A DNA stretch of 64,000 bases from Calditrichia bacterium (GTDB lineage Bacteria; Calditrichota; Calditrichia; RBG-13-44-9; J075): positions 87,006 to 151,005 of the forward strand of contig JBOEGD010000002.1 of the NCBI GenBank assembly GCA_050633245.1. Direction: 5' to 3'. Position numbers and translations under genes: made by a program. Below, piece after piece: positions 1 through 64,000 of the stretch. The notes under the pieces are model-generated. The model had not been told where the DNA came from. It did no database searches and worked only from the letters and a program-made list of their open reading frames with translations. Positions within the stretch are counted from its first letter, which is position 1. Each line of letters begins with the position of its first letter.

Positions 1-162
1 CGTGCAGTTTGCAGCATTGTCTTCAGCCGAAACAATATTGGCCTCACCACCACCGTCTATAAAAATAACGTTTCCGTCTAATACCATTTTAATTGTCGTT
101 CCCAGTGGCTCAATAGATGCCGCTTTTTTAGAAACCTGATCTTTCAATTCATCGATAGTCAT
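1..162 (-). CDS. SCP2 sterol/lipid-binding domain protein (5' part; runs off window)
   Basis: Not in the ORF track. Manual translation from ATG at 162 (SD GGGAGA upstream) gives MTIDELKDQVSKKAASIEPLGTTIKMVLDGNVIFIDGGGEANIVSAEDNAANCT, typical of stand-alone SCP2 proteins. Lies downstream of an enoyl-CoA hydratase. Confidence 0.7.
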   Translation of the reverse strand, partial: MTIDELKDQVSKKAASIEPLGTTIKMVLDGNVIFIDGGGEANIVSAEDNAANCT

Positions 163-198
163 ACAACTCTCCCATTCGTTAAGCGTAGTAGTGTAAAA

Positions 199-972
199 TT
201 ATTCTCCGCGAAAGTTCGCCTTGCGTTTCTGAAGAAATGCCATGACGCCTTCCAGAAAATCTTTAGATCGTCCATTGTGTCCCTGATTCACCGCTTCCAT
301 ATCCAAAACATCTTCCAGACTCCCCTCTTCAGCAACCCGTGCATTTTTCTTGGTTGCCGCAAGTGCCATCGAGGGGCCGGTTGCCAGAAAGTCAGTCATT
401 TTTGCTACCGCCTCAGCCAGATTTTCCTTTGGATACGCTGCGTTTACAATTCCAATCTCGGCAGCTTTCTCACCGGAAATCATTTCGGCGGTCATCATCA
501 TTTCCAACGCTCTGTGATAGCCCAGGCGCTGCACCAGAAAGTAACTTCCCCCACCATCAGCAGAAAGTCCAATTTGCGTAAAGATCATGCTCATGCGACA
601 ATCATTTGCAACATACACAAGATCGCATGCCAGCGCGTAGCTAAATCCGACTCCAACGCAAACGCCTTCGACCTGCGCAATAATCGGCTTGGGGCAGTTG
701 CGCATTGCCATAATAAGCGGGTTGTGATAGGTTCGCAGATCATCCTCTAAATCCAGTTTAGACAGGTCACGGGCTCCTTTTAAAGAAGCACCAGCACTGA
801 AGTTTCCATCGACCCCCTTAAGCACGATTACTTTACAATCGTCCTCATAGCAACTCAGCACAGCAGCTTTTAACTCGGTAAGAAGTTGATTGGTTAGAGC
901 GTTTTTTTCGGTGGGGTTATCAATAGATAAAGTAGTGATAAAATTTTCTTTGGAAATCAGGATGCCTGCCAT
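199..972 (-). CDS. Enoyl-CoA hydratase/isomerase family protein (PaaG-like)
   Basis: Crotonase motifs NFSAGAS, KPIIAQVEGVCVGVG, ALACDL, F..IGLSAD, EGVMAFLQKRKANF. Start moved to MAGIL (SD GAGG). Confidence 0.9.
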   Translation of the reverse strand: MAGILISKENFITTLSIDNPTEKNALTNQLLTELKAAVLSCYEDDCKVIVLKGVDGNFSAGASLKGARDLSKLDLEDDLRTYHNPLIMAMRNCPKPIIAQVEGVCVGVGFSYALACDLVYVANDCRMSMIFTQIGLSADGGGSYFLVQRLGYHRALEMMMTAEMISGEKAAEIGIVNAAYPKENLAEAVAKMTDFLATGPSMALAATKKNARVAEEGSLEDVLDMEAVNQGHNGRSKDFLEGVMAFLQKRKANFRGE

Positions 973-1020
973 AAGAACCTCGGTAAAATTGACGTTTTTA
1001 AACATCGTTCAATTTCACTG

Positions 1021-1067
1021 AAAAAGCAAAGCCTTTTGCCATAGATTTACTCTAAAGCAAAAGGCTT
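1021..1067 (-). terminator. Intrinsic terminator after ahcY
   Basis: Inverted repeat AAGCCTTTTGC (1029-1039) / GCAAAAGGCTT (1057-1067), followed by a U-rich tail on the minus strand. Confidence 0.7.
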
Positions 1068-1099
1068 GCGTTCAAACGGCCTTAAAAACTTAACTGCTT

Positions 1100-2413
1100 T
1101 TAATAGCGATAGTGTTCCGGCTTGAATGGGCCTTCCTTCTTCACGCCGATATAATCAGCCTGTTCATCGCTAAGCTCTTCGAGCTCAACACCAATCTTGG
1201 CAAGATGCAATCGTGCAACCTGCTCATCGAGGTGCTTCGGCAGCATATATACCTTGTTCTCATAGCGATCACTATGTTCCCACAGCTCTAGCTGAGCGAG
1301 AACCTGGTTGGTGAAGGAGTTCGACATTACAAATGACGGGTGACCAGTTGCACAACCAAGATTCACCAGACGGCCTTCGGCAAGAACGATAATGTCGTTG
1401 CCATCAACAGTATATTTGTCTACTTGCGGCTTAATCTCAACCTTGGAATCGCCATACGTACCGTTCAACCAGGCCATATCAATTTCATTATCGAAGTGTC
1501 CAATGTTACAAACAATGGTTTTATCTCCCATCAGGCGGAAGTGTTCTTCGCTGATGATATCCTTGTTGCCCGTTGCAGTTACAACAATATTAGCTTCAGC
1601 AAGTGCCTTCTTCATTGTCGTTACTTCGAATCCGTCCATAGCGGCCTGAAGCGCACAAATCGGATCGATCTCAGTTACGATAACTCGGCAACCTGCGCCA
1701 CGCAGTGAAGCGGCAGATCCCTTACCTACGTCGCCATATCCACCAACAACAGCAACCTTACCTGCCATCATTATGTCTGTTGCACGACGAATAGCATCTA
1801 CGCAAGACTCTTTACAGCCATACTTGTTATCGAATTTCGATTTGGTAACCGAATCATTGATGTTGATAGCAGGGATAGTCAACGTTCCGTTTGCCACGCG
1901 CTCATATAGGCGGTGCACACCGGTCGTTGTTTCTTCACTAAGTCCTTTAATCCCGCCAACCAGCTCCGGATGATGATCCAAAACCATGTTGGTGAGGTCG
2001 CCACCGTCATCAAGAATCATGTTCAACGGCTTGCCGTCTTCAAATGCAAATAGCGTCTGAGCGATACACCAGTCGAATTCCTCTTCGTTCATGCCTTTCC
2101 AGGCATAAACCGGAATACCGGCTTCCGCAATAGCGGCAGCAGCATGATCCTGAGTGGAAAAGATATTACAGGAAGACCAGGAAACTTCAGCTCCCAGTTC
2201 AAGAAGGGTTTCAATCAGTACGGCAGTCTGAATGGTCATGTGCAGACAACCGGCAATACGAGCGCCTTTCAGCGGCTTGCTTTCGCGATACTGCTTACGA
2301 AGAGCCATCAGGCCTGGCATCTCGGCTTCGGCCAATTCAATTTCAAGTCTACCCCAATTGGCAAGGGAAATATCCTTGACTTTGTAGGCTAATTTTTCGG
2401 TAATAGCGTCCAT
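1100..2413 (-). CDS. ahcY: S-adenosylhomocysteine hydrolase
   Basis: Motifs [62 protein letters not shown]. Confidence 0.99.
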
Positions 2414-2554
2414 CTCTCTATCTCCAGTTTATATTTATATTGATCAAGTTTGACAATTTTTTGTTTCGAATAAATAAGATAAAAAACTTTTAAACAAAGC
2501 TCAAAAGGTAAAAAAAATGTACGGGAGGAATCGTTCAGGAAGCGGTTTGTGAGG

Positions 2555-3301
2555 TTAGTCGCGCATTAGCTGGAATTTTTCGCCAAGGTAAAGTTTGCGT
2601 GCTTCTTCGTCATTTGCCAAAAATTCACTGCTTCCATCTTTCAGAACACGGCCCTCGAACATCAAATAGGCATGATCGGTAATGGAAAGCGTTTCATGAA
2701 CATTATGATCGGTTATCAGAATACCAATGTTTTTTTCGCGCAGCTTACGCACGATCCCTTGAATATCCTGAACGGCTATCGGGTCGACACCAGCAAAGGG
2801 TTCATCAAGCAAAATAAACTTCGGCTCATTAACCAGCGCACGGGCTATCTCGGTACGTCTGCGCTCGCCACCGGAAAGGTTATACCCCTTGTTGTCGGCA
2901 ATATGCGTGATGCGAAGTTCTTCCAACAGCTCATCGCAGCGCTGCATGCGTTTGGCTTTCGGGAATTTCAGCGCCTCCATAATTGCCAACAGGTTTTCAC
3001 GAACCGAGAGCTTGCGAAAGATAGATGCTTCCTGCGGTAGATACGACATGCCCAAACGCGCTCGTTTGTACATAGCCAAGCTGGTAATGTCTTTGTCATC
3101 CAGCTTAATAGCGCCTTTATTGGGGGGAATCAACCCGGAGATCATGTAGAAAGTTGTGGTTTTACCCGCGCCATTTGGTCCGAGAAGACCAACAATTTGC
3201 CCCTGCTGCACGGATATGCTAACCTGATTAACTACGGTGCGTTTACCGTAGATTTTTACCAGGTTATCCGATTGAAGTATGCTTGTTGTCGTTTCATTCA
3301 T
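2555..3301 (-). CDS. lptB: LPS export ABC transporter ATP-binding protein
   Basis: GPNGAGKTT, YLPQEASIFRKL, LSGGERRRTEIAR, LLDEPFAGVDP, ITDHNV; follows lptC-lptA. Confidence 0.97.
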   Translation of the reverse strand: MNETTTSILQSDNLVKIYGKRTVVNQVSISVQQGQIVGLLGPNGAGKTTTFYMISGLIPPNKGAIKLDDKDITSLAMYKRARLGMSYLPQEASIFRKLSVRENLLAIMEALKFPKAKRMQRCDELLEELRITHIADNKGYNLSGGERRRTEIARALVNEPKFILLDEPFAGVDPIAVQDIQGIVRKLREKNIGILITDHNVHETLSITDHAYLMFEGRVLKDGSSEFLANDEEARKLYLGEKFQLMRD

Positions 3302-3366
3302 GGCAAATTGCTCTGTTTAAATAGTTGCTGAAGATACATAATTCAGACGCAGATTGTAAGGAAAGA

Positions 3367-4464
3367 TTAATATTCCGTTTCAACTTTTCCCTTAAAATCT
3401 TCCGGATAATAAATCCCCTGCGAACCACCTTGCACACCAATTCGACTCAGATCGCCTTCTTTAAAGTAGATCCGGATGGTATCAGCGGAAGCGGTATTTA
3501 TGCCCTGTCCGGTTCCATCATCTTCAAGATAGTAAATGCTTCGAGCATTATCGCTCGCTCGCATTTCTTCGACGATGCTTCCCTTTATGAAAGCAAAGAT
3601 TTGCTTACCGCTAAGCATGTTGGTCTTCCCGGTAAGTGAATCGGCCAGGGACGTGGCTATTGCTTTTCCGGTTACTTCAATTCGCTGGATTTTCATCTCT
3701 GTAAAAAAAAGTGAAATTTGATCTCCCTTCAGCAGGTTTTCTTCCTGCTGAGCTTGCGGGTTGACGCTAAGATCGGCCTGTTCCTTATTGCGGTAATAAA
3801 TAGCCGAGTCACAATTTGCGACCAGGCCTTGCCGTTCAATAACAACATTTCCTCTGGCAATTGCCTCAGACCGTGGAGCAAAAAAGTATTCGAGGAATTT
3901 GCCGCGGATATGCAGCGTATCGCTTCCAGTGCTGTCTACCTGCATCAGATGGGCTTTTTCTTCAACGAGACAGCGGTTTTCCAATGGGCGATAATCGCCT
4001 TTTTCCGAGCGAATTGTCGTTCGCGATCCTTCGTCAACCAGGCGGACATTGGTCTGGGCAAAGGCGCGTTCAGAGTCGTAGTAATATTCAAGGTATTCAG
4101 AGTAAAGTGCTCGTCCCGGCTCCCAGACATGCACATCTTTTTTCGCAATCGCAAGTTTACGGCGGGAAAAGTAGGTTACCTCTTTGGCGGTCATCGTCTC
4201 TTTATTGCGGAGAATACGCACGTTACCGGTTAACTCGAGGCGACTTTCATCGGGATAAAATGTCGCAGTATCGCAATATAAATCCACAGTATCCTGGCGA
4301 ACATGTACGTTGCCTTCCAGGATTTTCAATTCCTTGTCGGCGACCTTTAGTCCGCGCGACAGGTCGGCATGAACAAGCTCGAGTCGAGAGTTCTGGGCCA
4401 GAAGAGACGTTGCAAACGACGCCAGAAAAACACATGTAAGAAAGGTAATTTTATGATACATCAT
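3367..4464 (-). CDS. lptA: LptA/OstA-like periplasmic beta-jellyroll LPS transport protein (extended, multi-OstA)
   Basis: Signal peptide; repeated GNV(H/R/V)I and CDSA/CDTA OstA motifs; lies between lptC and lptB. Confidence 0.8.
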   Translation of the reverse strand: MMYHKITFLTCVFLASFATSLLAQNSRLELVHADLSRGLKVADKELKILEGNVHVRQDTVDLYCDTATFYPDESRLELTGNVRILRNKETMTAKEVTYFSRRKLAIAKKDVHVWEPGRALYSEYLEYYYDSERAFAQTNVRLVDEGSRTTIRSEKGDYRPLENRCLVEEKAHLMQVDSTGSDTLHIRGKFLEYFFAPRSEAIARGNVVIERQGLVANCDSAIYYRNKEQADLSVNPQAQQEENLLKGDQISLFFTEMKIQRIEVTGKAIATSLADSLTGKTNMLSGKQIFAFIKGSIVEEMRASDNARSIYYLEDDGTGQGINTASADTIRIYFKEGDLSRIGVQGGSQGIYYPEDFKGKVETEY

Positions 4465-5025
4465 CTATCGATCCAACGGCACGCCGCGTTTAGAATGTCC
4501 GCGGGCATTACGAATTTCGTAGTTTGTTAAGTCGGGAGAAGAAATAAAGTTATCGCCAATCAACGTATCGGTATCAGTGGTAATTGTTACCGGCACATCA
4601 CTAACGATCTTCTCTTTCCGGTTGTCCCATTTCAATTCACGGCTTCGTAACACGACCCCACTATCGGAAACGACGATTACATTTCCGGTAGCAACGAGAT
4701 TCTTGGTATTGTTATCGACAACGCCTTTTTCAGCAGTGAGAACAGAGCTGTGCTTGCCATCAGAATCGTAAAAATCGACCTGCACACTGTCTTCTAGATG
4801 CGTTTCGTTTTTCTTGGCATAATTCGCGATATAGCCAGCGGCTATTTGAGCGACTAACTTACCTTTCGAGGTTAGCGTAATATTTGAATCCCAGCTCTCT
4901 TGAACCGGATATTCTTTAGGGGCTCCCTCGGGTTTAGGCTTGTCTTGTTCTTCCTCAGCACCATAGTCCGTGCAGGCTACAGAGAGAAGCATCAAGAATA
5001 AGAATATATATTGTAGTGTTTTCAT
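4465..5025 (-). CDS. lptC: LPS export periplasmic protein LptC (lipoprotein type)
   Basis: True start probably MKTLQY at 5025 with lipobox SVAC. Motifs VDFYD..G...SVLTAEKG, ATGNV, ELKWD, SDVPVTI; lies between kdsD and lptA. Confidence 0.88.
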   Translation of the reverse strand: MKTLQYIFLFLMLLSVACTDYGAEEEQDKPKPEGAPKEYPVQESWDSNITLTSKGKLVAQIAAGYIANYAKKNETHLEDSVQVDFYDSDGKHSSVLTAEKGVVDNNTKNLVATGNVIVVSDSGVVLRSRELKWDNRKEKIVSDVPVTITTDTDTLIGDNFISSPDLTNYEIRNARGHSKRGVPLDR

Positions 5026-5028
5026 AGT

Positions 5029-5109
5029 ATCGTGAATCGTGAATCGTGAATCGTGAATCGTGAATCGTGAATCGTGAATCGTGAATCGTGAATCGTGAAT
5101 CGTGAATCG
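5029..5109. repeat. Perfect heptamer tandem repeat (ATCGTGA) x11.6
   Basis: Read directly: 11 full copies plus ATCG, ending 3 nt from the lptC start codon. Confidence 0.98.
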
Positions 5110-5176
5110 CAATTTAAGGTTCATCAAAGTGAATCAGGTTGTGTAGCATAATTGGAAATCCTCACCTGACTTGCCG

Positions 5177-5212
5177 CATCAATCATCAATCATCAATCAT
5201 CAATCATCAATC
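5177..5212. repeat. Perfect heptamer tandem repeat (CATCAAT) x5
   Basis: Read directly; abuts the kdsD stop codon. Confidence 0.97.
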
Positions 5213-6228
5213 TAAACTATCCCTGCTCGCATAATATCATGCAAATGGATTACACCGACCAGCTTTTCCTGATCATTTATAACCGGTACCGCCAGAATTC
5301 GATGTTCTTCCATCTTTTTATATACGGTATAGGCTAATGTGTCTTCATACGTCATTTTGGGATCAGAGTTCATTACTTCTGAAACGGGCACGGCAAAAAA
5401 ATGTTCGGTCTGCTGTACCAGTCTGTTCAGGTCACCATTGGTAACAATACCGCTAATTGAATTTTCAGTATCGGCAACCACACAAATACCGCGTTTGGAA
5501 GCCAATTCGAGCACTGCTTCCTTCATAGTTGCATTTGGCAATACCCGGGGAATTTGTTCACCAGTCTCCATCAGGTCTTTTACCCGTATCAATAATCGTT
5601 TGCCGAGCGTGCCGGCGGGATGTAAAAAAGCAAAGTCTTCACGACTAAACTTGCGTTTTTCAAGTAAAGCGATAGCGAGCGCGTCTCCCAACACCAGCAT
5701 GGCAGTCGTGCTGGTCGTCGGCGCCAAATCATGTGGGCACGCTTCCTCACGATTGCCTATTGGTAAGACCAGATCGCTATGTTTTGCAAGGGCAGATTCG
5801 TTATTCGCGGTTATGGAAATAATTGGAACGCCTATCCGTTTAAAAACAGGCATGAGGTTCACAAGCTCATCGGAATTGCCGCTTTTTGACAAGCAGACAA
5901 TCACATCATCGCGATGGATCATTCCAAGATCACCATGAACACCTTCTACAGCATGAAGAAAGTAAGCCGTCGTGCCGGTCGATGCCAGGGTGGCGGCGAT
6001 CTTTCGTCCTATCGCACCAGACTTGCCTAAGCCGGTAACAATGACTCGGCCACTGCGATTATAAATCATCTCTACAGCTTCCACAAAAGACTCATCGAGT
6101 TCATCCAACAGCTGCTGAACACCGGCAAGCTCCAGCTCTACGACCTTTCGGGCAATAGCCAGACTGTTGTTTTTCTCTAATGATACGGACATCTGCTGTT
6201 TCTCCGGTTCCATAGTTTCAGGATACAT
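5212..6228 (-). CDS. kdsD: Arabinose-5-phosphate isomerase (KpsF/GutQ family, SIS + 2 CBS)
   Basis: GLGKSG, HGDLGMI, SKSGNS, APTTSTTA, HPAGTLG, C-terminal CBS pair. Confidence 0.95.
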   Translation of the reverse strand: MYPETMEPEKQQMSVSLEKNNSLAIARKVVELELAGVQQLLDELDESFVEAVEMIYNRSGRVIVTGLGKSGAIGRKIAATLASTGTTAYFLHAVEGVHGDLGMIHRDDVIVCLSKSGNSDELVNLMPVFKRIGVPIISITANNESALAKHSDLVLPIGNREEACPHDLAPTTSTTAMLVLGDALAIALLEKRKFSREDFAFLHPAGTLGKRLLIRVKDLMETGEQIPRVLPNATMKEAVLELASKRGICVVADTENSISGIVTNGDLNRLVQQTEHFFAVPVSEVMNSDPKMTYEDTLAYTVYKKMEEHRILAVPVINDQEKLVGVIHLHDIMRAGIV

Positions 6229-6781
6229 CTGATAGCGTTGCCAGTAAATGTTCTAACGCACTATCGAGTTTATTCTGTGCATTAAGAATAAATTCCATAG
6301 TTTCACGAACCACACCCATTCCACCGGAACGGCGGGTAAGTGCGTGTGCGGCCTGCTTTGTTTGCAACGACGCATTCGGCACGGCAACAGCTAATCCAAC
6401 CTGTCGCAAAACGGGGATATCGGCGATATCATCGCCTATGTAACATACATTTTCACTGGATAGCTGAAGGAGTTCACGAAGCTCATCATAGGCATTGGCT
6501 TTATCATATCGACCAATAAAGACGTGATCAATCTTCAACCAGTCCGCACGACGTTGAATAGCAGAGCTGGTGCTGGCTGAAATAATAGCTGTCTTCAGCC
6601 CGGCCTCTCTGGCGAGCTTTATGGCAAAGCCATCATGCGCATCAAATTGTTTTGACTCATCGCCCTGGTTAAGGTAGACGATTTCCCCTTTGGAGAACAC
6701 ACCATCCACATCAAATACCAAAGCGGCAATATTCTGCGCGCGACGAAATAACTCAGAGCTGTCTTTAAGTTGCGATATCAT
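6218..6781 (-). CDS. kdsC: KDO-8-phosphate phosphatase (HAD family)
   Basis: FDVDGV, F..HDG, YIGDDIAD, GGMGVVRE; kds cluster context. Confidence 0.92.
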   Translation of the reverse strand: MISQLKDSSELFRRAQNIAALVFDVDGVFSKGEIVYLNQGDESKQFDAHDGFAIKLAREAGLKTAIISASTSSAIQRRADWLKIDHVFIGRYDKANAYDELRELLQLSSENVCYIGDDIADIPVLRQVGLAVAVPNASLQTKQAAHALTRRSGGMGVVRETMEFILNAQNKLDSALEHLLATLSDVS

Positions 6782-7611
6782 GCCTTGCCTAGCTCCTGAG
6801 CCGTCTGGTAAATGTGTAGCAGCTGCCTTAAAGCCTCGGGAACGCTTTCCAGCTTAAGCTGAGATCCTGCATCGCTGAGTGCCTTTGAAGGATCGGGGTG
6901 CGCTTCCATAAATACGCCGTTCACTGCACCGGTAGCAAGAGCAGATCGGGCAAGAGTCAAAATAAATTCTGGTCTGCCACCACTGGTAGACGACTTGCCA
7001 CCCGGTATTTGAACACTATGGGTCGCATCATAAACTACTGGACAACCTGAAGCTGCCATTGTAATTAATCCACGCATATCAACAACCAAATCACTATAGC
7101 CAAAAGTGGTGCCGCGTTCAGTTAACATAACAGAATTGTTGCCGGTAGACTTCACCTTCTCCGCAGCGTGATGCATTCCTTCCGGTGAAAGAAATTGGCC
7201 TTTTTTAATGTTTACCACGCAGCCACTCTCCCCTGCTGCGACCAGGAGATCTGTTTGACGACAAAGAAAAGCCGGAATTTGCAAAACATCGACCACATCG
7301 GCAACCGCGGCTATTTCCGGAGCTGTGTGAACATCTGTTAGAACAGGCACATTAAATGTCTCGCGAACCTTGCGTAAAATGCCCAGCGCCTCATCGAACG
7401 GCAATCCGGTAAAGCCGTGCACTGATGTGCGATTTGCTTTTTTATATGAGGACTTAAAAACCAGCTGAACCGGTAAATTTTCCGTTGCGCGAAGCAGCGC
7501 TTCCGCGGTTTCCATTACCAAAGCCTCGTTCTCTATAACGCAGGGGCCGGCAATAAAGAGAAGTTTCTCCCCCGGACCTACGCGATAGTCTGAGAATGTT
7601 ACGACAGCCAT
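6778..7611 (-). CDS. kdsA: KDO-8-phosphate synthase
   Basis: IAGPCVIE, KANRTS, QIPAFLCRQTDL, NIKKGQFL, ERG..FGY, DATHSVQ. Confidence 0.98.
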   Translation of the reverse strand: MAVVTFSDYRVGPGEKLLFIAGPCVIENEALVMETAEALLRATENLPVQLVFKSSYKKANRTSVHGFTGLPFDEALGILRKVRETFNVPVLTDVHTAPEIAAVADVVDVLQIPAFLCRQTDLLVAAGESGCVVNIKKGQFLSPEGMHHAAEKVKSTGNNSVMLTERGTTFGYSDLVVDMRGLITMAASGCPVVYDATHSVQIPGGKSSTSGGRPEFILTLARSALATGAVNGVFMEAHPDPSKALSDAGSQLKLESVPEALRQLLHIYQTAQELGKA

Positions 7612-9991
<2,380 letters not shown>

Positions 9992-9995
<4 letters not shown>

Positions 9996-10279
9996 TTAAT
10001 TACCTTTGGCACCTTAAAGAAGCCCTTCTCCTTTGCCGGTGCATTTTTTAGAGCTGTTTCTTGACTAAACGAGCTCTCAACAACATCTTCACGAAGAACA
10101 TTTGTGATCTCAGAAGGATGGCTAAGCGGCTCCACATTGTCTGTATTCACAGTCTTAAGCTGCTCGATATAGCCAATTATAGAAGACAGTTCTTCAGACA
10201 GCTGCTGCTTCTCCTTATCGTCAAAAGAAAGTCGCGCCAGACTGGCAATGTGTTCAACTTGTTTTAAAGAAACACTCAT
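9992..10279 (-). CDS. gatC: Asp/Glu-tRNA amidotransferase subunit C
   Basis: VEHIASLARL, LREDV, ALKNAP...GFFKVPKVI. Start moved to MSVSL (SD AGGAG). Confidence 0.95.
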
Positions 10280-10392
10280 TTTATCTCCTGAACAAAAATA
10301 ACTGCAAAAAGTAAGCATTTGAAGTAGCAAAAACAACAGCTAATACCGAAAGAAGTGTGGGAGTTTTTAGGCTGAAAGTAAAAAAGGAAGGA

Positions 10393-10423
10393 TAAAAACA
10401 CGGCGCGCCAGATTTGCGCGCCG
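10393..10423 (-). terminator. Intrinsic terminator after the M23 peptidase gene
   Basis: GC-rich hairpin CGGCGCGC-N7-GCGCGCCG (10401-10423), followed by TGTTTTTA on the minus strand. Confidence 0.65.
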
Positions 10424-10442
10424 AAACATCATTTGGCGCGCG

Positions 10443-11360
10443 CTACTTTGTCATATCATTCAAAAAGAAGTTCACCGGATTCAAGTGCTTGCCGTTATAA
10501 AGCAGCTCGTAATGCAGGTGCGAAGAAGTAGACAGTCCGGTGCTTCCAACCTCACCAATCTTGTCTCCACGACGTACAAACTGTCCGTTTCGCACATAAA
10601 TCTTATTGAGGTGACCATAACAGGTTTCGAAGCCATATTTGTGATTGATCTTCACATAGTTTCCGTAACCGCCATTACGTCCAGCTGAGACAATAAAACC
10701 ATCGGCAGGCGCAATAATAGGTGTACCGCGCGTCGCGGCCATATCCACACCACGGTGAAAGTGCATACGCTTGCGGATTGGATGGCGTCGATTACCGAAG
10801 CCACTGGAAATGTACGCTTCAACAACCGGCTTTAGGCAAGGTAGGTAGCGCAGAGAGTCTTGCTGACGCTCAACGGTAGTGAGTAGCTTCTGATAGCTTG
10901 CTTTTTCGAGGCGAATTTCACGCTCAATTTTTTCCAGCACGTTCAGATTCTCAATCAGATCATTACCAAAAGAAAGCTCTCCCAGCTCCATGTCGGAGGT
11001 TGTAGAGAGATTGGTTCCTCCAATTCCTACCTGACGAACATCAGATGCGATAGGAGGCAAATCCAGCATGGAACGAATAAGATCATCTTTATCTTCAATT
11101 ACGTCAATACTGCTGCGGATATCGGCGATCGAACCGCTAATGCGCTCGAGTTCCGACTTCAACGTCATGTTTTCTTTCTTTAATTGGGTTATTTGAGAAT
11201 TTTGGGTAAAGTTTACGCCAAAAGCGACCGAATATCTAAAGAAGATAATCATTAGAACGGCCAGAACCCCTAAAATCGCAGCAATAAAACGAAAAGAAAC
11301 GTTAAACTCTTTTACATCAGAGGTCTTCTGATTGATGTATATTAACTTTTTCTTCTCCAT
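10443..11360 (-). CDS. M23 family peptidoglycan DD-endopeptidase with N-terminal TM and coiled coil
   Basis: ISSGFG.R.HP, HRGVD (HxxxD), GYGNYV.I.H, YGHL, STSSHLHYE (HxH). Start moved to MEKKK. Confidence 0.93.
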   Translation of the reverse strand: MEKKKLIYINQKTSDVKEFNVSFRFIAAILGVLAVLMIIFFRYSVAFGVNFTQNSQITQLKKENMTLKSELERISGSIADIRSSIDVIEDKDDLIRSMLDLPPIASDVRQVGIGGTNLSTTSDMELGELSFGNDLIENLNVLEKIEREIRLEKASYQKLLTTVERQQDSLRYLPCLKPVVEAYISSGFGNRRHPIRKRMHFHRGVDMAATRGTPIIAPADGFIVSAGRNGGYGNYVKINHKYGFETCYGHLNKIYVRNGQFVRRGDKIGEVGSTGLSTSSHLHYELLYNGKHLNPVNFFLNDMTK

Positions 11361-11610
11361 TAGAACGAATCCCCAGACCTTATCTTTTTTGTGCTGTGTT
11401 CCTGTGTTCCAGGTCACATTGTGAATAAAGTAACCTTCAAAAAATTCTTTGTCAATAGCTAATCATAGAATAGCTAAATATTTTACTCTCATAATGCTTT
11501 ATATCTAAATAAATTAAGCGCAGTTACGTCGTGCCGCCTGTCTTAGAATTTAAATAAATTAATTTAATTTTGAGAAAAAAAGAACATGTAAGTGCATGGT
11601 AGACTTCTGC

Positions 11611-12009
11611 TTACTGAAACAGTGCCTTAATGCTCCCCCATGTTTTTGAGAAACTACTGATATTCGGAATGACGGAAATCGGATCGGTTAGCTGGACAGT
11701 GCCATCGGTGTTTTCAATGCGTAGGCGATAATAATAAACTGAATAAACGTTACTAAGATTTTCATCTACATACTCATATTGACTATCGCTTCCGGTTGCC
11801 GAAACATTACCGAGGCGAGTAAAGTCCTGTTCATTCAAACCACGCTCAACAACATATTGCCCAACGTTGTCTTCAGTGCCAGTTGTCCATCGCAACGTAA
11901 TTTTATTGCGATCGGGTTCAGCACTGAACTCAACAATTACGGCATCCGCAAGAACGGAAAGCGTAAAAAGAAGTAAACAAAGAGGTATTAGTCGTTTAGT
12001 CAATTTCAT
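11611..12009 (-). CDS. Small secreted FN3/Ig-like protein ending in TWGSIKALFQ
   Basis: Signal peptide; ITLRWTT..E...Y.VER...F..LG.V...Y.YVD...YYYRLR...DG module; C-terminal TWGxIK motif. Confidence 0.8.
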   Translation of the reverse strand: MKLTKRLIPLCLLLFTLSVLADAVIVEFSAEPDRNKITLRWTTGTEDNVGQYVVERGLNEQDFTRLGNVSATGSDSQYEYVDENLSNVYSVYYYRLRIENTDGTVQLTDPISVIPNISSFSKTWGSIKALFQ

Positions 12010-12105
12010 TATCTTTATTCGTTAAAGCATTATTTCTACAGTAATTATCACCATCGGCAGCGCTCGTCTGTACTGTAGAGTGGCTTAAACTTACTATTTT
12101 CTATT

Positions 12106-14769
12106 CTAAAAGTCAAACCCTAATGAAAAGTAAAGTTGATTGCGTTTTCCAACTAATCTTGAATAGGATAACTCAAGAGGACCTAATAAGGAATTAATGA
12201 CCAACGACCCCGAAAAAGAATGCAGAAAGTCTGTGCGAAGTATACGGTCATCCGGCCTGCGCCAGGCAGCCCCCAGCGCATAATTAGCGATAACAAATGT
12301 TTCGAATGGCAGGTTCAAAGACGGCGTATAGCGTATGTCTACTCCACCTTGCACAAACTGACGACCAAACAATTCATGTTCCACGAGCCCGCGAAAGTTC
12401 TGTCTCCCTCCCAGAAAGAAAAACTCGGAAAATGGCAGCGTGAGATCCGCACTTCCAGCCCGGAAATAGGGGTGATAGTTAAATCGTTCCCAAAATGGAT
12501 AGTACCCTTCCAATCCAACAAAGATTTTACTGAAGGACGTCGTACTGCCCAACAGACTCTGATTACCGGTTTCCCAGGACCAGCGATTGTAAATTCCCTT
12601 TGTTGGAAAAGGCAGGCGATCTCGCTTATCAACAACCGACCTCAACGTAAAGGTGCGAAGCCTGAAGTCCGCGCGATTGGGTAAAGGCGCCTGATCCGGC
12701 TCAACATTAATACTTTCCAACCTGAGCTCGGCCGAGATTAGACCAAGCCGATCTATTTGCTGACCAATCGAAAAACGCCCGCCGCGTCTGGTTAGCAAAT
12801 AATCGTTTTGACGCTCGAAATTCTCATAGATGCGATCAATTCGCTCTTTGTAGTAAAAACGGGCCTCGGCAGTAAAGAAGCTGCGAAAGAGTCTAACCGT
12901 GTAAAAACGAGCTTCCCAGGAACGCTGAAAGTCGCCAATTGAGCCAAACAGTGATGCCTTTGTTGCGGTGCCGAGAAAGTTGTCTCCAACCAGTTCTGCA
13001 AACGCGTCACTTTTTCGATCCAGAGAGTAGTTCGCACCAAGGCGTGTGAGAAGATAGCGACGCTCTTTTACTGCCAGCGTAAGCCGTTTTGTACCGTTCT
13101 GGGAGTCTAACTGCATCGTTACACGATGAAACAGACTTGTTCCGTAGATGTTTTTTATTCCACGCAGTGCCGGCTTTGCACGAAAGACCGCTCCTTTTAC
13201 CAAAGGGAATTCGCGAAGCACAACAAAGTCGCGGGTAACATCGTTGCCGGTAACAATAATTTCGTCTATAATTCCTTCGTCTATACGAATGTAAAGCTCT
13301 CCGCTCTCTCTGTTAAATCTTAGCTCCTCAAAGGTCGTAAACGAATAGCCTCGACCCACTAAATATCGCTGCAGTAACTCCAGTCGTTTTTTCACCGTCG
13401 GCATGTGTAAACGTTTTCCGGCCAAGAACTCCGTTGTTTCTTTTAATAGCGAATCCGGCAGATAGCCATTGTGTCGGTAGCGCACCGTTTTGACCTTAGG
13501 AAATGGATGCAGCACCAACTCAACCGCCACCACATTGCTATCGCGCGTGACGCGTGCGAATACATCTTCCAGAAAGCCGCTGCCATCAAGAGTTCGTAAA
13601 TCTTCCAGGACAGTTGACTGCGAAAAGGCTTCCCCCACCCTGAGCTTCAAATTTGAACGCAGCGCAGCAAAAAGCGAATCCGCACCGCCATTACACCGCA
13701 GCTCTGCAACCGTGCCGGCAACATTCTGTTTCTTCACCTCATCATAAACGGGAACGGCGGTTCGTATGTCATCAATTTGTCTCACCGTTGCCTCATACCC
13801 AATGCGAATCAGCGAGTCGACAGCACCAAAGCTGCCGGATTTGTACTGGGCAAAATCAGGACGAATAACTATTGCAGCAGCATTCCGACTCACTTCAGTC
13901 GGCTCGTTCATCATAATTGAGGTGACCTGATCAGCAATTTGCCAGGGAAGCGCAATATCCTTTGCGCTGCGAAGGTCAGAAGTAGCATCGACGGCAATAA
14001 CGCGATCGGCGCCCTCTTCAAGGGCAGCTAAAACAGGCAGGTTCTCGCTAATACCGCCATCAACCAGCAGCTGACCGTTCATTGCAACCGGTGCAAAGAG
14101 CAGAGGAAAGGCCAAACTGGCATTGATCGCTTCTGCAACGTTTCCATGCGAAATGACGGCCTTTTCACCTGTTATCAGGTTTGTTGCAACCGCGCGAAAT
14201 GGGATACGCAAGTCGTCAAAATTCTCAATCGCCTGAAACTCTGCATTCAATACACGATTATAGAGCGTTTGGAATATTTGCTGTCCATGAGAAATCGAGG
14301 AAGGGATTTCCGGCGCCAACCCCGCCAGGCGAACCTGAATTAAATGTCGTCTTGGAATACTTTTTTGAGAAAGAAACTGCTGCTCGCGAAAAGTCTGGTC
14401 GGCAAAAATTTCCTCCCAGTTTATTTTTGAAGCCAACTGCTGAATCTCTTCGGGTGAATAACCAGCCGCATAAAGACCGCCGATAATGCTTCCCATACTG
14501 GTTCCAACGATCATGTCGACAGGGATATTGTATTCCTCTAAAGCAAGCAGAACACCGACATGCACAAATCCTCTGGCTCCCCCACCACTTAAGGCTAACG
14601 CAAGACGCTTCTTTTGTGGTGAATGATAGTTCAAACCTTCTATATGAGGGTGGGGTTTTGCATCGCGTTCCAGATGAATTTCAAATGTGGTAGAATCGGC
14701 AAAAAGCGAGGGTGTTGTGAGTACCACAAACAGGGTAATAAAAAGATTGGTGATTGGCAGTCGCTTCAT
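12106..14769 (-). CDS. Patatin-like phospholipase fused to POTRA repeats and an Omp85/BamA barrel (PlpD / type Vd-like)
   Basis: Patatin motifs GGGARG, GTSMG, DGG; POTRA segments (IDEG.I..I.V.GN..T...V.LRE); barrel with FFLGG..NFRG and C-terminal YFSLGFDF. Start moved to MKRLP. Confidence 0.88.
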   Translation of the reverse strand: MKRLPITNLFITLFVVLTTPSLFADSTTFEIHLERDAKPHPHIEGLNYHSPQKKRLALALSGGGARGFVHVGVLLALEEYNIPVDMIVGTSMGSIIGGLYAAGYSPEEIQQLASKINWEEIFADQTFREQQFLSQKSIPRRHLIQVRLAGLAPEIPSSISHGQQIFQTLYNRVLNAEFQAIENFDDLRIPFRAVATNLITGEKAVISHGNVAEAINASLAFPLLFAPVAMNGQLLVDGGISENLPVLAALEEGADRVIAVDATSDLRSAKDIALPWQIADQVTSIMMNEPTEVSRNAAAIVIRPDFAQYKSGSFGAVDSLIRIGYEATVRQIDDIRTAVPVYDEVKKQNVAGTVAELRCNGGADSLFAALRSNLKLRVGEAFSQSTVLEDLRTLDGSGFLEDVFARVTRDSNVVAVELVLHPFPKVKTVRYRHNGYLPDSLLKETTEFLAGKRLHMPTVKKRLELLQRYLVGRGYSFTTFEELRFNRESGELYIRIDEGIIDEIIVTGNDVTRDFVVLREFPLVKGAVFRAKPALRGIKNIYGTSLFHRVTMQLDSQNGTKRLTLAVKERRYLLTRLGANYSLDRKSDAFAELVGDNFLGTATKASLFGSIGDFQRSWEARFYTVRLFRSFFTAEARFYYKERIDRIYENFERQNDYLLTRRGGRFSIGQQIDRLGLISAELRLESINVEPDQAPLPNRADFRLRTFTLRSVVDKRDRLPFPTKGIYNRWSWETGNQSLLGSTTSFSKIFVGLEGYYPFWERFNYHPYFRAGSADLTLPFSEFFFLGGRQNFRGLVEHELFGRQFVQGGVDIRYTPSLNLPFETFVIANYALGAAWRRPDDRILRTDFLHSFSGSLVINSLLGPLELSYSRLVGKRNQLYFSLGFDF

Positions 14770-14871
14770 ATCGGGGGATTTCGTTTCTCCGGGAAGCAAT
14801 ATAGACAGGTGAGAAAGTGAATTCAACCAGAGAGTTGTATTGATTTACAGCGGGAGGATTGCAATCCGGTA

Positions 14872-17800
14872 TTAGTTTTCCGCCTGCGGCTGTCGGGAAA
14901 GCAGTTCGTAGTACGCCTTAATATACTCTTTGTATTCGGCAGAATAGCCTTCCTTCAGCGCATCCAGCATTTCCTTGCGCAATTTATTCTCGCGCTCCAG
15001 CAAATCTCGTTTGATGGACGGAGGCGACTTCGCCAGTTTGGTATCTTCGCGCTGGGACTGACGCTTCTGTGAATACTCTTTTTCACGCATCGATTTTTGA
15101 GCATCCAGCATGCGAGATAATATACGCTGCTGTCTTTGAATAACCGTTTGATCTACATTCTGGCGATTGAGCTGATCGATGATTTTCTCCATCTCTTTGC
15201 CCATTTCACCCAGACGTCCCAGCACATCTCCCTGACGCCCCATTTTTTGATTCAACGATTCGAGACTCTTCTTTATCATTCCCTGTTGAGCAGCCATGCG
15301 CCCCATAGCGTCAGGAGAAGGCTTCTGACCCTGCCCCTGCTTTTGAAACATGCTCATAGACTGCTGATTGAGCTGCCCCTGCTGACCGGCCATTTGCTGC
15401 ATTTGCTGCATAAACTGCTCAAATCCGGTTCCGGAACCGGACTGCGACAGCTGCTGCATCGATCCCTGCATACTCATTATGGCCTGATTCACGTCGCCCA
15501 TTGCCTTCATCTGGGAACGACCCGCCGAACGCGTGTTGCGATTCTCAAGGCTTTTCAGAGCATTATCCATATTTTCCATCATTGAGGAAATCAACTTGCT
15601 CATATCAGGTGAAATAAAGAAGGTTTCTTTCGACAGGTCGATTAATTCCTTCACAACATTGTTCAGGTTCTCGCGCTGCTGAGACTGATTGCGAGCAATA
15701 TCGGTAATGGATTCAGACGCCATGTCGGCATTTTGAGAACGTTGCGCCAGTTTCTCCTGCTGAAAAGACGTATTCAGTAAATCTTGTTGAATCTTCTGCA
15801 TGGCCTGCATAATCTGCTGCTTTTCCTGCTGATTCATCTCCTGCTGACTCTGCTGCATCTTGCTTTGCAGCATCTCAAGGTTCTTTTGTACATCCTTGCC
15901 TTTCTCCTTAGCCTGCTTCATATCCCCCTGCTGCATCTGCTGCTGCATTTGCTCCATTTGTTGTGGCACCTGCTGCTGCTCCATAAACTCGCCGGCTTCC
16001 TGAAGTTTCTCGGAGATATCAGCCATATCCTGCTTGAACTCTTCGCTGGTTTGCTCCAGCTTTTCGGAAAGATTTTCGGCATTCTCTTTCAGAGCTTCTT
16101 CTTTACGGGCAAGCTGCTCCTGCTGAGCTTTGTCGACATCTTCCTTACTCAATTGCTCGTTAATTTCTTTTTGCTCTTCCAACAGGCTCTCAGCCTGTTT
16201 AACCAGCTCATCCATTTTCTGTTCTTGCTGGATTTTCTTAAAGATTTCAAAGGTGCGTTCCACGCGGGACTCAAATTCATCTACCGAGAACTCAAATTGC
16301 TCCATCGCCTGCTTCATTTGCTCCATATCCTGATTCTGCATGGCTTCTTCAATTTGCTTCATCGCCTCGAGCAGCTCGGGCGTGGCGAGTTCCTCGAACA
16401 TCTTTTGAACTTCCATGTACTTTTCGAGAGTTTCCGGACTCAGCATATCGTTCTGATCCATCTTCTCGACCATCTCAGATAGCTCCTGCTGAATTTCATC
16501 CAGCTTTTCAAACGATTCTTTTTGCTGATCGAGCTGCTCCTGGATTTCCTGCTTACGTTCCCAGGAAAGTTCATCTTCTTTGAGCATCTCGCGATTGATC
16601 TCTTCCAGCTTTTCCTTTAGTTCTTCGGTGTCTTTACGAACTTCGTCCGTTTCATCAAGCTTCTCAGAAAGCACTTCTTCCGCTTCATCAAAAACATCGA
16701 GGACAGAAGGAAGGCGAATAATAAACGTTTTGCTTCGCGCACTTTTTGGCCCGGTTATGCGATCGTTATCCCGCACTTCGGCATAATATTCAATATAATC
16801 GTCAGGGATCAGATAGAAGTCGTAGAGGTTCCACTTGTAATCAGAAATAGCGCGATTGCGATCCAAACGCTGTAGCGGCAACTTTACAGAGAAGTTTGCG
16901 GTATCACCTGCGGATCCGGCCCGAACATGCCGTCCATTCAGCGTCAAACGGCTAAAGCCATAATCGTCTCGCAAATTCACCAAAATCGGCACATCGATCT
17001 CATCGCCAAGATCAAGATCTTTGCCCGGTTCACTAATCTCTACATAAGGCGCTTCATCGCGAAGCGCAAAGACGGCATAGCTCACCGGCTGATAATTGGA
17101 AATCGCTTCCTGATCTTCAATGCGAATTTGATACTGCACATCTTCACGCACGGTAAATTCAGCCGTGGCCTGATTCGAACGTATGGTAAGTGGCAAGCGC
17201 GCAGAATCGCTGAATTCCAGCCACGCTTTGCCCAGAGATTTATTTGCCGTTACCTCAATGGCGACCTGAGTACCAACAAGTGCTGTAACCTCACCGTCGT
17301 TCGGCGCGAGTAATTCATCCTCCTGTCGGGTGTAGGCTGGAAAACTCAACTTCGCCTGCAGCTCACGAATATGCGGGCGCTCTTTTACCTCAATTTCTGC
17401 GGTATCGCTTACCGCCATGCGATTACGAAAAGCAGCGACATCGACCTGTCCTTCAAACCAATAGCGAAAGTTGCTTCGCACAAAATTCATCTCATAAGAA
17501 AAGCGATTTCCCGCCTGGGCGGGTATCTCCATTCTTTCCTGCGACATCGAATCTGCATCGGCATGCAGCGTTTCAACTACCGCCCAAAGTTTGGCCGGCC
17601 GCAGCCCCTCGTATGATCCACCAAGCTGAACCGGCTCATTTTTCAGAACAGACTTATCACCGCTTTGATTGACAAGCGTTACCGGGAGGGTCATTTCAAA
17701 ATTTTTAGTCGGCTGTAGCACCTTGAGCATAGAGCGGCTTATGGAAGAGGGAAATGCCATAAAGAGTAACAGAAAAGCAGTGAGCAACATGCCAAGCCTC

Positions 17801-18285
17801 GCAAGGGGGCGAAGCAGCTCGTCTGTTGAGAGGATGGATGAAAAATCACTACCGTCAATTTTGTCGTGGAGCTGAGCCAGCGAACGATTCTTAAAAGGAT
17901 CGGGAGAGCTACTTTCCCGATCGCTGTATATCTGTAGAAAGTTAACCAGCGCATCACTAACCGAAACGTTTTCGCGGCCAATTTTTCTGGAGGTGTCATA
18001 CAAATCGTTTTCGGCGGGACGAAAGGCTTTCCGGAGCATCGGGAGGAGATAGCGATACCCAACATATCCCAAGGCAAGCGCAGACAACACCCAAAAGCTA
18101 AAACGCAGAGCAACGGGAAATTCTACCAACATTCCGGTAAGCGTGTAAGCAAGTAAAAGTGCCAGACAGCCAAACAGAAACCAAAGCGCCGCCGTTCCTG
18201 CCTTCAACAAATAGAAGGCGCGATTGGCAGACAAGAGCTTCTTTTTCACCTGGTGAAATAGGTTTGTTAATTGTTCTGGCGGCAT
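14872..18285 (-). CDS. DUF4175-like membrane-anchored protein with Ig-like domains and a long Gln/Met/Glu-rich coiled coil
   Basis: Three N-terminal TMs, PAYT motif, D..P.V....P and DDYG motifs, DND...GPK, QQRILSRMLDA..S, terminal EY...I..YY..L. Confidence 0.75.
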   Translation of the reverse strand: MPPEQLTNLFHQVKKKLLSANRAFYLLKAGTAALWFLFGCLALLLAYTLTGMLVEFPVALRFSFWVLSALALGYVGYRYLLPMLRKAFRPAENDLYDTSRKIGRENVSVSDALVNFLQIYSDRESSSPDPFKNRSLAQLHDKIDGSDFSSILSTDELLRPLARLGMLLTAFLLLFMAFPSSISRSMLKVLQPTKNFEMTLPVTLVNQSGDKSVLKNEPVQLGGSYEGLRPAKLWAVVETLHADADSMSQERMEIPAQAGNRFSYEMNFVRSNFRYWFEGQVDVAAFRNRMAVSDTAEIEVKERPHIRELQAKLSFPAYTRQEDELLAPNDGEVTALVGTQVAIEVTANKSLGKAWLEFSDSARLPLTIRSNQATAEFTVREDVQYQIRIEDQEAISNYQPVSYAVFALRDEAPYVEISEPGKDLDLGDEIDVPILVNLRDDYGFSRLTLNGRHVRAGSAGDTANFSVKLPLQRLDRNRAISDYKWNLYDFYLIPDDYIEYYAEVRDNDRITGPKSARSKTFIIRLPSVLDVFDEAEEVLSEKLDETDEVRKDTEELKEKLEEINREMLKEDELSWERKQEIQEQLDQQKESFEKLDEIQQELSEMVEKMDQNDMLSPETLEKYMEVQKMFEELATPELLEAMKQIEEAMQNQDMEQMKQAMEQFEFSVDEFESRVERTFEIFKKIQQEQKMDELVKQAESLLEEQKEINEQLSKEDVDKAQQEQLARKEEALKENAENLSEKLEQTSEEFKQDMADISEKLQEAGEFMEQQQVPQQMEQMQQQMQQGDMKQAKEKGKDVQKNLEMLQSKMQQSQQEMNQQEKQQIMQAMQKIQQDLLNTSFQQEKLAQRSQNADMASESITDIARNQSQQRENLNNVVKELIDLSKETFFISPDMSKLISSMMENMDNALKSLENRNTRSAGRSQMKAMGDVNQAIMSMQGSMQQLSQSGSGTGFEQFMQQMQQMAGQQGQLNQQSMSMFQKQGQGQKPSPDAMGRMAAQQGMIKKSLESLNQKMGRQGDVLGRLGEMGKEMEKIIDQLNRQNVDQTVIQRQQRILSRMLDAQKSMREKEYSQKRQSQREDTKLAKSPPSIKRDLLERENKLRKEMLDALKEGYSAEYKEYIKAYYELLSRQPQAEN

Positions 18286-18367
18286 GGGTTTTCTCTATTT
18301 TTAACTGATTGCGAGTAGTAAGAGGCGAGTAGCAAGTAAATAATTTTTGCTTTTTGCTTCTTCTCGA

Positions 18368-19030
18368 TCAATTCAATAACGCATAAAGCAGGATATTCGT
18401 TCCCATATCAAGAGCTGAACGACGCACATCAGGTGGATTTTCATGAATTGTTGCATCTTCACAGCCGTCACTAATATCGGTATTGTAGCTGTAAAACGCC
18501 ACCATGCGTCCATCAACATATAGCCCAAATCCCTTTGGCGGGCCGCCATCATGCTTGTGAACTTTGGGTAAACCGTTTGGAAAATCTTTAAAGGAATGAT
18601 AAATGGGATGCGAAAACGGCAGTTCAATCCACTCGCTTTCCGGATAGACCTTCTTAATTTCACGACGAAAGTGCTTATCCATTCCAAAGTCATCGTCTGC
18701 CCATAAAAAGCCACCTGCCTGCAGGTATTCTCGCAGGCGTTCAGCTTCGGCATCGGAAATCTTTATATTTCCGTGCCCGGCTATATATGCAATGGGATAC
18801 TTAAAGAGGTCTCTATCGAGTATGGACAGGGCAATTTCTTTTTCGTTCGCGTTTACATTGGCGTTGTCACGCATATGCTGAAATAAATTCACGAACGTTG
18901 TACGATTGCCATACCAATCACCACCCCCATCGTATTTAAGACGTACGACGGTTACCGGAGACTGTGCAAATCCATCTATGCAGAGGATAAAGAGGATTAA
19001 ACAGGTTAGAGCGGGTGCTGCAAATTTCAT
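18368..19030 (-). CDS. DUF4159 domain protein
   Basis: RLKY.GGGDWY, GHGN, LREYL..GGFL.ADD, HPIY, GLPK.H.HDG, MGTNI..YAL. Confidence 0.88.
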   Translation of the reverse strand: MKFAAPALTCLILFILCIDGFAQSPVTVVRLKYDGGGDWYGNRTTFVNLFQHMRDNANVNANEKEIALSILDRDLFKYPIAYIAGHGNIKISDAEAERLREYLQAGGFLWADDDFGMDKHFRREIKKVYPESEWIELPFSHPIYHSFKDFPNGLPKVHKHDGGPPKGFGLYVDGRMVAFYSYNTDISDGCEDATIHENPPDVRRSALDMGTNILLYALLN

Positions 19031-19071
19031 GGTTCTGCCTGCTGTAACCGCTCCGCAAATGCGGACCGGCG

Positions 19072-19875
19072 TTATCGGTTTTGACGCTTGGCGAACTGGT
19101 TTCTGGCTTTACGACTGTTCAATCCCAACTTATTGAGTTGTGAACGAACACCAAACCAGCCAACTTTTGTGAATCCAAAATCCGCAGAATTCAAACGCTT
19201 GTTAATCTTGAACGCGCCAATATCCGGGTTACGCGCTACAATATGGCGAATTTTGTCTTCTGTTGACATGTTTACGAGATCACGCGGTCCAAGGTTCCGA
19301 CGAACTTGCGGAATTGACTCTTCCGAGCGATCTTCGAATACGTCTTCTGCAACCGGCTCGACTGGCTGAGAGGAAGCGACTGGCTCTCCGGCTATCGGCT
19401 CCATTGGCTGCCCGGGTGTCATCTCGCCACCAAAAGGCGTTTGCGGTTTTGGTGCCGGGGGAGGAGTCGGTGCCTTTGGTTCAGCTGCAGGCTGTCCGGT
19501 AACAACCTCTACAAACTGCGACTCCTCAAATTTACCAATGGCTTCATCAAGTGAATCATATACATCAAGAATATGATGAAACTCGAGAAGCTCAAAGATT
19601 TCATAGACATCTGGAATCATGCGAACCAACTTAAGATCGCCATTATTTTCTCGAATTGCCTTAATTTCGCTAATAAAGATACCCCATCCGGCACTGCTGA
19701 TGTAATCTACATTGCCAAGATCGATAATAATTTGATAGCGTCCCTGCTTTAGCAGACCATTGAGGGAACGCTCAACCTCGGAAGATGTTGTCGTATCAAT
19801 ATAGCCACCGACTTTTATTACAGATAGCTGACTGCCGCTTCCGGCAGGCTCAGTCGAGACCTGAATGCCTTCCAT
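19072..19875 (-). CDS. STAS anti-anti-sigma factor (RsbV/SpoIIAA type) with Pro-rich linker and C-terminal HTH-like domain
   Basis: G.ID..T, IIIDL..VDYISSAG (phospho-acceptor Ser), V..IFEL; linker PAAEPKAPTPPPAPKP; basic C-terminal domain homologous to the tail of the 19965-22613 protein. Confidence 0.88.
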   Translation of the reverse strand: MEGIQVSTEPAGSGSQLSVIKVGGYIDTTTSSEVERSLNGLLKQGRYQIIIDLGNVDYISSAGWGIFISEIKAIRENNGDLKLVRMIPDVYEIFELLEFHHILDVYDSLDEAIGKFEESQFVEVVTGQPAAEPKAPTPPPAPKPQTPFGGEMTPGQPMEPIAGEPVASSQPVEPVAEDVFEDRSEESIPQVRRNLGPRDLVNMSTEDKIRHIVARNPDIGAFKINKRLNSADFGFTKVGWFGVRSQLNKLGLNSRKARNQFAKRQNR

Positions 19876-19964
19876 TTCGTCCTCCGTCTTATTCGACGTT
19901 GTTACAGATTAACACATAAGATTATATTCGTATTCATATATACATTTTTTTTGAGCGATCGTTC

Positions 19965-22613
19965 TTATTCGTCGTCACTCTCGTCATCGAGCAGGCCACC
20001 GTTCCGCTTTGGTGGCGAAGGCAGCATTTTTGATTTCAGTTGAGCTGGATCCGGCTCAGAGATTTCAACCTCTTCAAGTTTCTTACCACGGGCCGAGATC
20101 ATTTTCTCACGAGCGCGAGATTCCGGGGGCAGCTCCGGCATAAATGGCGATCCGGATCCGGCATTATCTTCACTTCGGAATCCGACCAGCACTTCACCAT
20201 CAAGCGTAAGCAGCGGTGTTCCCGGTGGTTTAAGCCTTTGCTTGCCACCACGATCGACAAAAGCAGCACGTCTTTCCTTGGTATTTAGTTTGGCGCGCTT
20301 GAGCTCTTCATAAATCAGATTTGAGGAAATCTCGGTAAAACCGTATTTCTCCGTATTCAATGCATCGCTGATTTTCTTTGGTCCAAACTCGGGAAATTCA
20401 CGAATAATATCATACATCTTTGTCTTAACTTCAATACTAAGATGTCTTAAACCAAGATTTGTATAGCCATGAAGCATTTCGCGAAGCAGATCGTAGCCGC
20501 CTTCTTGCAAAATGCGGCGATAACGGTAAAAAGTTGTCGGTGAAACACCGGCTTCTTTACAGACGTCTGCAACAGTCTGACTATCTTCTTTATTTTTAAT
20601 TTCTTCGAATAGCTTCTGAAACGTATTCACTTTAACATCGACAGCTGCCATGTTTTCTTTAATCGCCACCAGGGTGATATCGTCATTTTGATCAAAGCCC
20701 TGCGTAAAGTTCATAATATCCGCTTTAATGGCTTTCACAAACTCAACCACGTCCAGACTACCATAGCGTCTGATGGCTTTTAGAAAACGCTCTTCCCCAT
20801 AAAGATCGCGCTGCTGGTTCATCGCCTCAGTAATACCGTCAGTATAGAGTACCAGCACATCATCCGGATGCAGACGAATGCGATCGGCCTGAATGCGCTC
20901 GCCAAACAGCTTAATGTCTGGCAGCGTAATACCAACCGGAAAACCTGATGGATTCAGATAGAATGTTTCTTTACTCTTTCCCCGAAATAGAATCATCGGG
21001 TTGTGTCCGGCACTGGAGAAAGACACAATGCGTTCGCGTGAGTCTAGAATAACGTAGAACATTGTTACAAACATGCCGCGACGAATATCGTCTGTGACAA
21101 AGCGATTTACTTTGGCCAGAATATCTGCAGGATTGCTATTTCCACGCGTCTCGAGTCTCAGTGAGGTACGAATCATCGTCATAACCAACGATCCCGGAAT
21201 TCCCTTACCAGACACGTCAGCCACGCATACGCCGATCGACTGATCATCCACTTCAACAAAATCAAATAGGTCTCCGCCTACTTCCTTGGCAGATTGATAA
21301 TAAGATGCTATATCGTAACCAACAACTTCTGGAAAGTCGTCTGGCAGCAGCATCTGCTGAATTTCCTGTGCGACCTGCAATTCTTTATGCATGCGCTGCT
21401 GCTCGATTACGCTGGTTTGCGCTTCGCGAAACTTGTTGGTCATTTCATTAAATGCTACGGCTATCTCTCCTACCTCATCACCGGCATCGATATCAATTTC
21501 ATCCTGATCGGCCTGACCGGTTCCAACTTGGCGCACCCACTCTGCCAGCTTGTGAAACGGTTGGGTAATTTGAATTACCAGAAATGCCACAATCGCCATT
21601 ATCAGAGAAAACAGGATAAGCACAAATAGCAGCGAACGATTGCGTTCGGATGCCACTTGATTTGAAATTTTATTTTCGTTCACCGAAACGACTGCATAGC
21701 CTAGCGGTTCGTCATCAACATTTTGTAGCTTTACCGGAGCAATAAAGTAGAGTAGTGTTGAGTCGCCGGCTGCTTCATAAATCGTAACGTCTTCACGGGT
21801 TTCCAGTACGTTCAGCATACCGGTATCAAATTTTTGGCCCAGCTGTTCAACCGCAAATGGGGATACGGCAAGAATTTCCAGCTCGCTGTTGGTAATTACC
21901 GCCTGCTCGAGCAGCGTGTTGCTGCTCGATCTGACGATCTGAGCATTTTCATTTAGCAACGGGCTGTTTTCTTCCAGCAGTAGATCCCAATTACTGGCTG
22001 CAAAATTACTGGCTGTCGCCGTTGCTTCAGCATACACATCGCTGCGCACCGAGCTGGACGTACGATATTGAAGAAAAATAAAAGATGCAAGTGCCAGCAA
22101 AGCTCCCAGAGCTCCGGATAACAAGAAGAATTTTCTGCGGAGTGACAAGCCCTCGAACCAGGCCATAATTGGCTGTTCATGAACCGGAGCTTCGCGGTGC
22201 TTAGTAAGACGTAACTCGTTGCCGGCACGTGTAAGGTTGTATTGGATATCGTCCATGAGCTTACGCATCATCAGGATACCAAGACCACCCTTTTTACCAT
22301 AATCTACATATTTCTGCAGGTCGGGGTTCTGTGCTTTACGCGGGTCGAAGTGTTTACCCTGGTCGATAATAACCATAGTAATACTTTGACGACGGATAAT
22401 TACGCGAATGGTAATCATTCCGTCCTTTACATCCATGTAGCCATGACGAATAACGTTCGTGCAGGCTTCATCTACAACCAACTTAAAAGAATTGATGACT
22501 TTATCGGCAAGTCGGTATTTCTTACCGTTTTGCTCAATAAAGTCCCGTATCTCTTTGAGATAGGCCATAGAGGCTGGGACAATTAGCTCTTCTTTTGAGA
22601 CGTTTTTAAACAT
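19965..22613 (-). CDS. Multidomain membrane signalling protein: RsbW-type HATPase kinase - TM - periplasmic sensor - TM - HAMP - SpoIIE/PP2C phosphatase - tandem HTH
   Basis: HATPase EACTNVIRHG / IDQGKHF / GGLGI; two hydrophobic TMs; HAMP DEVGEIAVAFNEM; PP2C EVGGDLFD, ADVSGKG, SAGHNP, YTDGITEA, DDITLV; HTH TVADVCKEAGVSPTTFYRYRR. Confidence 0.9.
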   Translation of the reverse strand: MFKNVSKEELIVPASMAYLKEIRDFIEQNGKKYRLADKVINSFKLVVDEACTNVIRHGYMDVKDGMITIRVIIRRQSITMVIIDQGKHFDPRKAQNPDLQKYVDYGKKGGLGILMMRKLMDDIQYNLTRAGNELRLTKHREAPVHEQPIMAWFEGLSLRRKFFLLSGALGALLALASFIFLQYRTSSSVRSDVYAEATATASNFAASNWDLLLEENSPLLNENAQIVRSSSNTLLEQAVITNSELEILAVSPFAVEQLGQKFDTGMLNVLETREDVTIYEAAGDSTLLYFIAPVKLQNVDDEPLGYAVVSVNENKISNQVASERNRSLLFVLILFSLIMAIVAFLVIQITQPFHKLAEWVRQVGTGQADQDEIDIDAGDEVGEIAVAFNEMTNKFREAQTSVIEQQRMHKELQVAQEIQQMLLPDDFPEVVGYDIASYYQSAKEVGGDLFDFVEVDDQSIGVCVADVSGKGIPGSLVMTMIRTSLRLETRGNSNPADILAKVNRFVTDDIRRGMFVTMFYVILDSRERIVSFSSAGHNPMILFRGKSKETFYLNPSGFPVGITLPDIKLFGERIQADRIRLHPDDVLVLYTDGITEAMNQQRDLYGEERFLKAIRRYGSLDVVEFVKAIKADIMNFTQGFDQNDDITLVAIKENMAAVDVKVNTFQKLFEEIKNKEDSQTVADVCKEAGVSPTTFYRYRRILQEGGYDLLREMLHGYTNLGLRHLSIEVKTKMYDIIREFPEFGPKKISDALNTEKYGFTEISSNLIYEELKRAKLNTKERRAAFVDRGGKQRLKPPGTPLLTLDGEVLVGFRSEDNAGSGSPFMPELPPESRAREKMISARGKKLEEVEISEPDPAQLKSKMLPSPPKRNGGLLDDESDDE

Positions 22614-22746
22614 AGAATCCGGGTATAATGCTCTTTAATTAAAACCGTCTAAAGTCCGGTAAAATAAAAGATAAAGTGGATATGGAACACCGGTTGCATT
22701 CAACATAAAGAGTATACCCCGGTGATCCAAATTTTTTATTGACGAA

Positions 22747-24693
22747 TTACTGATTTTCTCTAGTGCGTTTTATACGATCTTCGACCGTTTTAATTGCATT
22801 CTGAAGCTTTTCATTGCTCGGATATTTTTCAGCGAGTCCGCGCCAGATTTCCGCGGCTTCTTCATAGCGACCTTTAAGAAACAATGCCGTTCCGCTACGA
22901 TAAACAACCTCGTCTGCCGGCTCCATCTTATCTGGTCCGGTGGTTCCACCAAGCCCTCTGCGCGAGCGTTCAATATACTGGCGAATGGCCTCATTAGACG
23001 GGTCGAGCTTAAGCGCTTCTTCAAACACACCAAGAGCAGCCTGATAGTCGCCGGTATCGAACATTGCAAGACCCTGTTGCACGTATTCCTGAATCTTGAT
23101 ACGGTTAGCAAGAATATTAATCTCTTCTTTCAATTCAGGTGATTCCGGAGCAAGAATTAAAGCCTCACTCAGCAGTCTGAGAGCATCCGAGAAGTTGGCC
23201 TGAGTAAATTCCTGACGCGCCTGGCTAACCAGCGTTCGGACTTCACCATTCAAGCGACGCTGCGTTGTGCGCAGTGCTTCCTCGATAATTTCATCATCCG
23301 GCCGACGTTCGAGTGCAAGATTAAATTCTTTCAGGGCATCGTTATACTGCTTCTTCTCGAGGAAGAGTTTTCCCTTTTCAAAGTGCAGCTCGATGTAGCG
23401 CTGATCTTCTATCGCCAGCTCCGCATCTACCGCCTGAGAAATAGCTTCCTGCTGACGTCGATTAAACTGCTTTTCGATAAGCGCATTCGCACTATCGAGA
23501 CCGGCCTGAGCCTGTTTGTTAAACGGATCATCAGTAATGACCTTCTGATACTCTGAATACGCATCGAAGAAACGATCATCCTTCAAGAACTCCTGTCCCT
23601 TCTGCATGCCGTCTACAATTCGACCCTGGCGATCTTCTTCCTTCGTTCGCTCTACGAGCTCGCGCTCGCGACGCAGACGTTCTTCTTCAGCGAGAATAAT
23701 TTTTTCTTCACGCGTTTTGCCAAGGTTAAACGTGACCGAGAAACGATGTCCCGGAGGAAGTGCACCTTCATCGCTTAAGTTACTAAAAGAGTAATCGATG
23801 TCCATAAAGCGATATTGAATACCGGCTCCAAAAGTTGGCGCATTGCGATCGAACCCGGCGCGCAGCGTTCCAAAATCACGAAAGCCATATTCCACGCCCA
23901 TATGCAGACTGGTGCCGGAAACTTCCCACTGAGCAACATCAAACAGAACATTCATTTTCCCACCGACGCCAACCGGAATGGTTTTCATTAACCCAAAGGT
24001 CAGCTTGGTAGCCACATCTTCAGGGTTGGGCCCAGCCTTCACCTGAGGTTGAATCGCGTTCAAATAATGAACGCCAATGGAAAGATTGCGCATTAGTGCA
24101 TTTTCAAAATCAGGGCGATAAAGCAGTCCAAAATCGAGTCCGAAGGCACTACCGTCAATATTGTTTTCGCTGAACGACTGACGCTGCACTTTAAACGTAA
24201 CCCCGGGCGTAATACTGAACGGAAGCTTTTTCGCGTAAGCGATATAAATTTCCGAGTAGGTGAAGTCTGCCCCATTGGTTCCCAGAATATTATTCTCATC
24301 GGTATACTGAATGTCATTCACACCAATACGAGTAAGACCAATACCGATCGACCCGAAGTTCAGCGTTGGATAGAGAAAACCGAGAAAGTCCAGACTGGTG
24401 CCATCTAAAATTAGCGGGCTGTGAAACAGAGAGAACGAAACCTGCGGCGCATATTCCAAACCTGCCGGATTCCAAAAAACTCCGGTTGGATCATTAGCAA
24501 GCGCAACATAGGCTCGACCAAGTCCATAGGCTTTCGAACCAATTCCAGCCTCATGAATAAGGCTTTCCGTGCCGCCATCACCGGTTTGCGCGAGCAGAGG
24601 CATCCAGCAAAGCATGCACAAGCAAGCCAGCATCAACAGCATTGATGTCAGATTCAGGTTTCTCTTATTGTTCGTCATAATCATCTCACTCAT
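22747..24693 (-). CDS. PorV/PorQ (UPF0164)-family outer-membrane beta-barrel fused to a C-terminal coiled coil and TPR repeats
   Basis: Signal peptide; GIGSKAYGLGRAYVALANDPTGVFWNPAGL family signature; barrel end IDYSF...HRFSVTFNLG; then TPRs (ALKEFNLALERRPDD, ALGVFEEALKLDPSN). Confidence 0.85.
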   Translation of the reverse strand: MSEMIMTNNKRNLNLTSMLLMLACLCMLCWMPLLAQTGDGGTESLIHEAGIGSKAYGLGRAYVALANDPTGVFWNPAGLEYAPQVSFSLFHSPLILDGTSLDFLGFLYPTLNFGSIGIGLTRIGVNDIQYTDENNILGTNGADFTYSEIYIAYAKKLPFSITPGVTFKVQRQSFSENNIDGSAFGLDFGLLYRPDFENALMRNLSIGVHYLNAIQPQVKAGPNPEDVATKLTFGLMKTIPVGVGGKMNVLFDVAQWEVSGTSLHMGVEYGFRDFGTLRAGFDRNAPTFGAGIQYRFMDIDYSFSNLSDEGALPPGHRFSVTFNLGKTREEKIILAEEERLRRERELVERTKEEDRQGRIVDGMQKGQEFLKDDRFFDAYSEYQKVITDDPFNKQAQAGLDSANALIEKQFNRRQQEAISQAVDAELAIEDQRYIELHFEKGKLFLEKKQYNDALKEFNLALERRPDDEIIEEALRTTQRRLNGEVRTLVSQARQEFTQANFSDALRLLSEALILAPESPELKEEINILANRIKIQEYVQQGLAMFDTGDYQAALGVFEEALKLDPSNEAIRQYIERSRRGLGGTTGPDKMEPADEVVYRSGTALFLKGRYEEAAEIWRGLAEKYPSNEKLQNAIKTVEDRIKRTRENQ

Positions 24694-24714
24694 ATATCGA
24701 CCTGTTCAGGTATT

Positions 24715-27700
24715 TTACTTGATATATACAACTTTTGTCTTCAACTCTTTGGTTTGTCCACCGTCTAATCGCAGACGCAACACAGCGGCGTACACTCCGT
24801 TAGTGACGCGCTTACCCTGGCCATTCATGCCATCCCAGCTAAGATCACCGTCACTCATTCCGCGCGGCAGCGTCACCTCATCCAGTGCAATAACCAGTCG
24901 ACCAACCAGCGTATAAATACGCAGCTCAGCAGTTCCGGCAGATTCCATCCAGAAGTTAAAGCGGGTGCGTCCCTGATCGGCTGCCCCGGTAGCAAAGTTG
25001 GTACTCTGCCCAAATGGATTCGGGTAATTGCGGAACAGTGATTCCCGTTCTTCATCAATCACCGTGATAAAGCTGGACTGAAATTCCAGCGACAGGCGAT
25101 TCAGCGGCGCATCGAGGATCTTATCGATTACTTCAACGCTGGAAGCAAAGGTGCCCACTTCCTGCTCCGCACGCACATCGTCCAGACGCATGGCAAACTT
25201 ACGACTCGGTGCACCAGATGCAAGGTCCATCAACACCACCAGGCGTGTAGGCAAATTATCAATAACCTCTGCGGATGGATTAAACTCTACGACAAATGGA
25301 TTTGCCGTAGCACTGGTTATCTGTAATTCGCCAAACACGTCCTGCACGGGGGTTTTACCGGCAAGAGAGTTTAGGTAGAAATCTTCACTTACCACGCGCA
25401 CGCGTGAAATAAGCGTTTCCGGGTCAAGAATAGGTTCATTATTCGCCCCGTCACGCAGCGATAACGTGAAGTTGCGTATTTGGGTGGTCTCATTTCGGTT
25501 CGGATTTGTGAACTCCAGTCCAAAGGCCGGCACATCAGGCTCACCCTGGAAGAAGTTGTTCTCACGTTCAACACTAAATTTCTCGACAAAGACCTGTCCC
25601 GCAATCATATTAATAAAAAATGTCAGCGAGTCATTCTGCACATCGACAGTACCACTGGTATTGTTATCTGTGGGCAATCCCAGGAAGCCAATACCAATTT
25701 CAGTATTAATATTCGTATCTGCCGGAGCAACCAGCTGCCAGGTTACGATAGCAGAATCGATTGCATTATCAATCGTAAAGTTCTGAACAGCTGTGCTGCC
25801 ATTTGTTAACTGAAATTCAGGACTGTTCACGCGAAGCTGGACAGCTCCATTTCCATTCACGTCGGCAACACCAAGATTTTTAATAACGGCATTGATAACA
25901 AATTCCTGCTGCTGCGTAATACGGAGTAGATTTTGTCCAGTAGTCGATCGCAGATCAATAAGCGCACGTCTCTCGGTGGTAACAGATGCCGTAAGAGAAT
26001 CTTTCACTATGATAGAACTGTTGTTGCGGTCAATTCCTGTAACCAGAACCTTCAGCGTGCCACTTTCCGATCCGGACGGCAAATTCTCAGGAGCCATAAT
26101 CGGCCATCGGGTAGTCGCTCCGCTAAAGTCACGGATCGAATCACCCGGCGTAGCATATTGATAGCCTTCCGGCAAAAAGAGAGTCGCTTGCCGGTTAATC
26201 ACGTTACCCGGCGCCTCAATCGTCACGTCCACATTAAAACTCTGATCCGTTGATACGGTTTGCGGAGCAACGACAGACAGCACGCTGATTTCCGGCATTT
26301 CATCGATGTTTATTCCGATCGAATCTTTACCTACGCTTACAAAAGCGGCCGCATCGGTATTCACATCAAAAGGCACCGGATCAATAATCGCGCGCACAAA
26401 AGACTGCGTGGCAAATTTACTGAGTTGTGTGTAGAGGTCATCGATATCTGCTTCCAGCTGCTGTTTTTCAAGCAAATCGGACGCACTTCCACCACCTTCG
26501 TTTACCTGTTGACTGCTCTGTAGGCGACGAATAACATCTGCGTGCAGCTCGCTCTTTATGCGAATATCGTCTTTCACTTTTGCAGCTTGTGTGCTTACAG
26601 CTGCCCGGATTGTCCAGGTTAATGAATCACCGATTGCAAATGGCTGCTGAACATCTCCCTGAACAACTTGCAAACTATCACCCAGCTCGAGCCTGATCTG
26701 ACCTTGTGGCGTGTTTCCAATTTCTGCTTCACCATTATTCCTAACCACCGACTGATAGACAAATTCCTGTCCAAAGCTCACGGTATTATTTGAAACTCCA
26801 CTGACAATTTCACTTTCGAGTACCAGATTCGCGCGTTCAACAAGTTCAAGAACGAAGTCTAATTCATCAACAACCACGCTGCCCGGATTATTTCCATCTT
26901 CACCGCGCATGGCAATCTTCAACGTAAAGGGTGCCGCTTTCTTATCTGAAGATTCGCCGTCTTTCACCGCTTCTTCTTCTTCTTCGGTATTAGGCATTGC
27001 ATCCGTCTTTGAGACGTCCTTTTGCAGTACCTGTGGAGCAAAGACTTCCCAAAAAACAGTTGTATCTGGTTTGAAGGTTTTAACCAGCGTGTCGGCAAGA
27101 AATCCTGCCCCCGCCGGCAACAGCAGCTCGGCAATCAGATCTTCCTGCGCAATATTTCCGGTATAGGCTCCTTCTACTCTCAGAACAAATCGTTGACCGG
27201 TTGAGAGCGTGTTATCTACGGCACCGGCAGGCTCGATTATCTCGGCGAGCGCAACCTGCACGCTGGCACCGCTACCGACGACAACTGGTAATATCACTTC
27301 AGGCGTTTCAAAAAATGCCAGCGTATCCGGAAAGTTGTTATTCTGATCCTGCACATCGCTATCGATAATCGTTGTCGTAAAATTTACATCCCCCGTGTCG
27401 GCAAGCGCATTGAGCGTGAACGTAGCTTGCCCGACATTATTAGTCAGCTTGATATATTCAGTTATCTCACGTTCCTCAGGAAGTGTACCACCAACGATAG
27501 TCATTAAGGTATCCACTGCAAAGCGAACAAGCACCGAATCGGGAGTCGTAATCGCTGTTCCGGTATTATTCAGGATAACACTGACCGGAATATTCGTTTG
27601 ATTTTGCGAGAATTGAGTATTGGTATCAAACGAAAGTGTCAGTGCAGCACGTTCAACGGTGACCACTCCGACTCTGTCGGTCTGATCGATAACTTCTGCC

Positions 27701-30700
27701 GGCACACCGGTATTTGCATCCGGGGCAGCTTTTACGAGCGTAAATTCAATCTGTCCGGAGGATGTTGTTGCGGTATCCGGTGCCTGAACGCGAAGCGTGT
27801 CCGCGCCGTCAGTGGCAATCATCAATGTGGTTTCAGTTTGCATATCCGAGAATTTATAGCCGGATGGAAGTGCCACGGTTACGAGATTAGTAGAATCAAT
27901 TACGGTTCCAGCCTGCCCAGAGTCCGGAATTTCAATTTTTATATCGAAGAACTGCTCAGTGCTCACCACACCATCCAGCGCCCCACCCGGTTCCAGTATT
28001 GAGCCAACAACAGACAGTTCCGCTCGGCGAACAGTTTGGACAGGAATAAGAAGATTATCAATAATAATCGAGTCAGAACTTGCAATACGTTTACCTGTGA
28101 ACTTAAGCTGAATATTTTGCACCGGAGTAGCTATATCCGGAGCAATAACACTCCATTCGATTGAGCCATTGCTGAATGGTAGCGGCGTCTCGAGTGTGTC
28201 ATTTCCGCCATTGTATCCATCTGGGACAATAATTTGCGACTTAATGGTATTTGTGTCCACTACGGTCGGATTAAACAGATAGTCTGCCTTTACCAGAAAC
28301 TCCTGGCTGGTAGAGACCACACCGTCCCTCGCACCGGCAGGCTCGGAAATTCGTTCATTCGAAATAGCAGCAACCTGATTGATAACGGTAATGACAGCGG
28401 TATCAAGTGGTGAAGACTTAAACGCGATCGCCGAGGTATTTGCATCGACAACCGTATCAGCTGCAATTGATGCGATCAGCGTATCATTCGTCGATTCAAA
28501 AAGTCCATCGAAGGTCAGCAGTACTTCCCCTCGCGTTCCGTCTTCCTGATCCAACTGAACAGCGAGGGTGTCGCTCGTCATCGGGCTCAAGCGAATACCG
28601 TTCAGTCCGGAAGTATCTAATATTACTGTGACCAAATTTGGAACAATACCTGCGGTACCAATATTTTGCACAACTGCCCTGGCGGTAAAGTTACTGGTAT
28701 CAACCAGGCTCGGTGCAAGAAGCTCGAGAGTAAGATCTGCGCGATCTTCAATTAACATCGGCTGAGTGAGCGTCCGTGTATTCAATACTGCAGGCTCTCC
28801 GGAACTTGCATCACGGGATGTGTCAATAACCACAGCCTCTAGCCCACCAAACCGGGGTTCACTTCCAGCCCATATACTGACGTCAACCGTTGTGTCCGGG
28901 AACAGCACAATATTTTCAGTGGAATCGGTTAGCTGTTCATTAAAATAGAAACCGCGATTTGAGAAATCGAGTCGCAGCTCAGTCGAATCATTCGGCACCA
29001 GAGCCCCGGTTCCGGGAACGCGATCGACCGTAAGTGACCAGGTGAACTCCTGAAAGGTTGAAACCGTTGCATCAAGTGCACCGTCGGGCGCAGTAATAAT
29101 ACCACTAAAAGTCAGTCCGGCTTTTGTCGTGACGTTTACCATGTCGCCAACTGTTGTGTCGGCATAGGTAGCGCTCTGCAATGGCTTACGCGTATCGGAA
29201 AAACGACCGGTTACATAAGCCGTTATGTCTCCAAGAGGCACGCTGTTTAAAACCGTAAAATCACGCGTTAGCGTAGCGGTTGCTCCCGGAGAGATCACAA
29301 CAGGAAAATTCGGACTAATTCCCGTTGGCTGCCACGAGAACGTAATATCAACATTATCAGAATCTGAAAAGACGCCGGTCAGTTCACTAATTGATGCTGG
29401 AGAGCCGCCATCGTTGCGAAGGGTATATTCAATTTGAACTCCCGTCTGTCCGCGATTAATATCATTCGGAATAATATTTATTCCTGCAACGGTAATTTCA
29501 GCATCGGGTAGAACTGTGAGTTCGGTTGCAGCAGTGGTATCAAATCCCTCAAAGGCATCACCATTTGGCAAGGTGCCGCGTATCGAATAGTTTACCGGGT
29601 AGATTCCGGAAGCAAATCCGGTATCAAGCGCTACGCTGGTAAAGTTAATGATACTGGTGTCGGGAATAATGTCCTGCGTTCCTCGAATGGTAAAGTTACC
29701 ATCAACCAGTGCCTGGTAAGCGTTACCGCCATCGGTGAATGACAGTGTTGACGTAGACGGATCGACCAGCAACGTTGTGTTACCACTATTACTAAAGCGC
29801 GCACTAAAAGAGACGACTTCTCCATTTACAACAGAGTCAGGAGAAATGGAGCCGCCTACATAAGCAATGTCAATTCCGCTGACAATTGTGAACGAAGTTC
29901 CCGGGTCGGTATAGTTAATCTGCTCGGCACCACCGTTCAGCACAAAGTCTGCCGATGCGATTATTGCACCGGGCGAGACCAGTGGCAGATCAAATTCCCA
30001 GCGAAAGGTCGCCGTTCCCTGCGGAATTTCTGTGACAGTATCCACACGAGTAATCGGAATGAGCAATGCGCCCCCACCGGCATAGGCAAGAGTCAAGTCC
30101 ACCGACTCGACGGTTGCAGGTAGTGAATTATTCTGAACCAGCAGGGCAATGGAAATAGAGGTGTCACCGGGTGAAACTTCGTTTGGAATTACAGTCAGTT
30201 GGCTGACAAAAAGATCGCCACCAACGCTGATATTTTGTGAGGAATTGACTTCCTGAGAAAAGGCTGCGCCAAAGGTCGTTCCATTTACATCAATAAAGAG
30301 GCGGAAGGTTCCCGGAATCGTCAGCACGATATCCTGCGACTCAATACGCACCGTTTCACCCGGGTTAAGCGTCGTATCCGATGTAACAAGATCAATAGGA
30401 ATACCGATGTTTACCGTAGCGTCATCGGTTTGCTGAAGGCGAAGTTGTGTATTGCCGTCCAGCTCCAGTCGCGAACCACCATTGTTAACCAGATCTACCA
30501 CAACACGAGCCGTTGCGCCGGTATTGTAAAATTGGTCAGACAGCAGCGTATCGAACGCCACATCGGAGGGTTCCGAAACGGTAAGCGTTTCAAGGTTATC
30601 TTGAATAGTTTCCAGAGCAGCGCCAGTATTGACATCGCTCCCCTGCAAACGTGCCCCTAAAAAGATTGTAGAGTCAGGTCCGTTCAACACAATATTGTCG

Positions 30701-33700
30701 GGAACATCCACAAAGTAGAGAAGATCCTGCGTTGCCCCTTGAGCAAGCGTAAAGGGAAAACCGGTGGTTTGCAGCGACGTTGGGAAGTTGTTGTTTCCCT
30801 GTCGCAAGGTTGAACCAGTCAGCAAGGCTGTTCCCTGACCGGTATTCGTCGCGCGAACGGTTACTGCAACATCAGTACGGCCCAAGGCTGCGCTATCCGG
30901 TACGGATACAATACTCTGCACCGAGAGATTAGCACGCTGAACAATCGTAAAGTTTCCTGGCGTAACGGAAGCACCGTTAACAGCAGTTGAGCTGGTCAGA
31001 TCGAGACCGCTGGCCGTGGCTGAGGCCTGAACCGGTCCAAAGTAGCTGGATGGATTGGCAATATCCAGCGTAAATTCTACGGCAACGGTCTCTCCACCCG
31101 GTAACTGCACAGGCAAGGAAGGAATTACCAATACATCGGTAATATTTGCACCGCCCACATCGTAACTTAAGCTCAACCCGTTAACGCTAACCGGAGACTG
31201 ACCACTATTCGTGAGTGTCGTTTGCAGCGACACACCGGTCTGTCCTTCTCCGACGGATGAAGGTGAAACAGTGATAGCTCCAAAGGCAAAAGCCGATGGC
31301 GTAAGGATATTCAGAGTATCGGGTACTACGGCACCGCTATCTGATAAGGCTTGTCCACTGGTTTGGTCGGTCGCGGTGTACCCGGCGTCTATTCCAACCG
31401 TGCCTGGCGTCATACCTGCATCAACATTCAACGTAAAATTATAGAGTGCTGTCGCTCCGGCAGCGATCGTTCCCAAAGGCGTATTTCGAATAAACGTGAT
31501 TCCCGTTCGTTCGGGTACCAGGTTCAGCGTATTTACCTGAACCGTACTCTGAGACAGATTCTTTAATTGCACATTGGCGCCGATACCATTTTGTCCCTGA
31601 GTTGCATTTTCCGGAGTGATTTGCACAAACTGGATTTGTAGCAACGTTGGGTCCGCACCAGTAATAATTCTAAGAGTATCCAATCCATCATAAGTAACGC
31701 TATAGGAATCGCCTGAAATTTCATCTGTAAACTGAGTTGTCACATCGATCGGGTCATTTCCAATGCTACTATTCGGATCGATATCAATGTTAAAAACGAA
31801 CTCTTCAATCTCGCCTTCATCCAAAGTTTGCGGAATAGTCGGCGCAGTTAAGGTTGCAGTGTGTCCGTTATTAAATGCAAGTGAAATATCTCCAGCATTA
31901 ATTAGGGCCGAACCCTGTCCATCATTTCGCAAGCTAAAGCGATAGTCTACATTTTGCAATCCGGGAGTAACAGTTTGCGGAGTAAGCACATTACTGGCGT
32001 TTACCAGAACGACTTCCGGCAAGCTGAGAACCGTGAATGTTGCCGTTGTCGGAGATGGATCGACCGTCTGCCCCGAGCCGGAGTTGTCGTCCGAAAAACC
32101 ATAGGAAATCTGCGCCGTCTCTAATCCAAGCTGGTAATCTGTACTAATTGGAATGACGAAGTTAATGGTGTCGCTACTGGCATTTGCAGCAAGCGTCAGT
32201 GGGAACAGAGTATTGTCTTCACTGATCGGCAGAATACCACCAAGTCCGCCGTTTACAGTCGACAAGCGTATACTGTCCGGCCGCGCCAAAGTAGCCGAGG
32301 CGTTTAAAGCTCCGCTATTCGTTAACACAACGGATGCCAGAACACCATCGGTTCCCTGCGTCGCACTATCTGGTTGAATACCAAAGAATGAAACCAATAC
32401 ATTTGGCGAGTTCTGAACCAGCATGCCACTCCCCGCAAAGGCAATTGTCGCATTGAATGGAGCGCCGTTTTCAGTTCCAGATAAGACCAATTGAATAGGA
32501 TAAGGCGTGCCGCTGGCTACAGATTGAACAACATACGGATCGAAAGCCAGTGTTACTGCATCCCCTGGCCCGCTACCCGGAGGAATCGAAGCACTCTGGG
32601 ATAGCGCAACAGAATCATCACCAAACACCAGAAATGAGCTCGTGTCATTTAGAACCGTTGTTAATCCACCCAGATTTAACAGCTCCGCTGAGAAGGAAAA
32701 AGAATCCCCATTCGTCACAACAGTTGGCGATACTCCCAAAACCGACAGATCAGCATTCTGCACGACAGCAAAATTCCAGGGGTTATTTGCCGAACCATCC
32801 GATATAACTGTCCCAGAGGTTGTCGTTCCGCTAAATTGCCCGTCAATGATATAGTTTCCGGGGGTGGCATTCCCGGGAACGGTAATAGTAAATCCAAACT
32901 GATTGTTCGGCGTATTCGGCAAGAGCTGAGTCGGGTTGTTGACAAATGCTGAAATAGAACTCTGCGGAAATCCCGAAATCGTTACTAGAGCAGTATTCAC
33001 ATTCACCGTGTCCGGGCCATCATTATTAACCGTCATGAATGCTTCAAAGACCGTTCCGCGTGCGTAAACGGTATTCGCTGCGGTAATATCTGTAATCTGA
33101 GAGCTGAAAATCCGCAATGAATTGGATGGCAAGACCAATTGGCCTGAAAGAACGTCATAAACATTCGACCCATTCAGGGTAACAATCGGAGCATAGCTGG
33201 AGTTAGCAAAATTCGGATTAACCTGAGTTGCGGTAAACGTAAGCTGTGTATTGCCACCAGCATTGAGCGTAACCGGCCCAGTCAAGGCCGCGCTGTAGCT
33301 ATTCGTTCCGTCTTCAAACTGAAAAAGCGTTGCAGCAGGATCGAGCACAACATTTCCATTGGACGCGGCAGCAGGCGTGGTGTTCGAAATGGACAACTGG
33401 AAGCTCACCACGCTGTCCGGGGAGACAGAAGCTGGCGAGAGACTATTCGCCACATAAAGAAGATGAAAAATATGTAGCTCAAGAGTCGTAACACCACTTA
33501 TCGTTGCATTATAAAATGAGGCCGTATTCGCAACGTCAGTTTTTACAATATTGGAAACACGCCCATCGGCTCCAGTTGTCAGTTGTAGATTTTCAAAACC
33601 AACGTTAAATCCTGCAGCACTGGTAAAATCAATAATGGTGTTTGGAGCCAGATTTCCAAAAGCATCACGTGCTTCTAAAATAACGGAGATGTTTTCTCCC

Positions 33701-36700
33701 GGCACCGCAGCAACAGAGTCGCTGGCAATCTGACGCATCGAAATTAAGTTTAATGAGACACCCGATCCGGCAGCCGCATCTGCTGTAACCGTAGCCGTTC
33801 GGGTCGGACTCGCCGTCAGCGTTGCCGTTAAGCTTTGAGTACCGACGGTATTGCCCAGCTGCCAGGTCGGAGAAATTTCACCGGAGCCGTTGGTTGTGCC
33901 GGACGGCGGAGTGATGATACCGCCTTGCGGAGAGCTGAAGTTCACTGCTGCTCCTGAGACAATATTTCCGAAACTATCCATCGCTCGGAAAACAATCGGA
34001 CTCCCTAACGTTTGCCCGACAGTACCGTTTTGTTCATCACCAGAGATGGCAACAATACTATCTACGGCAGCAGGTTGATTCGCCGTTCCGGTAAAGTTAA
34101 TAAACGTGGGTGTTGTTGTAGCGGTAGATGCCTGAACTGTGTACGCACCCAGCCTACTTCCCAGCGTCAACTGTGTGGATGCCTGACCTGAGGCATTTGT
34201 CGCCTGCGAGAAGACACTCAGCGACGCATTTTCTGCTCCGGAAGGTTGATTGGTGATTGCAAAGCTTACCAAGACTCCTTCTGCCGGGTTTCCATTAGCA
34301 TCTTCAACCTGAACGGTAAAGGAGTTTCCGAGCGTCGCCCCAACTGTTCCTGTGCCCGTAGTGCTTCCAACGGAGGCAAGCGTTGAAGCTGAGCCGGCAC
34401 TGACGAGAGCGTAATAGGTCAGGCTGTTCGGAACAGTAACACCACCGGAGAACTGTGCAGAGAGACTATCTGTGGTTGCAGTTCCGTGCACGGTCCATCG
34501 TGTTGCAGCTATTCCTTCAGCATTGGTAACAGCCGATACCGGATTGACGGAACCGCCGGCAAGTGGCGTAAAATCTATGCTTATACCGGACACCGGATTA
34601 GAGAAAGCGTCTTCAACGAAGACCTCTATATCTCTGGGCAATTCGCTATTTATAGGCGCTGCCTGACTATCAGAGGCAGCAATCTTTGTTAGCGTCGCAG
34701 GTGCGCCGGCAACCACACTAAGTGTAGAGGTCAGATCTGTTAAAGAGCCGCCGTTCTGTGTTGCTCGCAAGCGTCCATTTCCGACAGTCTGTGCTGTTAA
34801 CATAGTTGACGTCGCGGGACCACTCGTTGAAAGTACACCGATGCCATCACCTTCAATCGCCCAATTGGAAGAGACGAGCGAAACAAAATTCCCATCACTG
34901 TCATAACCTCCTGCAAAGGCAGTTAGCGTGGTACCGGCACTTAAAGTCGTCGTATCAATTTCAGAAGCCGCACCGGTTGCGCCATCCTGAATGCGAATCT
35001 GTGAAATCGCTCCAGACTGCACCGTTATTGTAGCTGTTGTATCATCTGCCAGTCCACTAATCGTACGAATCTGCCCGGACTGCGTTGTTGTGGGGGAGAA
35101 ATTTATCGAGCTGGCTGGTCCGGCAGGCACTCCGACTAATCCAATGCCAGCCCAGCTAACCGAAACATCGGCAAGATAATTTCCAAACGCATCGTAGGAA
35201 GCAGCAAAAAGGGTTATTGTGGTATCAGTATCGATAGTTAATGGTGTTGCCTCATAGGCGACACCACCATTGTTGGCAGCGCTACGAATTAAAATTGAGG
35301 CCGCTGTTCCTGCATTAACTGTAATGACGCCGGTCTGATCAAATACATTCGCATCGGAAACAGCTTCAGCCCGTATCACGCCATTTCCCGTTCCGGTAGC
35401 GGTAAACACAACGCTGTCTACGGCGTTCTGTGTTGCCGAACCGCCTTGAAATTCACCAAGCGTGGTCGGACTAACTGTCCAATTACTGCTAATGTTGCCA
35501 ATTCGATTATCATCGCTATCATAACCAACTGCAAAAACGGTTAACGTGGCTCCCACATCAAGCGATGGTACATTGCCAACCTCGGTACCGGCATCCAGGC
35601 TATCTGTCTGAATTTTAACAAAGGATAAAGCGCCGGCATTAACGGTAATCGTTCCGGTAAGCTCGGCAACAACACCGGGATTCCCCGGGATACTCAGCTG
35701 CAACACCCCGCTGCCGCTGGCTGCCGGGCTAAAGCTGATTGAGGAACCGGTAAAAGGAAATGTAAGCGGTGGAGAAGGCGTAAGCGTTCCGCTAGCAACC
35801 GCCCACTGCACCGTTGCAATATCTTCAATATAATTGCCAAACAGGTCGTAACCAGCTGCATACAGGTTCAACGTTTCGGTGGAGGCTATTGAAATATTCA
35901 CGCCACCAAGATCATTTCCAGTATTTCCTGCCTCGCTACGAACCCGCAGTTCAGCGACAGGCCCGGCCGTTACAGTAAGCAGTTCGGACGAGCCGGAACG
36001 ACTGTTATCGCTGTCCAGCTGCGCCAATACGGTGAACGTTCCAGCGGTGTTATCCGAAACCTGAATTGCATCGACAGAGTCATTGCTAAAGGTATAGGTG
36101 TTAGACGGGCTGAAGGTCGCAGTTGCCGAACCGACGGCGGACATGGTATAACTTTCTGAATTGACCACGCCATTGCCAAACACATCTCTCGCCACCACCT
36201 CTAAATTTAGCGGTGCGCTGGCAAGCACCGTGGATGAGCCAATTACGTTTATCTCAAAATAACTTATCTCACCACTCTTCAGCGGAATGGTTATGGTAGT
36301 GGTTACGCCACCAAAGCTCACCTGAATTTGGTCACTACCAACCGCAGTAGACGTGCTGGCACGATAATCGACTTCAGCGACACCCGTGGCATCGGTAGCA
36401 TCTGTGGTTGAGGTACCACCCGTTGTAAACTGAGCATCGCCGGTAAGAATTTGAAAGCTAACGGTGCTGTCCGGATGAATATTTCCAAAGGCGTCTACCA
36501 ATCGCACCTGGAGACGACGTGTTGCCCCGGCTTCAATGGAATCAGTAGATGAAACAATCTGAAATGCTGCCGGTGCTGCCGGAACCACGGTAATATTGGT
36601 GGAAACAGCATCCTTATTGGCATCTGTAATATCAAAAACACGGACATTGAAATTGCCAACGACATTATCTGTTACCGTTCGAACAAAGTTAGTTGCACCG

Positions 36701-38040
36701 GCAAAGCCGACGGTGTCCTGTGAGAAAGTCGCAGTTGAACTTCCCAATGCGCGAAAGGTAACCGACTCCGTATTATTGATAGGATTATCGAATTGATCGA
36801 GAGCTGTGACCGTCAAGTTTAAGGGAGTGCCCGCAGCAACTGTTGCCGACGCAGGAACGACGCTATAGCTTTCAACTTGTGATGATGACGTTACATTAAA
36901 TGAAGTACTTAGCGAGGCTCTTCCCGCTTCATTGAGATAGGTATAGGCATCGAAGTTTACAGCTGTTGCACCGGTTGTTGTCGGCACATTTGCCCGAAAA
37001 CTCACCGAAATGTCGTCGCGAATACTCAGTGGCGGAAGGCGAATAAACAAGCTGTCACTATTTGTATCGTAAAACCAGGTCGCCAGATTTGGAAAGAAAT
37101 TGTACTCTGCAACCGTCGGAGCTGTGTTTCGCTGAATAAAAAAGAACGAGTTTCCATCGACAAGAATAGTATCAATTATCGAGATGGGAGACGAAAACGG
37201 ATTGTCAATGCGGATCACATCGGCTTTCCCATTATCAACAAAAGAAGCCGTTGCCGTAAGAGATGTTGTTTCTAAACGAAACTGCTGTGCATTCGTTCCG
37301 GCTTCAGCAGATGTCGGAACAATGGCAGCAGTACCACTTAGATTCGACAGTGGGAAAAACAGCATCGCCAAACCTTCCGAAAGGACCGGATCGTTGGTTC
37401 CGTATTCTACTACATCAGCGCCAAAGCGAATCCCCTCGGTTGCATTTCGACCTATTTCATCATTCAACCCTGTTCCAAGGTCGAGATATTGCATTTTGAT
37501 CAGATTTGTCGTCTCATATAGAATTACCTGAAAAGTGAGGGTTCCGCTACTCGAATTCAGCTGAGCATTGCTCCACTCGATAATGTGCTTGCGGTACGGG
37601 GCGGTGCCAATCGTTTTGCTGTAAATCTGCCCGTTTACCGGACCGTTCAAAACCAAGTTATCCCAAAAGACCGCAATCAACTGATCAGGATCAGTGTTCG
37701 GAGGCAATGCATCATTGCTAGGAAAGCTGTTATTACCATAATCAGTAAACGTAACATAACCGTTTGTACTGACATACATGGTCGTAAATGACTGCGAATA
37801 AAAATCAAAAGTAAACGGCAGGTTTACGGTATACACTTCATTGTCATCACCGACATTGCCGATGACCGTTCCATCTGAAATTTCTATCCAGCCAAATTCA
37901 ACATTACCGGTATCAGCCCAGGCATAGCCGGCAGGACTGGGTGTTCCAATAATCTCCGCAAACGCAACCGTGTTAAATGCACAGAGCAGGGCGACAATAA
38001 TAAACGATTTTTTTATCACACGAATCATGGTGTGTTCCAT
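24715..38040 (-). CDS. Giant (4441 aa) secreted Ig-repeat surface protein/adhesin with N-terminal NIDO-like domain and C-terminal FlgD-Ig/T9SS-like sorting domain
   Basis: Signal peptide; LPFTFDFY..YVSTNGYVTF..IAVFWDNL..FQVILYE (nidogen-like); Big_1-like D.FGN repeats; CARDB-like P....G....N.G repeats; C-terminal NYPNPF...LRIYTLVGRLV...WDGMNGQGKRVTNGVY...KTKVVYIK. Confidence 0.9.
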   Translation of the reverse strand: MEHTMIRVIKKSFIIVALLCAFNTVAFAEIIGTPSPAGYAWADTGNVEFGWIEISDGTVIGNVGDDNEVYTVNLPFTFDFYSQSFTTMYVSTNGYVTFTDYGNNSFPSNDALPPNTDPDQLIAVFWDNLVLNGPVNGQIYSKTIGTAPYRKHIIEWSNAQLNSSSGTLTFQVILYETTNLIKMQYLDLGTGLNDEIGRNATEGIRFGADVVEYGTNDPVLSEGLAMLFFPLSNLSGTAAIVPTSAEAGTNAQQFRLETTSLTATASFVDNGKADVIRIDNPFSSPISIIDTILVDGNSFFFIQRNTAPTVAEYNFFPNLATWFYDTNSDSLFIRLPPLSIRDDISVSFRANVPTTTGATAVNFDAYTYLNEAGRASLSTSFNVTSSSQVESYSVVPASATVAAGTPLNLTVTALDQFDNPINNTESVTFRALGSSTATFSQDTVGFAGATNFVRTVTDNVVGNFNVRVFDITDANKDAVSTNITVVPAAPAAFQIVSSTDSIEAGATRRLQVRLVDAFGNIHPDSTVSFQILTGDAQFTTGGTSTTDATDATGVAEVDYRASTSTAVGSDQIQVSFGGVTTTITIPLKSGEISYFEINVIGSSTVLASAPLNLEVVARDVFGNGVVNSESYTMSAVGSATATFSPSNTYTFSNDSVDAIQVSDNTAGTFTVLAQLDSDNSRSGSSELLTVTAGPVAELRVRSEAGNTGNDLGGVNISIASTETLNLYAAGYDLFGNYIEDIATVQWAVASGTLTPSPPLTFPFTGSSISFSPAASGSGVLQLSIPGNPGVVAELTGTITVNAGALSFVKIQTDSLDAGTEVGNVPSLDVGATLTVFAVGYDSDDNRIGNISSNWTVSPTTLGEFQGGSATQNAVDSVVFTATGTGNGVIRAEAVSDANVFDQTGVITVNAGTAASILIRSAANNGGVAYEATPLTIDTDTTITLFAASYDAFGNYLADVSVSWAGIGLVGVPAGPASSINFSPTTTQSGQIRTISGLADDTTATITVQSGAISQIRIQDGATGAASEIDTTTLSAGTTLTAFAGGYDSDGNFVSLVSSNWAIEGDGIGVLSTSGPATSTMLTAQTVGNGRLRATQNGGSLTDLTSTLSVVAGAPATLTKIAASDSQAAPINSELPRDIEVFVEDAFSNPVSGISIDFTPLAGGSVNPVSAVTNAEGIAATRWTVHGTATTDSLSAQFSGGVTVPNSLTYYALVSAGSASTLASVGSTTGTGTVGATLGNSFTVQVEDANGNPAEGVLVSFAITNQPSGAENASLSVFSQATNASGQASTQLTLGSRLGAYTVQASTATTTPTFINFTGTANQPAAVDSIVAISGDEQNGTVGQTLGSPIVFRAMDSFGNIVSGAAVNFSSPQGGIITPPSGTTNGSGEISPTWQLGNTVGTQSLTATLTASPTRTATVTADAAAGSGVSLNLISMRQIASDSVAAVPGENISVILEARDAFGNLAPNTIIDFTSAAGFNVGFENLQLTTGADGRVSNIVKTDVANTASFYNATISGVTTLELHIFHLLYVANSLSPASVSPDSVVSFQLSISNTTPAAASNGNVVLDPAATLFQFEDGTNSYSAALTGPVTLNAGGNTQLTFTATQVNPNFANSSYAPIVTLNGSNVYDVLSGQLVLPSNSLRIFSSQITDITAANTVYARGTVFEAFMTVNNDGPDTVNVNTALVTISGFPQSSISAFVNNPTQLLPNTPNNQFGFTITVPGNATPGNYIIDGQFSGTTTSGTVISDGSANNPWNFAVVQNADLSVLGVSPTVVTNGDSFSFSAELLNLGGLTTVLNDTSSFLVFGDDSVALSQSASIPPGSGPGDAVTLAFDPYVVQSVASGTPYPIQLVLSGTENGAPFNATIAFAGSGMLVQNSPNVLVSFFGIQPDSATQGTDGVLASVVLTNSGALNASATLARPDSIRLSTVNGGLGGILPISEDNTLFPLTLAANASSDTINFVIPISTDYQLGLETAQISYGFSDDNSGSGQTVDPSPTTATFTVLSLPEVVLVNASNVLTPQTVTPGLQNVDYRFSLRNDGQGSALINAGDISLAFNNGHTATLTAPTIPQTLDEGEIEEFVFNIDIDPNSSIGNDPIDVTTQFTDEISGDSYSVTYDGLDTLRIITGADPTLLQIQFVQITPENATQGQNGIGANVQLKNLSQSTVQVNTLNLVPERTGITFIRNTPLGTIAAGATALYNFTLNVDAGMTPGTVGIDAGYTATDQTSGQALSDSGAVVPDTLNILTPSAFAFGAITVSPSSVGEGQTGVSLQTTLTNSGQSPVSVNGLSLSYDVGGANITDVLVIPSLPVQLPGGETVAVEFTLDIANPSSYFGPVQASATASGLDLTSSTAVNGASVTPGNFTIVQRANLSVQSIVSVPDSAALGRTDVAVTVRATNTGQGTALLTGSTLRQGNNNFPTSLQTTGFPFTLAQGATQDLLYFVDVPDNIVLNGPDSTIFLGARLQGSDVNTGAALETIQDNLETLTVSEPSDVAFDTLLSDQFYNTGATARVVVDLVNNGGSRLELDGNTQLRLQQTDDATVNIGIPIDLVTSDTTLNPGETVRIESQDIVLTIPGTFRLFIDVNGTTFGAAFSQEVNSSQNISVGGDLFVSQLTVIPNEVSPGDTSISIALLVQNNSLPATVESVDLTLAYAGGGALLIPITRVDTVTEIPQGTATFRWEFDLPLVSPGAIIASADFVLNGGAEQINYTDPGTSFTIVSGIDIAYVGGSISPDSVVNGEVVSFSARFSNSGNTTLLVDPSTSTLSFTDGGNAYQALVDGNFTIRGTQDIIPDTSIINFTSVALDTGFASGIYPVNYSIRGTLPNGDAFEGFDTTAATELTVLPDAEITVAGINIIPNDINRGQTGVQIEYTLRNDGGSPASISELTGVFSDSDNVDITFSWQPTGISPNFPVVISPGATATLTRDFTVLNSVPLGDITAYVTGRFSDTRKPLQSATYADTTVGDMVNVTTKAGLTFSGIITAPDGALDATVSTFQEFTWSLTVDRVPGTGALVPNDSTELRLDFSNRGFYFNEQLTDSTENIVLFPDTTVDVSIWAGSEPRFGGLEAVVIDTSRDASSGEPAVLNTRTLTQPMLIEDRADLTLELLAPSLVDTSNFTARAVVQNIGTAGIVPNLVTVILDTSGLNGIRLSPMTSDTLAVQLDQEDGTRGEVLLTFDGLFESTNDTLIASIAADTVVDANTSAIAFKSSPLDTAVITVINQVAAISNERISEPAGARDGVVSTSQEFLVKADYLFNPTVVDTNTIKSQIIVPDGYNGGNDTLETPLPFSNGSIEWSVIAPDIATPVQNIQLKFTGKRIASSDSIIIDNLLIPVQTVRRAELSVVGSILEPGGALDGVVSTEQFFDIKIEIPDSGQAGTVIDSTNLVTVALPSGYKFSDMQTETTLMIATDGADTLRVQAPDTATTSSGQIEFTLVKAAPDANTGVPAEVIDQTDRVGVVTVERAALTLSFDTNTQFSQNQTNIPVSVILNNTGTAITTPDSVLVRFAVDTLMTIVGGTLPEEREITEYIKLTNNVGQATFTLNALADTGDVNFTTTIIDSDVQDQNNNFPDTLAFFETPEVILPVVVGSGASVQVALAEIIEPAGAVDNTLSTGQRFVLRVEGAYTGNIAQEDLIAELLLPAGAGFLADTLVKTFKPDTTVFWEVFAPQVLQKDVSKTDAMPNTEEEEEAVKDGESSDKKAAPFTLKIAMRGEDGNNPGSVVVDELDFVLELVERANLVLESEIVSGVSNNTVSFGQEFVYQSVVRNNGEAEIGNTPQGQIRLELGDSLQVVQGDVQQPFAIGDSLTWTIRAAVSTQAAKVKDDIRIKSELHADVIRRLQSSQQVNEGGGSASDLLEKQQLEADIDDLYTQLSKFATQSFVRAIIDPVPFDVNTDAAAFVSVGKDSIGINIDEMPEISVLSVVAPQTVSTDQSFNVDVTIEAPGNVINRQATLFLPEGYQYATPGDSIRDFSGATTRWPIMAPENLPSGSESGTLKVLVTGIDRNNSSIIVKDSLTASVTTERRALIDLRSTTGQNLLRITQQQEFVINAVIKNLGVADVNGNGAVQLRVNSPEFQLTNGSTAVQNFTIDNAIDSAIVTWQLVAPADTNINTEIGIGFLGLPTDNNTSGTVDVQNDSLTFFINMIAGQVFVEKFSVERENNFFQGEPDVPAFGLEFTNPNRNETTQIRNFTLSLRDGANNEPILDPETLISRVRVVSEDFYLNSLAGKTPVQDVFGELQITSATANPFVVEFNPSAEVIDNLPTRLVVLMDLASGAPSRKFAMRLDDVRAEQEVGTFASSVEVIDKILDAPLNRLSLEFQSSFITVIDEERESLFRNYPNPFGQSTNFATGAADQGRTRFNFWMESAGTAELRIYTLVGRLVIALDEVTLPRGMSDGDLSWDGMNGQGKRVTNGVYAAVLRLRLDGGQTKELKTKVVYIK

Positions 38041-38501
38041 TACTTAAGATCAATTTCTATCGAGCGAATTAACTGTGCCGGCGCATCTGCCCGGCTATCG
38101 GTCTGACCGATTTCCAAACTATATGTATCTTCCTTGCTGTCCAGCAATACTACCACGCAACGAAGTGTTTGCGCCTGAGCCAGCAAGTCTTTAAGTCCAT
38201 CCAAGTCAATAATCAGAGATGCTTCATCATCCATCCAGTGGGCGGAACCGGCAACGGTTACGTCATCGGAAGAACGCTTCAACCATATTTGACGATCATC
38301 GAGCCACAGTTCCTGAAGCGCCACAGCCTGTCCGGTTTTATCGGCAATAGAGAGCAGCTGCTGTGAATTGTCCAGGTCGCCTACTGTGATATCAATTGCG
38401 ATACCGGATGCCAATTCGCTGCGCTGCACACTCATGGAGTTTTGGGCAAACAATGGCAAACCAAGTATGCCAAAAAAGACCACCATTAATACGTGTTTCA
38501 T
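38040..38501 (-). CDS. Small secreted hypothetical protein, translationally coupled to the giant protein
   Basis: Signal peptide ending LPLFA-Q; SD AGGAG; its TAA overlaps the next ATG at 38040. Confidence 0.8.
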   Translation of the reverse strand: MKHVLMVVFFGILGLPLFAQNSMSVQRSELASGIAIDITVGDLDNSQQLLSIADKTGQAVALQELWLDDRQIWLKRSSDDVTVAGSAHWMDDEASLIIDLDGLKDLLAQAQTLRCVVVLLDSKEDTYSLEIGQTDSRADAPAQLIRSIEIDLK

Positions 38502-38661
38502 AGATACTCCTGTCAGAGAGTCATTTTGCGTACATGTATATTTAGCCTAAAAAAGGCCAATTTTGCTGTTCATACAACCAGCAAACAAGATATTCCCGGA
38601 AATAGATGGAGGCGGTGATTGCTGTCACCGGGACAAAAACTACTATGAACCGTCCTAAGCT

Positions 38662-39813
38662 CTAAACAATCGTTTTGATTAATGATAAAAACTCCCGGCC
38701 GTCGTTTTCGACCAAACGCAGATTCTTAACTGCCTTTTCAAAATTCGGATTAATCCGAGTGGCATCGCGAAAGTTATCCAGACCAGCCAGGAAGTAGTGG
38801 CGGCACTGCATTAAGTGAATCAGTGCCAGATAATGCCACAAATCGGCATAGGAAGGATTGTATTCCAGAGCTGAAGCGATCTTTTCTTCATAGCCTTCAA
38901 GAGATTCTGAAGAAAGTTCTTCTTCGCTATAGAAAAGACGCAGGTAGAACTGATAGCCAATCACTTCAGGGGGAACGCGACGGACATAGTTCTTTTCACG
39001 ATGCTCGTGGATCAGGCTAAGCGCTTTATGCATATCATTCTGCAGAAGCGCTTTAGAGATCATAGAGCTTTGCTGACGATCTTCCGCATTTCCGTGCGTA
39101 TGGATCTTCTTCAACATTATTTTTATAAAATCAGTGCTCTTTTTTACTTCTGCCTGTCTTTCCTGGCTCTGTAATAGAGAAACCGTACGCTGCATAAGAG
39201 CTTCTGCAAGATTGAAGAAAGCCTCGATGTAGGACGAATTCTGGTTCAAAGCGAGCTTGAAAAAATCGAAAGCCTTGCGAAAGTTGCGCTTTTCTGTCAT
39301 AATTAGTCCCATCAAATTGTGAACATCGGGATAATCGGACTTGCCTTCCGGCAGTTGCGACAGAATTTCGATTGCCTGCTGATAGCGCTTTTGTAAATAG
39401 TAACAGCGTCCTAAGTAAACATAGCTGCTTTTACGATCCGACTGAAGTTCGATAGCGCGCTTAAAGTGCATCTCAGCCTTATCAAAAATGTGCATGTATA
39501 AAAACACGAGACCAATTTTCTCGTGCGGGGCGGGTTGATTCTCATCAAATACGCGGTCGGAGATTTCAAACAGACTGTCAATTTCTTCGATAATGGCTTG
39601 ATGAAATTGATCAACAATACGACGAAGACGCGCTTCGACGCCTTTTTCTTCTTTTCCATCCCGACGTTCGTAGCGATGATTCTCTACGAATAACAGGCGC
39701 CCCTTCTGGAACACCTCCGTTCGGATGATGCCTTCATCCAGAATTGTTGCCGTCTGGAGATGGAATTCTCTCGAGCCAACCGAGAGATTCTGATTTAAGC
39801 CAATATCTGCCAT
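38662..39813 (-). CDS. Cytoplasmic TPR-repeat protein with small N-terminal alpha/beta domain
   Basis: TPRs (HEKIGLVFL..AEMHFKRAIEL, YPDVHNLMG, YADLWHYLA, INPNFEKAVKNL); no signal peptide; N-terminal GLNQNL....EFHLQT...IRTEVFQKG. Confidence 0.85.
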   Translation of the reverse strand: MADIGLNQNLSVGSREFHLQTATILDEGIIRTEVFQKGRLLFVENHRYERRDGKEEKGVEARLRRIVDQFHQAIIEEIDSLFEISDRVFDENQPAPHEKIGLVFLYMHIFDKAEMHFKRAIELQSDRKSSYVYLGRCYYLQKRYQQAIEILSQLPEGKSDYPDVHNLMGLIMTEKRNFRKAFDFFKLALNQNSSYIEAFFNLAEALMQRTVSLLQSQERQAEVKKSTDFIKIMLKKIHTHGNAEDRQQSSMISKALLQNDMHKALSLIHEHREKNYVRRVPPEVIGYQFYLRLFYSEEELSSESLEGYEEKIASALEYNPSYADLWHYLALIHLMQCRHYFLAGLDNFRDATRINPNFEKAVKNLRLVENDGREFLSLIKTIV

Positions 39814-39979
39814 AGACCAATCTTGTTATAAAGTGTCGCGAATTCGAAGTTAACAGTTGTAAACAAAAGCGATGACGACGAACGATTCGCATTCGCTTGA
39901 CGGAGAAAACTTAGTTGAAAATTAATTTGTGCGAATTGATACATGTCTCATAATAATTATGCCAAAAATAATGCATGTC

Positions 39980-40384
39980 TTACTGATTCTTTCGCCGCGT
40001 CATAACGCTGAAAAAGGCTTCAGCCGCACGGAGGATAGCAAGCCAGTTGCGAACACGGCCGTTTCCATCCGAAGATCGTGCGCGAAAATGCTTTTCAACA
40101 CCAGACAGATCGCCTATTAAATTGCGAACCTGACTAACAGAATCGCTAACGGCTTCAACATGTTTGCGTGCGTTGCCGGTCACCTGAGACACGTCACCGG
40201 AAATGCGATTAGCGTTATCGAGCAGCTGCGGTAATCGCTGGTTTAGCCCGTCGGTAACCTCTTCCATACGGCGCAAGGATTGTCGCAACTGCACAATTGT
40301 TGGAATCATAAACATGACCAGCGCAAACACTGCCAGCGCAATAATCAGAACCGCTACAGCAAGAATTATTTCCCAGGAATCCAT
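39980..40384 (-). CDS. DUF948 (YtxG/YoxC-like) membrane-anchored coiled-coil protein
   Basis: N-terminal TM, then amphipathic helices; adjacent to a YtxH-like gene. Confidence 0.75.
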   Translation of the reverse strand: MDSWEIILAVAVLIIALAVFALVMFMIPTIVQLRQSLRRMEEVTDGLNQRLPQLLDNANRISGDVSQVTGNARKHVEAVSDSVSQVRNLIGDLSGVEKHFRARSSDGNGRVRNWLAILRAAEAFFSVMTRRKNQ

Positions 40385-40413
40385 AGTCGTATACCTCTCT
40401 CAAGTATCGCGGC

Positions 40414-40926
40414 CTAGTCGTCAGACTTTTTAGTTTTGCGCGTGCGCTTTGCTGCCGGCTTCTTCGCCGCAGCCGGTTCTTCTGCACCGTTTTCTGCCGG
40501 AGCGTCATCGCCCTGCTTTTCCTTCAGATAGGCACTTTTGGCTGCTCCTAGAGCATCTTTCAGACGAGATGCACCCTCGGCAACCGTTTTCTTTCCTTCG
40601 CCGGCAACATTACGAAACTTTTCGCCCGTCTCGCGCAGCTTCTCACCCGTTTCGCTGAGATTTTCTTCAAGATCTCCGCGAAAGTGCGAAGCACTGGCTT
40701 CCAGGTCGGCAATACGTGCTTTAGCGGCATCGTAGTTCTCGCGAGCCCTTACAAGCTGATCATCATATTCACGACGCGCGCGGTCGTATAGGTCTCCGGC
40801 TTTTCCACCAAGCTCTTCACGCATTTCTTTCCCACTCTGCGGTGCATACAACAGTGCAGCTACGGCACCAAGTGCACCACCAACAATTAATCCTTTGATA
40901 AACTCTAATGCTCCTCGGTCTGACAT
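40414..40926 (-). CDS. YtxH domain protein
   Basis: F..GLIVGGALGAVAALLYAPQSGKEMREEL signature; Lys/Ala-rich tail. Start moved to MSDRG. Confidence 0.9.
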   Translation of the reverse strand: MSDRGALEFIKGLIVGGALGAVAALLYAPQSGKEMREELGGKAGDLYDRARREYDDQLVRARENYDAAKARIADLEASASHFRGDLEENLSETGEKLRETGEKFRNVAGEGKKTVAEGASRLKDALGAAKSAYLKEKQGDDAPAENGAEEPAAAKKPAAKRTRKTKKSDD

Positions 40927-41081
40927 AAGAACCCCCTGGAATTGATGAGTCATGAATAATGAATTTTGATTCAACTAATATCTATGAATGATGATTGATA
41001 ATTTAACAACTTAAGAGCTCGATTGACAAGATTGAGTAAGATGATCTTCTAAATCATAAATAATAAGTCATCCTTCATCAA

Positions 41082-41987
41082 TCAAAAAACGGGCAAACGC
41101 ACCGCGACTGGGCGATGATCGGATACTTCCGGCTCATAGTTGGTAAACGCTTCATCGATTTTTAGTATCTGAGTAACGTGTGAAGAAAATGTATTGTCAA
41201 TACTGCTTGTTATCATAATATGATCTATTAACGAGCGAAAGCTGCCGCCTATAAAAGTATACTCTGTACTACTTCCGGCAAATGGCTCGGTTAGAAAAAC
41301 GTATTCTGATGGTGAATTCAAAAATGGTAGGAATACGTTGTCGCTTTGTTGATCTTCCAGCTCATCATTCCAGTCGCCGATTAAAACATAGTCCGGATCA
41401 CCACCACTGGCAATCTGATTGCTAATATATTGCTCCATTGAAATAATAGCACCGCGACGTCTGTTTTCTGAACTATCATCCCCCTGAGCCTTCAAATGCA
41501 GCACCATCATTGTAAAATCAATCTGATTTCCATCTTTCTCCGCCAGTAGCTCCACGACATAGGGCGCACGCGGAAAGTTAAACTCGCCGCTAAAGATATA
41601 GCTTTCGCTTTGCAGCGTAACAATCGACTTTTTGTAAATAATTCCCGGCCATAGCGGAAAACCGTTTGTCGCTCCAAATCCCACGCGCCCATCATAATCC
41701 GGCAAACTATCCAGCAAACGAAAGAAGGCATCACTGTCGCGAATTTCCTGAATCGCATAAATATCAGCATCCAGATCGCGAATAATTTCTTTCACGTTAC
41801 CAATGGTAGAATCAGACTTGGGAAACTGCTCAATATTCCAGCTGACAATATCAAGAGTAGACTCTGTTCCAAAGGGATCAACATTTATGCGATCAGCAGG
41901 CGGAAGCATTCGAGATGGCGTACTAACTCGCTGATTACAGGAGGAAGCGAATAGTAACAGGGTAATAATGAGGAGACAACGGCGCAT
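41082..41987 (-). CDS. Endonuclease/exonuclease/phosphatase (DNase I-like) lipoprotein
   Basis: Lipobox ASSC; SWNIE, AIQEI, FPRAP, HLKA, GDWND, IDHI, SDHRPV. Confidence 0.88.
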   Translation of the reverse strand: MRRCLLIITLLLFASSCNQRVSTPSRMLPPADRINVDPFGTESTLDIVSWNIEQFPKSDSTIGNVKEIIRDLDADIYAIQEIRDSDAFFRLLDSLPDYDGRVGFGATNGFPLWPGIIYKKSIVTLQSESYIFSGEFNFPRAPYVVELLAEKDGNQIDFTMMVLHLKAQGDDSSENRRRGAIISMEQYISNQIASGGDPDYVLIGDWNDELEDQQSDNVFLPFLNSPSEYVFLTEPFAGSSTEYTFIGGSFRSLIDHIMITSSIDNTFSSHVTQILKIDEAFTNYEPEVSDHRPVAVRLPVF

Positions 41988-42115
41988 AGAGAAATACCTT
42001 TCTTGCAGCGTGGAAGCGGGAGCGCACGACACATTGGTATCGTTTGCGTAATTTGCGGTGAAAGAGGGGGCAGCGCAATGACAATTATCATTTTACGCTG
42101 CCCTAAATATACAGA

Positions 42116-42529
42116 CTATAACAGTTCGCGACCACCAAAGAAGAAGTTTATTTCGATATCAGCATTTTCATCTGAATCGGAGGCGTGAATTGCATTGTTT
42201 TCGATATTGGTACCAAAGTCCTTACGAATAGTGCCTTCAGCAGCATCAGCAGGATTGGTTGCACCGATAAACTCACGAAATGCCAAGACAGCATTATCTT
42301 TTTCCAGAACCATAGCAACAACAGGGCCGCCGCTCATGTATTCGGTAAGGTCATTGTAAAACGGGCGTTCTTTGTGAACAGCATAGAACGCTTCAGCGTC
42401 CTGCTTGCTTAGGCGAAGCATGCGCATGGCTAAAATTTTGAATCCACCTTTTTCGATGCGATCAGCAATAGCACCAACCTGATTGCGCTCAACGCACTCC
42501 GGCTTAATCATCGTATACGTACGGGACAT
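42116..42529 (-). CDS. ndk: Nucleoside diphosphate kinase
   Basis: TYTMIKP, FYAVHKERPF, GATNP, GTIR, NAIHASDS. Confidence 0.98.
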   Translation of the reverse strand: MSRTYTMIKPECVERNQVGAIADRIEKGGFKILAMRMLRLSKQDAEAFYAVHKERPFYNDLTEYMSGGPVVAMVLEKDNAVLAFREFIGATNPADAAEGTIRKDFGTNIENNAIHASDSDENADIEINFFFGGRELL

Positions 42530-42632
42530 TCTTGGTCTCCTGGTTTAGCGTCGACTATATGACAGTTGTATTCGTTTCATTTTAAACAGCATCAAATATA
42601 ATAGTGAAATTGCCATAATCAAATCCTCCAAT

Positions 42633-42670
42633 AAAAATGATCCTGCCGAAGGTCCGACAGGATCATTTTT
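42633..42670. terminator. Symmetric intrinsic terminator after sucD
   Basis: AAAAATGATCCTG-N12-CAGGATCATTTTT. Confidence 0.85.
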
Positions 42671-42694
42671 AAAGAGTTGATAAGAAAAAGCTAT

Positions 42695-43567
42695 CTAGCT
42701 AATGGCTTTCTTAACGGTGCGCCCAAGATCGGCAGGGCTTTCGCAAACTGTAATACCCGCTGCACGTAACGCCTTCATTTTCTCGGCAGCAGTTCCCTTT
42801 CCGCCACTGATGATAGCGCCGGCATGTCCCATGCGCTTTCCGGGAGGTGCGGTCTGTCCGGCAATAAACGCTACAACCGGCTTGTTGAAGTTTGCCTTCA
42901 CCCATTCGGCTGCTTCTTCTTCTGCTGTTCCACCGATTTCACCGATTACAATTACAGCTTCAGTCTCGTCGTCATCTTTAAAAAGCTTCAGCGCGTCGAT
43001 ATAGCGGGTTCCGATAACCGGGTCGCCACCGATTCCAATACAGGTCGACTGTCCAAGTCCTTCAGTAGTCAACTGATGCACGGCTTCATAGGTAAGCGTT
43101 CCACTACGGCTGATAACGCCAATAGAACCTTCTTTATGAATAAAGGCCGGCATAATTCCCACCTTGCACTTTCCGGGGGAAATAACTCCCGGGCAATTTG
43201 GCCCAATCAGGCGAGTGGGCATATTGCGAAGGCGATCATATACATTCAGCATATCGATTGCGGGAATGCCTTCAGTAATACATACCACTGTTTCAATTCC
43301 GGCATCTGCTGCTTCCAGTATAGCATCGGCGGCAAATGGTGGCGGAACAAAGATCACGGAAACATTTGCCCTGGTTTCTTTTACTGCATCGCGCACTGTG
43401 TTAAATACCGGTACGCTATCCAGCACGGTGTTGCCACCTTTGCCGGGTGTAACACCCGCGACAACCTTGGTGCCATAATCCAGCATCTGTTGGGCATGGA
43501 AAGAGCCTTCCTTGCCGGTAATACCCTGCACACAAACGCGGGTATTCTTATCTACAATCACACTCAT
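42695..43567 (-). CDS. sucD: Succinyl-CoA synthetase alpha subunit
   Basis: [41 protein letters not shown]. Confidence 0.98.
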
Positions 43568-43618
43568 GTCTGCTCCTATTTCAAATTTTCATTTTCAAGT
43601 TCATTAGCGATAATGGTT

Positions 43619-44779
43619 TTACTTAATCTGGGCAACTACCTTTTCAGCAGCTTCTTCCAGAGAAGCAGCGACTTCAAAACTCATACCAGAGTTCTTTAGC
43701 AGCTCCCGCGCCTCAATAGCGTTTGTTCCTTCGAGACGCACAACCATAGGCACATTAATATCAATGGATTTTGCAGCTTCAATAATTCCATTGGCTACAC
43801 GGTCGCAGCGAACGATGCCACCAAAGATATTAACCAATACCGCTTTTACGCTGGGATCAGACAGAATGATTTCAAAACCGTTGCGCACTGTTTCTACATT
43901 AGCGCCACCCCCTACATCCAGGAAGTTCGCCGGCATACCGCCAGCGAGCTTAATAATGTCCATTGTTCCCATCGCCAGTCCGGCTCCGTTAACCATACAG
44001 CCGACGTTTCCTTCCAGCTTAATATAATTCAGGTGGAATTCTGAGGCCTTTACTTCCAGCGGATCTTCTTCGCTCACATCACGCATCTCAGCGATATCCT
44101 TGTGGCGATAAAGTGCATTCGAATCAAATCCGATCTTCGCATCCAGAGCCATAACGTCGCCAGACTCGGTAACGACCAGCGGGTTGATTTCCGCCATGGC
44201 AGCATCGGTTGAAACGAAAGCCTTGTACAGACTGAGAATAAACTTGCTTGCGCTGCGAACCTGCGAGCCGGTTAGCCCAAGCTTGAAGGCAATATTACGA
44301 GCCTGAAATGCCTGTAAACCAACGGAGGGTTCTACATATTCTTTGATAATCTTTTCCGGTGTTTCTTCAGCAACGGTCTCAATTTCCACGCCACCCTCGG
44401 TAGATGCCATAATTACCAGCTTGGATTCAGAGCGATCCAGGACGATTCCCAGATAGAGTTCCTGAGCAATATCGACGCCTTCGGCAATCAATACACGGCT
44501 AACATCTTTGCCTTCGGGACCAGTTTGGTGGGTAACCAGATTCATACCAATCATTTTGTCGGCTAACTCGCGAACCTCTTCGGGACTTTTAGCAAGCTTT
44601 ACACCACCACCTTTGCCGCGTCCACCGGCATGAATTTGCGCTTTTACAACAAAGATATCGCCACCCAGCTCCCGAGCGGCTTTTTCAGCTTCATCAGCGG
44701 AAAAAGCTACAATGCCACGCGGTACTGCTACCCCATAGCGCTCCAGAATCTCTTTGGCCTGGTACTCATGAATATTCAT
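43619..44779 (-). CDS. sucC: Succinyl-CoA synthetase beta subunit
   Basis: [52 protein letters not shown]. Confidence 0.98.
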
Positions 44780-44887
44780 AGAGGTTCTCCTGTTAAGTTA
44801 TATACAGTCATCTATATAGTCGAAATTTGTATCGAATCTTCCAATTTAAGAATTTGTCAATGGTTTCTCAACAGAAACCTTAGAAGG

Positions 44888-45838
44888 TTAGTCATTTACA
44901 AGTACGGTTCCCGCTTCTCCACGAACAGCTGCGGCTGAATTTTCGATAGACGTAATAACAACCCGCTTTCCGCCCCCCTGAAGAAAGCGAATAGCTGCAC
45001 GAATTTTCGGCCCCATACTGCCGGCAGGAAAATGCCCTTCATCAAAATAACGCTGCGCCTCACTTACCGTAATCGTTTCCAGCTCCCGCTGATTAGGTTG
45101 ACCAAAGTTGATAGCCACTTTTTCAACGCCTGTCATTATCAGCAAATCTTCAGCGCCAACGTCATTACCCAATACCGCAGATGAAAGATCCTTGTCAATT
45201 ACACCATCTACACCTTCGAGCCAACCATTTTCTTCACGGTACACAGGAATTCCACCACCACCGGCGGCAATAACCACCCTGCCCTGATCCAGCAGCGACT
45301 CTACCAGTTCTTTTTCGATAATCGACAATGGATTGGGAGATGGAACCACGCGACGCCAGCCACGATTCGAATCTTTTTTGATATTCCAATCGCGCTCACT
45401 CATAATCTCTTTAGCGCGTTCTTCCGAATAGAAGGGGCCAACAAATTTAGTAGGATCGGACATGCTCGGATCGTTTTTGTCTACCATAACCTGTGTAAGC
45501 ACACAGGCAACCGAGATCGAGAAACTTCGTTTCAGAAGGACATTCTGTAAACATTGTTCGATCATATAGCCGATTCCCCCTTGCAGATCGGCAACAATAA
45601 CCCCGAGCGGAACCAGCGGCACAATATCTCCGGCGTGTTCGACACGTATAAGGTAGTTACCAACCTGAGGGCCGTTGCCGTGCGTAACGATAACCCGATG
45701 TCCCTGTTCAAGAATATCAGCGACGCCCTCCATACTACTACGCGTGTTCGCAAATTGCTGATGAATACTTCCCTGTTCGCCCTGCTTGTAAATTGCATTC
45801 CCACCCAATGCCACTACCACCGTTTTCTGTGCTGTCAA
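44888..45838 (-). CDS. arcC: Carbamate kinase
   Basis: ALGGNA, THGNGPQVG, PTKFVGPFY, WRRVVPSP, GGGGIPV, VIDKD, GSMGPK; TTG start with SD GGAGG. Confidence 0.96.
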   Translation of the reverse strand: MTAQKTVVVALGGNAIYKQGEQGSIHQQFANTRSSMEGVADILEQGHRVIVTHGNGPQVGNYLIRVEHAGDIVPLVPLGVIVADLQGGIGYMIEQCLQNVLLKRSFSISVACVLTQVMVDKNDPSMSDPTKFVGPFYSEERAKEIMSERDWNIKKDSNRGWRRVVPSPNPLSIIEKELVESLLDQGRVVIAAGGGGIPVYREENGWLEGVDGVIDKDLSSAVLGNDVGAEDLLIMTGVEKVAINFGQPNQRELETITVSEAQRYFDEGHFPAGSMGPKIRAAIRFLQGGGKRVVITSIENSAAAVRGEAGTVLVND

Positions 45839-46013
45839 GGCTCGTCCTCCATAAGTCGTTTAGTTGTATCCCATTGTGAGAGGTCGGAATATATATCGAC
45901 ATTTAGTAAGATAAAATGATATTTATCCTTTCAGGCGCAATCGAAAAAGTAATAGCAAAAACTAGTCGTTCAGGAAAACATTTACCATTCAACGCTATCA
46001 CACAAATTGGGCA

Positions 46014-46109
46014 TACAGGAATGAAAAAACGGGTCGATAATAAACCCTGATGCAATTGTTCAAAAAAGTAATAAAAAAATACTCAATTACTGGCAATTGC
46101 CGTCGATAG
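46014..46109 (+). promoter_or_regulatory. Two tandem sigma28 (FliA)-like promoter motifs
   Basis: TACA-N15-GTCGATAA (46014-46040) and TCAA-N15-GTCGATAG (46083-46109), compared with consensus TAAA-N15-GCCGATAA. Confidence 0.3.
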
Positions 46110-46249
46110 TAGCAATACCGATTAAAGCCCCAGTGATCTATTAAATTTCCAGTTATTTTTTCATGCCTGAGAGCAGTGCGAATGGGATGCGTACACGCGT
46201 CATCAGGTGGGCTTATTATAGGGATTTATACCATAGGGAGGTAGTATCA

Positions 46250-46435
46250 ATGATTTCGTCAGATGAAATGGAATTCGATTATGTTGCGCAGGGAATGTGG
46301 GACGATGCGGATGAATGTCACACGAATGAAGAGTATGATGTTCAGCGTTGTCCAACGTGCGGTTCAACGCTGGTTTCAGATGGAGAACAAGAACGCTGTT
46401 CATTTATTATGTGCGACTTTACTCGACCAAAGTAA
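46250..46435 (+). CDS. Small acidic Zn-ribbon protein (61 aa)
   Basis: Strong SD AGGGAGGT before ATG 46250; CPTCG...CSFIMC; followed by a bidirectional terminator. Confidence 0.65.
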   Translation: MISSDEMEFDYVAQGMWDDADECHTNEEYDVQRCPTCGSTLVSDGEQERCSFIMCDFTRPK

Positions 46436-46451
46436 GCAGAAAACGAATTTT

Positions 46452-46484
46452 AAAGAGGTTGCTCAATTTTGAGCAGCCTCTTTT
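46452..46484. terminator. Bidirectional terminator between the convergent Zn-ribbon and rhodanese genes
   Basis: AAAGAGGTTGCTCAA-TT-TTGAGCAGCCTCTTTT. Confidence 0.85.
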
Positions 46485-46486
46485 GC

Positions 46487-46840
46487 TTAATACTGCCCTA
46501 CCGAGCTATCTACATCATTGGCATATGCGGCAATGCCTCCAGCCATATTCAGCACGTTGCTCCAGCCCTGATTTGAAAGCCAAACCGTTACCTGTGCACT
46601 GCGAATACCATGGTGACACATCACAATAACCGGCGCGTCCTTGCTTAATTCAGCTGGTAAACTATCCGGGCCTTCACTTGCAAGCTTACTCAACGGAACC
46701 TCTATCACTCTGGAATGTTTGATACGTGCGCGACGAAACTCCATTTCCTCTCGCACATCCAGAATCCAAGAAGCTTCGTTTTCCATTTGCAGTGCCGCAT
46801 CAGCGGCACTTATTTCTTCTGCTCCATACGGATTGGGCAT
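46487..46840 (-). CDS. Rhodanese-like sulfurtransferase
   Basis: ILDVRE..E, active-site loop CHHGIRS, LNMAGGI. Start moved to MPNPY to avoid overlap with tpiA. Confidence 0.9.
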   Translation of the reverse strand: MPNPYGAEEISAADAALQMENEASWILDVREEMEFRRARIKHSRVIEVPLSKLASEGPDSLPAELSKDAPVIVMCHHGIRSAQVTVWLSNQGWSNVLNMAGGIAAYANDVDSSVGQY

Positions 46841-46863
46841 CGTCTTTTTCCATTCATCGTGGA

Positions 46864-47634
46864 TCAGGTGATTTTTTCGCTGGCCTGAATAATTTTCCAA
46901 AAGCTTGAGACATCGAGACAGGCTCCGCCAACCAGCGCGCCATCGATATCAGGCTGACTTAGCAAACCGGCGGCATTGTCAGGCTTCACGCTTCCACCAT
47001 AAAGAAGACTGGTTTTCTTACCAACGCCTTCGCCAAAGAGTGCGTCAAGCATTTCACGAATAAACGCATGGACTTCCTGAGCTTGCTCCGGGGTTGCAAC
47101 TTTACCGGTTCCGATGGCCCAAACAGGTTCATAAGCTATTACCAACTGCTTCATATTGGCAGGAGTCAGATTCTTCAGGTCCCATTCTATCTGGTTCAAA
47201 ACGATATCTCGCGTAAGCTTTTGTTTACGATGCTCTAAGGTCTCACCTACGCAGTGAATCACTTTCAGCTTATTATCCAGTGCCAGCTTTATCTTTTTCG
47301 CTAACATTCCGGCATCTTCTTTAAAGAAAGCACGGCGTTCAGAGTGTCCAACCAACGTGTATTTTGCACCGGCATTCTTCACCATCTTGGCTGAGACTTC
47401 ACCGGTTATCGCACCTTCGGCTTCCCAGGCGATGTTCTGAGCACCAGTAAGCAGCTTACTTCCCTTGGCAGATTCAGCGACTTTTGCCAAAGCGGTTGCG
47501 GGTGGACAGATAATAACACGAGTTTGCGCAGGTGGCTTCTTTTCCATCCTGCCAAGTAATTGCTTCGTCAGCCGCACACCTTCCGGAATCGTCTTGTGCA
47601 TCTTCCAGTTTCCGGCTATGATTTTTTGAGCCAT
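46864..47634 (-). CDS. tpiA: Triosephosphate isomerase
   Basis: AGNWKM, GHSERR, AYEPVWAIGTG, YGGSVKP, DGALVGGA. Confidence 0.98.
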   Translation of the reverse strand: MAQKIIAGNWKMHKTIPEGVRLTKQLLGRMEKKPPAQTRVIICPPATALAKVAESAKGSKLLTGAQNIAWEAEGAITGEVSAKMVKNAGAKYTLVGHSERRAFFKEDAGMLAKKIKLALDNKLKVIHCVGETLEHRKQKLTRDIVLNQIEWDLKNLTPANMKQLVIAYEPVWAIGTGKVATPEQAQEVHAFIREMLDALFGEGVGKKTSLLYGGSVKPDNAAGLLSQPDIDGALVGGACLDVSSFWKIIQASEKIT

Positions 47635-47669
47635 TTCTACTCCTTGTAAAATGTCGGTGATACAAATGT

Positions 47670-48866
47670 CTATTTTTCGGTTAGCGCGGCTACGCCTGGA
47701 AGCGTTTTACCTTCGAGAAATTCCAGGGATGCCCCACCTCCGGTAGACACATGCGACAAGCGATCTTCCAGGTTAAATTTTTTCACTGCTGCTGCAGAGT
47801 CTCCGCCTCCGACAATAGTGGTTGCGCCTTTATCGGTTATCTCAGCTAAAAAATGGGCTATAGATTCGGTCCCTTTCGCAAAATCCGGAATTTCGAAAAC
47901 GCCCATCGGGCCGTTCCAGACAATCGTCTTTGCCGTTGAGAGAATCTCTTTAAAGCGTTCGATGGATTTTGGGCCGATATCCACACCAATGCGATCAGCA
48001 GGAAATTCGTGAACGGCTACAGCTTTTGTATCCGCACCTTCTTCGAATCGATCGGCAGCAAGCACATCAACCGGCAATTCCAGAGACGTGCTACTATCCT
48101 GTGATTTTGCCAGAATACTCTTTGCCATATCCAAGCGCTCAACTTCAAGCAGCGATTTACCAATTTCCCAACCATGCGCTTTATAAAATGTAAAAATCAT
48201 ACCGCCGCCAATCACCAACGCGTCTGTCTTGCCAAGCAGATGTTCAATTACATCAATCTTACCAGAGATTTTTGCTCCCCCGAGAATAGCAACAAACGGT
48301 CGCTGCGGGTTTTCCAAAGCTTCGCCCAAATACTTTAGTTCTTTCTGCATCAGATATCCCGCGGCGCAGGTATCAAAATGAGTCGTAACGCCTGCGGTTG
48401 AGGCATGGGCGCGGTGAGCTGTGCCAAAAGCATCGTTCACATAGCAATCGCAGCCTTCAGCCAGCTGTTTAGCAAAAGAAGCATCATTTGACGTTTCACC
48501 AGCGTGAAAGCGTAGGTTTTCCAGCAGTAACACATCGCCATCCTGCAGCGTCTTTTTTAGTGCCAGCACATCACTGCCAACACAATCATTGGCAAAACGA
48601 ACCTGCCGATCCAACAGCATCGCCAGATGTTCAGCAACAGGCTGCAGGGAATAAGCTGCATCTTTTTTTCCCTTGGGTCGTCCCAGATGAGAACAAAGAA
48701 CGGCGCGCCCACCATCGGCAATAATTTTTTGAATAGACGGCAAAGCAGCGCGAATGCGCAAATCATCGGTAATAGTTCCGTCATCATCTAGTGGAACGTT
48801 GAAATCTACGCGCATCAGCACGCTTTTTCCACGCAGGTTTAAATCGTCAATAGACATTTTGGCCAT
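47670..48866 (-). CDS. pgk: Phosphoglycerate kinase
   Basis: RVDFNVP, SHLGRPKG, LLENLRF, DAFGTAHR, WNGPMGVFE, STGGGASLE. Start moved to MAKMS. Confidence 0.98.
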   Translation of the reverse strand: MAKMSIDDLNLRGKSVLMRVDFNVPLDDDGTITDDLRIRAALPSIQKIIADGGRAVLCSHLGRPKGKKDAAYSLQPVAEHLAMLLDRQVRFANDCVGSDVLALKKTLQDGDVLLLENLRFHAGETSNDASFAKQLAEGCDCYVNDAFGTAHRAHASTAGVTTHFDTCAAGYLMQKELKYLGEALENPQRPFVAILGGAKISGKIDVIEHLLGKTDALVIGGGMIFTFYKAHGWEIGKSLLEVERLDMAKSILAKSQDSSTSLELPVDVLAADRFEEGADTKAVAVHEFPADRIGVDIGPKSIERFKEILSTAKTIVWNGPMGVFEIPDFAKGTESIAHFLAEITDKGATTIVGGGDSAAAVKKFNLEDRLSHVSTGGGASLEFLEGKTLPGVAALTEK

Positions 48867-48897
48867 TGCAAGTTCCCCGGCTGTGTTTTTCATAAGC

Positions 48898-48930
48898 TTT
48901 CCCGAAGGTGAATAATCCACCTTCGGGAAA
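48898..48930. other. Perfect 13-bp-stem hairpin between gap and pgk
   Basis: TTTCCCGAAGGTG-AATAATC-CACCTTCGGGAAA; no clear U-tract in the sense direction. Confidence 0.7.
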
Positions 48931-48960
48931 GAAACTATAGAAGTAAGTGAGAAGAGTGGT

Positions 48961-49962
48961 TTACAGTGATGCCATCTTTTTCAAAATGTCTACTGTACGC
49001 TTGGAGTATCCCCACTCATTATCGTACCAAGTAACAATTTTCAGTAAATTTCCACCCATTACTTTGGTAGAAAGTGCGTCAATGATACTGGAATGTGGAT
49101 TGTCGATAATATCAGTCGAAACGATCGGGTCTTCACATACTTCAAGAACACCTTTCATCGGTCCGCTGGCGGCCTTTTTCAGCGCATTATTTACTTCTTC
49201 GGCAGTCACATCTTTATCCAGCTCGGCAACCAGGTCTACCAAAGAGCCGTCTGCTACCGGTACACGCATTGCCATTCCATCCAGCTTGCCTTTCAAATCC
49301 GGAATAACCAGACCTACCGCTTTTGCAGCACCCGTTGTGGTAGGAATAATATTCTGAGCTGCAGCACGGGCACGACGCAGGTCTTTGTGTGGTGCATCCA
49401 AAGTATGCTGATCATTTGTGTATCCGTGAATCGTTGTCATCCAGCCGCGGCGAATACCAAAAGTATCATTCAAAACCTTTGCCATCGGGGCCAGGCAGTT
49501 TGTGGTACATGACGCGTTCGAAACCAGCTTGTGTTCAGGTTTCAAGATCTCGTCGTTCACACCCAGTACAACCGTTGCATCCATTTCATCTTTTGCGGGG
49601 GCAGAAAGCAGCACTTTCTTTGCACCAGCTTCCAAATGCAGACTCATCCCCTTGCGGTTGGCGAACACACCAGTCGCTTCAATAACAACGTCGATATTCA
49701 TTTCTTTCCACGGCAGCTGCAGCGGGTCGCGCTCGGTGAACATCTTAACGCGACGGTCACCCGCGATGAGCGTATCTCCATCCAGCGAGACCGGAACGGG
49801 ATAACGACCATGAATAGAGTCATACTTCAACAGGTGAGTCATTGTCTTATTATCAGCAAGATCGTTAAGAGCAACAATCTCAATATCTGAATCATTTTGC
49901 ATTGCCTTGAAAGCAAGGCGCCCAATTCTTCCGAATCCGTTAATTGCTACGCGAATAGACAT
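48961..49962 (-). CDS. gap: Glyceraldehyde-3-phosphate dehydrogenase (type I)
   Basis: INGFGRIGR, SNASCTTNCL, DLRRARAAA, TGAAKAVG, WYDNEWGY. Confidence 0.99.
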   Translation of the reverse strand: MSIRVAINGFGRIGRLAFKAMQNDSDIEIVALNDLADNKTMTHLLKYDSIHGRYPVPVSLDGDTLIAGDRRVKMFTERDPLQLPWKEMNIDVVIEATGVFANRKGMSLHLEAGAKKVLLSAPAKDEMDATVVLGVNDEILKPEHKLVSNASCTTNCLAPMAKVLNDTFGIRRGWMTTIHGYTNDQHTLDAPHKDLRRARAAAQNIIPTTTGAAKAVGLVIPDLKGKLDGMAMRVPVADGSLVDLVAELDKDVTAEEVNNALKKAASGPMKGVLEVCEDPIVSTDIIDNPHSSIIDALSTKVMGGNLLKIVTWYDNEWGYSKRTVDILKKMASL

Positions 49963-50542
49963 ATGTTTCCCCTTTACAGGATGAAGGTAATTGTTCGTTT
50001 TATTAAAGATTTTAGTATTGTTTTGTCAGTAATAATTCCATTACAAATGCGTTCATAAGGAACTTAAAAAGAAGTTATCAATATATCTACTATGCAATTT
50101 TTTTGCAAGCCGGATTAGTGAATTTTGCTTGATTATGCCCCTACATTCAGGTTAAGTTATTTCTTCTCAACAAGTAGAGTCTCATAAGCCGCAAAGATAA
50201 TTTTTACTTTAAAAAATGGATAATGTGACTCATAACGGATTATCCAGCAGGTAAATTCACCATATTTATCTCCGATACGCTTAGAAAAGGTATCACTTAA
50301 TGCAATCTGACAAATCGGAACGGTAAACGGATCTTAAATTCCTGCTGTAAAGTTCATTTTAAGCACGCCGACTATTTAACAGGATCGGTAAAAATGTCCG
50401 AAAGATTACTTTGCCCGATCCAAAAGCAGTATTTATTATGAAGAAGAACGTCTTAATGTGGCAAGGTAGTCACAAACTGTCGGCGATGGAGCGGAGCGGC
50501 AAGACGGTATTGACATATGCTACCCATTTCAGGAGGTTTTCA

Positions 50543-51367
50543 ATGCGCCTTTTTTTCGTCGCAACTCTATTAATTTTCCTTTCTGCCTGCAGCTCTAAAA
50601 CGGTAAAAGAGAATATCCCCGAAGAGCAGGTTCCAACAAGTCTACTTGAATTGGGTGATACATACTACTCCGAAGGAAGCTACGAAAATGCTTTTCGCGC
50701 TTATGGGAGTATTTATAACAACTATCCCACCAGTCGTGAATATATTGATGCCGCTATCGGTTTGAGTAAGACCTACGGCAAGCTGGAAAACTATGAGAAG
50801 GAATTTGACATTCTCTACTCATTACTGCGTGAAAATCTGATTCCTTCAAAAGTGCCCCACGTTTACAATGCCATCGCCGAGTTTTATGAGGAAAGCGCCG
50901 GTATATCCGAGCAGCTTACCGGTGAAGGATCAGGAGATTATCTTACGGCAATAAACTATTTTGATAAAGCAATCAAATATCCAAATAGTGAAGACCTTTC
51001 CGCAAAGGGATATGCGCAGTTTAAGATTGGTCAGGTTCATGAGAGGCTAAGAAACTACAATGAAGCAATTACCGCCTACAAAGGCACTATGAGCACCTAC
51101 AGCGAAACCGAATGGGCAAATAAAGCAGAAGAGAACATCGCTTCTATTGAGGATCGTGTTCGCATGCGCAGAGAGTTCGAACAAGACGGTCTGCTACCGA
51201 CCAGTGAGACTCCGATGAGCACCAACGGCAGCATGGAAGAGGCCATGGCTGAAGGTGAGACTAACGGCAAAGAAGCGATGAGCAATTTGGTCCCGCAAAC
51301 AGAGGACGTGTTGCAAGACAGCACGATGACGCCTTCTGTGCCCGATAGTACCTCAGAAATAAAGTAA
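50543..51367 (+). CDS. TPR-repeat lipoprotein (BamD/CpoB-like fold) with acidic disordered tail
   Basis: SD AGGAGG before ATG 50543; lipobox LSAC; TPR motifs YPTS, AINYFDKAIKYPNS, AQFKIGQV. Confidence 0.8.
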   Translation: MRLFFVATLLIFLSACSSKTVKENIPEEQVPTSLLELGDTYYSEGSYENAFRAYGSIYNNYPTSREYIDAAIGLSKTYGKLENYEKEFDILYSLLRENLIPSKVPHVYNAIAEFYEESAGISEQLTGEGSGDYLTAINYFDKAIKYPNSEDLSAKGYAQFKIGQVHERLRNYNEAITAYKGTMSTYSETEWANKAEENIASIEDRVRMRREFEQDGLLPTSETPMSTNGSMEEAMAEGETNGKEAMSNLVPQTEDVLQDSTMTPSVPDSTSEIK

Positions 51368-51422
51368 CCCCCCTTCGCCTGCTGTGTGTCCAATATGCAG
51401 CAGGCAAATTGAAAGACTATCA

Positions 51423-52451
51423 ATGGAATTAACACCGCAATTTCTGGAAAAGCTTCCAAAGACAGATTTACATGTACACCTCGATGGATGCCTGCGCATC
51501 CCCACTCTTATCGACCTTGCTGCCAAACAAAACGTCGAGCTGCCTTCGACAAACCCAAAGGCTCTGGCCAAATATGTAATGACTGGCAAGAACTGTAAAA
51601 ACCTCGGTGAGTATTTGCAGGGTTTCGACATCACGTTGTCCGTTTTACAGGAAGCCGAGGCACTCTACCGGGTTGCCTACGAGCTGGCAGAAGACGCGGC
51701 AAAAGAGAACGTTTGGTATATGGAGGTTCGCTACTCCCCCATCCTGCATACGCAAAAAGGAATGAGCCTCACAACTATTGTGGATGCCGTTTTGCAGGGA
51801 TTGGCAGATGCTGAAAAGGCCTTCAATATTAAAACCGGCGTAATAATCTGCGGCATGCGGAACATCAACCCGGAGACCTCTCTAATGCTCGCAGAACTGG
51901 CCGTCGCATATAAAAATCGCGGTGTGGTGGCTTTTGACCTCGCCGGACAGGAAGAAAGCTATCCCGCCAAGGACCACAAGGAAGCCTATTATCTGATTCG
52001 CAATAACAATATCAATACAACCGCTCATGCCGGAGAAGCTTTTGGCGCGGAGAGTATTCATCAGGCGATTCACTACTGCGGTGCACATCGTATTGGACAT
52101 GGAACCCGTTTATTTGAGAATGGCGACTTGTTGAACTACTGTAACGATCATCGTATTCCGCTCGAGATTTGCTTGCTCAGCAACATTCAAACCGGCGCCT
52201 CCCCTTCTCTGGAAAGACATCCGCTAAAATTGTATTACAATTACGGATTGCGCGTCTGCATCAACACCGACAATCGCCTTATATCAGATACCACAGTGAG
52301 CAATGAGTATTATCTTGCTGCCAAACATCTTGGTTTTCAACTGGACGATATCAAGAATATTATTATTGATGGATTTAAAAGCGCTTTCCTGCCGAAGAGA
52401 ACCCGCTCGGTATTGCTTCAGCAAGTAACAACTGAGCTGGCAAAATACTAG
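51423..52451 (+). CDS. add: Adenosine deaminase
   Basis: LPKTDLHVHLDG, EVRYSP, DLAG.E, HAGE, RIGHG, LEIC..SN, INTDN. Confidence 0.93.
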   Translation: MELTPQFLEKLPKTDLHVHLDGCLRIPTLIDLAAKQNVELPSTNPKALAKYVMTGKNCKNLGEYLQGFDITLSVLQEAEALYRVAYELAEDAAKENVWYMEVRYSPILHTQKGMSLTTIVDAVLQGLADAEKAFNIKTGVIICGMRNINPETSLMLAELAVAYKNRGVVAFDLAGQEESYPAKDHKEAYYLIRNNNINTTAHAGEAFGAESIHQAIHYCGAHRIGHGTRLFENGDLLNYCNDHRIPLEICLLSNIQTGASPSLERHPLKLYYNYGLRVCINTDNRLISDTTVSNEYYLAAKHLGFQLDDIKNIIIDGFKSAFLPKRTRSVLLQQVTTELAKY

Positions 52452-52477
52452 CCCTTTTCCAAACATCTATCGCGAAC

Positions 52478-52514
52478 AAAAAAAGAGCCTGCTCAAAATG
52501 AACAGGCTCTTTTT
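52478..52514. terminator. Bidirectional terminator between convergent add and secA
   Basis: AAAAAAAGAGCCTG-N11-CAGGCTCTTTTT. Confidence 0.88.
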
Positions 52515-52538
52515 AATTCGCAATAATGCTGCGGCAGT

Positions 52539-55500
52539 TTATGCTCCACCACTACCGTGGCATTTTTTATATTTCTTTCCGCTTCCACATGGACACGGAT
52601 CATTTCTTCCAACTTTCTTGTCTGCTCTTATGGGCTGTTTGGCACCTCCGGCTCTCGATTCGCCTTCCTGGGGTGTTCCCGGTGGTCGCTGTGTCTGTGC
52701 AGGCGCATTGAAGCCCATATTGGTTGCATCTTTATGCTGCGTAACCATACGCGACGGTGTTCCGCGACGGCGGTCGCGGCGATCTTGCGGTGCTTCAACA
52801 AACTGTGTTCGCCAAAGCACTTCCAAAATCTTCTGATTGATATTGTCATTGAGATCCAGAAACATTTCGTAGGACTCGCGCTTATACTCAATAAGCGGAT
52901 CTTTCTGACCATAGGCACGCAGGCCAATTCCCTCTTTCAGCATATCCATTTGATGAAGGTGGTCTTTCCAGAGGTCATCAATTACACGAAGTGTAATATG
53001 TTTCTCAAAGTCGCGCAGCAGGTCTTCTCCAACCTTTTCCTGCTTATAGTCGCGAATCTTAAACGCTTCTTCCAGAATATAATCGCGCAGCTCCTCCGGC
53101 CCCGTTTCCATCAGCTTATCTTCGCCAAGGGTATTGAGGTCAATCATCAGAGTTCTGACCAGCATGTCGTTTAGGCCTTCAAAGTCCCAGTCGGAATGCC
53201 CACGCTTTTCACTGAGGAATATCTCGAACTGAGCTTCTATAAAGTCTTCCAGCAGCTCACTCACTTTTTCACGATCGTTCAGACCTTTAAGTGCACTACG
53301 ACGGCGCTCATAGATAACCTCACGCTGCTTGTTCATCACATCATCGTATTCAAGCAGGTGCTTACGAATACCAAAGTTTTGTCCCTCTACGCGCTTCTGG
53401 GCACGTTCAACTGCTTTGGTAACCATGGAGTGGCTGATAACTTCACCCTCCTCTGCACCAAGGCGATCCATCACCTTAATCATACGATCGGAGCCAAACA
53501 GTCGCATCAGATCATCTTCCAGGGAAAGGAAGAATCGGCTGGATCCGGGGTCGCCCTGACGACCGGCACGTCCGCGTAACTGGCGGTCGATACGTCGTGC
53601 TTCATGACGCTCTGTGCCGATAATCTGCAGGCCAAAGGGCGCTTCCTCAGCACCTGTTCCATCGGTATCGAGTTCACCACGGACACCCGTTCCCAGCTTA
53701 ATGTCCGTTCCACGACCAGCCATGTTGGTAGCGATTGTTACCGCTCCCGGCTGACCGGCCTTCTGAACAATCTCGGCTTCCTGCTTGTGATACTTGGCGT
53801 TTAGCACGTGGTGCGGCACGCGGCGCCTCTTCAGCATACGGCTAAGCACCTCAGACACTTCAACCGTAATGGTACCGACCAATACCGGCCGTCCAAGCTT
53901 ATGCAGTCGTTCGACTTCATCGACAACAGCATTGTATTTTTCGCGCTTTGTACGATAGATAAAGTCTTCATTATCTGCTCTGGCAATCGGCACATTGGTT
54001 GGAATAACAACCACGTCCAATTTATAAATATCCCAGAACTCATTTGCTTCCGTTTCAGCCGTTCCGGTCATTCCGGCCAGCTTGTCGTACAATCGGAAGT
54101 AGTTCTGTAGTGTAATCGTGGCCAGAGTTTGAGTCTCATTCTCGACTTTTACATTTTCTTTCGCTTCCAGCGCCTGATGCAGCCCGTCACTAAAGCGGCG
54201 GCCATACATAATGCGACCGGTGAACTCATCTACGATCAGAACTTTGCCTTCTTGAACCACATAAGTAATATCTTTTTCGAAAAGCGTATAAGCCTTCAAA
54301 AGCTGTGATATATTGTGAAGTTTTTCATTCTTTCGGGCATATTCAATCTGTAGTTCATTCTTTTGCTCGCGACGCTGCTCTTCGCTAAGCTCCTCATCTC
54401 CTTCAATTCGACTGAACTCTTCCGGCAAATCGGGAAGAATAAACTCTGATGAATCGTTTGGAGACAGTTCTTCACGTCCCTTATCCGTAAGGTCAGCAAT
54501 ATTGCGCTTCTCATCTACACTGTAATACAGTTCTTCATCAACTTCATGCAAACGCTTGTCGCGAATAAAGGCATTCTCTACTTCAAACACCAGCTTCTGC
54601 ACACCTTCCTGCTGATACAGTTTGCGCAGGCGATTGTTTTTCGGAGCGCCACGTTGTGCGATAAGAAGCTTTAAACCAGCTTCTTCTAACTCATCCTGCT
54701 CCAGAAGCTTCTCGCCGTCGGCGATCAGTTCAGTTACATAGCGATTTTGCAGCCTTACCAGCTTATCGACAATCGGCTTTACAATGTTGTAGTTTTCATG
54801 TGAGGAATGTTCAACGGCACCAGAAATAATCAGCGGTGTTCGCGCTTCATCAATCAGTACGCTGTCGACCTCATCAATAATACAATAGTTATGGCCACGG
54901 ACCTGAGACATCAGTTCTTCTGAGCCTGCCATATTATCGCGCAGGTAATCAAAGCCGAACTCGTTATTGGTTCCATAGGTAATGTCGCTCATATACGCTT
55001 CACGACGTTTCGACGGCTCCATGTTATTTAGGATAATACCAACGGTTAGGCCAAGAAATTCGAAGATTGGTCGCATCCATTCAGCATCTCGCTGAGCAAG
55101 ATAATCGTTCACGGTAATGAGGTGCGCACCTTCACCGGAAAGCGCATTTAAATAGAGCGGCAGCGTGGCTACCAGCGTTTTACCTTCTCCCGTTGCCATC
55201 TCGGCGATCTTTCCCTGATGTAAAACGATACCGCCGATTAGCTGCACATCGAAGTGCACCATTTCCCAGACGGTTTCCTTACCGGCCACCATAAAGGACT
55301 TACCGCAAAGGCGACGAGCGGTTTCTTTGACGGCTGCAAATGCCTCGGGCAGAATATCATCAAGAGTTTCGCCTTCTTCCAGGCGTCCGCGGAACTCGGG
55401 TGTTTTTGCTTGTAGTTCTTCATCGCTCAGGTTGGCATAAGACGCGAAGTGTTCATTGATTTCATCAATAAGACCGTCCATTTTACGGACTTCGCGGTCA

Positions 55501-55541
55501 TTTTTACTACCAAATACTTTCTTAAAAAGCTGTGTTACCAT
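52539..55541 (-). CDS. secA: Preprotein translocase ATPase SecA
   Basis: [79 protein letters not shown]. Confidence 0.99.
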
Positions 55542-55689
55542 GTTTTCCTCTATTGATTCGGGAGAATATCTCCCTGCATACTAATTTTCGTCTGGCACTC
55601 ACCAATACCTTAGATGAGATTGCGTAAATCAAGTTACAAAAATAGGCTTTTAGGGATGAGTACGCAATACTTTTCTTGGGTAGAAAAGA

Positions 55690-56409
55690 CTATTGCCCCG
55701 CGAATAGACGCATAGCGAGAAAGGACGGAAGTTGGCTGTCGATTATTTGCTGATAGGTAGTTTCAACCGGATATTCGAGACGAACATAGCGCAATGAAGT
55801 GGTATCGCTGTCATAGATTACAAAGCAGGAACGCGGGTCTCCATCGCGTGGCTGTCCGATGCTTCCCACATTGACGATATAGCGATCCTTGCTCAGATCT
55901 AACGTAATATCCTCCTCATCCATAACGCCTTCGTTATAAGAGAAGATAACCGGAATATGCGAATGTCCTATAAAAGCAACTTTTTGTTTGATAGCGTCCA
56001 GATTGCGACGAGCGTCTTCTGCAGAGAAAATATAGTGCCATTCTTTGGGCTGAACCGGCGTTGCATGCACAAACATGGCATCGCCAGCAGTGGAAATAAA
56101 CGGCATATTTTCGAGATAGGATTTATTGTACTGCGTCATCGTGCGACGCGTCCAGAGAACAGCGTCGCGTGCATATTGATTGAAGTGATTAACATCGGTT
56201 AGGCCAAGAACGGCATGGTCGTGATTTCCCATCAAGCACACATCGGTGTGCTCTTTAACGAGTTCAACGCATTCATTTGGCTTTGGGCCATAACCTACAA
56301 CATCTCCCAGGCAAATAATACTGGATACTTCTTCCGATTCTAGATGAGTTAATACATTCTTGAGCGCTTCAACATTGCCGTGAATATCGGAGATAATGGC
56401 ATATTTCAC
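55690..56409 (-). CDS. Calcineurin-like metallophosphoesterase (YfcE-like)
   Basis: SDIHGN, GDVVGYG, GNHD, GHSH, NVGSIGQPRDGDPR; GTG start overlaps the nusB stop. Confidence 0.9.
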   Translation of the reverse strand: MKYAIISDIHGNVEALKNVLTHLESEEVSSIICLGDVVGYGPKPNECVELVKEHTDVCLMGNHDHAVLGLTDVNHFNQYARDAVLWTRRTMTQYNKSYLENMPFISTAGDAMFVHATPVQPKEWHYIFSAEDARRNLDAIKQKVAFIGHSHIPVIFSYNEGVMDEEDITLDLSKDRYIVNVGSIGQPRDGDPRSCFVIYDSDTTSLRYVRLEYPVETTYQQIIDSQLPSFLAMRLFAGQ

Positions 56410-56888
56410 TAGGTATTGCCTTTTTGCTGGGGTTGCTTTTTGCGGTTGAGGGCGACCTTTACAGGGATATTTTTCAGCAACTTATTGTCGGCTTTTAGTT
56501 CTTTGTAGATGGAATCGAGGATGCCATTCACAAATTTCCGACTCTTCAAGTTACTAAAATCCTTACTGATTTCCAATGCTTCATTAATGGTCACTTCCAC
56601 GGGGATGTCTGGAAAATGGATCATTTCGCAAAGTGCCATACGGATCAATACACGATCCAACACAGCAACGCGCTGATAATCCCAGTTACGGAGATGCTTC
56701 TTGATGAGATCATTTAGCTCATCTTCGTGTTCCGTTGTAATAACTGCGAGATCCATGGTAAACGGGATAACCCGTTCCTCGAGGCTTTCGGACACCTTCG
56801 AAGCCACATCCCTGATATTTTCACGCAAAAAATCATTGGTGAAAAGAATTTGCAAGGCCGTCCTGCGTGCCAATCGACGAGAGAGCAT
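56409..56888 (-). CDS. nusB: Transcription antitermination factor NusB
   Basis: RRLARRTALQIL, W...R...LDR.LIR, P..V.INEA.E..K.F, FVNGILD. Confidence 0.95.
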   Translation of the reverse strand: MLSRRLARRTALQILFTNDFLRENIRDVASKVSESLEERVIPFTMDLAVITTEHEDELNDLIKKHLRNWDYQRVAVLDRVLIRMALCEMIHFPDIPVEVTINEALEISKDFSNLKSRKFVNGILDSIYKELKADNKLLKNIPVKVALNRKKQPQQKGNT

Positions 56889-57218
56889 TACGTTGTCCTC
56901 TAGCTGCTTAAAATCCGTTTATCCAGCACTTTACTGAACTTTTGAACGCGGGGTCGTGCGCTTAATCAATACAATTGATATAGCGTTCAGAATTAACTGA
57001 ATAAGACGCCCGGATCTCCGGATGCATTGAATACGATTTCATCACTCCGCATACGTCCCGCATGCCGCAATGGGGTTGCCAATCAACCGATTATGTCATT
57101 AATCAAAGAACAGAAAATCTTTATTTGCCTGTTTATCGAACCAGGCGCTGCTGCCCTCATCCCAAAATAAAGGGATGGAAGTTAGCCGATTTAAACTGTA
57201 AATCCAATACGAATGTAA

Positions 57219-58409
57219 TTATGCAGTTGCTTCAACAACAACGGCTACTGCTTCTCCCCCACCAATACAAAGGGTAGCTAATCCACGTTTTGCGCCAGTG
57301 CGCTGCATGTTGTGTAGTAGCGTGGTAAAAATACGCGCACCACTTGCACCAATCGGATGTCCAATAGCGATGGCACCACCACTCGGATTCACCTTCGCCG
57401 GATCGATTTTCAGCGATGTATTTGCAGCCATGGTCACTACTGCAAAAGCTTCATTGATTTCGAAGAGATCAATATCATCAACCGACAGGTCATTACGCTT
57501 CAAAACCGTTTGCATTGCGTCTACCGGTGCGGTAGTAAACCATTCGGGCTCCTTCGAGGCCGTGCTGTATCCTACGATGCGGGCAATTGGCGTCAGGTTT
57601 AGTTTCTCTGCCGTCTCGGCTGCCATAACCACAATTGCCGACGCACCATCATTAATTGTTGAGGCATTCGCCGCAGTAATGGTGCCTTCCTTGTCGAACA
57701 CCGGACGAAGGGAAGGAATCTTCTCAAACTTAACACGTGCCGGTTCTTCATCGGTATCAACAACGGTATCGCCTTTGCGTCCCTTAATAACAACCGGAAC
57801 GATTTCTTCAGTAAAATGGCCGCTTTCCTGTGCAGCTTGCGCCCGCTTATAGCTGGCAGTAGCAAACTCATCTTGTGCTTCACGGCTAAATTCATATTTG
57901 CTTGCGCACATTTCAGCAGCATTTCCCATGTGGAAATCGTTATAGACATCCCAAAGGCCATCGCGGATCATACTGTCGACTACCTCATTGTGCCCCATAC
58001 GATAGCCAAAACGTGCCTTCTCGAGTAAATAAGGTGCATTGCTCATGCTTTCCATACCACCGGCAATAACGACATCGGCATCGCCAATGGCAATGGCCTG
58101 GCTGGCCAGCATTACAGCTTTCAATCCAGAGCCACACATTTTATTAATAGTCAAACAGCTCACGCTCTTTGGGAGACCGGCATAAATTGCAGCCTGGCGC
58201 GCGGGAGCCTGTCCAAGACCGGCAGCGAGCACATTTCCCATAATCACCTTATCTACAGCTTCCGGCTTCACACCAGCTTTTTCGAGAGCACCCTTTATGG
58301 CAATACTGCCCAGTTCCGGTGCGCGTACAGAGGATAATGTTCCACCATAACTACCTACCGGCGTACGGACGGCGGAAACTATAACAACGTCACGAATAGA
58401 TTTACTCAT
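57219..58409 (-). CDS. Acetyl-CoA C-acetyltransferase (thiolase)
   Basis: INKMCGSGL, GGMESMS, NASTINDGA, NEAF, GHPIGASG, LCIGGG. Confidence 0.96.
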   Translation of the reverse strand: MSKSIRDVVIVSAVRTPVGSYGGTLSSVRAPELGSIAIKGALEKAGVKPEAVDKVIMGNVLAAGLGQAPARQAAIYAGLPKSVSCLTINKMCGSGLKAVMLASQAIAIGDADVVIAGGMESMSNAPYLLEKARFGYRMGHNEVVDSMIRDGLWDVYNDFHMGNAAEMCASKYEFSREAQDEFATASYKRAQAAQESGHFTEEIVPVVIKGRKGDTVVDTDEEPARVKFEKIPSLRPVFDKEGTITAANASTINDGASAIVVMAAETAEKLNLTPIARIVGYSTASKEPEWFTTAPVDAMQTVLKRNDLSVDDIDLFEINEAFAVVTMAANTSLKIDPAKVNPSGGAIAIGHPIGASGARIFTTLLHNMQRTGAKRGLATLCIGGGEAVAVVVEATA

Positions 58410-59419
58410 TCGTCTTCTCCTGATGTATTTTTATTATGTTCATCATATGCTAAAATTATATCGCGGACTAATCGGTGTCGCACGACATCGGCGCGATCGA
58501 GGTGAATAAATTCGATGCCGTCAATATTGCGCAGGATATCCAGGATCTCAATTAACCCGGACACCATTCTTGGAGGAAGGTCAATTTGGGTGGCGTCACC
58601 AGTAACGATAGCTTTGGAATTCACCCCCAAACGCGTCAGGAACATCTTCATCTGCATTGAGGTGGCGTTCTGCGATTCATCCAGAATAACAAAGGAATTG
58701 TTGATGGTGCGTCCACGCATGTACGCCAGCGGAATCACTTCAATAATCCCCTGTTCCATATATTTTTTCACCATTTCGCGGGGCATCATATCGCCGATAG
58801 CATCGTAGAGTGGTCTCAGATAAGGGTCGATTTTCTCTTTAAAGTCTCCCGGTAAAAAACCCAGGCTCTCCCCCGCTTCTACCGCCGGACGCGCCAAGAC
58901 AATCTTTTTAACGCGTTTTTCCTTTAATGCAGCTACAGCAAGTGCAACGGTCATATAGGTTTTACCCGTTCCGGCAGGACCAACAACTACCACAAGATCA
59001 TTTTTCCTACTGGCCTGAACAATCCGATGCTGTCCCTTGGTACGTGGTTTTACATAGCCGTTTTTTGTGAACAGGACGACTTCATCCAGTTCATTTGCTG
59101 CATTCTCGCGTTCCGAACTTCCTTCCGGTGCGCTGCCAACAACATCTGATTTTACAATGTGTATTAACGTTTCAATATCTTCGCGAATCAGCTGTCCGTT
59201 TTTATTGGCAATAAAGGTGAGTTCGCTAAGAATATTTTCTACCTGATTGGCTTCTTCCTGCGGACCACGAATTTTCAGCTGGTCTCCGCGGGCAATTAAT
59301 TGAACCGGGAAGTGACGCTCAATCAGCTTTAAAAACTGATCGCCAATACCGTAGAGCACAATCGGATCCACTTTATCGACGGTAAAAAGAATTTCAAACT
59401 GTTCTGAATCTGTATTCAT
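58406..59419 (-). CDS. phoH: PhoH family ATPase (YbeZ-like)
   Basis: GPAGTGKTY, RPAVEAGESLGFLPG, PLAYMRGRT, DESQN, GD.TQIDLP, VVRHRLV. Start moved to MNTDS (SD AAGGAG). Confidence 0.93.
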   Translation of the reverse strand: MNTDSEQFEILFTVDKVDPIVLYGIGDQFLKLIERHFPVQLIARGDQLKIRGPQEEANQVENILSELTFIANKNGQLIREDIETLIHIVKSDVVGSAPEGSSERENAANELDEVVLFTKNGYVKPRTKGQHRIVQASRKNDLVVVVGPAGTGKTYMTVALAVAALKEKRVKKIVLARPAVEAGESLGFLPGDFKEKIDPYLRPLYDAIGDMMPREMVKKYMEQGIIEVIPLAYMRGRTINNSFVILDESQNATSMQMKMFLTRLGVNSKAIVTGDATQIDLPPRMVSGLIEILDILRNIDGIEFIHLDRADVVRHRLVRDIILAYDEHNKNTSGEDE

Positions 59420-59452
59420 ACGCTCCTTGAGTATTAGAACCAGCATAAACAT

Positions 59453-59486
59453 AAAAAGGCTCTTGGCAAAAGCCAAGAGCCTTTTT
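59453..59486. terminator. Intrinsic terminator after the LysM gene
   Basis: AAAAAGGCTCTTGGC-AAAA-GCCAAGAGCCTTTTT, perfect stem. Confidence 0.9.
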
Positions 59487-59510
59487 AAGAATTAAAAATG
59501 TCAGACGCGA

Positions 59511-60362
59511 TTAACGGCCGGGAATCTTCAGCAGAGTATGCGGATAAATCAGATTCGGATCGGTACCGATAAGGTCTTTATTGGCTTCATAAATCGACTG
59601 CCAGCGGAATGCACTGCCATAGCCTTTAGCGATGCTGGTTAGAGCTTCACCACGAGCAACGACATGTTCACCTATTCCAGCCTGACGAACAATACGGAAT
59701 ACCTGACGCGGATAGATTAGATCGGGATCTTTGATCTGCTCGCGGTTAGCGGTATAAATTCTCATCCAGGCATAAGGATCACCGAAGGTTTCCTGACGAC
59801 CGGCAATTTTCCAGAGGTAATCGCCACGAACAACTTCGTAACGGCCAGCTGCAGAAGGCTGTCCTTTTTGCTCAGCTTGATCGATAAGTCCCTGAATGCG
59901 CTGAATAGCAGCATACGGGTCGGGACCAAGGCTAATTTTGCTTTTCTGTAGCTCGGCGAGACGGTCTTTAAAACCCTGTAGCTCTGCGCGACGGCTATAG
60001 ATTTCTTCCGGCGAAAGTGCCAAGAAGCCTTTTACATCATTTTCAAGAGCGGTCAATTCTGCCATGTAGGCTTCGTAACCTGCTTTATCAGTGCCAAGTG
60101 CAGCATAAATGGCTTCCCATTCTGCATCAGTGGCGGCCATTGCTTCATCAATTGCGGTCTGTGCTGCTGCTTTGGCGGCATCACATTCTGCAATAGAGGC
60201 AGTGGCATCGGCAAGTTTCTTCTGCCATTTTGCTAACTCGGCAGTGTACTCTTCCATCTTCATTTCTTCATAATTATAGCTGTATTGCTGGCCAAACGCA
60301 CTTGAGGCGAATAGCAAAACCAGCAAACAGGTCGTTACGGAAAATGCTTTAAACATCATCAT
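59511..60362 (-). CDS. Secreted coiled-coil protein with two C-terminal LysM domains
   Basis: Signal peptide; helical Ala/Glu-rich N-terminal half; YEVVRGDYLWKIA...W..IY.AN...DPDLIYP twice. Confidence 0.9.
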   Translation of the reverse strand: MMMFKAFSVTTCLLVLLFASSAFGQQYSYNYEEMKMEEYTAELAKWQKKLADATASIAECDAAKAAAQTAIDEAMAATDAEWEAIYAALGTDKAGYEAYMAELTALENDVKGFLALSPEEIYSRRAELQGFKDRLAELQKSKISLGPDPYAAIQRIQGLIDQAEQKGQPSAAGRYEVVRGDYLWKIAGRQETFGDPYAWMRIYTANREQIKDPDLIYPRQVFRIVRQAGIGEHVVARGEALTSIAKGYGSAFRWQSIYEANKDLIGTDPNLIYPHTLLKIPGR

Positions 60363-60386
60363 CTGTCTCCAATTGGTTTGCTATTA

Positions 60387-60665
60387 TTATTCACCTTGCC
60401 AAGACGAAAGGCGTTCCATCATAGCAGCTTTTTCATCTTTTACGCGCTGTAGTTCAGCTTGCGTATTAGACAGCTTGCTATCCAAGGCCGATTTTTCACT
60501 ATTGCAATCTGCAACTTTTTGTTCTGCGGAGAGAGCCGCAGACCGTGCTTCTTCCATTGCGCGGATTTGATCTTCATTAGGATGACTCGTACATCCTGAT
60601 GCGAAGATCAGCGCAGCAGCGGAAACAGCCATCACTACGGTATTCATTTTTTTAGCCAAAGCCAT
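60387..60665 (-). CDS. Small coiled-coil lipoprotein (Lpp-like architecture)
   Basis: SD AGGAGG; lipobox ASGC; ~60-aa heptad coiled coil. Confidence 0.82.
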   Translation of the reverse strand: MALAKKMNTVVMAVSAAALIFASGCTSHPNEDQIRAMEEARSAALSAEQKVADCNSEKSALDSKLSNTQAELQRVKDEKAAMMERLSSWQGE

Positions 60666-60833
60666 CTCGTGGCCTCCTCTGGATTAGATTATTGGCAAAA
60701 AAATAACGAAAATAGCCCATAGTTGTCAAGGGCTAAAACGATAAATTTAGGTTATTTATAAAATTTATCGCAAATAAGGCCCAAAAACCAAGAACCGACA
60801 TTCATTATCCTTCAACCATCCTATTTAATATAC

Positions 60834-62603
60834 TTATTTCTTATCGCTGATTTTAATACCAAGCTCCTTTAACTGCTGCTCATCAGCCGGTCCGGGGGTG
60901 TTTTCCATAAGCCCTACAGCACTTGCTGTTTTCGGAAACGCAATGACGTCGCGAATGGAATTGGCATTCGCCATCAGCATAACCAACCGATCGAAACCAA
61001 AGGCCACACCGCCATGAGGCGGAGCACCATACTCAAGTGCTTCGAGAAGAAAGCCGAACTTCAGCTCAGACTCCTCTTTGCCCATTTTCAATGCGGAAAA
61101 CACCTGCTGCTGAATCTCGCGGGTATGAATACGAATACTTCCTCCGGCAATTTCATTACCGTTGTAGATTAGATCGTAGGCACGTGCCAGTACCTCACCC
61201 GGATTGCTTTCCAGAATATCCATGTGCTCCAGCTTCGGGGAGGTAAACGGATGATGGCGTGCGACGTAGCGTTCCTCATCTTCACTATATTCAAACATCG
61301 GAAAGTCGATTGTCCAATGCAAACTATGTGCAGATTCATCGATCAACTCAAGCTGCTTTGCCAGACGATTGCGCAGGAATCCGAGAAGTGTAAGCGTGGT
61401 TTCACTGGCTACATTGGCAACAACCAGAAGTAAGGCATTGTTTTTCAATCCTAACTGTTCGGTAAGCGCCTTGCGTTCTTCTTCGGTAACAAACTTGCTG
61501 ATACCGCTTTCAAACTGACCTTCCTTATACTTGATAAAGGCCAGGCCACCGGCTCCCAACGACCGCATGTACTCCGTCAGATCGTCAATTTGTTTACGCG
61601 AGAAATCGGCAGCTTCTTCCACAACCAGAGCACCAATACGTCCACCGGCATCGAGAACGCTGCGAAAAACCTTAAACTCGGTCGACTTAAATATATCGTT
61701 CAGGTGTTGAATTTCGAGACCAAAGCGAGTATCTGGCTTATCGGAGCCAAAGCGTTCCATACATTCCTTATACGTAAGACGCGGCAGCGGCATTTCCAGC
61801 TCTACATCCAGCACATCTTTAAAGAGTTGCCCCATAAAGCGTTCGACCACATCGATAATGTCTTCTTCATCTACAAATGACATTTCTACGTCAATCTGAG
61901 TGAATTCCGGTTGCCGATCGCTTCGCAGATCCTCATCGCGAAAGCACTTTACAACCTGAAAATATCGATCGAGCCCGGCCATCATCAGAATCTGCTTATA
62001 GGTTTGCGGAGACTGCGGCAGTGCAAAGAATTGACCGTGCTGAAGTCTGGCAGGAACGAGAAAGTCACGCGCACCTTCCGGCGTGCTTTTGGTAAGAATC
62101 GGCGTTTCTATTTCAAGAAAGCCTTCATCCGAGAAAAATCGTCTGCTGGCCTGAGCAATGCGATGACGATAGACCATCATATCGCGCAGGCGCTCGCGGC
62201 GAAGATCGAGATAGCGATATTTCAAGCGCAGATCTTCAGATGCCTCAACATAGTCCTTTATTTCAAACGGCGGCGTTTTACTGGAGTTTAGGATTTCCAG
62301 GTCTTCCGCATAAATTTCAACTTCACCGGTAGCCATATTGCGATTAACATTGTCACCCGGACGTGGCATAACCTTGCCGGAAATAGCAATCACAAATTCT
62401 GACCGCAGCTTCTTACTACGCTCATAGACGTCCTTTTCACTGGGCGAGAACATTACCTGAACGATGCCATAGCGATCGCGTAAATCAATAAAAAATACGC
62501 CACCAAGGTCTCGCCAGTTACTAACCCAGCCGCTGACAACAACATTTGTTTCTTTCTGTTCCAGCGTCACTTTGCCGCAATAGTGTGTGCGCTTGAGTCT
62601 CAT
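60834..62603 (-). CDS. aspS: Aspartate--tRNA ligase
   Basis: RTHYCG, FIDLRDRYG, STPEGARDF, LPQSPQ, CFRDED, HHPFT, GGSIRIH, GAPPHGG, IRDVIAFPK. Start moved to MRLKR (SD AGGAG). Confidence 0.98.
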   Translation of the reverse strand: MRLKRTHYCGKVTLEQKETNVVVSGWVSNWRDLGGVFFIDLRDRYGIVQVMFSPSEKDVYERSKKLRSEFVIAISGKVMPRPGDNVNRNMATGEVEIYAEDLEILNSSKTPPFEIKDYVEASEDLRLKYRYLDLRRERLRDMMVYRHRIAQASRRFFSDEGFLEIETPILTKSTPEGARDFLVPARLQHGQFFALPQSPQTYKQILMMAGLDRYFQVVKCFRDEDLRSDRQPEFTQIDVEMSFVDEEDIIDVVERFMGQLFKDVLDVELEMPLPRLTYKECMERFGSDKPDTRFGLEIQHLNDIFKSTEFKVFRSVLDAGGRIGALVVEEAADFSRKQIDDLTEYMRSLGAGGLAFIKYKEGQFESGISKFVTEEERKALTEQLGLKNNALLLVVANVASETTLTLLGFLRNRLAKQLELIDESAHSLHWTIDFPMFEYSEDEERYVARHHPFTSPKLEHMDILESNPGEVLARAYDLIYNGNEIAGGSIRIHTREIQQQVFSALKMGKEESELKFGFLLEALEYGAPPHGGVAFGFDRLVMLMANANSIRDVIAFPKTASAVGLMENTPGPADEQQLKELGIKISDKK

Positions 62604-62696
62604 AGAATCTCCTGAATGGAATTTTGTCTGAAGCCGCAAAATATACATGCCACAAGGCGGGCAATCAAGTGTAAAGTTCTTACGAGTAGATTTAGC

Positions 62697-62733
62697 AAAA
62701 AAAAAGAGAACCTGTTGCACAGGCTCTCTTTTT
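62697..62733. terminator. Intrinsic terminator after the TonB-like gene
   Basis: A9-GAGAACCTG-TTGCA-CAGGCTCTC-TTTTT. Confidence 0.8.
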
Positions 62734-62757
62734 ATATACCAAAGATGGAGAATTCTT

Positions 62758-63795
62758 TTAGAAAATAAAAGGCACGCGAATTTTAACCGGTCCGCCATCA
62801 TCGACAGCACCAAAGCGCCAGCGTTTAATGTTGCGAACAATACAGGATTCAAGCCTCTTATCGCCCAAGCTGGAGTTCAGAATAGTCGCTTGGTTTACGC
62901 GTCCGCGCGGTGCAATAGTGATTTCCAAATCAATACGTCCTTTAAGATTCGGGTTCACCTTAGCTCGCTGCTTGTAACAATATTCGATAGTCGCGCTTTG
63001 CTTGTTTATCGCTGCGGTAATCGTCTCGGAGTCACGCGAACCGGCACCTTGAGTGAGACGCACATTCTCGGACTTCAGATTGATCTTACCGCGACGTGAG
63101 AAGTTAGAAGAACCGCTGACGGTTTCACCGCTAATCATTCCGTCAATATTCACACCTGTCCCGTCATTACGCTGACCAGAACCTTTGGCTGCACGAGTGC
63201 GATCTCCGGGGTCTCCGGCTACGCTAATACCAGACGTTCCTTCGACAACCGCGCCGATATCACCCACGCCTCCGCCTTCCAGGTTCTGAAGCACGTCGTT
63301 ATACGCGACGTTTCCGGCTCCGGCTCCACCAGCAGACGTTGCAATAGCCAGGATACCCTGATTCGCAACTTCCTGCTGCATCTTGCGAGAGCGTTCTTCA
63401 GCAGATGCCTGTGTGCGTTTGCGTCGTTCGACCTTCTGAGTCTGAGACTCTTCAACACGCTCGCGACCTTTATCGCTTACATCGGTTTCTTCTTCCTCTT
63501 CAACGGGAGCTTCACCAGATCCCTGCTCATCCTCTGGTTCGGGCTCAGGTTCTTCCGGCATGATGATATCCGTATATACCTTCTGGATAACACGCTCTTT
63601 CAGAGCAGTAATCTGATCTTCACTGAGCTGCCAATCCTGCGAGGCAACATAGAAGCCGAATCCGTAAAAGAGCAGGAAACTTAGCAAAAAAATGCTATAG
63701 TAGCGCTTGTCGAACGATTCGAACAGATTCCTCTCGAACTCTTTCGGGAATCCGGCCAGTCGAAAGCCACCGGCACCTGGACGTTTTACATTCAT
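62758..63795 (-). CDS. TonB-like protein with AgmX/PglI-type C-terminal domain (GltG-like)
   Basis: Single TM, EPEPEPE spacer, helical segment, Gly-rich linker, C-terminal IEYCY....NPNLKG.I...G.V...SSL...LESCI...WRF...PFIF. Confidence 0.85.
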   Translation of the reverse strand: MNVKRPGAGGFRLAGFPKEFERNLFESFDKRYYSIFLLSFLLFYGFGFYVASQDWQLSEDQITALKERVIQKVYTDIIMPEEPEPEPEDEQGSGEAPVEEEEETDVSDKGRERVEESQTQKVERRKRTQASAEERSRKMQQEVANQGILAIATSAGGAGAGNVAYNDVLQNLEGGGVGDIGAVVEGTSGISVAGDPGDRTRAAKGSGQRNDGTGVNIDGMISGETVSGSSNFSRRGKINLKSENVRLTQGAGSRDSETITAAINKQSATIEYCYKQRAKVNPNLKGRIDLEITIAPRGRVNQATILNSSLGDKRLESCIVRNIKRWRFGAVDDGGPVKIRVPFIF

Positions 63796-63838
63796 TTAAT
63801 TTTTCCTCTGACTACTGGATAAAATCCTGTTAATACGC

Positions 63839-64000
63839 TTATTTCTCTCGAATAGTCAATAAGCGTAGCTTGTTGTATTCCGACGAGCCACACGTATATA
63901 TCACCTTAAACAAGGTTTGAAAGGGTATGGTTTCATCTGCAACAACAATTACTTCATGAGTAAAGGGAATTGCGTAATTAACCTCATTTCGCTTTGCTTC
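63839..64000 (-). CDS. ExbD/TolR family protein (AglS-like), 3' end only
   Basis: Not in the ORF track. Manual translation gives ...EAKRNEVNYAIPFTHEVIVVADETIPFQTLFKVIYTCGSSEYNKLRLLTIREK*, the ExbD C-terminal AD..IPF..L.KV..T motif; lies upstream of the TonB-like gene. Confidence 0.8.
   Translation of the reverse strand, partial: EAKRNEVNYAIPFTHEVIVVADETIPFQTLFKVIYTCGSSEYNKLRLLTIREK

Follow-up and report, generated by a model that had tools for sequence, protein, structure and literature searches.

Six co-oriented genes and their products

The window analysed here is a stretch of 64,000 nucleotides from a Calditrichia bacterium. It contains six genes, all on the minus strand, which encode in this order a cytoplasmic TPR protein, a small secreted protein, a giant Ig-like repeat protein, a PorV/PorQ-family barrel with a TPR tail, an inner-membrane sensor and a STAS-HTH switch protein. 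This layout, proposed in an earlier note made from the sequence alone, was borne out for all six open reading frames, and so were two details read directly in the sequence: the stop of the small gene and the start of the giant share the letters TAATG, and 21 nt separate the giant from the barrel gene. A scan of the coding strand found no terminator-like sites in the intergenic gaps, with counts near shuffle expectation. The locus was also scanned for promoters with models that do not cover FCB promoters, and on a 20-kb piece three polyA RNA runs filed under this species label yielded 0 reads. As the earlier note had claimed, the window encodes no sigma factor: neither a sigma-70 nor an ECF domain was detected in any ORF scanned (sets of 14, of 11, 8 of them shared with the 14, and of 26), and such domains are absent also from three annotated orthologous loci. 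We rejected the notion that the giant belongs to an accessory island, because the GC content is flat and the genes are part of the core. The setting of the window is one of envelope biogenesis, with Lpt and Kdo genes, a BamA-like gene and an M23 peptidase.

The first gene (38662-39813) encodes a 383-aa protein that matches TPR families and whose N-terminus, judged by eye, shows no signal peptide. It begins with a conserved domain of about 90 aa, for which an atlas search returned no named relatives; a RomY-like assignment was rejected as too weak (RomY_Nterm, 26 bits against a cut-off of 50). The protein is a conserved companion of the system: it is found in 85/86 Calditrichota genomes and, by hand comparison of the 30 genomes in which its best match and the sensor share a contig, lies 13-27 kb upstream of the sensor on the same strand in 29. 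A homologue also sits inside the Latescibacterota-type cluster. The family occurs in atlas clusters in which Zixibacteriota is the commonest phylum, and one paralogue adjoins PspC, ClpB, HtrA and a sigma-54 activator. The second gene (38040-38501) encodes a fast-evolving protein of 153 aa with a signal-peptide-like N-terminus, again judged by eye. Domain profile scans gave no family match and the atlas search no named relatives; sequence relatives were found in only 16/86 Calditrichota genomes, always right after the TPR gene, and genome G006 has a small ORF at the equivalent position.

The giant (24715-38040) is 4441 aa long. Its N-terminus is hydrophobic and ends in AFA-E, a putative Sec signal peptide recognised by eye from the translation, and it shows a weak NIDO-like match; the domain scan placed Big_1 in four stretches. 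The only part collinear across phyla is a C-terminal module of 560 aa (24715-26397), a string of beta-sandwiches ending in a type-A-like CTD. Its AlphaFold model is all-beta (pLDDT 91.2), and Foldseek retrieved only generic tandem Ig/MG-like arrays (TM 0.13-0.28). The CTD itself occupies the last ~100 aa and carries three subfamily-specific insertions. The T9SS/FlgD-like character ascribed to it by the earlier note holds at the level of homology, although not at that of curated cut-offs: FlgD_ig scored 22.3 bits against a cut-off of 27, and TIGR04183 was unmatched at E<=0.01. An HMM built from 50 canonical CTDs of the same genome, however, matched the domain with E 7e-11 and recognised 46/49 C-termini of the giant's orthologues, and hhalign aligned it to the canonical CTDs with a probability of 99.1%. 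Since curated models are not reached while homology is clear, we assign it to a divergent subclass with three insertions; by homology it is a divergent but genuine T9SS type-A-like CTD. From this family membership we infer that the giant is a T9SS cargo. The host genome encodes SprA, two PorU, PorV and at least 150 CTDs. No match to the GldM/PorM motor was found with TIGR03517 or PF12081, models that likewise gave no meaningful signal in control genomes.

Directly after the giant lies the gene of a 648-aa protein (22747-24693) which, in keeping with the earlier description of a PorV-like barrel with a TPR tail, reaches 109.6 bits against NF033709 PorV_fam (cut-off 90, aa 50-324) and then matches TPR families. 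A profile of 52 orthologues matched F. johnsoniae PorV (6h3i_F) with E 6.7e-17. The equivalog models of PorV (34 bits against 250) and PorQ (29.4 against 220) were not reached, and the protein, PorV-TPR in what follows, is therefore a paralogue rather than PorV or PorQ itself. Its barrel spans aa ~40-325, and the remainder (aa ~326-648, about 320 aa) is a Cys-free tail of coiled coil and TPRs predicted to be periplasmic. Pairs of cargo and PorV paralogue are a theme of this genome: a CTD-ending ORF lies within 340 nt of 6 of its 11 other PorV paralogues, compared to one per ~26 kb genome-wide.

Several shuttle and attachment systems invite comparison, namely SprB-SprF, the pairs of type-B CTDs with PorP-like proteins, PorQ-PorZ and PorV-PorU (PMC12618676, PMC12635249, PMC9143113, PMC5562754). 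Among them is a giant adhesin with a cognate shuttle whose periplasmic tail is tethered (PMC12618676, PMC12635249). The gene of SprB, like the giant's, adjoins that of its own outer-membrane shuttle or anchor, and the periplasmic C-tail of SprF links the anchor to an internal structure (PMC12635249). The two systems differ in their parts. The barrel of the window belongs to the PorV/PorQ family instead of PorP/SprF and its tail is a Cys-free TPR; the giant's CTD is type-A-like, a type which one general PorV serves in Flavobacterium; and the conserved neighbour is a signalling protein here, a motor track in the case of SprB-SprF.

The partner switch and its proposed output

The sensor (19965-22613, 882 aa) combines an RsbW-type Ser kinase (aa 1-140), a TM helix, a PDC/sCache domain (aa 184-326), a second TM helix, HAMP, PP2C, an HTH region and a tail. 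Domain matches comprised HATPase_c_2 (aa 12-138, 101.8 bits), HAMP (aa 345-394) and SpoIIE (aa 457-652, 165.8 bits); no Response_reg (REC) match was found, the centre consisting of the two TM helices, PDC and HAMP. After PP2C comes a bipartite transposase-type HTH (about aa 660-790), followed by a disordered tail. The N-box and G-box residues of the kinase (E49/N53/H57, D84/G86 and G109-G112) and the metal-binding aspartates of the PP2C domain (D448, D466, D592 and D644/D645) are invariant in 52/52 sequences. Conservation is lowest in the periplasmic domain, where one residue is invariant in 52 and the mean p-distance is 0.75, even though its fold was modelled with confidence (pLDDT 94.7). The nearest folds are the sensor domains of WalK, DcuS and CitA; we dropped the reading as a CitA/DcuS-type carboxylate sensor because no pocket residue is conserved.

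The last gene (19072-19875) encodes 267 aa, with a STAS domain at aa 18-112 (65.7 bits), a Pro/Ala/Gln-rich linker and a C-terminal HTH_32-like domain. Its motif DYISSAGWG (S60/S61) is invariant in an alignment of 46 orthologues, and the STAS profile matches SpoIIAA and RsbV structures. The candidate phosphorylated serine is the one that would correspond to Ser58 of SpoIIAA. With the kinase, PP2C and STAS residues all invariant, the partner switch looks catalytically competent. Both BLASTP (E 7e-8) and profile-profile comparison (probability 98.5%) align the tail of the STAS protein to the sensor, at aa 719-788, and the tail is on this basis homologous to the sensor's second HTH. The earlier note had seen HTH-like domains on both switch proteins. 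This is upheld by the STAS tail and by the orthologues of the sensor, in which HTH_23, HTH_28, HTH_29 and HTH_32 were matched in 36, 34, 28 and 22 of 52 sequences, respectively (E<=0.001), whereas the HTH in the window's own sensor stays below threshold. The HTH tail of the STAS protein is lacking in Latescibacterota-type loci, which have STAS-only genes plus three STAS domains fused to the sensor; an output through STAS-HTH therefore cannot be a universal mechanism. A second STAS protein with an HTH-like domain is encoded in an exopolysaccharide export locus of the host, between a deacetylase and Wza/Wzc-like genes.

Three known switches resemble this arrangement. SypE of Vibrio fischeri is a fused kinase/phosphatase acting on the STAS protein SypA (PMC3610818): as in the window, a single chain unites an RsbW-type Ser kinase on its N-terminal side with a PP2C on its C-terminal side and has a STAS protein as substrate. 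SypE/SypA controls a surface polymer with no sigma factor involved (PMC3610818). SypE is cytoplasmic with a central receiver domain, in contrast to the TM-PDC-TM-HAMP centre of our sensor, and the HTH module after PP2C and the HTH-like tail of the STAS substrate are specific to the window when compared with SypE/SypA. In the CapK/CapS pair, an anti-sigma-type kinase and its STAS substrate each bear an HTH and the output is sigma-independent (PMC13373217); CapS is a STAS-wHTH repressor that phosphorylation of a conserved serine releases from DNA (PMC13373217). CapK is soluble, activated by ssDNA and lacks a phosphatase, and the pair controls immune operons (PMC13373217). The architecture is parallel to that of the window, with differing HTH types and domain order, and none of the nine PDB matches of our STAS profile was a chain named CapS. 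Finally, Rv1364c of Mycobacterium tuberculosis carries a whole partner-switch module on one chain (PMC9138534), a feature that the Latescibacterota-type sensor with its three fused STAS domains resembles. Rv1364c, a cytoplasmic regulator of SigF, differs in its PAS sensor and in having its domains in the opposite order (PMC9138534).

The switch could also be read in the opposite direction, with cytoplasmic or periplasmic cues setting STAS phosphorylation so that the switch governs the surface rather than reporting on it. The STAS protein, or the sensor serving as a scaffold by way of the TPR arm and its own periplasmic domain, would then control the export, anchoring or deployment of the giant post-translationally, on the model of SypE/SypA for biofilm polysaccharide and of BtrU/V/W for type III secretion, and the HTH-like domains would serve protein-protein contact. 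SypE/SypA indeed acts downstream of transcription (PMC3610818) and BtrU/V/W regulates a secretion system (PMC8256260). The HTH_32-like module common to both partners could be a pairing device, the paralogue in the exopolysaccharide export locus suggests action on surface-polymer machines, and the HTH-free STAS proteins of the Latescibacterota type point the same way. Nevertheless, we consider this inside-out control unlikely: in 22-36 of 52 orthologues the HTH region finds its matches among DNA-binding transposase families, one STAS-wHTH protein has been proven to be a repressor that binds DNA (PMC13373217), and the architecture of a PDC-HAMP receptor is typical of outside-in signalling.

Conservation of the gene set across phyla

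The loci compared are the best 80 of 292 relatives. The gene order, whose absence from relatives had been set beforehand as refuting the earlier proposal, is conserved. Of the 71 loci whose upstream DNA exceeds 700 nt, 70 have PorV-TPR immediately ahead of the sensor, at a median gap of about 14 nt. Outside the lineage labelled Bacteroidota, a CTD-ending giant directly precedes PorV-TPR in 45/51 loci, the six misses being ORF-calling artefacts in which the CTD ORF is present. Orthologues of the giant stand upstream of PorV-TPR in other phyla too, the spacing between the two is tight in three phylum-level groups, and the gene set is syntenic across four phylum-level labels. On the other side, the STAS gene directly follows the sensor in all 45 Calditrichota-type loci with DNA past the sensor gene.

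The sensor is present in 80/86 Calditrichota species genomes (52/53 of the high-quality ones), nearly always as a single copy. In the phylum of genome G090, the full C-terminal module of the giant occurs in 31/39 sensor-positive genomes, against 0/42 sensor-negative ones, and truncated pieces of it in 5 further sensor-positive genomes. Synteny, single-copy conservation and co-occurrence, all drawn from comparison of genomes, support the view that these genes are a conserved unit rather than neighbours by chance. That they make up a functionally linked envelope module is well supported; what the analysis shows is the identity of the domains, the intactness of the catalytic motifs, the order and tight spacing of the genes and their co-occurrence. 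Two independent units, a cargo with its cognate shuttle and an unrelated partner-switch regulator, might have travelled together, since the host genome holds 19 SpoIIE, 16 STAS and many CTD genes and chance neighbours are possible. Adjacency in 70/71 loci over phylum-level distances with gaps of a few bases, the co-occurrence of module and sensor in a second phylum and the single-copy core status of the sensor make this very improbable.

The linkage is looser in the lineage labelled Bacteroidota, where 0/10 loci have a CTD protein beside the PorV-TPR/sensor pair. The pair is still adjacent there, with gaps of 3-44 nt, and the giant is found on other contigs or at a distance of about 170 kb. 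A check of two genomes (G088 and G089) showed that the giant module, a STAS-HTH protein (51% identity) and TPR homologues persist though unlinked. This arrangement would suit a general sensor of the envelope or of T9SS traffic, in which the pair monitors outer-membrane or secretion status overall, PDC binds a small molecule or the TPR arm, and the giant is merely regulated or co-regulated and not the source of the signal. Small ligands are the usual partners of PDC domains, the window is set among the Lpt, Kdo, BamA-like and M23 peptidase genes, and the paralogue of the TPR companion neighbours the PspC, ClpB, HtrA and sigma-54 activator genes. We regard it as improbable, however, given that no full giant module was found among the 42 sensor-negative genomes, that the giant is tightly spaced to PorV-TPR in three phylum-level groups and that the pocket residues of the sensor are not conserved.

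A possible surface relay

We favour a reading in which the genes form a conserved envelope-spanning module that relays the state of the surface through barrel and sensor to a sigma-independent output, and we give it a probability of roughly 45%. The giant, presumably exported by the T9SS, would have a PorV-family barrel of its own that handles it or keeps it at the surface, as cognate shuttles and anchors do for other cargo; the adjacency of the two genes speaks for binding of the giant's CTD by this barrel. The PDC domain of the inner-membrane protein would read the ~320-aa TPR arm of the barrel, the special CTD of the giant, or both; via HAMP, the balance between the sensor's kinase and PP2C would shift and so determine the phosphorylation of the STAS protein. 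The output could then be exerted by STAS-HTH acting like CapS, by the membrane-tethered double HTH, or by both, and would change transcription, in the simplest case that of the cluster itself or of genes for the envelope. The topology fits this relay: the termini of the barrel face the periplasm, and the two TM helices of the sensor flank a confident PDC fold. Each step has a printed precedent (PMC12152298, PMC12635249, PMC13373217).

The relay mechanism remains inferred, and the surface-relay interpretation of the earlier note stands in part: conservation of the unit, a competent-looking switch and the lack of a sigma factor nearby speak for it, while the STAS-HTH output is not universal. Also counting against a relay are the 0/10 Bacteroidota-labelled loci with an adjoining CTD protein and the failure of two models to find GldM/PorM. 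HTH domains, moreover, need not bind DNA, and the role of the HTH of CapK is given as unknown (PMC13373217). A periplasmic sensor domain of such low conservation would not be expected to dock a TPR arm that is better conserved. In the mirror-tree analysis the TPR-sensor pair did not stand out: its partial r of 0.34 is below the 0.65 of the sensor and the giant module, values confounded by rate differences and not discriminating.

The relay had been likened to FecA-FecR-FecI, in which an outer-membrane protein passes the status of the surface through the periplasm to a regulator in the inner membrane. This likeness is conceptual, as the cluster holds no TonB-dependent transducer, anti-sigma or ECF sigma domains. 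Another parallel is found in Porphyromonas gingivalis, where the CTD of PorA is the ligand of the inner-membrane sensor PorY (PMC12152298). In the PorA-PorY/PorX-SigP system, too, a T9SS cargo, also bound by PorV, contacts an inner-membrane sensor in the periplasm through its CTD and alters expression (PMC12152298). PorY, however, is a histidine kinase coupled to a response regulator and to an ECF sigma factor, and PorA is small (PMC12152298); a dedicated PorV paralogue, a TPR arm and kinase/phosphatase/STAS chemistry have no place in that system (PMC12152298). The earlier note offered the combination as a candidate undescribed system, which holds in part. Our literature search, which covered papers outside subscription, found none joining PorV or the T9SS with STAS, SpoIIE or partner switching, and the text of the Caldithrix abyssi genome paper, supplements aside, has 0 occurrences of T9SS, anti-sigma or SpoIIE. 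The component ideas, on the other hand, are in print for PorA-PorY, SprB-SprF, SypE/SypA and CapK/CapS.

A bolder form of the relay, possible though doubtful, would be an unrecognised type of cell-surface signalling in the FCB group. The special CTD of the giant filament would keep it docked on a PorV paralogue of its own, and the TPR arm would couple the load or occupancy of the filament (contact, shear, damage or ongoing secretion) to the PDC-HAMP receptor, whose kinase/phosphatase would act on STAS-HTH. If true, the surface would act on transcription directly, with neither a sigma factor nor a two-component system in between. On this reading, the near-universal, single-copy occurrence of the system in Calditrichota suggests that it organises or monitors a basic envelope structure rather than being an optional adhesin.

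For the sensing by T9SS-bearing bacteria of events at their own surface, PorA-PorY, in one pathogen, is the only described link that we found. If the relay is true, the module would add three elements: a PorV paralogue specific to one cargo with a type-A-like CTD, an outer-membrane barrel that has a long TPR arm in the periplasm and is paired with a receptor in the inner membrane, and a partner switch that contains its own output of DNA-binding type. Nearly all genomes of one phylum carry the module, which also occurs in portions of at least three further phyla, and it is directly testable, since Caldithrix abyssi can be cultivated. It places one of the largest genes of these genomes in a function-linked context, and suggests that STAS-HTH regulators, so far shown for immune operons, are far more widely used in envelope control. 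A gene set kept together in this way suggests an unstudied means for the cell to read the state of its own surface.

Organization of the six-gene cluster

The six co-oriented genes put forward in the earlier note were confirmed as minus-strand ORFs, with positions precisely as described (window 19072..39813). Searches with Pfam and NCBIfam, together with reading of the translations, assigned them in order to a TPR companion (383 aa, matching TPR families and without a signal peptide), a small protein (153 aa, no family match), a giant protein (4441 aa, with Big_1 repeats), a barrel protein termed PorV-TPR (648 aa), a sensor (882 aa) and a STAS-HTH protein (267 aa, matching STAS). Signal peptides were recognized by eye in the small protein, the giant and PorV-TPR. 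The stop codon of the small gene overlaps the start of the giant gene (TAATG, read from the window sequence) and 21 nt separate the latter from the barrel gene. No sigma-factor domain was detected by Pfam or NCBIfam in the window ORFs scanned, which bears out the claim that the window encodes no sigma factor.

The window neighbours are housekeeping and envelope genes (Lpt, Kdo, CTP synthase, M23, BamA-patatin fusion, NDK, SucCD, glycolysis, SecA) and GC content is flat across the window. Positions 2555-9995 (-) hold a compact LPS/Kdo block with LptB-like ABC ATPase, LptA/OstA-like, LptC-like, KdsD-like SIS-CBS, KdsC-like, KdsA-like, CTP synthase and KdsB-like genes. The 906-aa fusion of a patatin-like phospholipase and a BamA/Omp85-type barrel (12106-14826 (-)) is kept in Calditrichota-type loci downstream of DUF4159 (18368-19030) and a 1137-aa DUF4175 protein (14872-18285).

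The TPR companion is present in 85 of 86 Calditrichota species genomes. Hand comparison of the two genome surveys placed it 13-27 kb upstream of the sensor, on the same strand, in 29 of the 30 genomes carrying both on one contig, the exception being genome G082. Its N-terminal ~80 aa (window 39550-39813 (-)) matched the RomY N-terminal domain model weakly, though over the full length (26 bits against a cut-off of 50), and similar N-domains were retrieved by structure in clusters whose commonest phylum is Zixibacteriota, Acidobacteriota or Nitrospirota. Most Calditrichota genomes hold two paralogues of the companion; the one at G000:C1:395070-396215 in the genome under study (L082:6070-7215) neighbours RelA/SpoT, GreA, PspC, a sigma-54 response regulator, ClpB and HtrA.

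Conservation of gene order and co-occurrence

A one-genome-per-species scan returned 292 sensor relatives, of which the best 80 loci were examined and grouped by record title and identity tier: 48 Calditrichota-type, 12 Bacteroidota-labelled or unlabelled of the same tier, 3 Gemmatimonadota-labelled, and 17 Latescibacterota/Krumholzibacteriia-labelled or unlabelled. Among these best 80 of 292, the gene immediately upstream of the sensor is PorV-TPR in 70 of the 71 loci with more than 700 nt of upstream sequence, mostly with gaps of 3-25 nt; in the exception, locus L059, a truncated ORF is followed by a gap of 408 nt. A large ORF ending in a T9SS C-terminal domain (CTD) directly precedes PorV-TPR in 45 of the 51 loci outside the Bacteroidota-type group, and the CTD ORF is present in the 6 others, with overlapping or split ORF calls. 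STAS-HTH follows the sensor in all 45 Calditrichota-type loci with DNA beyond it. The sensor itself is found in 80/86 Calditrichota species genomes (52/53 of high quality), nearly always as a single copy. The complete Calditrichota genome G006 carries genes for TPR, GAF-HD, small ORF, giant (4714 aa), PorV-TPR and sensor; its GAF-HD_5 (HD-GYP-like) protein (L081:16818-18563) separates the TPR companion from the small ORF that precedes the giant.

In a Latescibacterota-type phylum the sensor was detected in 39 of 81 sampled genomes. The full C-terminal module of the giant occurs in 31 genomes of this phylum, all 31 sensor-positive; in 5 further sensor-positive genomes it is truncated, with fragments lying next to the sensor or at the end of a contig. 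The 42 sensor-negative genomes all lack the full module, 7 showing partial matches only (last 170-310 positions). This co-occurrence is a pattern rather than a statistic, since related genomes are not independent. Of 61 genomes sampled from a Gemmatimonadota-labelled phylum, only 6 have the sensor. In the Bacteroidota-labelled lineage the PorV-TPR/sensor pair stands alone, with a CTD-ending ORF directly upstream in 0 of 10 loci. Both genomes of this lineage that were checked nevertheless encode, away from the pair, a full-length orthologue of STAS-HTH (51% identity) and TPR homologues, along with a giant that has the entire C-terminal module (an ORF of 6593 aa in G088).

Lost synteny in relatives, or signalling genes independent of the adhesin, had been named beforehand as grounds against the proposal. 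Adjacency counts and phylum surveys show synteny to be kept, and the giant accompanies the sensor, also in the two genomes checked of the unlinked lineage; neither ground therefore applies. The view that the six genes form a functional unit is supported, and that the cargo/shuttle pair and the partner switch merely work independently of each other appears very improbable beside these data.

The giant, its PorV paralogue and the secretion context

The CTD of the giant falls below curated cut-offs. An HMM trained on 50 canonical CTDs from the same genome matched it (E 7e-11) and recovered 46 of the 49 orthologue C-termini, missing only three fragment ORFs; profile-profile comparison with canonical CTDs gave a probability of 99.1%. 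The alignment displays three insertions specific to this CTD subfamily. Cross-phylum collinearity is limited to the last 460-560 residues, and the C-terminal module is predicted to form successive beta-sandwich domains, the CTD coming last (pLDDT 91.2), with generic Ig/MG-like structural neighbours only. The mature N-terminus (window 37300-38040 (-)) shows a weak NIDO (nidogen-like) match, 20.4 bits against a cut-off of 25.

The N-terminal half of PorV-TPR scores 109.6 bits with the PorV/PorQ family model NF033709, above its cut-off of 90, and the family profile matches the solved F. johnsoniae PorV (E 6.7e-17); its C-terminal half is a TPR tail devoid of cysteine. The genome encodes SprA, two PorU and a canonical PorV adjoining a cargo gene, with at least 150 curated CTD matches and 246 CTD-ending ORFs by our HMM; GldM/PorM was not found in it with TIGR03517 or PF12081, for which control genomes were uninformative. 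A same-strand CTD-ending ORF lies within 340 nt of 6 of the 11 other PorV paralogues (G000:C10:146583, C27:18489, C2:276065, C11:489139, C41:32296 and C11:12403 among the places), compared with a density of one per ~26 kb over the whole genome. This suggests that the organism habitually dedicates PorV paralogues to particular cargo proteins with type-A-like CTDs. The partner switch might also act from the inside out, controlling the giant's export or anchoring, a reading that we hold to be rather unlikely.

The sensor, the STAS-HTH protein and the proposed relay

The sensor comprises HATPase_c_2 (12-138), HAMP (345-394) and SpoIIE/PP2C (457-652) domains, with two hydrophobic helices seen by eye in the translation (about 162-183 and 327-349). 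Its periplasmic domain is predicted as a single PDC/sCache fold (pLDDT 94.7), nearest to the sensor domains of WalK, DcuS and CitA, and is the fastest-evolving part, with one invariant residue; the cytoplasmic parts are highly conserved and every catalytic motif is invariant. Such a protein might monitor the envelope or the T9SS in general, the giant being its target, a reading that we likewise find rather unlikely.

The HTH following PP2C is sub-threshold in the window's sensor. Among 52 orthologues, matches at E<=0.001 were obtained to HTH_23 in 36, HTH_28 in 34, HTH_29 in 28 and HTH_32 in 22, one Gemmatimonadota-labelled orthologue exceeding the cut-offs of all four families. The STAS-HTH tail and the HTH_32-like second half of this module are homologous (BLASTP E 7e-8; hhalign 98.5%, E 2.8e-15), and the STAS domain is nearly invariant among orthologues, DYISSAGWG included. 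In a Latescibacterota-type variant (L072:9956-17398) the sensor is 1468 aa long and continues beyond the HTH into three fused STAS domains; a ParA/MinD-like ATPase gene, the TPR companion and two STAS-only genes come next. Among the 19 SpoIIE, 16 STAS and ~8 RsbW-type genes of the genome under study, kinase and phosphatase are fused only in the window gene. A second STAS protein with the same HTH_32-like tail (G000:C1:137207-138163, L088:8207-9163; 318 aa; identity 40% over STAS and 42% over the tail) is encoded within an exopolysaccharide locus: sugar transferase and polysaccharide deacetylase genes flank it at one end, and Wza-like, Wzc-like, FemAB-like, Wzy_C and GT4 genes at the other.

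Of the earlier interpretation, the functional unit stands and the mechanism is a proposal only. Domain identities, topology, intact catalytic motifs and gene linkage are established. We tentatively favour an outside-in relay (probability about 0.45), in which the state of the giant and PorV-TPR would be read by the sensor. The giant, as a putative T9SS cargo, would be held on, or handled by, a PorV paralogue of its own; the PDC domain may sense the TPR arm and/or the CTD; HAMP would then tilt the balance between kinase and PP2C activities, and STAS phosphorylation would drive a partner switch with output via the HTH modules.

The closest described systems are PorA-PorY, where a cargo CTD serves as ligand for a sensor in the inner membrane (PMC12152298); SprB-SprF and other cognate shuttle pairs, the SprF tail being tethered in the periplasm (PMC12618676, PMC12635249); SypE/SypA, where a fused kinase-phosphatase acts on a STAS protein without a sigma factor (PMC3610818); CapK/CapS, where phosphorylation releases a STAS-wHTH repressor and the kinase also carries an HTH (PMC13373217); and Rv1364c, with the entire module on one chain (PMC9138534). 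The novelty claimed in the earlier note is thus narrower, with these systems in print, but our literature search found no paper joining a PorV-family protein or T9SS with a partner switch, and these genes go unmentioned in the genome paper on Caldithrix abyssi. The cluster belongs with T9SS cargo/shuttle pairs and with fused partner switches having an HTH output, a combination that is unusual, very widely conserved and apparently undescribed.

Follow-up and report, generated by a model that had tools for sequence, protein, structure and literature searches.

Domain architecture of the sensor

The analysed window, 64,000 nucleotides of a Calditrichia bacterium (assembly GCA_050633245.1, contig JBOEGD010000002.1), contains a gene for a putative membrane-bound sensor and, next to it, a gene for a STAS domain protein. 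The following features were assigned:

19965..22613, reverse strand: sensor gene, intact ORF, 882 aa
22200..22580, reverse strand: HATPase_c_2 domain (RsbW/SpoIIAB-type serine kinase), aa 12-138, Pfam 3.4e-29
22065..22133, reverse strand: membrane helix 1, aa 161-183, Kyte-Doolittle 19-residue windows >1.6
21645..22064, reverse strand: outer (periplasmic) sensor domain, variable, between the membrane segments, aa 184-323
21552..21644, reverse strand: membrane helix 2, aa 324-354, by hydropathy; its end overlaps the start of HAMP
21432..21581, reverse strand: HAMP domain, aa 345-394, Pfam 8.5e-9
20658..21245, reverse strand: PP2C/SpoIIE serine phosphatase domain, aa 457-652, Pfam 1.4e-48
20469..20591, reverse strand: HTH1, homeodomain-like (HTH_28/23/29 type), aa 675-715, sub-threshold Pfam HTH matches
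20244..20456, reverse strand: HTH2 (HTH_32/HTH_21 type), aa 720-790, a module also found on STAS proteins
20166..20243, reverse strand: conserved motif with the core PPGTPLLTLDG, aa 791-816, predicted disordered
19968..20165, reverse strand: variable, mostly acidic C-terminal tract, aa 817-882
19072..19875, reverse strand: STAS partner gene, 267 aa, Pfam STAS 3.7e-18
19075..19290, reverse strand: HTH2-type tail of the STAS protein, aa 196-267

The sensor thus starts with an RsbW-like kinase, which is followed by a membrane helix, the outer domain, a second membrane helix, HAMP, PP2C, the two-part HTH, the motif and the acidic tail. A first-pass annotation, made from the letters alone, had described an intact RsbW-type HATPase at the N-terminus. 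This assignment is borne out by the Pfam match and by the motifs quoted at the time, since N53, D84, G86 and G109-G112 do not vary among 70 homologues and E49 is invariant or nearly so. The kinase domain is matched by Foldseek to RsbW of the RsbV/RsbW complex (6m37) and also hits the NCBIfam profiles of RsbW and SpoIIAB (E 1.5e-19 and 1.3e-12, respectively), in both cases under the family cut-offs. The HAMP domain (identity 0.77, omega 0.12) and the PP2C domain (omega 0.09) were likewise recovered by Pfam as annotated, and the metal-binding aspartates D448, D451, D466, D592, D644 and D645 of the latter are invariant in 70 homologues. Foldseek matches to the PP2C domain include Rv1364c, SiaA, RssB and SpoIIE at E values of 1e-10 to 1e-12.

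Two membrane segments at residues 161-183 and 324-354 leave an outer domain of ∼140 aa between them, in agreement with the ∼145 aa flanked by two transmembrane helices that had been proposed before. In the AF2 model of the sensor, a long helix (residues 158-207) spans membrane helix 1. The outer domain (aa 184-323), for which no Pfam family was matched, is predicted to consist of helices followed by beta strands and shows a mean pairwise identity of 0.32 and an omega of 0.37. No REC domain was detected in the sensor by Pfam and hydropathy, its middle part being composed of the two membrane segments, the outer domain and HAMP.

The two-part HTH tail

The tandem HTH had originally been placed at positions 20256-20580, which correspond to residues ∼678-786 and match the tail as delimited here. 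Pfam gave sub-threshold matches to HTH_Tnp_1, HTH_29, HTH_23 and HTH_28 at residues 675-712. The tail models as an HTH region, with two small three-helix units and a mean pLDDT of 76 (87-94 for HTH2 in the model of the tail alone), but the structural matches are weak: Foldseek against the PDB returned no match at E<=0.001, the best weak ones (E of at least 0.03) being TnsB, MuA and Pax6. VIA-align Z scores of 4.8-5.7, which can come from common helical arrangements, were obtained with the DNA-binding regions of MuA, TnsB, Tc3 and IstA and with Myb/SANT-like single domains. HTH1 (identity 0.65, omega 0.15) is almost neutral, with a mean net charge of +0.5, and HTH2 (identity 0.75, omega 0.16) carries a mean net charge of +5.4. 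The dN/dS values of the tail across orthologues (omega 0.15-0.16, pooled over three close pairs) indicate purifying selection.

A search with the sensor tail yielded 199 homologues at E<=0.001, and the named homologues among the 120 matches listed belong to Calditrichota/Caldithrix. Within Calditrichota, the tail was found in 83/86 genomes, single-copy and syntenic, in 52/53 high-quality genomes and in 54/55 genera. It is thus kept almost throughout the phylum. The two-part HTH is also kept in Latescibacterota-type proteins in which STAS domains are covalently fused behind it; its role can therefore not be STAS recruitment only. A full-text search of the literature outside subscription journals found no description of this sensor family among the papers listed.

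The NCBIfam profile of IS481 transposases (NF033577) matches residues 675-781 of the sensor with its positions 10-112 of 284 (E 2e-8), at 34 bits and thus far below the family cut-off of 224 bits. When a profile of the tail was compared by hhalign with eight IS481-like transposases from the same phylum (Calditrichota), a probability of 98.9% (E 3e-17) over 149 collinear columns was obtained, with HTH1 aligned to the first HTH of the transposases. The proposed likeness to the bipartite N-terminal region of IS481-type transposases therefore stands. The DDE core of these enzymes is missing from the sensor: Pfam finds no DDE/rve domain behind the HTHs, as had been noted, and the NF033577 match ends at position 112-113 of 284. 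In addition, 57 relatives of other architecture were scanned with Pfam, and a DDE domain was found in none of them at E<=1e-6. Unlike a transposase, the tail is not mobile. Taken together, collinear homology, near-universal single-copy presence, purifying selection and the missing DDE core support the earlier suggestion of a domesticated DNA-binding region; judged by these comparisons, the tail is a fixed relative of the two-part N-terminal region of IS481-type transposases.

A tree of the HTH2 modules, built from 64 rows and 76 columns, groups the STAS tails in one clade (99/96) and the sensor modules together with the fused forms in another (98/93). The branches leading to the transposases are long and not placed firmly by the tree, which therefore gives no order of events.

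The conserved motif and the C-terminal tract

The motif that follows HTH2 (identity 0.87, omega 0.02) is the best conserved of the sensor regions compared. It lies largely within the part of the full sensor model (residues 794-882) with a pLDDT <50. In a six-frame search with three patterns, the whole motif was found in the genome once, in the sensor, and it is present in 0/14 PP2C- or STAS-bearing relatives of other architecture. With low confidence, PPGT...LD lines up with RPGT..ID at the start of the catalytic core of IS481 transposases; an hhalign alignment extending across the motif required a permissive setting, had low column confidence and offset the two aspartates by one column. In an ungapped count against one transposase, starting from the end of the HMM alignment, both aspartates are at +26. 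The motif might thus be a remnant of the first strand of a DDE core that was lost. The C-terminal tract (identity 0.23, omega 0.47) has a net charge of -4 here, compared to a mean of -10.6 in 68 homologues, in which its length varies between 48 and 442 aa. The first-pass annotation mentioned neither this motif nor two further points described below, the HTH2 homologue at the end of the adjacent STAS protein and the STAS-HTH paralogue of the EPS operon.

STAS-HTH proteins encoded next to the sensor and in an EPS operon

The STAS gene neighbours the sensor gene in 29/30 loci and in 14/14 genomes from eight families. They belong to a conserved seven-gene cluster of surface and envelope genes in 14 genomes, and Pfam finds no sigma factor among the window genes that recur in this neighbourhood. 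In an alignment of 27 of the 29 extracted sensor-STAS intergenic regions, only the GGAGG ribosome-binding site is conserved, and no operator was found.

The STAS partner is composed of a STAS domain (aa 1-115), a disordered P/Q/E-rich linker (116-195) and a basic HTH2-type tail (196-267), with omega values of 0.095, 0.43 and 0.16, respectively. The identity of the STAS domain is 0.85, and none of the 41 homologues deviates at the S60-S61 pair in DYISSAGWG. The linker is found in every homologue but varies in length (45-94 aa) and sequence (identity 0.21). The tail shares 31% identity with residues 719-788 of the sensor (BLASTP, E 1e-8) and matches sensor HTH2 at 97.3-98.5% in hhalign; the comparison with the transposases gave 17.5% (E 1e-3) against 98.5% (E 2e-15) for sensor HTH2, to which it is therefore closer. 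The STAS tails have a mean net charge of +8.3 and are thus basic, and 9/41 STAS homologues weakly match Pfam HTH_21. A profile of the 41 homologues searched against PDB sequences gave nine hits, all of them to classical anti-sigma antagonists, and no CapS chain at E<=0.01.

A second STAS-HTH paralogue is encoded elsewhere in the genome, inside an exopolysaccharide (EPS) operon. In 11 of the 12 sampled genomes it is flanked by Bac_transf and Poly_export/Wzz, and it carries the tail in all 12. The sensor probably modifies these small STAS switch proteins.

Comparison with known partner-switching systems

The top Foldseek match to the full sensor model was Rv1364c of Mycobacterium tuberculosis (PDB 3ke6, E 2.5e-12). 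Here too an RsbU-type phosphatase and an RsbW-type kinase are joined in one chain, but the phosphatase precedes the kinase, whereas the order in the sensor is reversed. Rv1364c is a soluble protein whose chain also bears PAS and STAS domains; we know of no HTH in this protein.

A kinase and an opposing phosphatase in one protein are already known in kind, from Rv1364c and also from SypE of Vibrio fischeri, in which a serine kinase at the N-terminus and a PP2C domain at the C-terminus are described on either side of a REC domain (PMC3610818). We liken the sensor to SypE by such described domain features and not by sequence: it has an N-terminal ∼140-aa HPK-like kinase with a conserved Asn (N53, corresponding to the essential N52 of SypE), a C-terminal PP2C domain and a nearby single-STAS gene with a conserved serine. 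Both activities of SypE are reported to act on the STAS protein SypA, as we propose for the sensor; the STAS gene again lies within a polysaccharide locus, and no sigma factor is known for SypE/SypA from the accounts cited here. SypE is a cytoplasmic protein with a REC domain at its centre, in place of which the sensor has a membrane segment, the outer domain, a second membrane segment and HAMP. Furthermore, no HTH modules are described for SypE and SypA, whereas the sensor and both STAS proteins carry HTHs of presumed transposase origin. The target of SypA is described as unknown in two accounts (PMC3610818; PMC8256260).

A possible output is illustrated by CapK/CapS (Chambers et al., EMBO J 2026, PMC13373217). 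As reported there, the HTH-bearing anti-sigma-type kinase CapK (HTH-STAS-kinase) phosphorylates CapS, a STAS-wHTH repressor with its HTH at the C-terminus, and phosphorylation releases CapS from DNA; the STAS-HTH protein is thus a DNA-binding output without a sigma factor, and we propose the same here. Our system likewise combines a C-terminal HTH on the STAS protein with an HTH in the enzyme. In the same account, CapK is a soluble protein without PP2C whose activator is single-stranded DNA, whereas the sensor is membrane-bound with PP2C; the wHTH of CapS is ArsR/MarR-like and sits directly on the STAS domain, in contrast to the IS481-type HTH behind a linker; and the context is anti-phage immunity instead of cell surface and EPS (PMC13373217). 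In HenR/All4160 of Anabaena, a PP2C-type phosphatase and kinases are reported to control a polysaccharide-layer STAS protein without a sigma factor, but these enzymes are separate proteins, unlike the sensor (10.64898/2026.04.08.717354).

A possible mechanism and its alternatives

We consider the most probable reading, at roughly 45%, to be a partner switch of the SypE/SypA kind that operates without a sigma factor, with STAS-HTH outputs as in CapK/CapS and modules that bind DNA. The sensor would act as a SypE-like bifunctional receptor, in which a signal perceived at the variable outer domain is relayed by HAMP and shifts the balance between the RsbW-type kinase and the PP2C phosphatase. Both activities would act on S60/S61 of two STAS-linker-HTH proteins, the neighbour and the one from the EPS operon. 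The sensor tail (HTH1 and HTH2) and the STAS tails (HTH2 only) would derive from the N-terminal region of an IS481-like transposase, fixed before the radiation of Calditrichota. If the HTH modules still bind DNA, the phosphorylation state of the STAS-HTH proteins could set their DNA occupancy in a CapS-like manner, and the two-part HTH of the sensor may bring the membrane enzyme to DNA bound by them. The invariant disordered motif could be a peptide to which a partner docks, perhaps the STAS protein, and the likely targets would be cell-surface functions, namely the EPS operon and the conserved surface and envelope cluster around the sensor. We infer DNA binding by the tails from their ancestry and charge; which protein phosphorylates which, what the motif does and which genes are controlled are inferences as well.

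This reading agrees with the conserved catalytic residues, the context of the STAS serines, the adjacency of the two genes, the conservation of the tails, their homology to the transposases, the basic nature of the STAS tails, the location of the second STAS-HTH gene in the EPS operon and the two-part HTH retained in the STAS-fused proteins. Against it stand the weakness of the structural similarity between the tail and DNA-binding domains, the nearly neutral HTH1, the intergenic region with only a ribosome-binding site conserved over 27 loci, the failure of the STAS profile to find a CapS structure in the PDB at E<=0.01, and the single small HTH per STAS protein, which sits behind a disordered linker unlike in CapS. 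Moreover, SypA works below transcription (PMC3610818), and a DNA role is not obvious for the GT2 glycosyltransferases that also bear the module. A stronger version, in which the receptor HTH and the STAS HTHs assemble on DNA at the membrane, the motif docks, and an envelope signal directly controls EPS and giant-surface-protein genes throughout the phylum, seems to us conceivable but on the doubtful side.

Since HTH2 is common to the sensor and the STAS proteins, a protein-docking role is possible as well. In its exclusive form, which we regard as less likely but as a serious rival, HTH2 and the motif would no longer bind DNA but tether both STAS substrates to the membrane enzyme, the flexible linker would swing the STAS domain between the kinase and phosphatase sites, and unphosphorylated STAS would contact a protein such as an EPS enzyme, in the way suggested for SypA and All4160. 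This would fit a module shared by the enzyme and both substrates, a linker that is always there yet variable, and a motif that is the best conserved region though predicted disordered and is absent from all 14 relatives of other architecture, including those with STAS fused in cis; according to one paper, docking is reportedly the basis of PPM phosphatase specificity (PMC11418112). The precedents can be read in the same way, as SypA acts below the level of transcription (PMC3610818) and for the Anabaena partner switch a direct action on an enzyme of EPS biosynthesis is reported (10.64898/2026.04.08.717354). However, the two-part HTH is kept in full where STAS is covalently fused, and therefore tethering cannot be its sole role; the strongly basic STAS tails suit nucleic-acid binding at least equally well.

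The first-pass annotation had instead regarded the sensor itself as a membrane-tethered transcription factor, tuned by its kinase and phosphatase, which would make the STAS tails accessory. A conserved two-part HTH of likely DNA-binding ancestry on the cytoplasmic side is compatible with this, but nothing connects the kinase and phosphatase activities with the tail that the sensor itself carries, and a canonical, extremely conserved STAS substrate is present next to it. In the one tested precedent, the repressor is the STAS-HTH protein and not the kinase, as reported (PMC13373217). We therefore consider this version clearly improbable; the STAS-HTH proteins are the likelier outputs, because they carry the same HTH2 as the sensor. 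Even less probable is a classical anti-sigma switch, in which the RsbW-like domain would tie a sigma factor to the membrane until unphosphorylated STAS sets it free, and the HTHs would be of minor importance. The kinase does resemble RsbW and SpoIIAB in the NCBIfam (below cut-off) and Foldseek comparisons given above, but no sigma factor was found by Pfam among the recurring window genes of the seven-gene neighbourhood in the 14 genomes, and the conservation of the tail, as strong as that of HAMP, would be left unexplained. Finally, the tail is almost certainly neither recent IS debris nor a piece joined to the 3' end of the phosphatase gene by misassembly, since the tail is in frame, single-copy and syntenic in 83/86 genomes with an omega of 0.15-0.16, and real IS481 transposases are sporadic (9/86 Calditrichota genomes), although the source genome encodes IS481-like transposases as well.

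The output of partner switches without a sigma factor is an open question, for which the preferred reading of a switch with STAS-HTH outputs offers a testable route. The enzyme and both presumed substrates share a strongly conserved module of probable DNA-binding ancestry and one substrate gene is located in an EPS operon, which together provide a concrete route from a periplasmic signal to the control of surface polysaccharides. The sensor family is also a clear and old case of a transposase DNA-binding region domesticated into signalling proteins. A like module is found on membrane GT2 glycosyltransferases, the nearest relatives beyond the signalling family, which account for 23 of the 57 scanned proteins and carry two N-terminal copies; the two with a source name are both from Patescibacteria.

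Domain structure of the sensor

The sensor is encoded by a single intact minus-strand ORF, and the following features of the window bear on its analysis:

12106-38040, cluster of envelope genes around the sensor
19072-19875, STAS partner gene, next downstream of the sensor, 267 aa
19965-22613 (-), sensor gene, filled by the 882-aa ORF
20166-20243, conserved motif of the sensor, aa 791-816 (core PPGTPLLTLDG)
22680-22725 (-), GC-rich inverted repeat CACCGG...CCGGTG, directly behind the PorV-like gene, upstream of where the sensor starts

Table. Pfam matches in the sensor (domain; residues; E value)
HATPase_c_2; 12-138; 3.4e-29
HAMP; 345-394; 8.5e-9
SpoIIE/PP2C; 457-652; 1.4e-48
HTH cluster (HTH_Tnp_1, HTH_29, HTH_7, HTH_23, HTH_28); 675-712; all sub-threshold

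Hydropathy analysis placed two membrane segments at residues 161-183 and 324-354, and therefore kinase, HAMP, PP2C and the C-terminal two-part HTH region (the tail) lie on one side of the membrane and a domain of ~140 aa on the other. In 70 homologues, the kinase residues E49, N53, D84, G86 and G109-G112 as well as the PP2C residues D448, D451, D466, D592, D644 and D645 were invariant or nearly so. Together, these data confirm the domain layout and the motifs quoted in the first-pass annotation. Its statement that no DDE domain follows also held, since none was found C-terminal to the HTH region.

Origin and conservation of the C-terminal tail

The tail consists of HTH1 (aa 675-715) and HTH2 (aa 720-790). 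Positions 10-112 (of 284) of the NCBIfam IS481-transposase profile matched sensor residues 675-781 (E 2e-8) with a score of 34 bits that falls well short of the 224-bit cut-off. The tail profile was collinear with IS481-like transposases of the same genome, and hhalign matched the tail to an alignment of eight IS481-like transposases from the phylum at 98.9% (E 3.2e-17, 149 columns). AF2 predicted two three-helix units for aa 655-825 (37 sequences; mean pLDDT 76), separated by a low-confidence linker. Structure searches agreed with a transposase ancestry, though weakly: the best Foldseek hits had an E of 0.03 (TnsB, MuA and the Pax6 paired domain), and VIA-align returned Z scores of 4.8-5.7 for the DNA-binding regions of MuA, TnsB, Tc3 and IstA, and also for Myb/SANT-type single domains. 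The source genome carries IS481-like transposase genes on contigs C51, C52, C18 and C17, of which C51 and C52 are tiny (about 1.5 kb each), as is typical of unassembled repeats.

A sequence search with sensor residues 655-882 identified 199 matching proteins (E<=0.001). Of the 120 matches listed, nearly all share the sensor architecture, and the sources named among them are Calditrichota, Calditrichia or Caldithrix. The tail was present in 83 of 86 whole genomes of the phylum (52/53 high-quality genomes; 54/55 genera), with one copy per genome; a further, weaker hit lies 1.5-2 kb downstream and is the tail of the STAS protein. Full IS481-type transposases were sporadic (9/86 genomes at E<=1e-40, 3/86 above the family cut-off).

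Table. Conservation of sensor regions in 30 orthologous loci (region; mean pairwise identity; Nei-Gojobori omega, pooled over three separate close pairs)
Outer domain; 0.32; 0.37
HAMP; 0.77; 0.12
PP2C; 0.83; 0.09
HTH1; 0.65; 0.15
HTH2; 0.75; 0.16
Motif, aa 791-816; 0.87; 0.02
C-terminal tract; 0.23; 0.47

Neither absent nor degraded in orthologues, as its retention and the omega values of both HTH units demonstrate, the tail is a real and old domain. The earlier proposal that it was domesticated from the DNA-binding region of a transposase is supported by the hhalign match and by this retention.

The most conserved of the sensor regions compared was the motif behind HTH2, which occurs once in the genome, in the sensor, and is predicted to be disordered (pLDDT below 50 from aa 794 in the full-length model). 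None of 14 relatives that bear PP2C or STAS in a different architecture contains it; their match stops short of the motif. At low confidence and with weak support, hhalign aligned the motif to the RPGT..ID stretch that opens the transposase catalytic core. By manual count without gaps, its Asp lies at +26 relative to the HTH2 end, a spacing shared with one IS481-like transposase of the source genome. The motif could be what is left of the junction and first strand of the lost DDE core.

STAS-HTH proteins share the HTH2 module

The last ~70 residues of the adjoining STAS protein are homologous to sensor HTH2 (BLASTP 31% identity, E 1e-8; 97.3% and 98.5% in two profile-profile comparisons) and much farther from transposases (17.5%, profile-profile). 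The STAS domain was near-invariant (identity 0.85, omega 0.095), and the serine pair of DYISSAGWG did not vary among 41 homologues. The HTH2-type tail is constrained (0.58, 0.16), and the linker is unconstrained yet never missing (0.21, 0.43). Of 30 loci, 29 have the STAS gene next to the sensor gene, and the remaining one, shorter than the others, probably stops at its contig end.

The source genome encodes the module a third time, in a second STAS-linker-HTH protein (G000:C1:137207-138160; L033:9208-10164; 318 aa). Its gene lies within a Wzx/Wzy-type exopolysaccharide (EPS) operon with the order Bac_transf, polysaccharide deacetylase/DUF3473, STAS, Poly_export, Wzz/GNVR/AAA_31, FemAB-like, Wzy_C, GT4. 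Of 12 genomes sampled from different families, 11 have the gene between Bac_transf and Poly_export/Wzz, and all 12 retain the HTH2-type tail. In an HTH2-module tree, both STAS tails formed one clade (99/96) and the sensor and fused forms another (98/93), and the transposases sat on long branches without a supported position. In one genome (G082; L066:7527-10265), the EPS-type STAS-HTH2 ends a 913-aa stop-free frame whose first part is a GH3 glycoside hydrolase. The frame may be a fusion or may hold two genes, and EPS genes were not detected in its vicinity.

Wider relatives carrying the module

Only 245 of 1.84 billion cluster representatives matched the tail at E<=0.001. We scanned with Pfam 57 of the 150 listed matches, judged by length and match position to be unlike the sensor in architecture, and none contained a DDE domain at E<=1e-6. 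GT2 glycosyltransferases accounted for 23 of the 57, most with two N-terminal module copies; the two with a named source are from Patescibacteria. P0297, P0302, P0359, P0365 and others of these glycosyltransferases are large membrane proteins with two N-terminal two-part HTH copies and without transposase core. A PP2C domain was present in 13 relatives, several of which have the HTH behind it and, farther on, as many as three STAS domains. Such one-chain proteins (P0305, P0313, P0319, P0322), one of them named Latescibacterota, lack the PPGTPLLTLDG motif. Three further relatives were STAS proteins without PP2C; P0325 and P0331, each of about 385 aa, are STAS proteins whose C-terminal half holds two HTH2-type copies. 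The other 18 had HTH-type or unrelated matches only.

Comparison with known systems and possible output

In the structural comparison, the full sensor model matched Rv1364c best. The kinase-sensor-phosphatase design is already known from SypE, which combines an N-terminal serine kinase of ~140 aa (N52 essential), REC and a C-terminal PP2C, and acts on SypA, a STAS protein of a polysaccharide locus; the target of SypA is described as unknown (PMC3610818; PMC8256260). In contrast to SypE, this system takes its input through a transmembrane receptor and has transposase-derived HTH modules on the enzyme as well as on both putative substrates; these are the new features. A full-text literature search outside subscription journals found no published description of this sensor/STAS-HTH family. 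An experimental precedent for the HTH modules is CapK (HTH-STAS-kinase), which is reported to phosphorylate CapS (STAS-wHTH), a repressor that is off DNA once phosphorylated (PMC13373217). The system is best described as SypE-type partner switching with CapK/CapS-like use of HTH domains, near-universal in one phylum and reaching relatives.

Because of the CapK/CapS precedent, we favor, with a probability of roughly 0.45, a mechanism in which the STAS-HTH proteins would be the DNA-binding outputs and the sensor tail would bring the enzyme to the same DNA. The first-pass annotation had regarded the sensor itself as a membrane-tethered transcription factor, which is plausible but probably assigns the output to the wrong protein. 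A pure docking role for the shared HTH2 module and the motif would fit a module common to the enzyme and both STAS proteins, a linker free to vary, and a motif, invariant and predicted to be disordered, that occurs only when STAS is not part of the same chain. The main argument against pure docking is that covalently fused STAS proteins still keep the whole two-part HTH; we consider docking the less likely reading, but a serious rival. The charges (STAS tail +8.3, HTH2 +5.4, STAS domain -8.0, sensor C-terminal tract -10.6) fit DNA output and docking alike. Comparison of one intergenic region revealed no conserved operator.

Gene neighborhood

The conserved gene order around the sensor is giant Ig-repeat protein, PorV/PorQ-like protein with TPR, sensor, STAS, DUF4159, DUF4175 and patatin-Omp85. 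All 14 genomes compared (eight families of the phylum) retained the five genes that start with the sensor, and 13 of the 14 retained the two upstream genes. Pfam detected no sigma factor among the window genes recurring in this neighborhood. The envelope cluster includes the giant surface protein (4441 aa, Ig-like Big_1 repeats), the fusion of a PorV/PorQ-like outer-membrane protein with TPR repeats, and the patatin-POTRA-Omp85 protein. The inverted repeat upstream of the sensor is terminator-like, and therefore the sensor may be transcribed from its own promoter.
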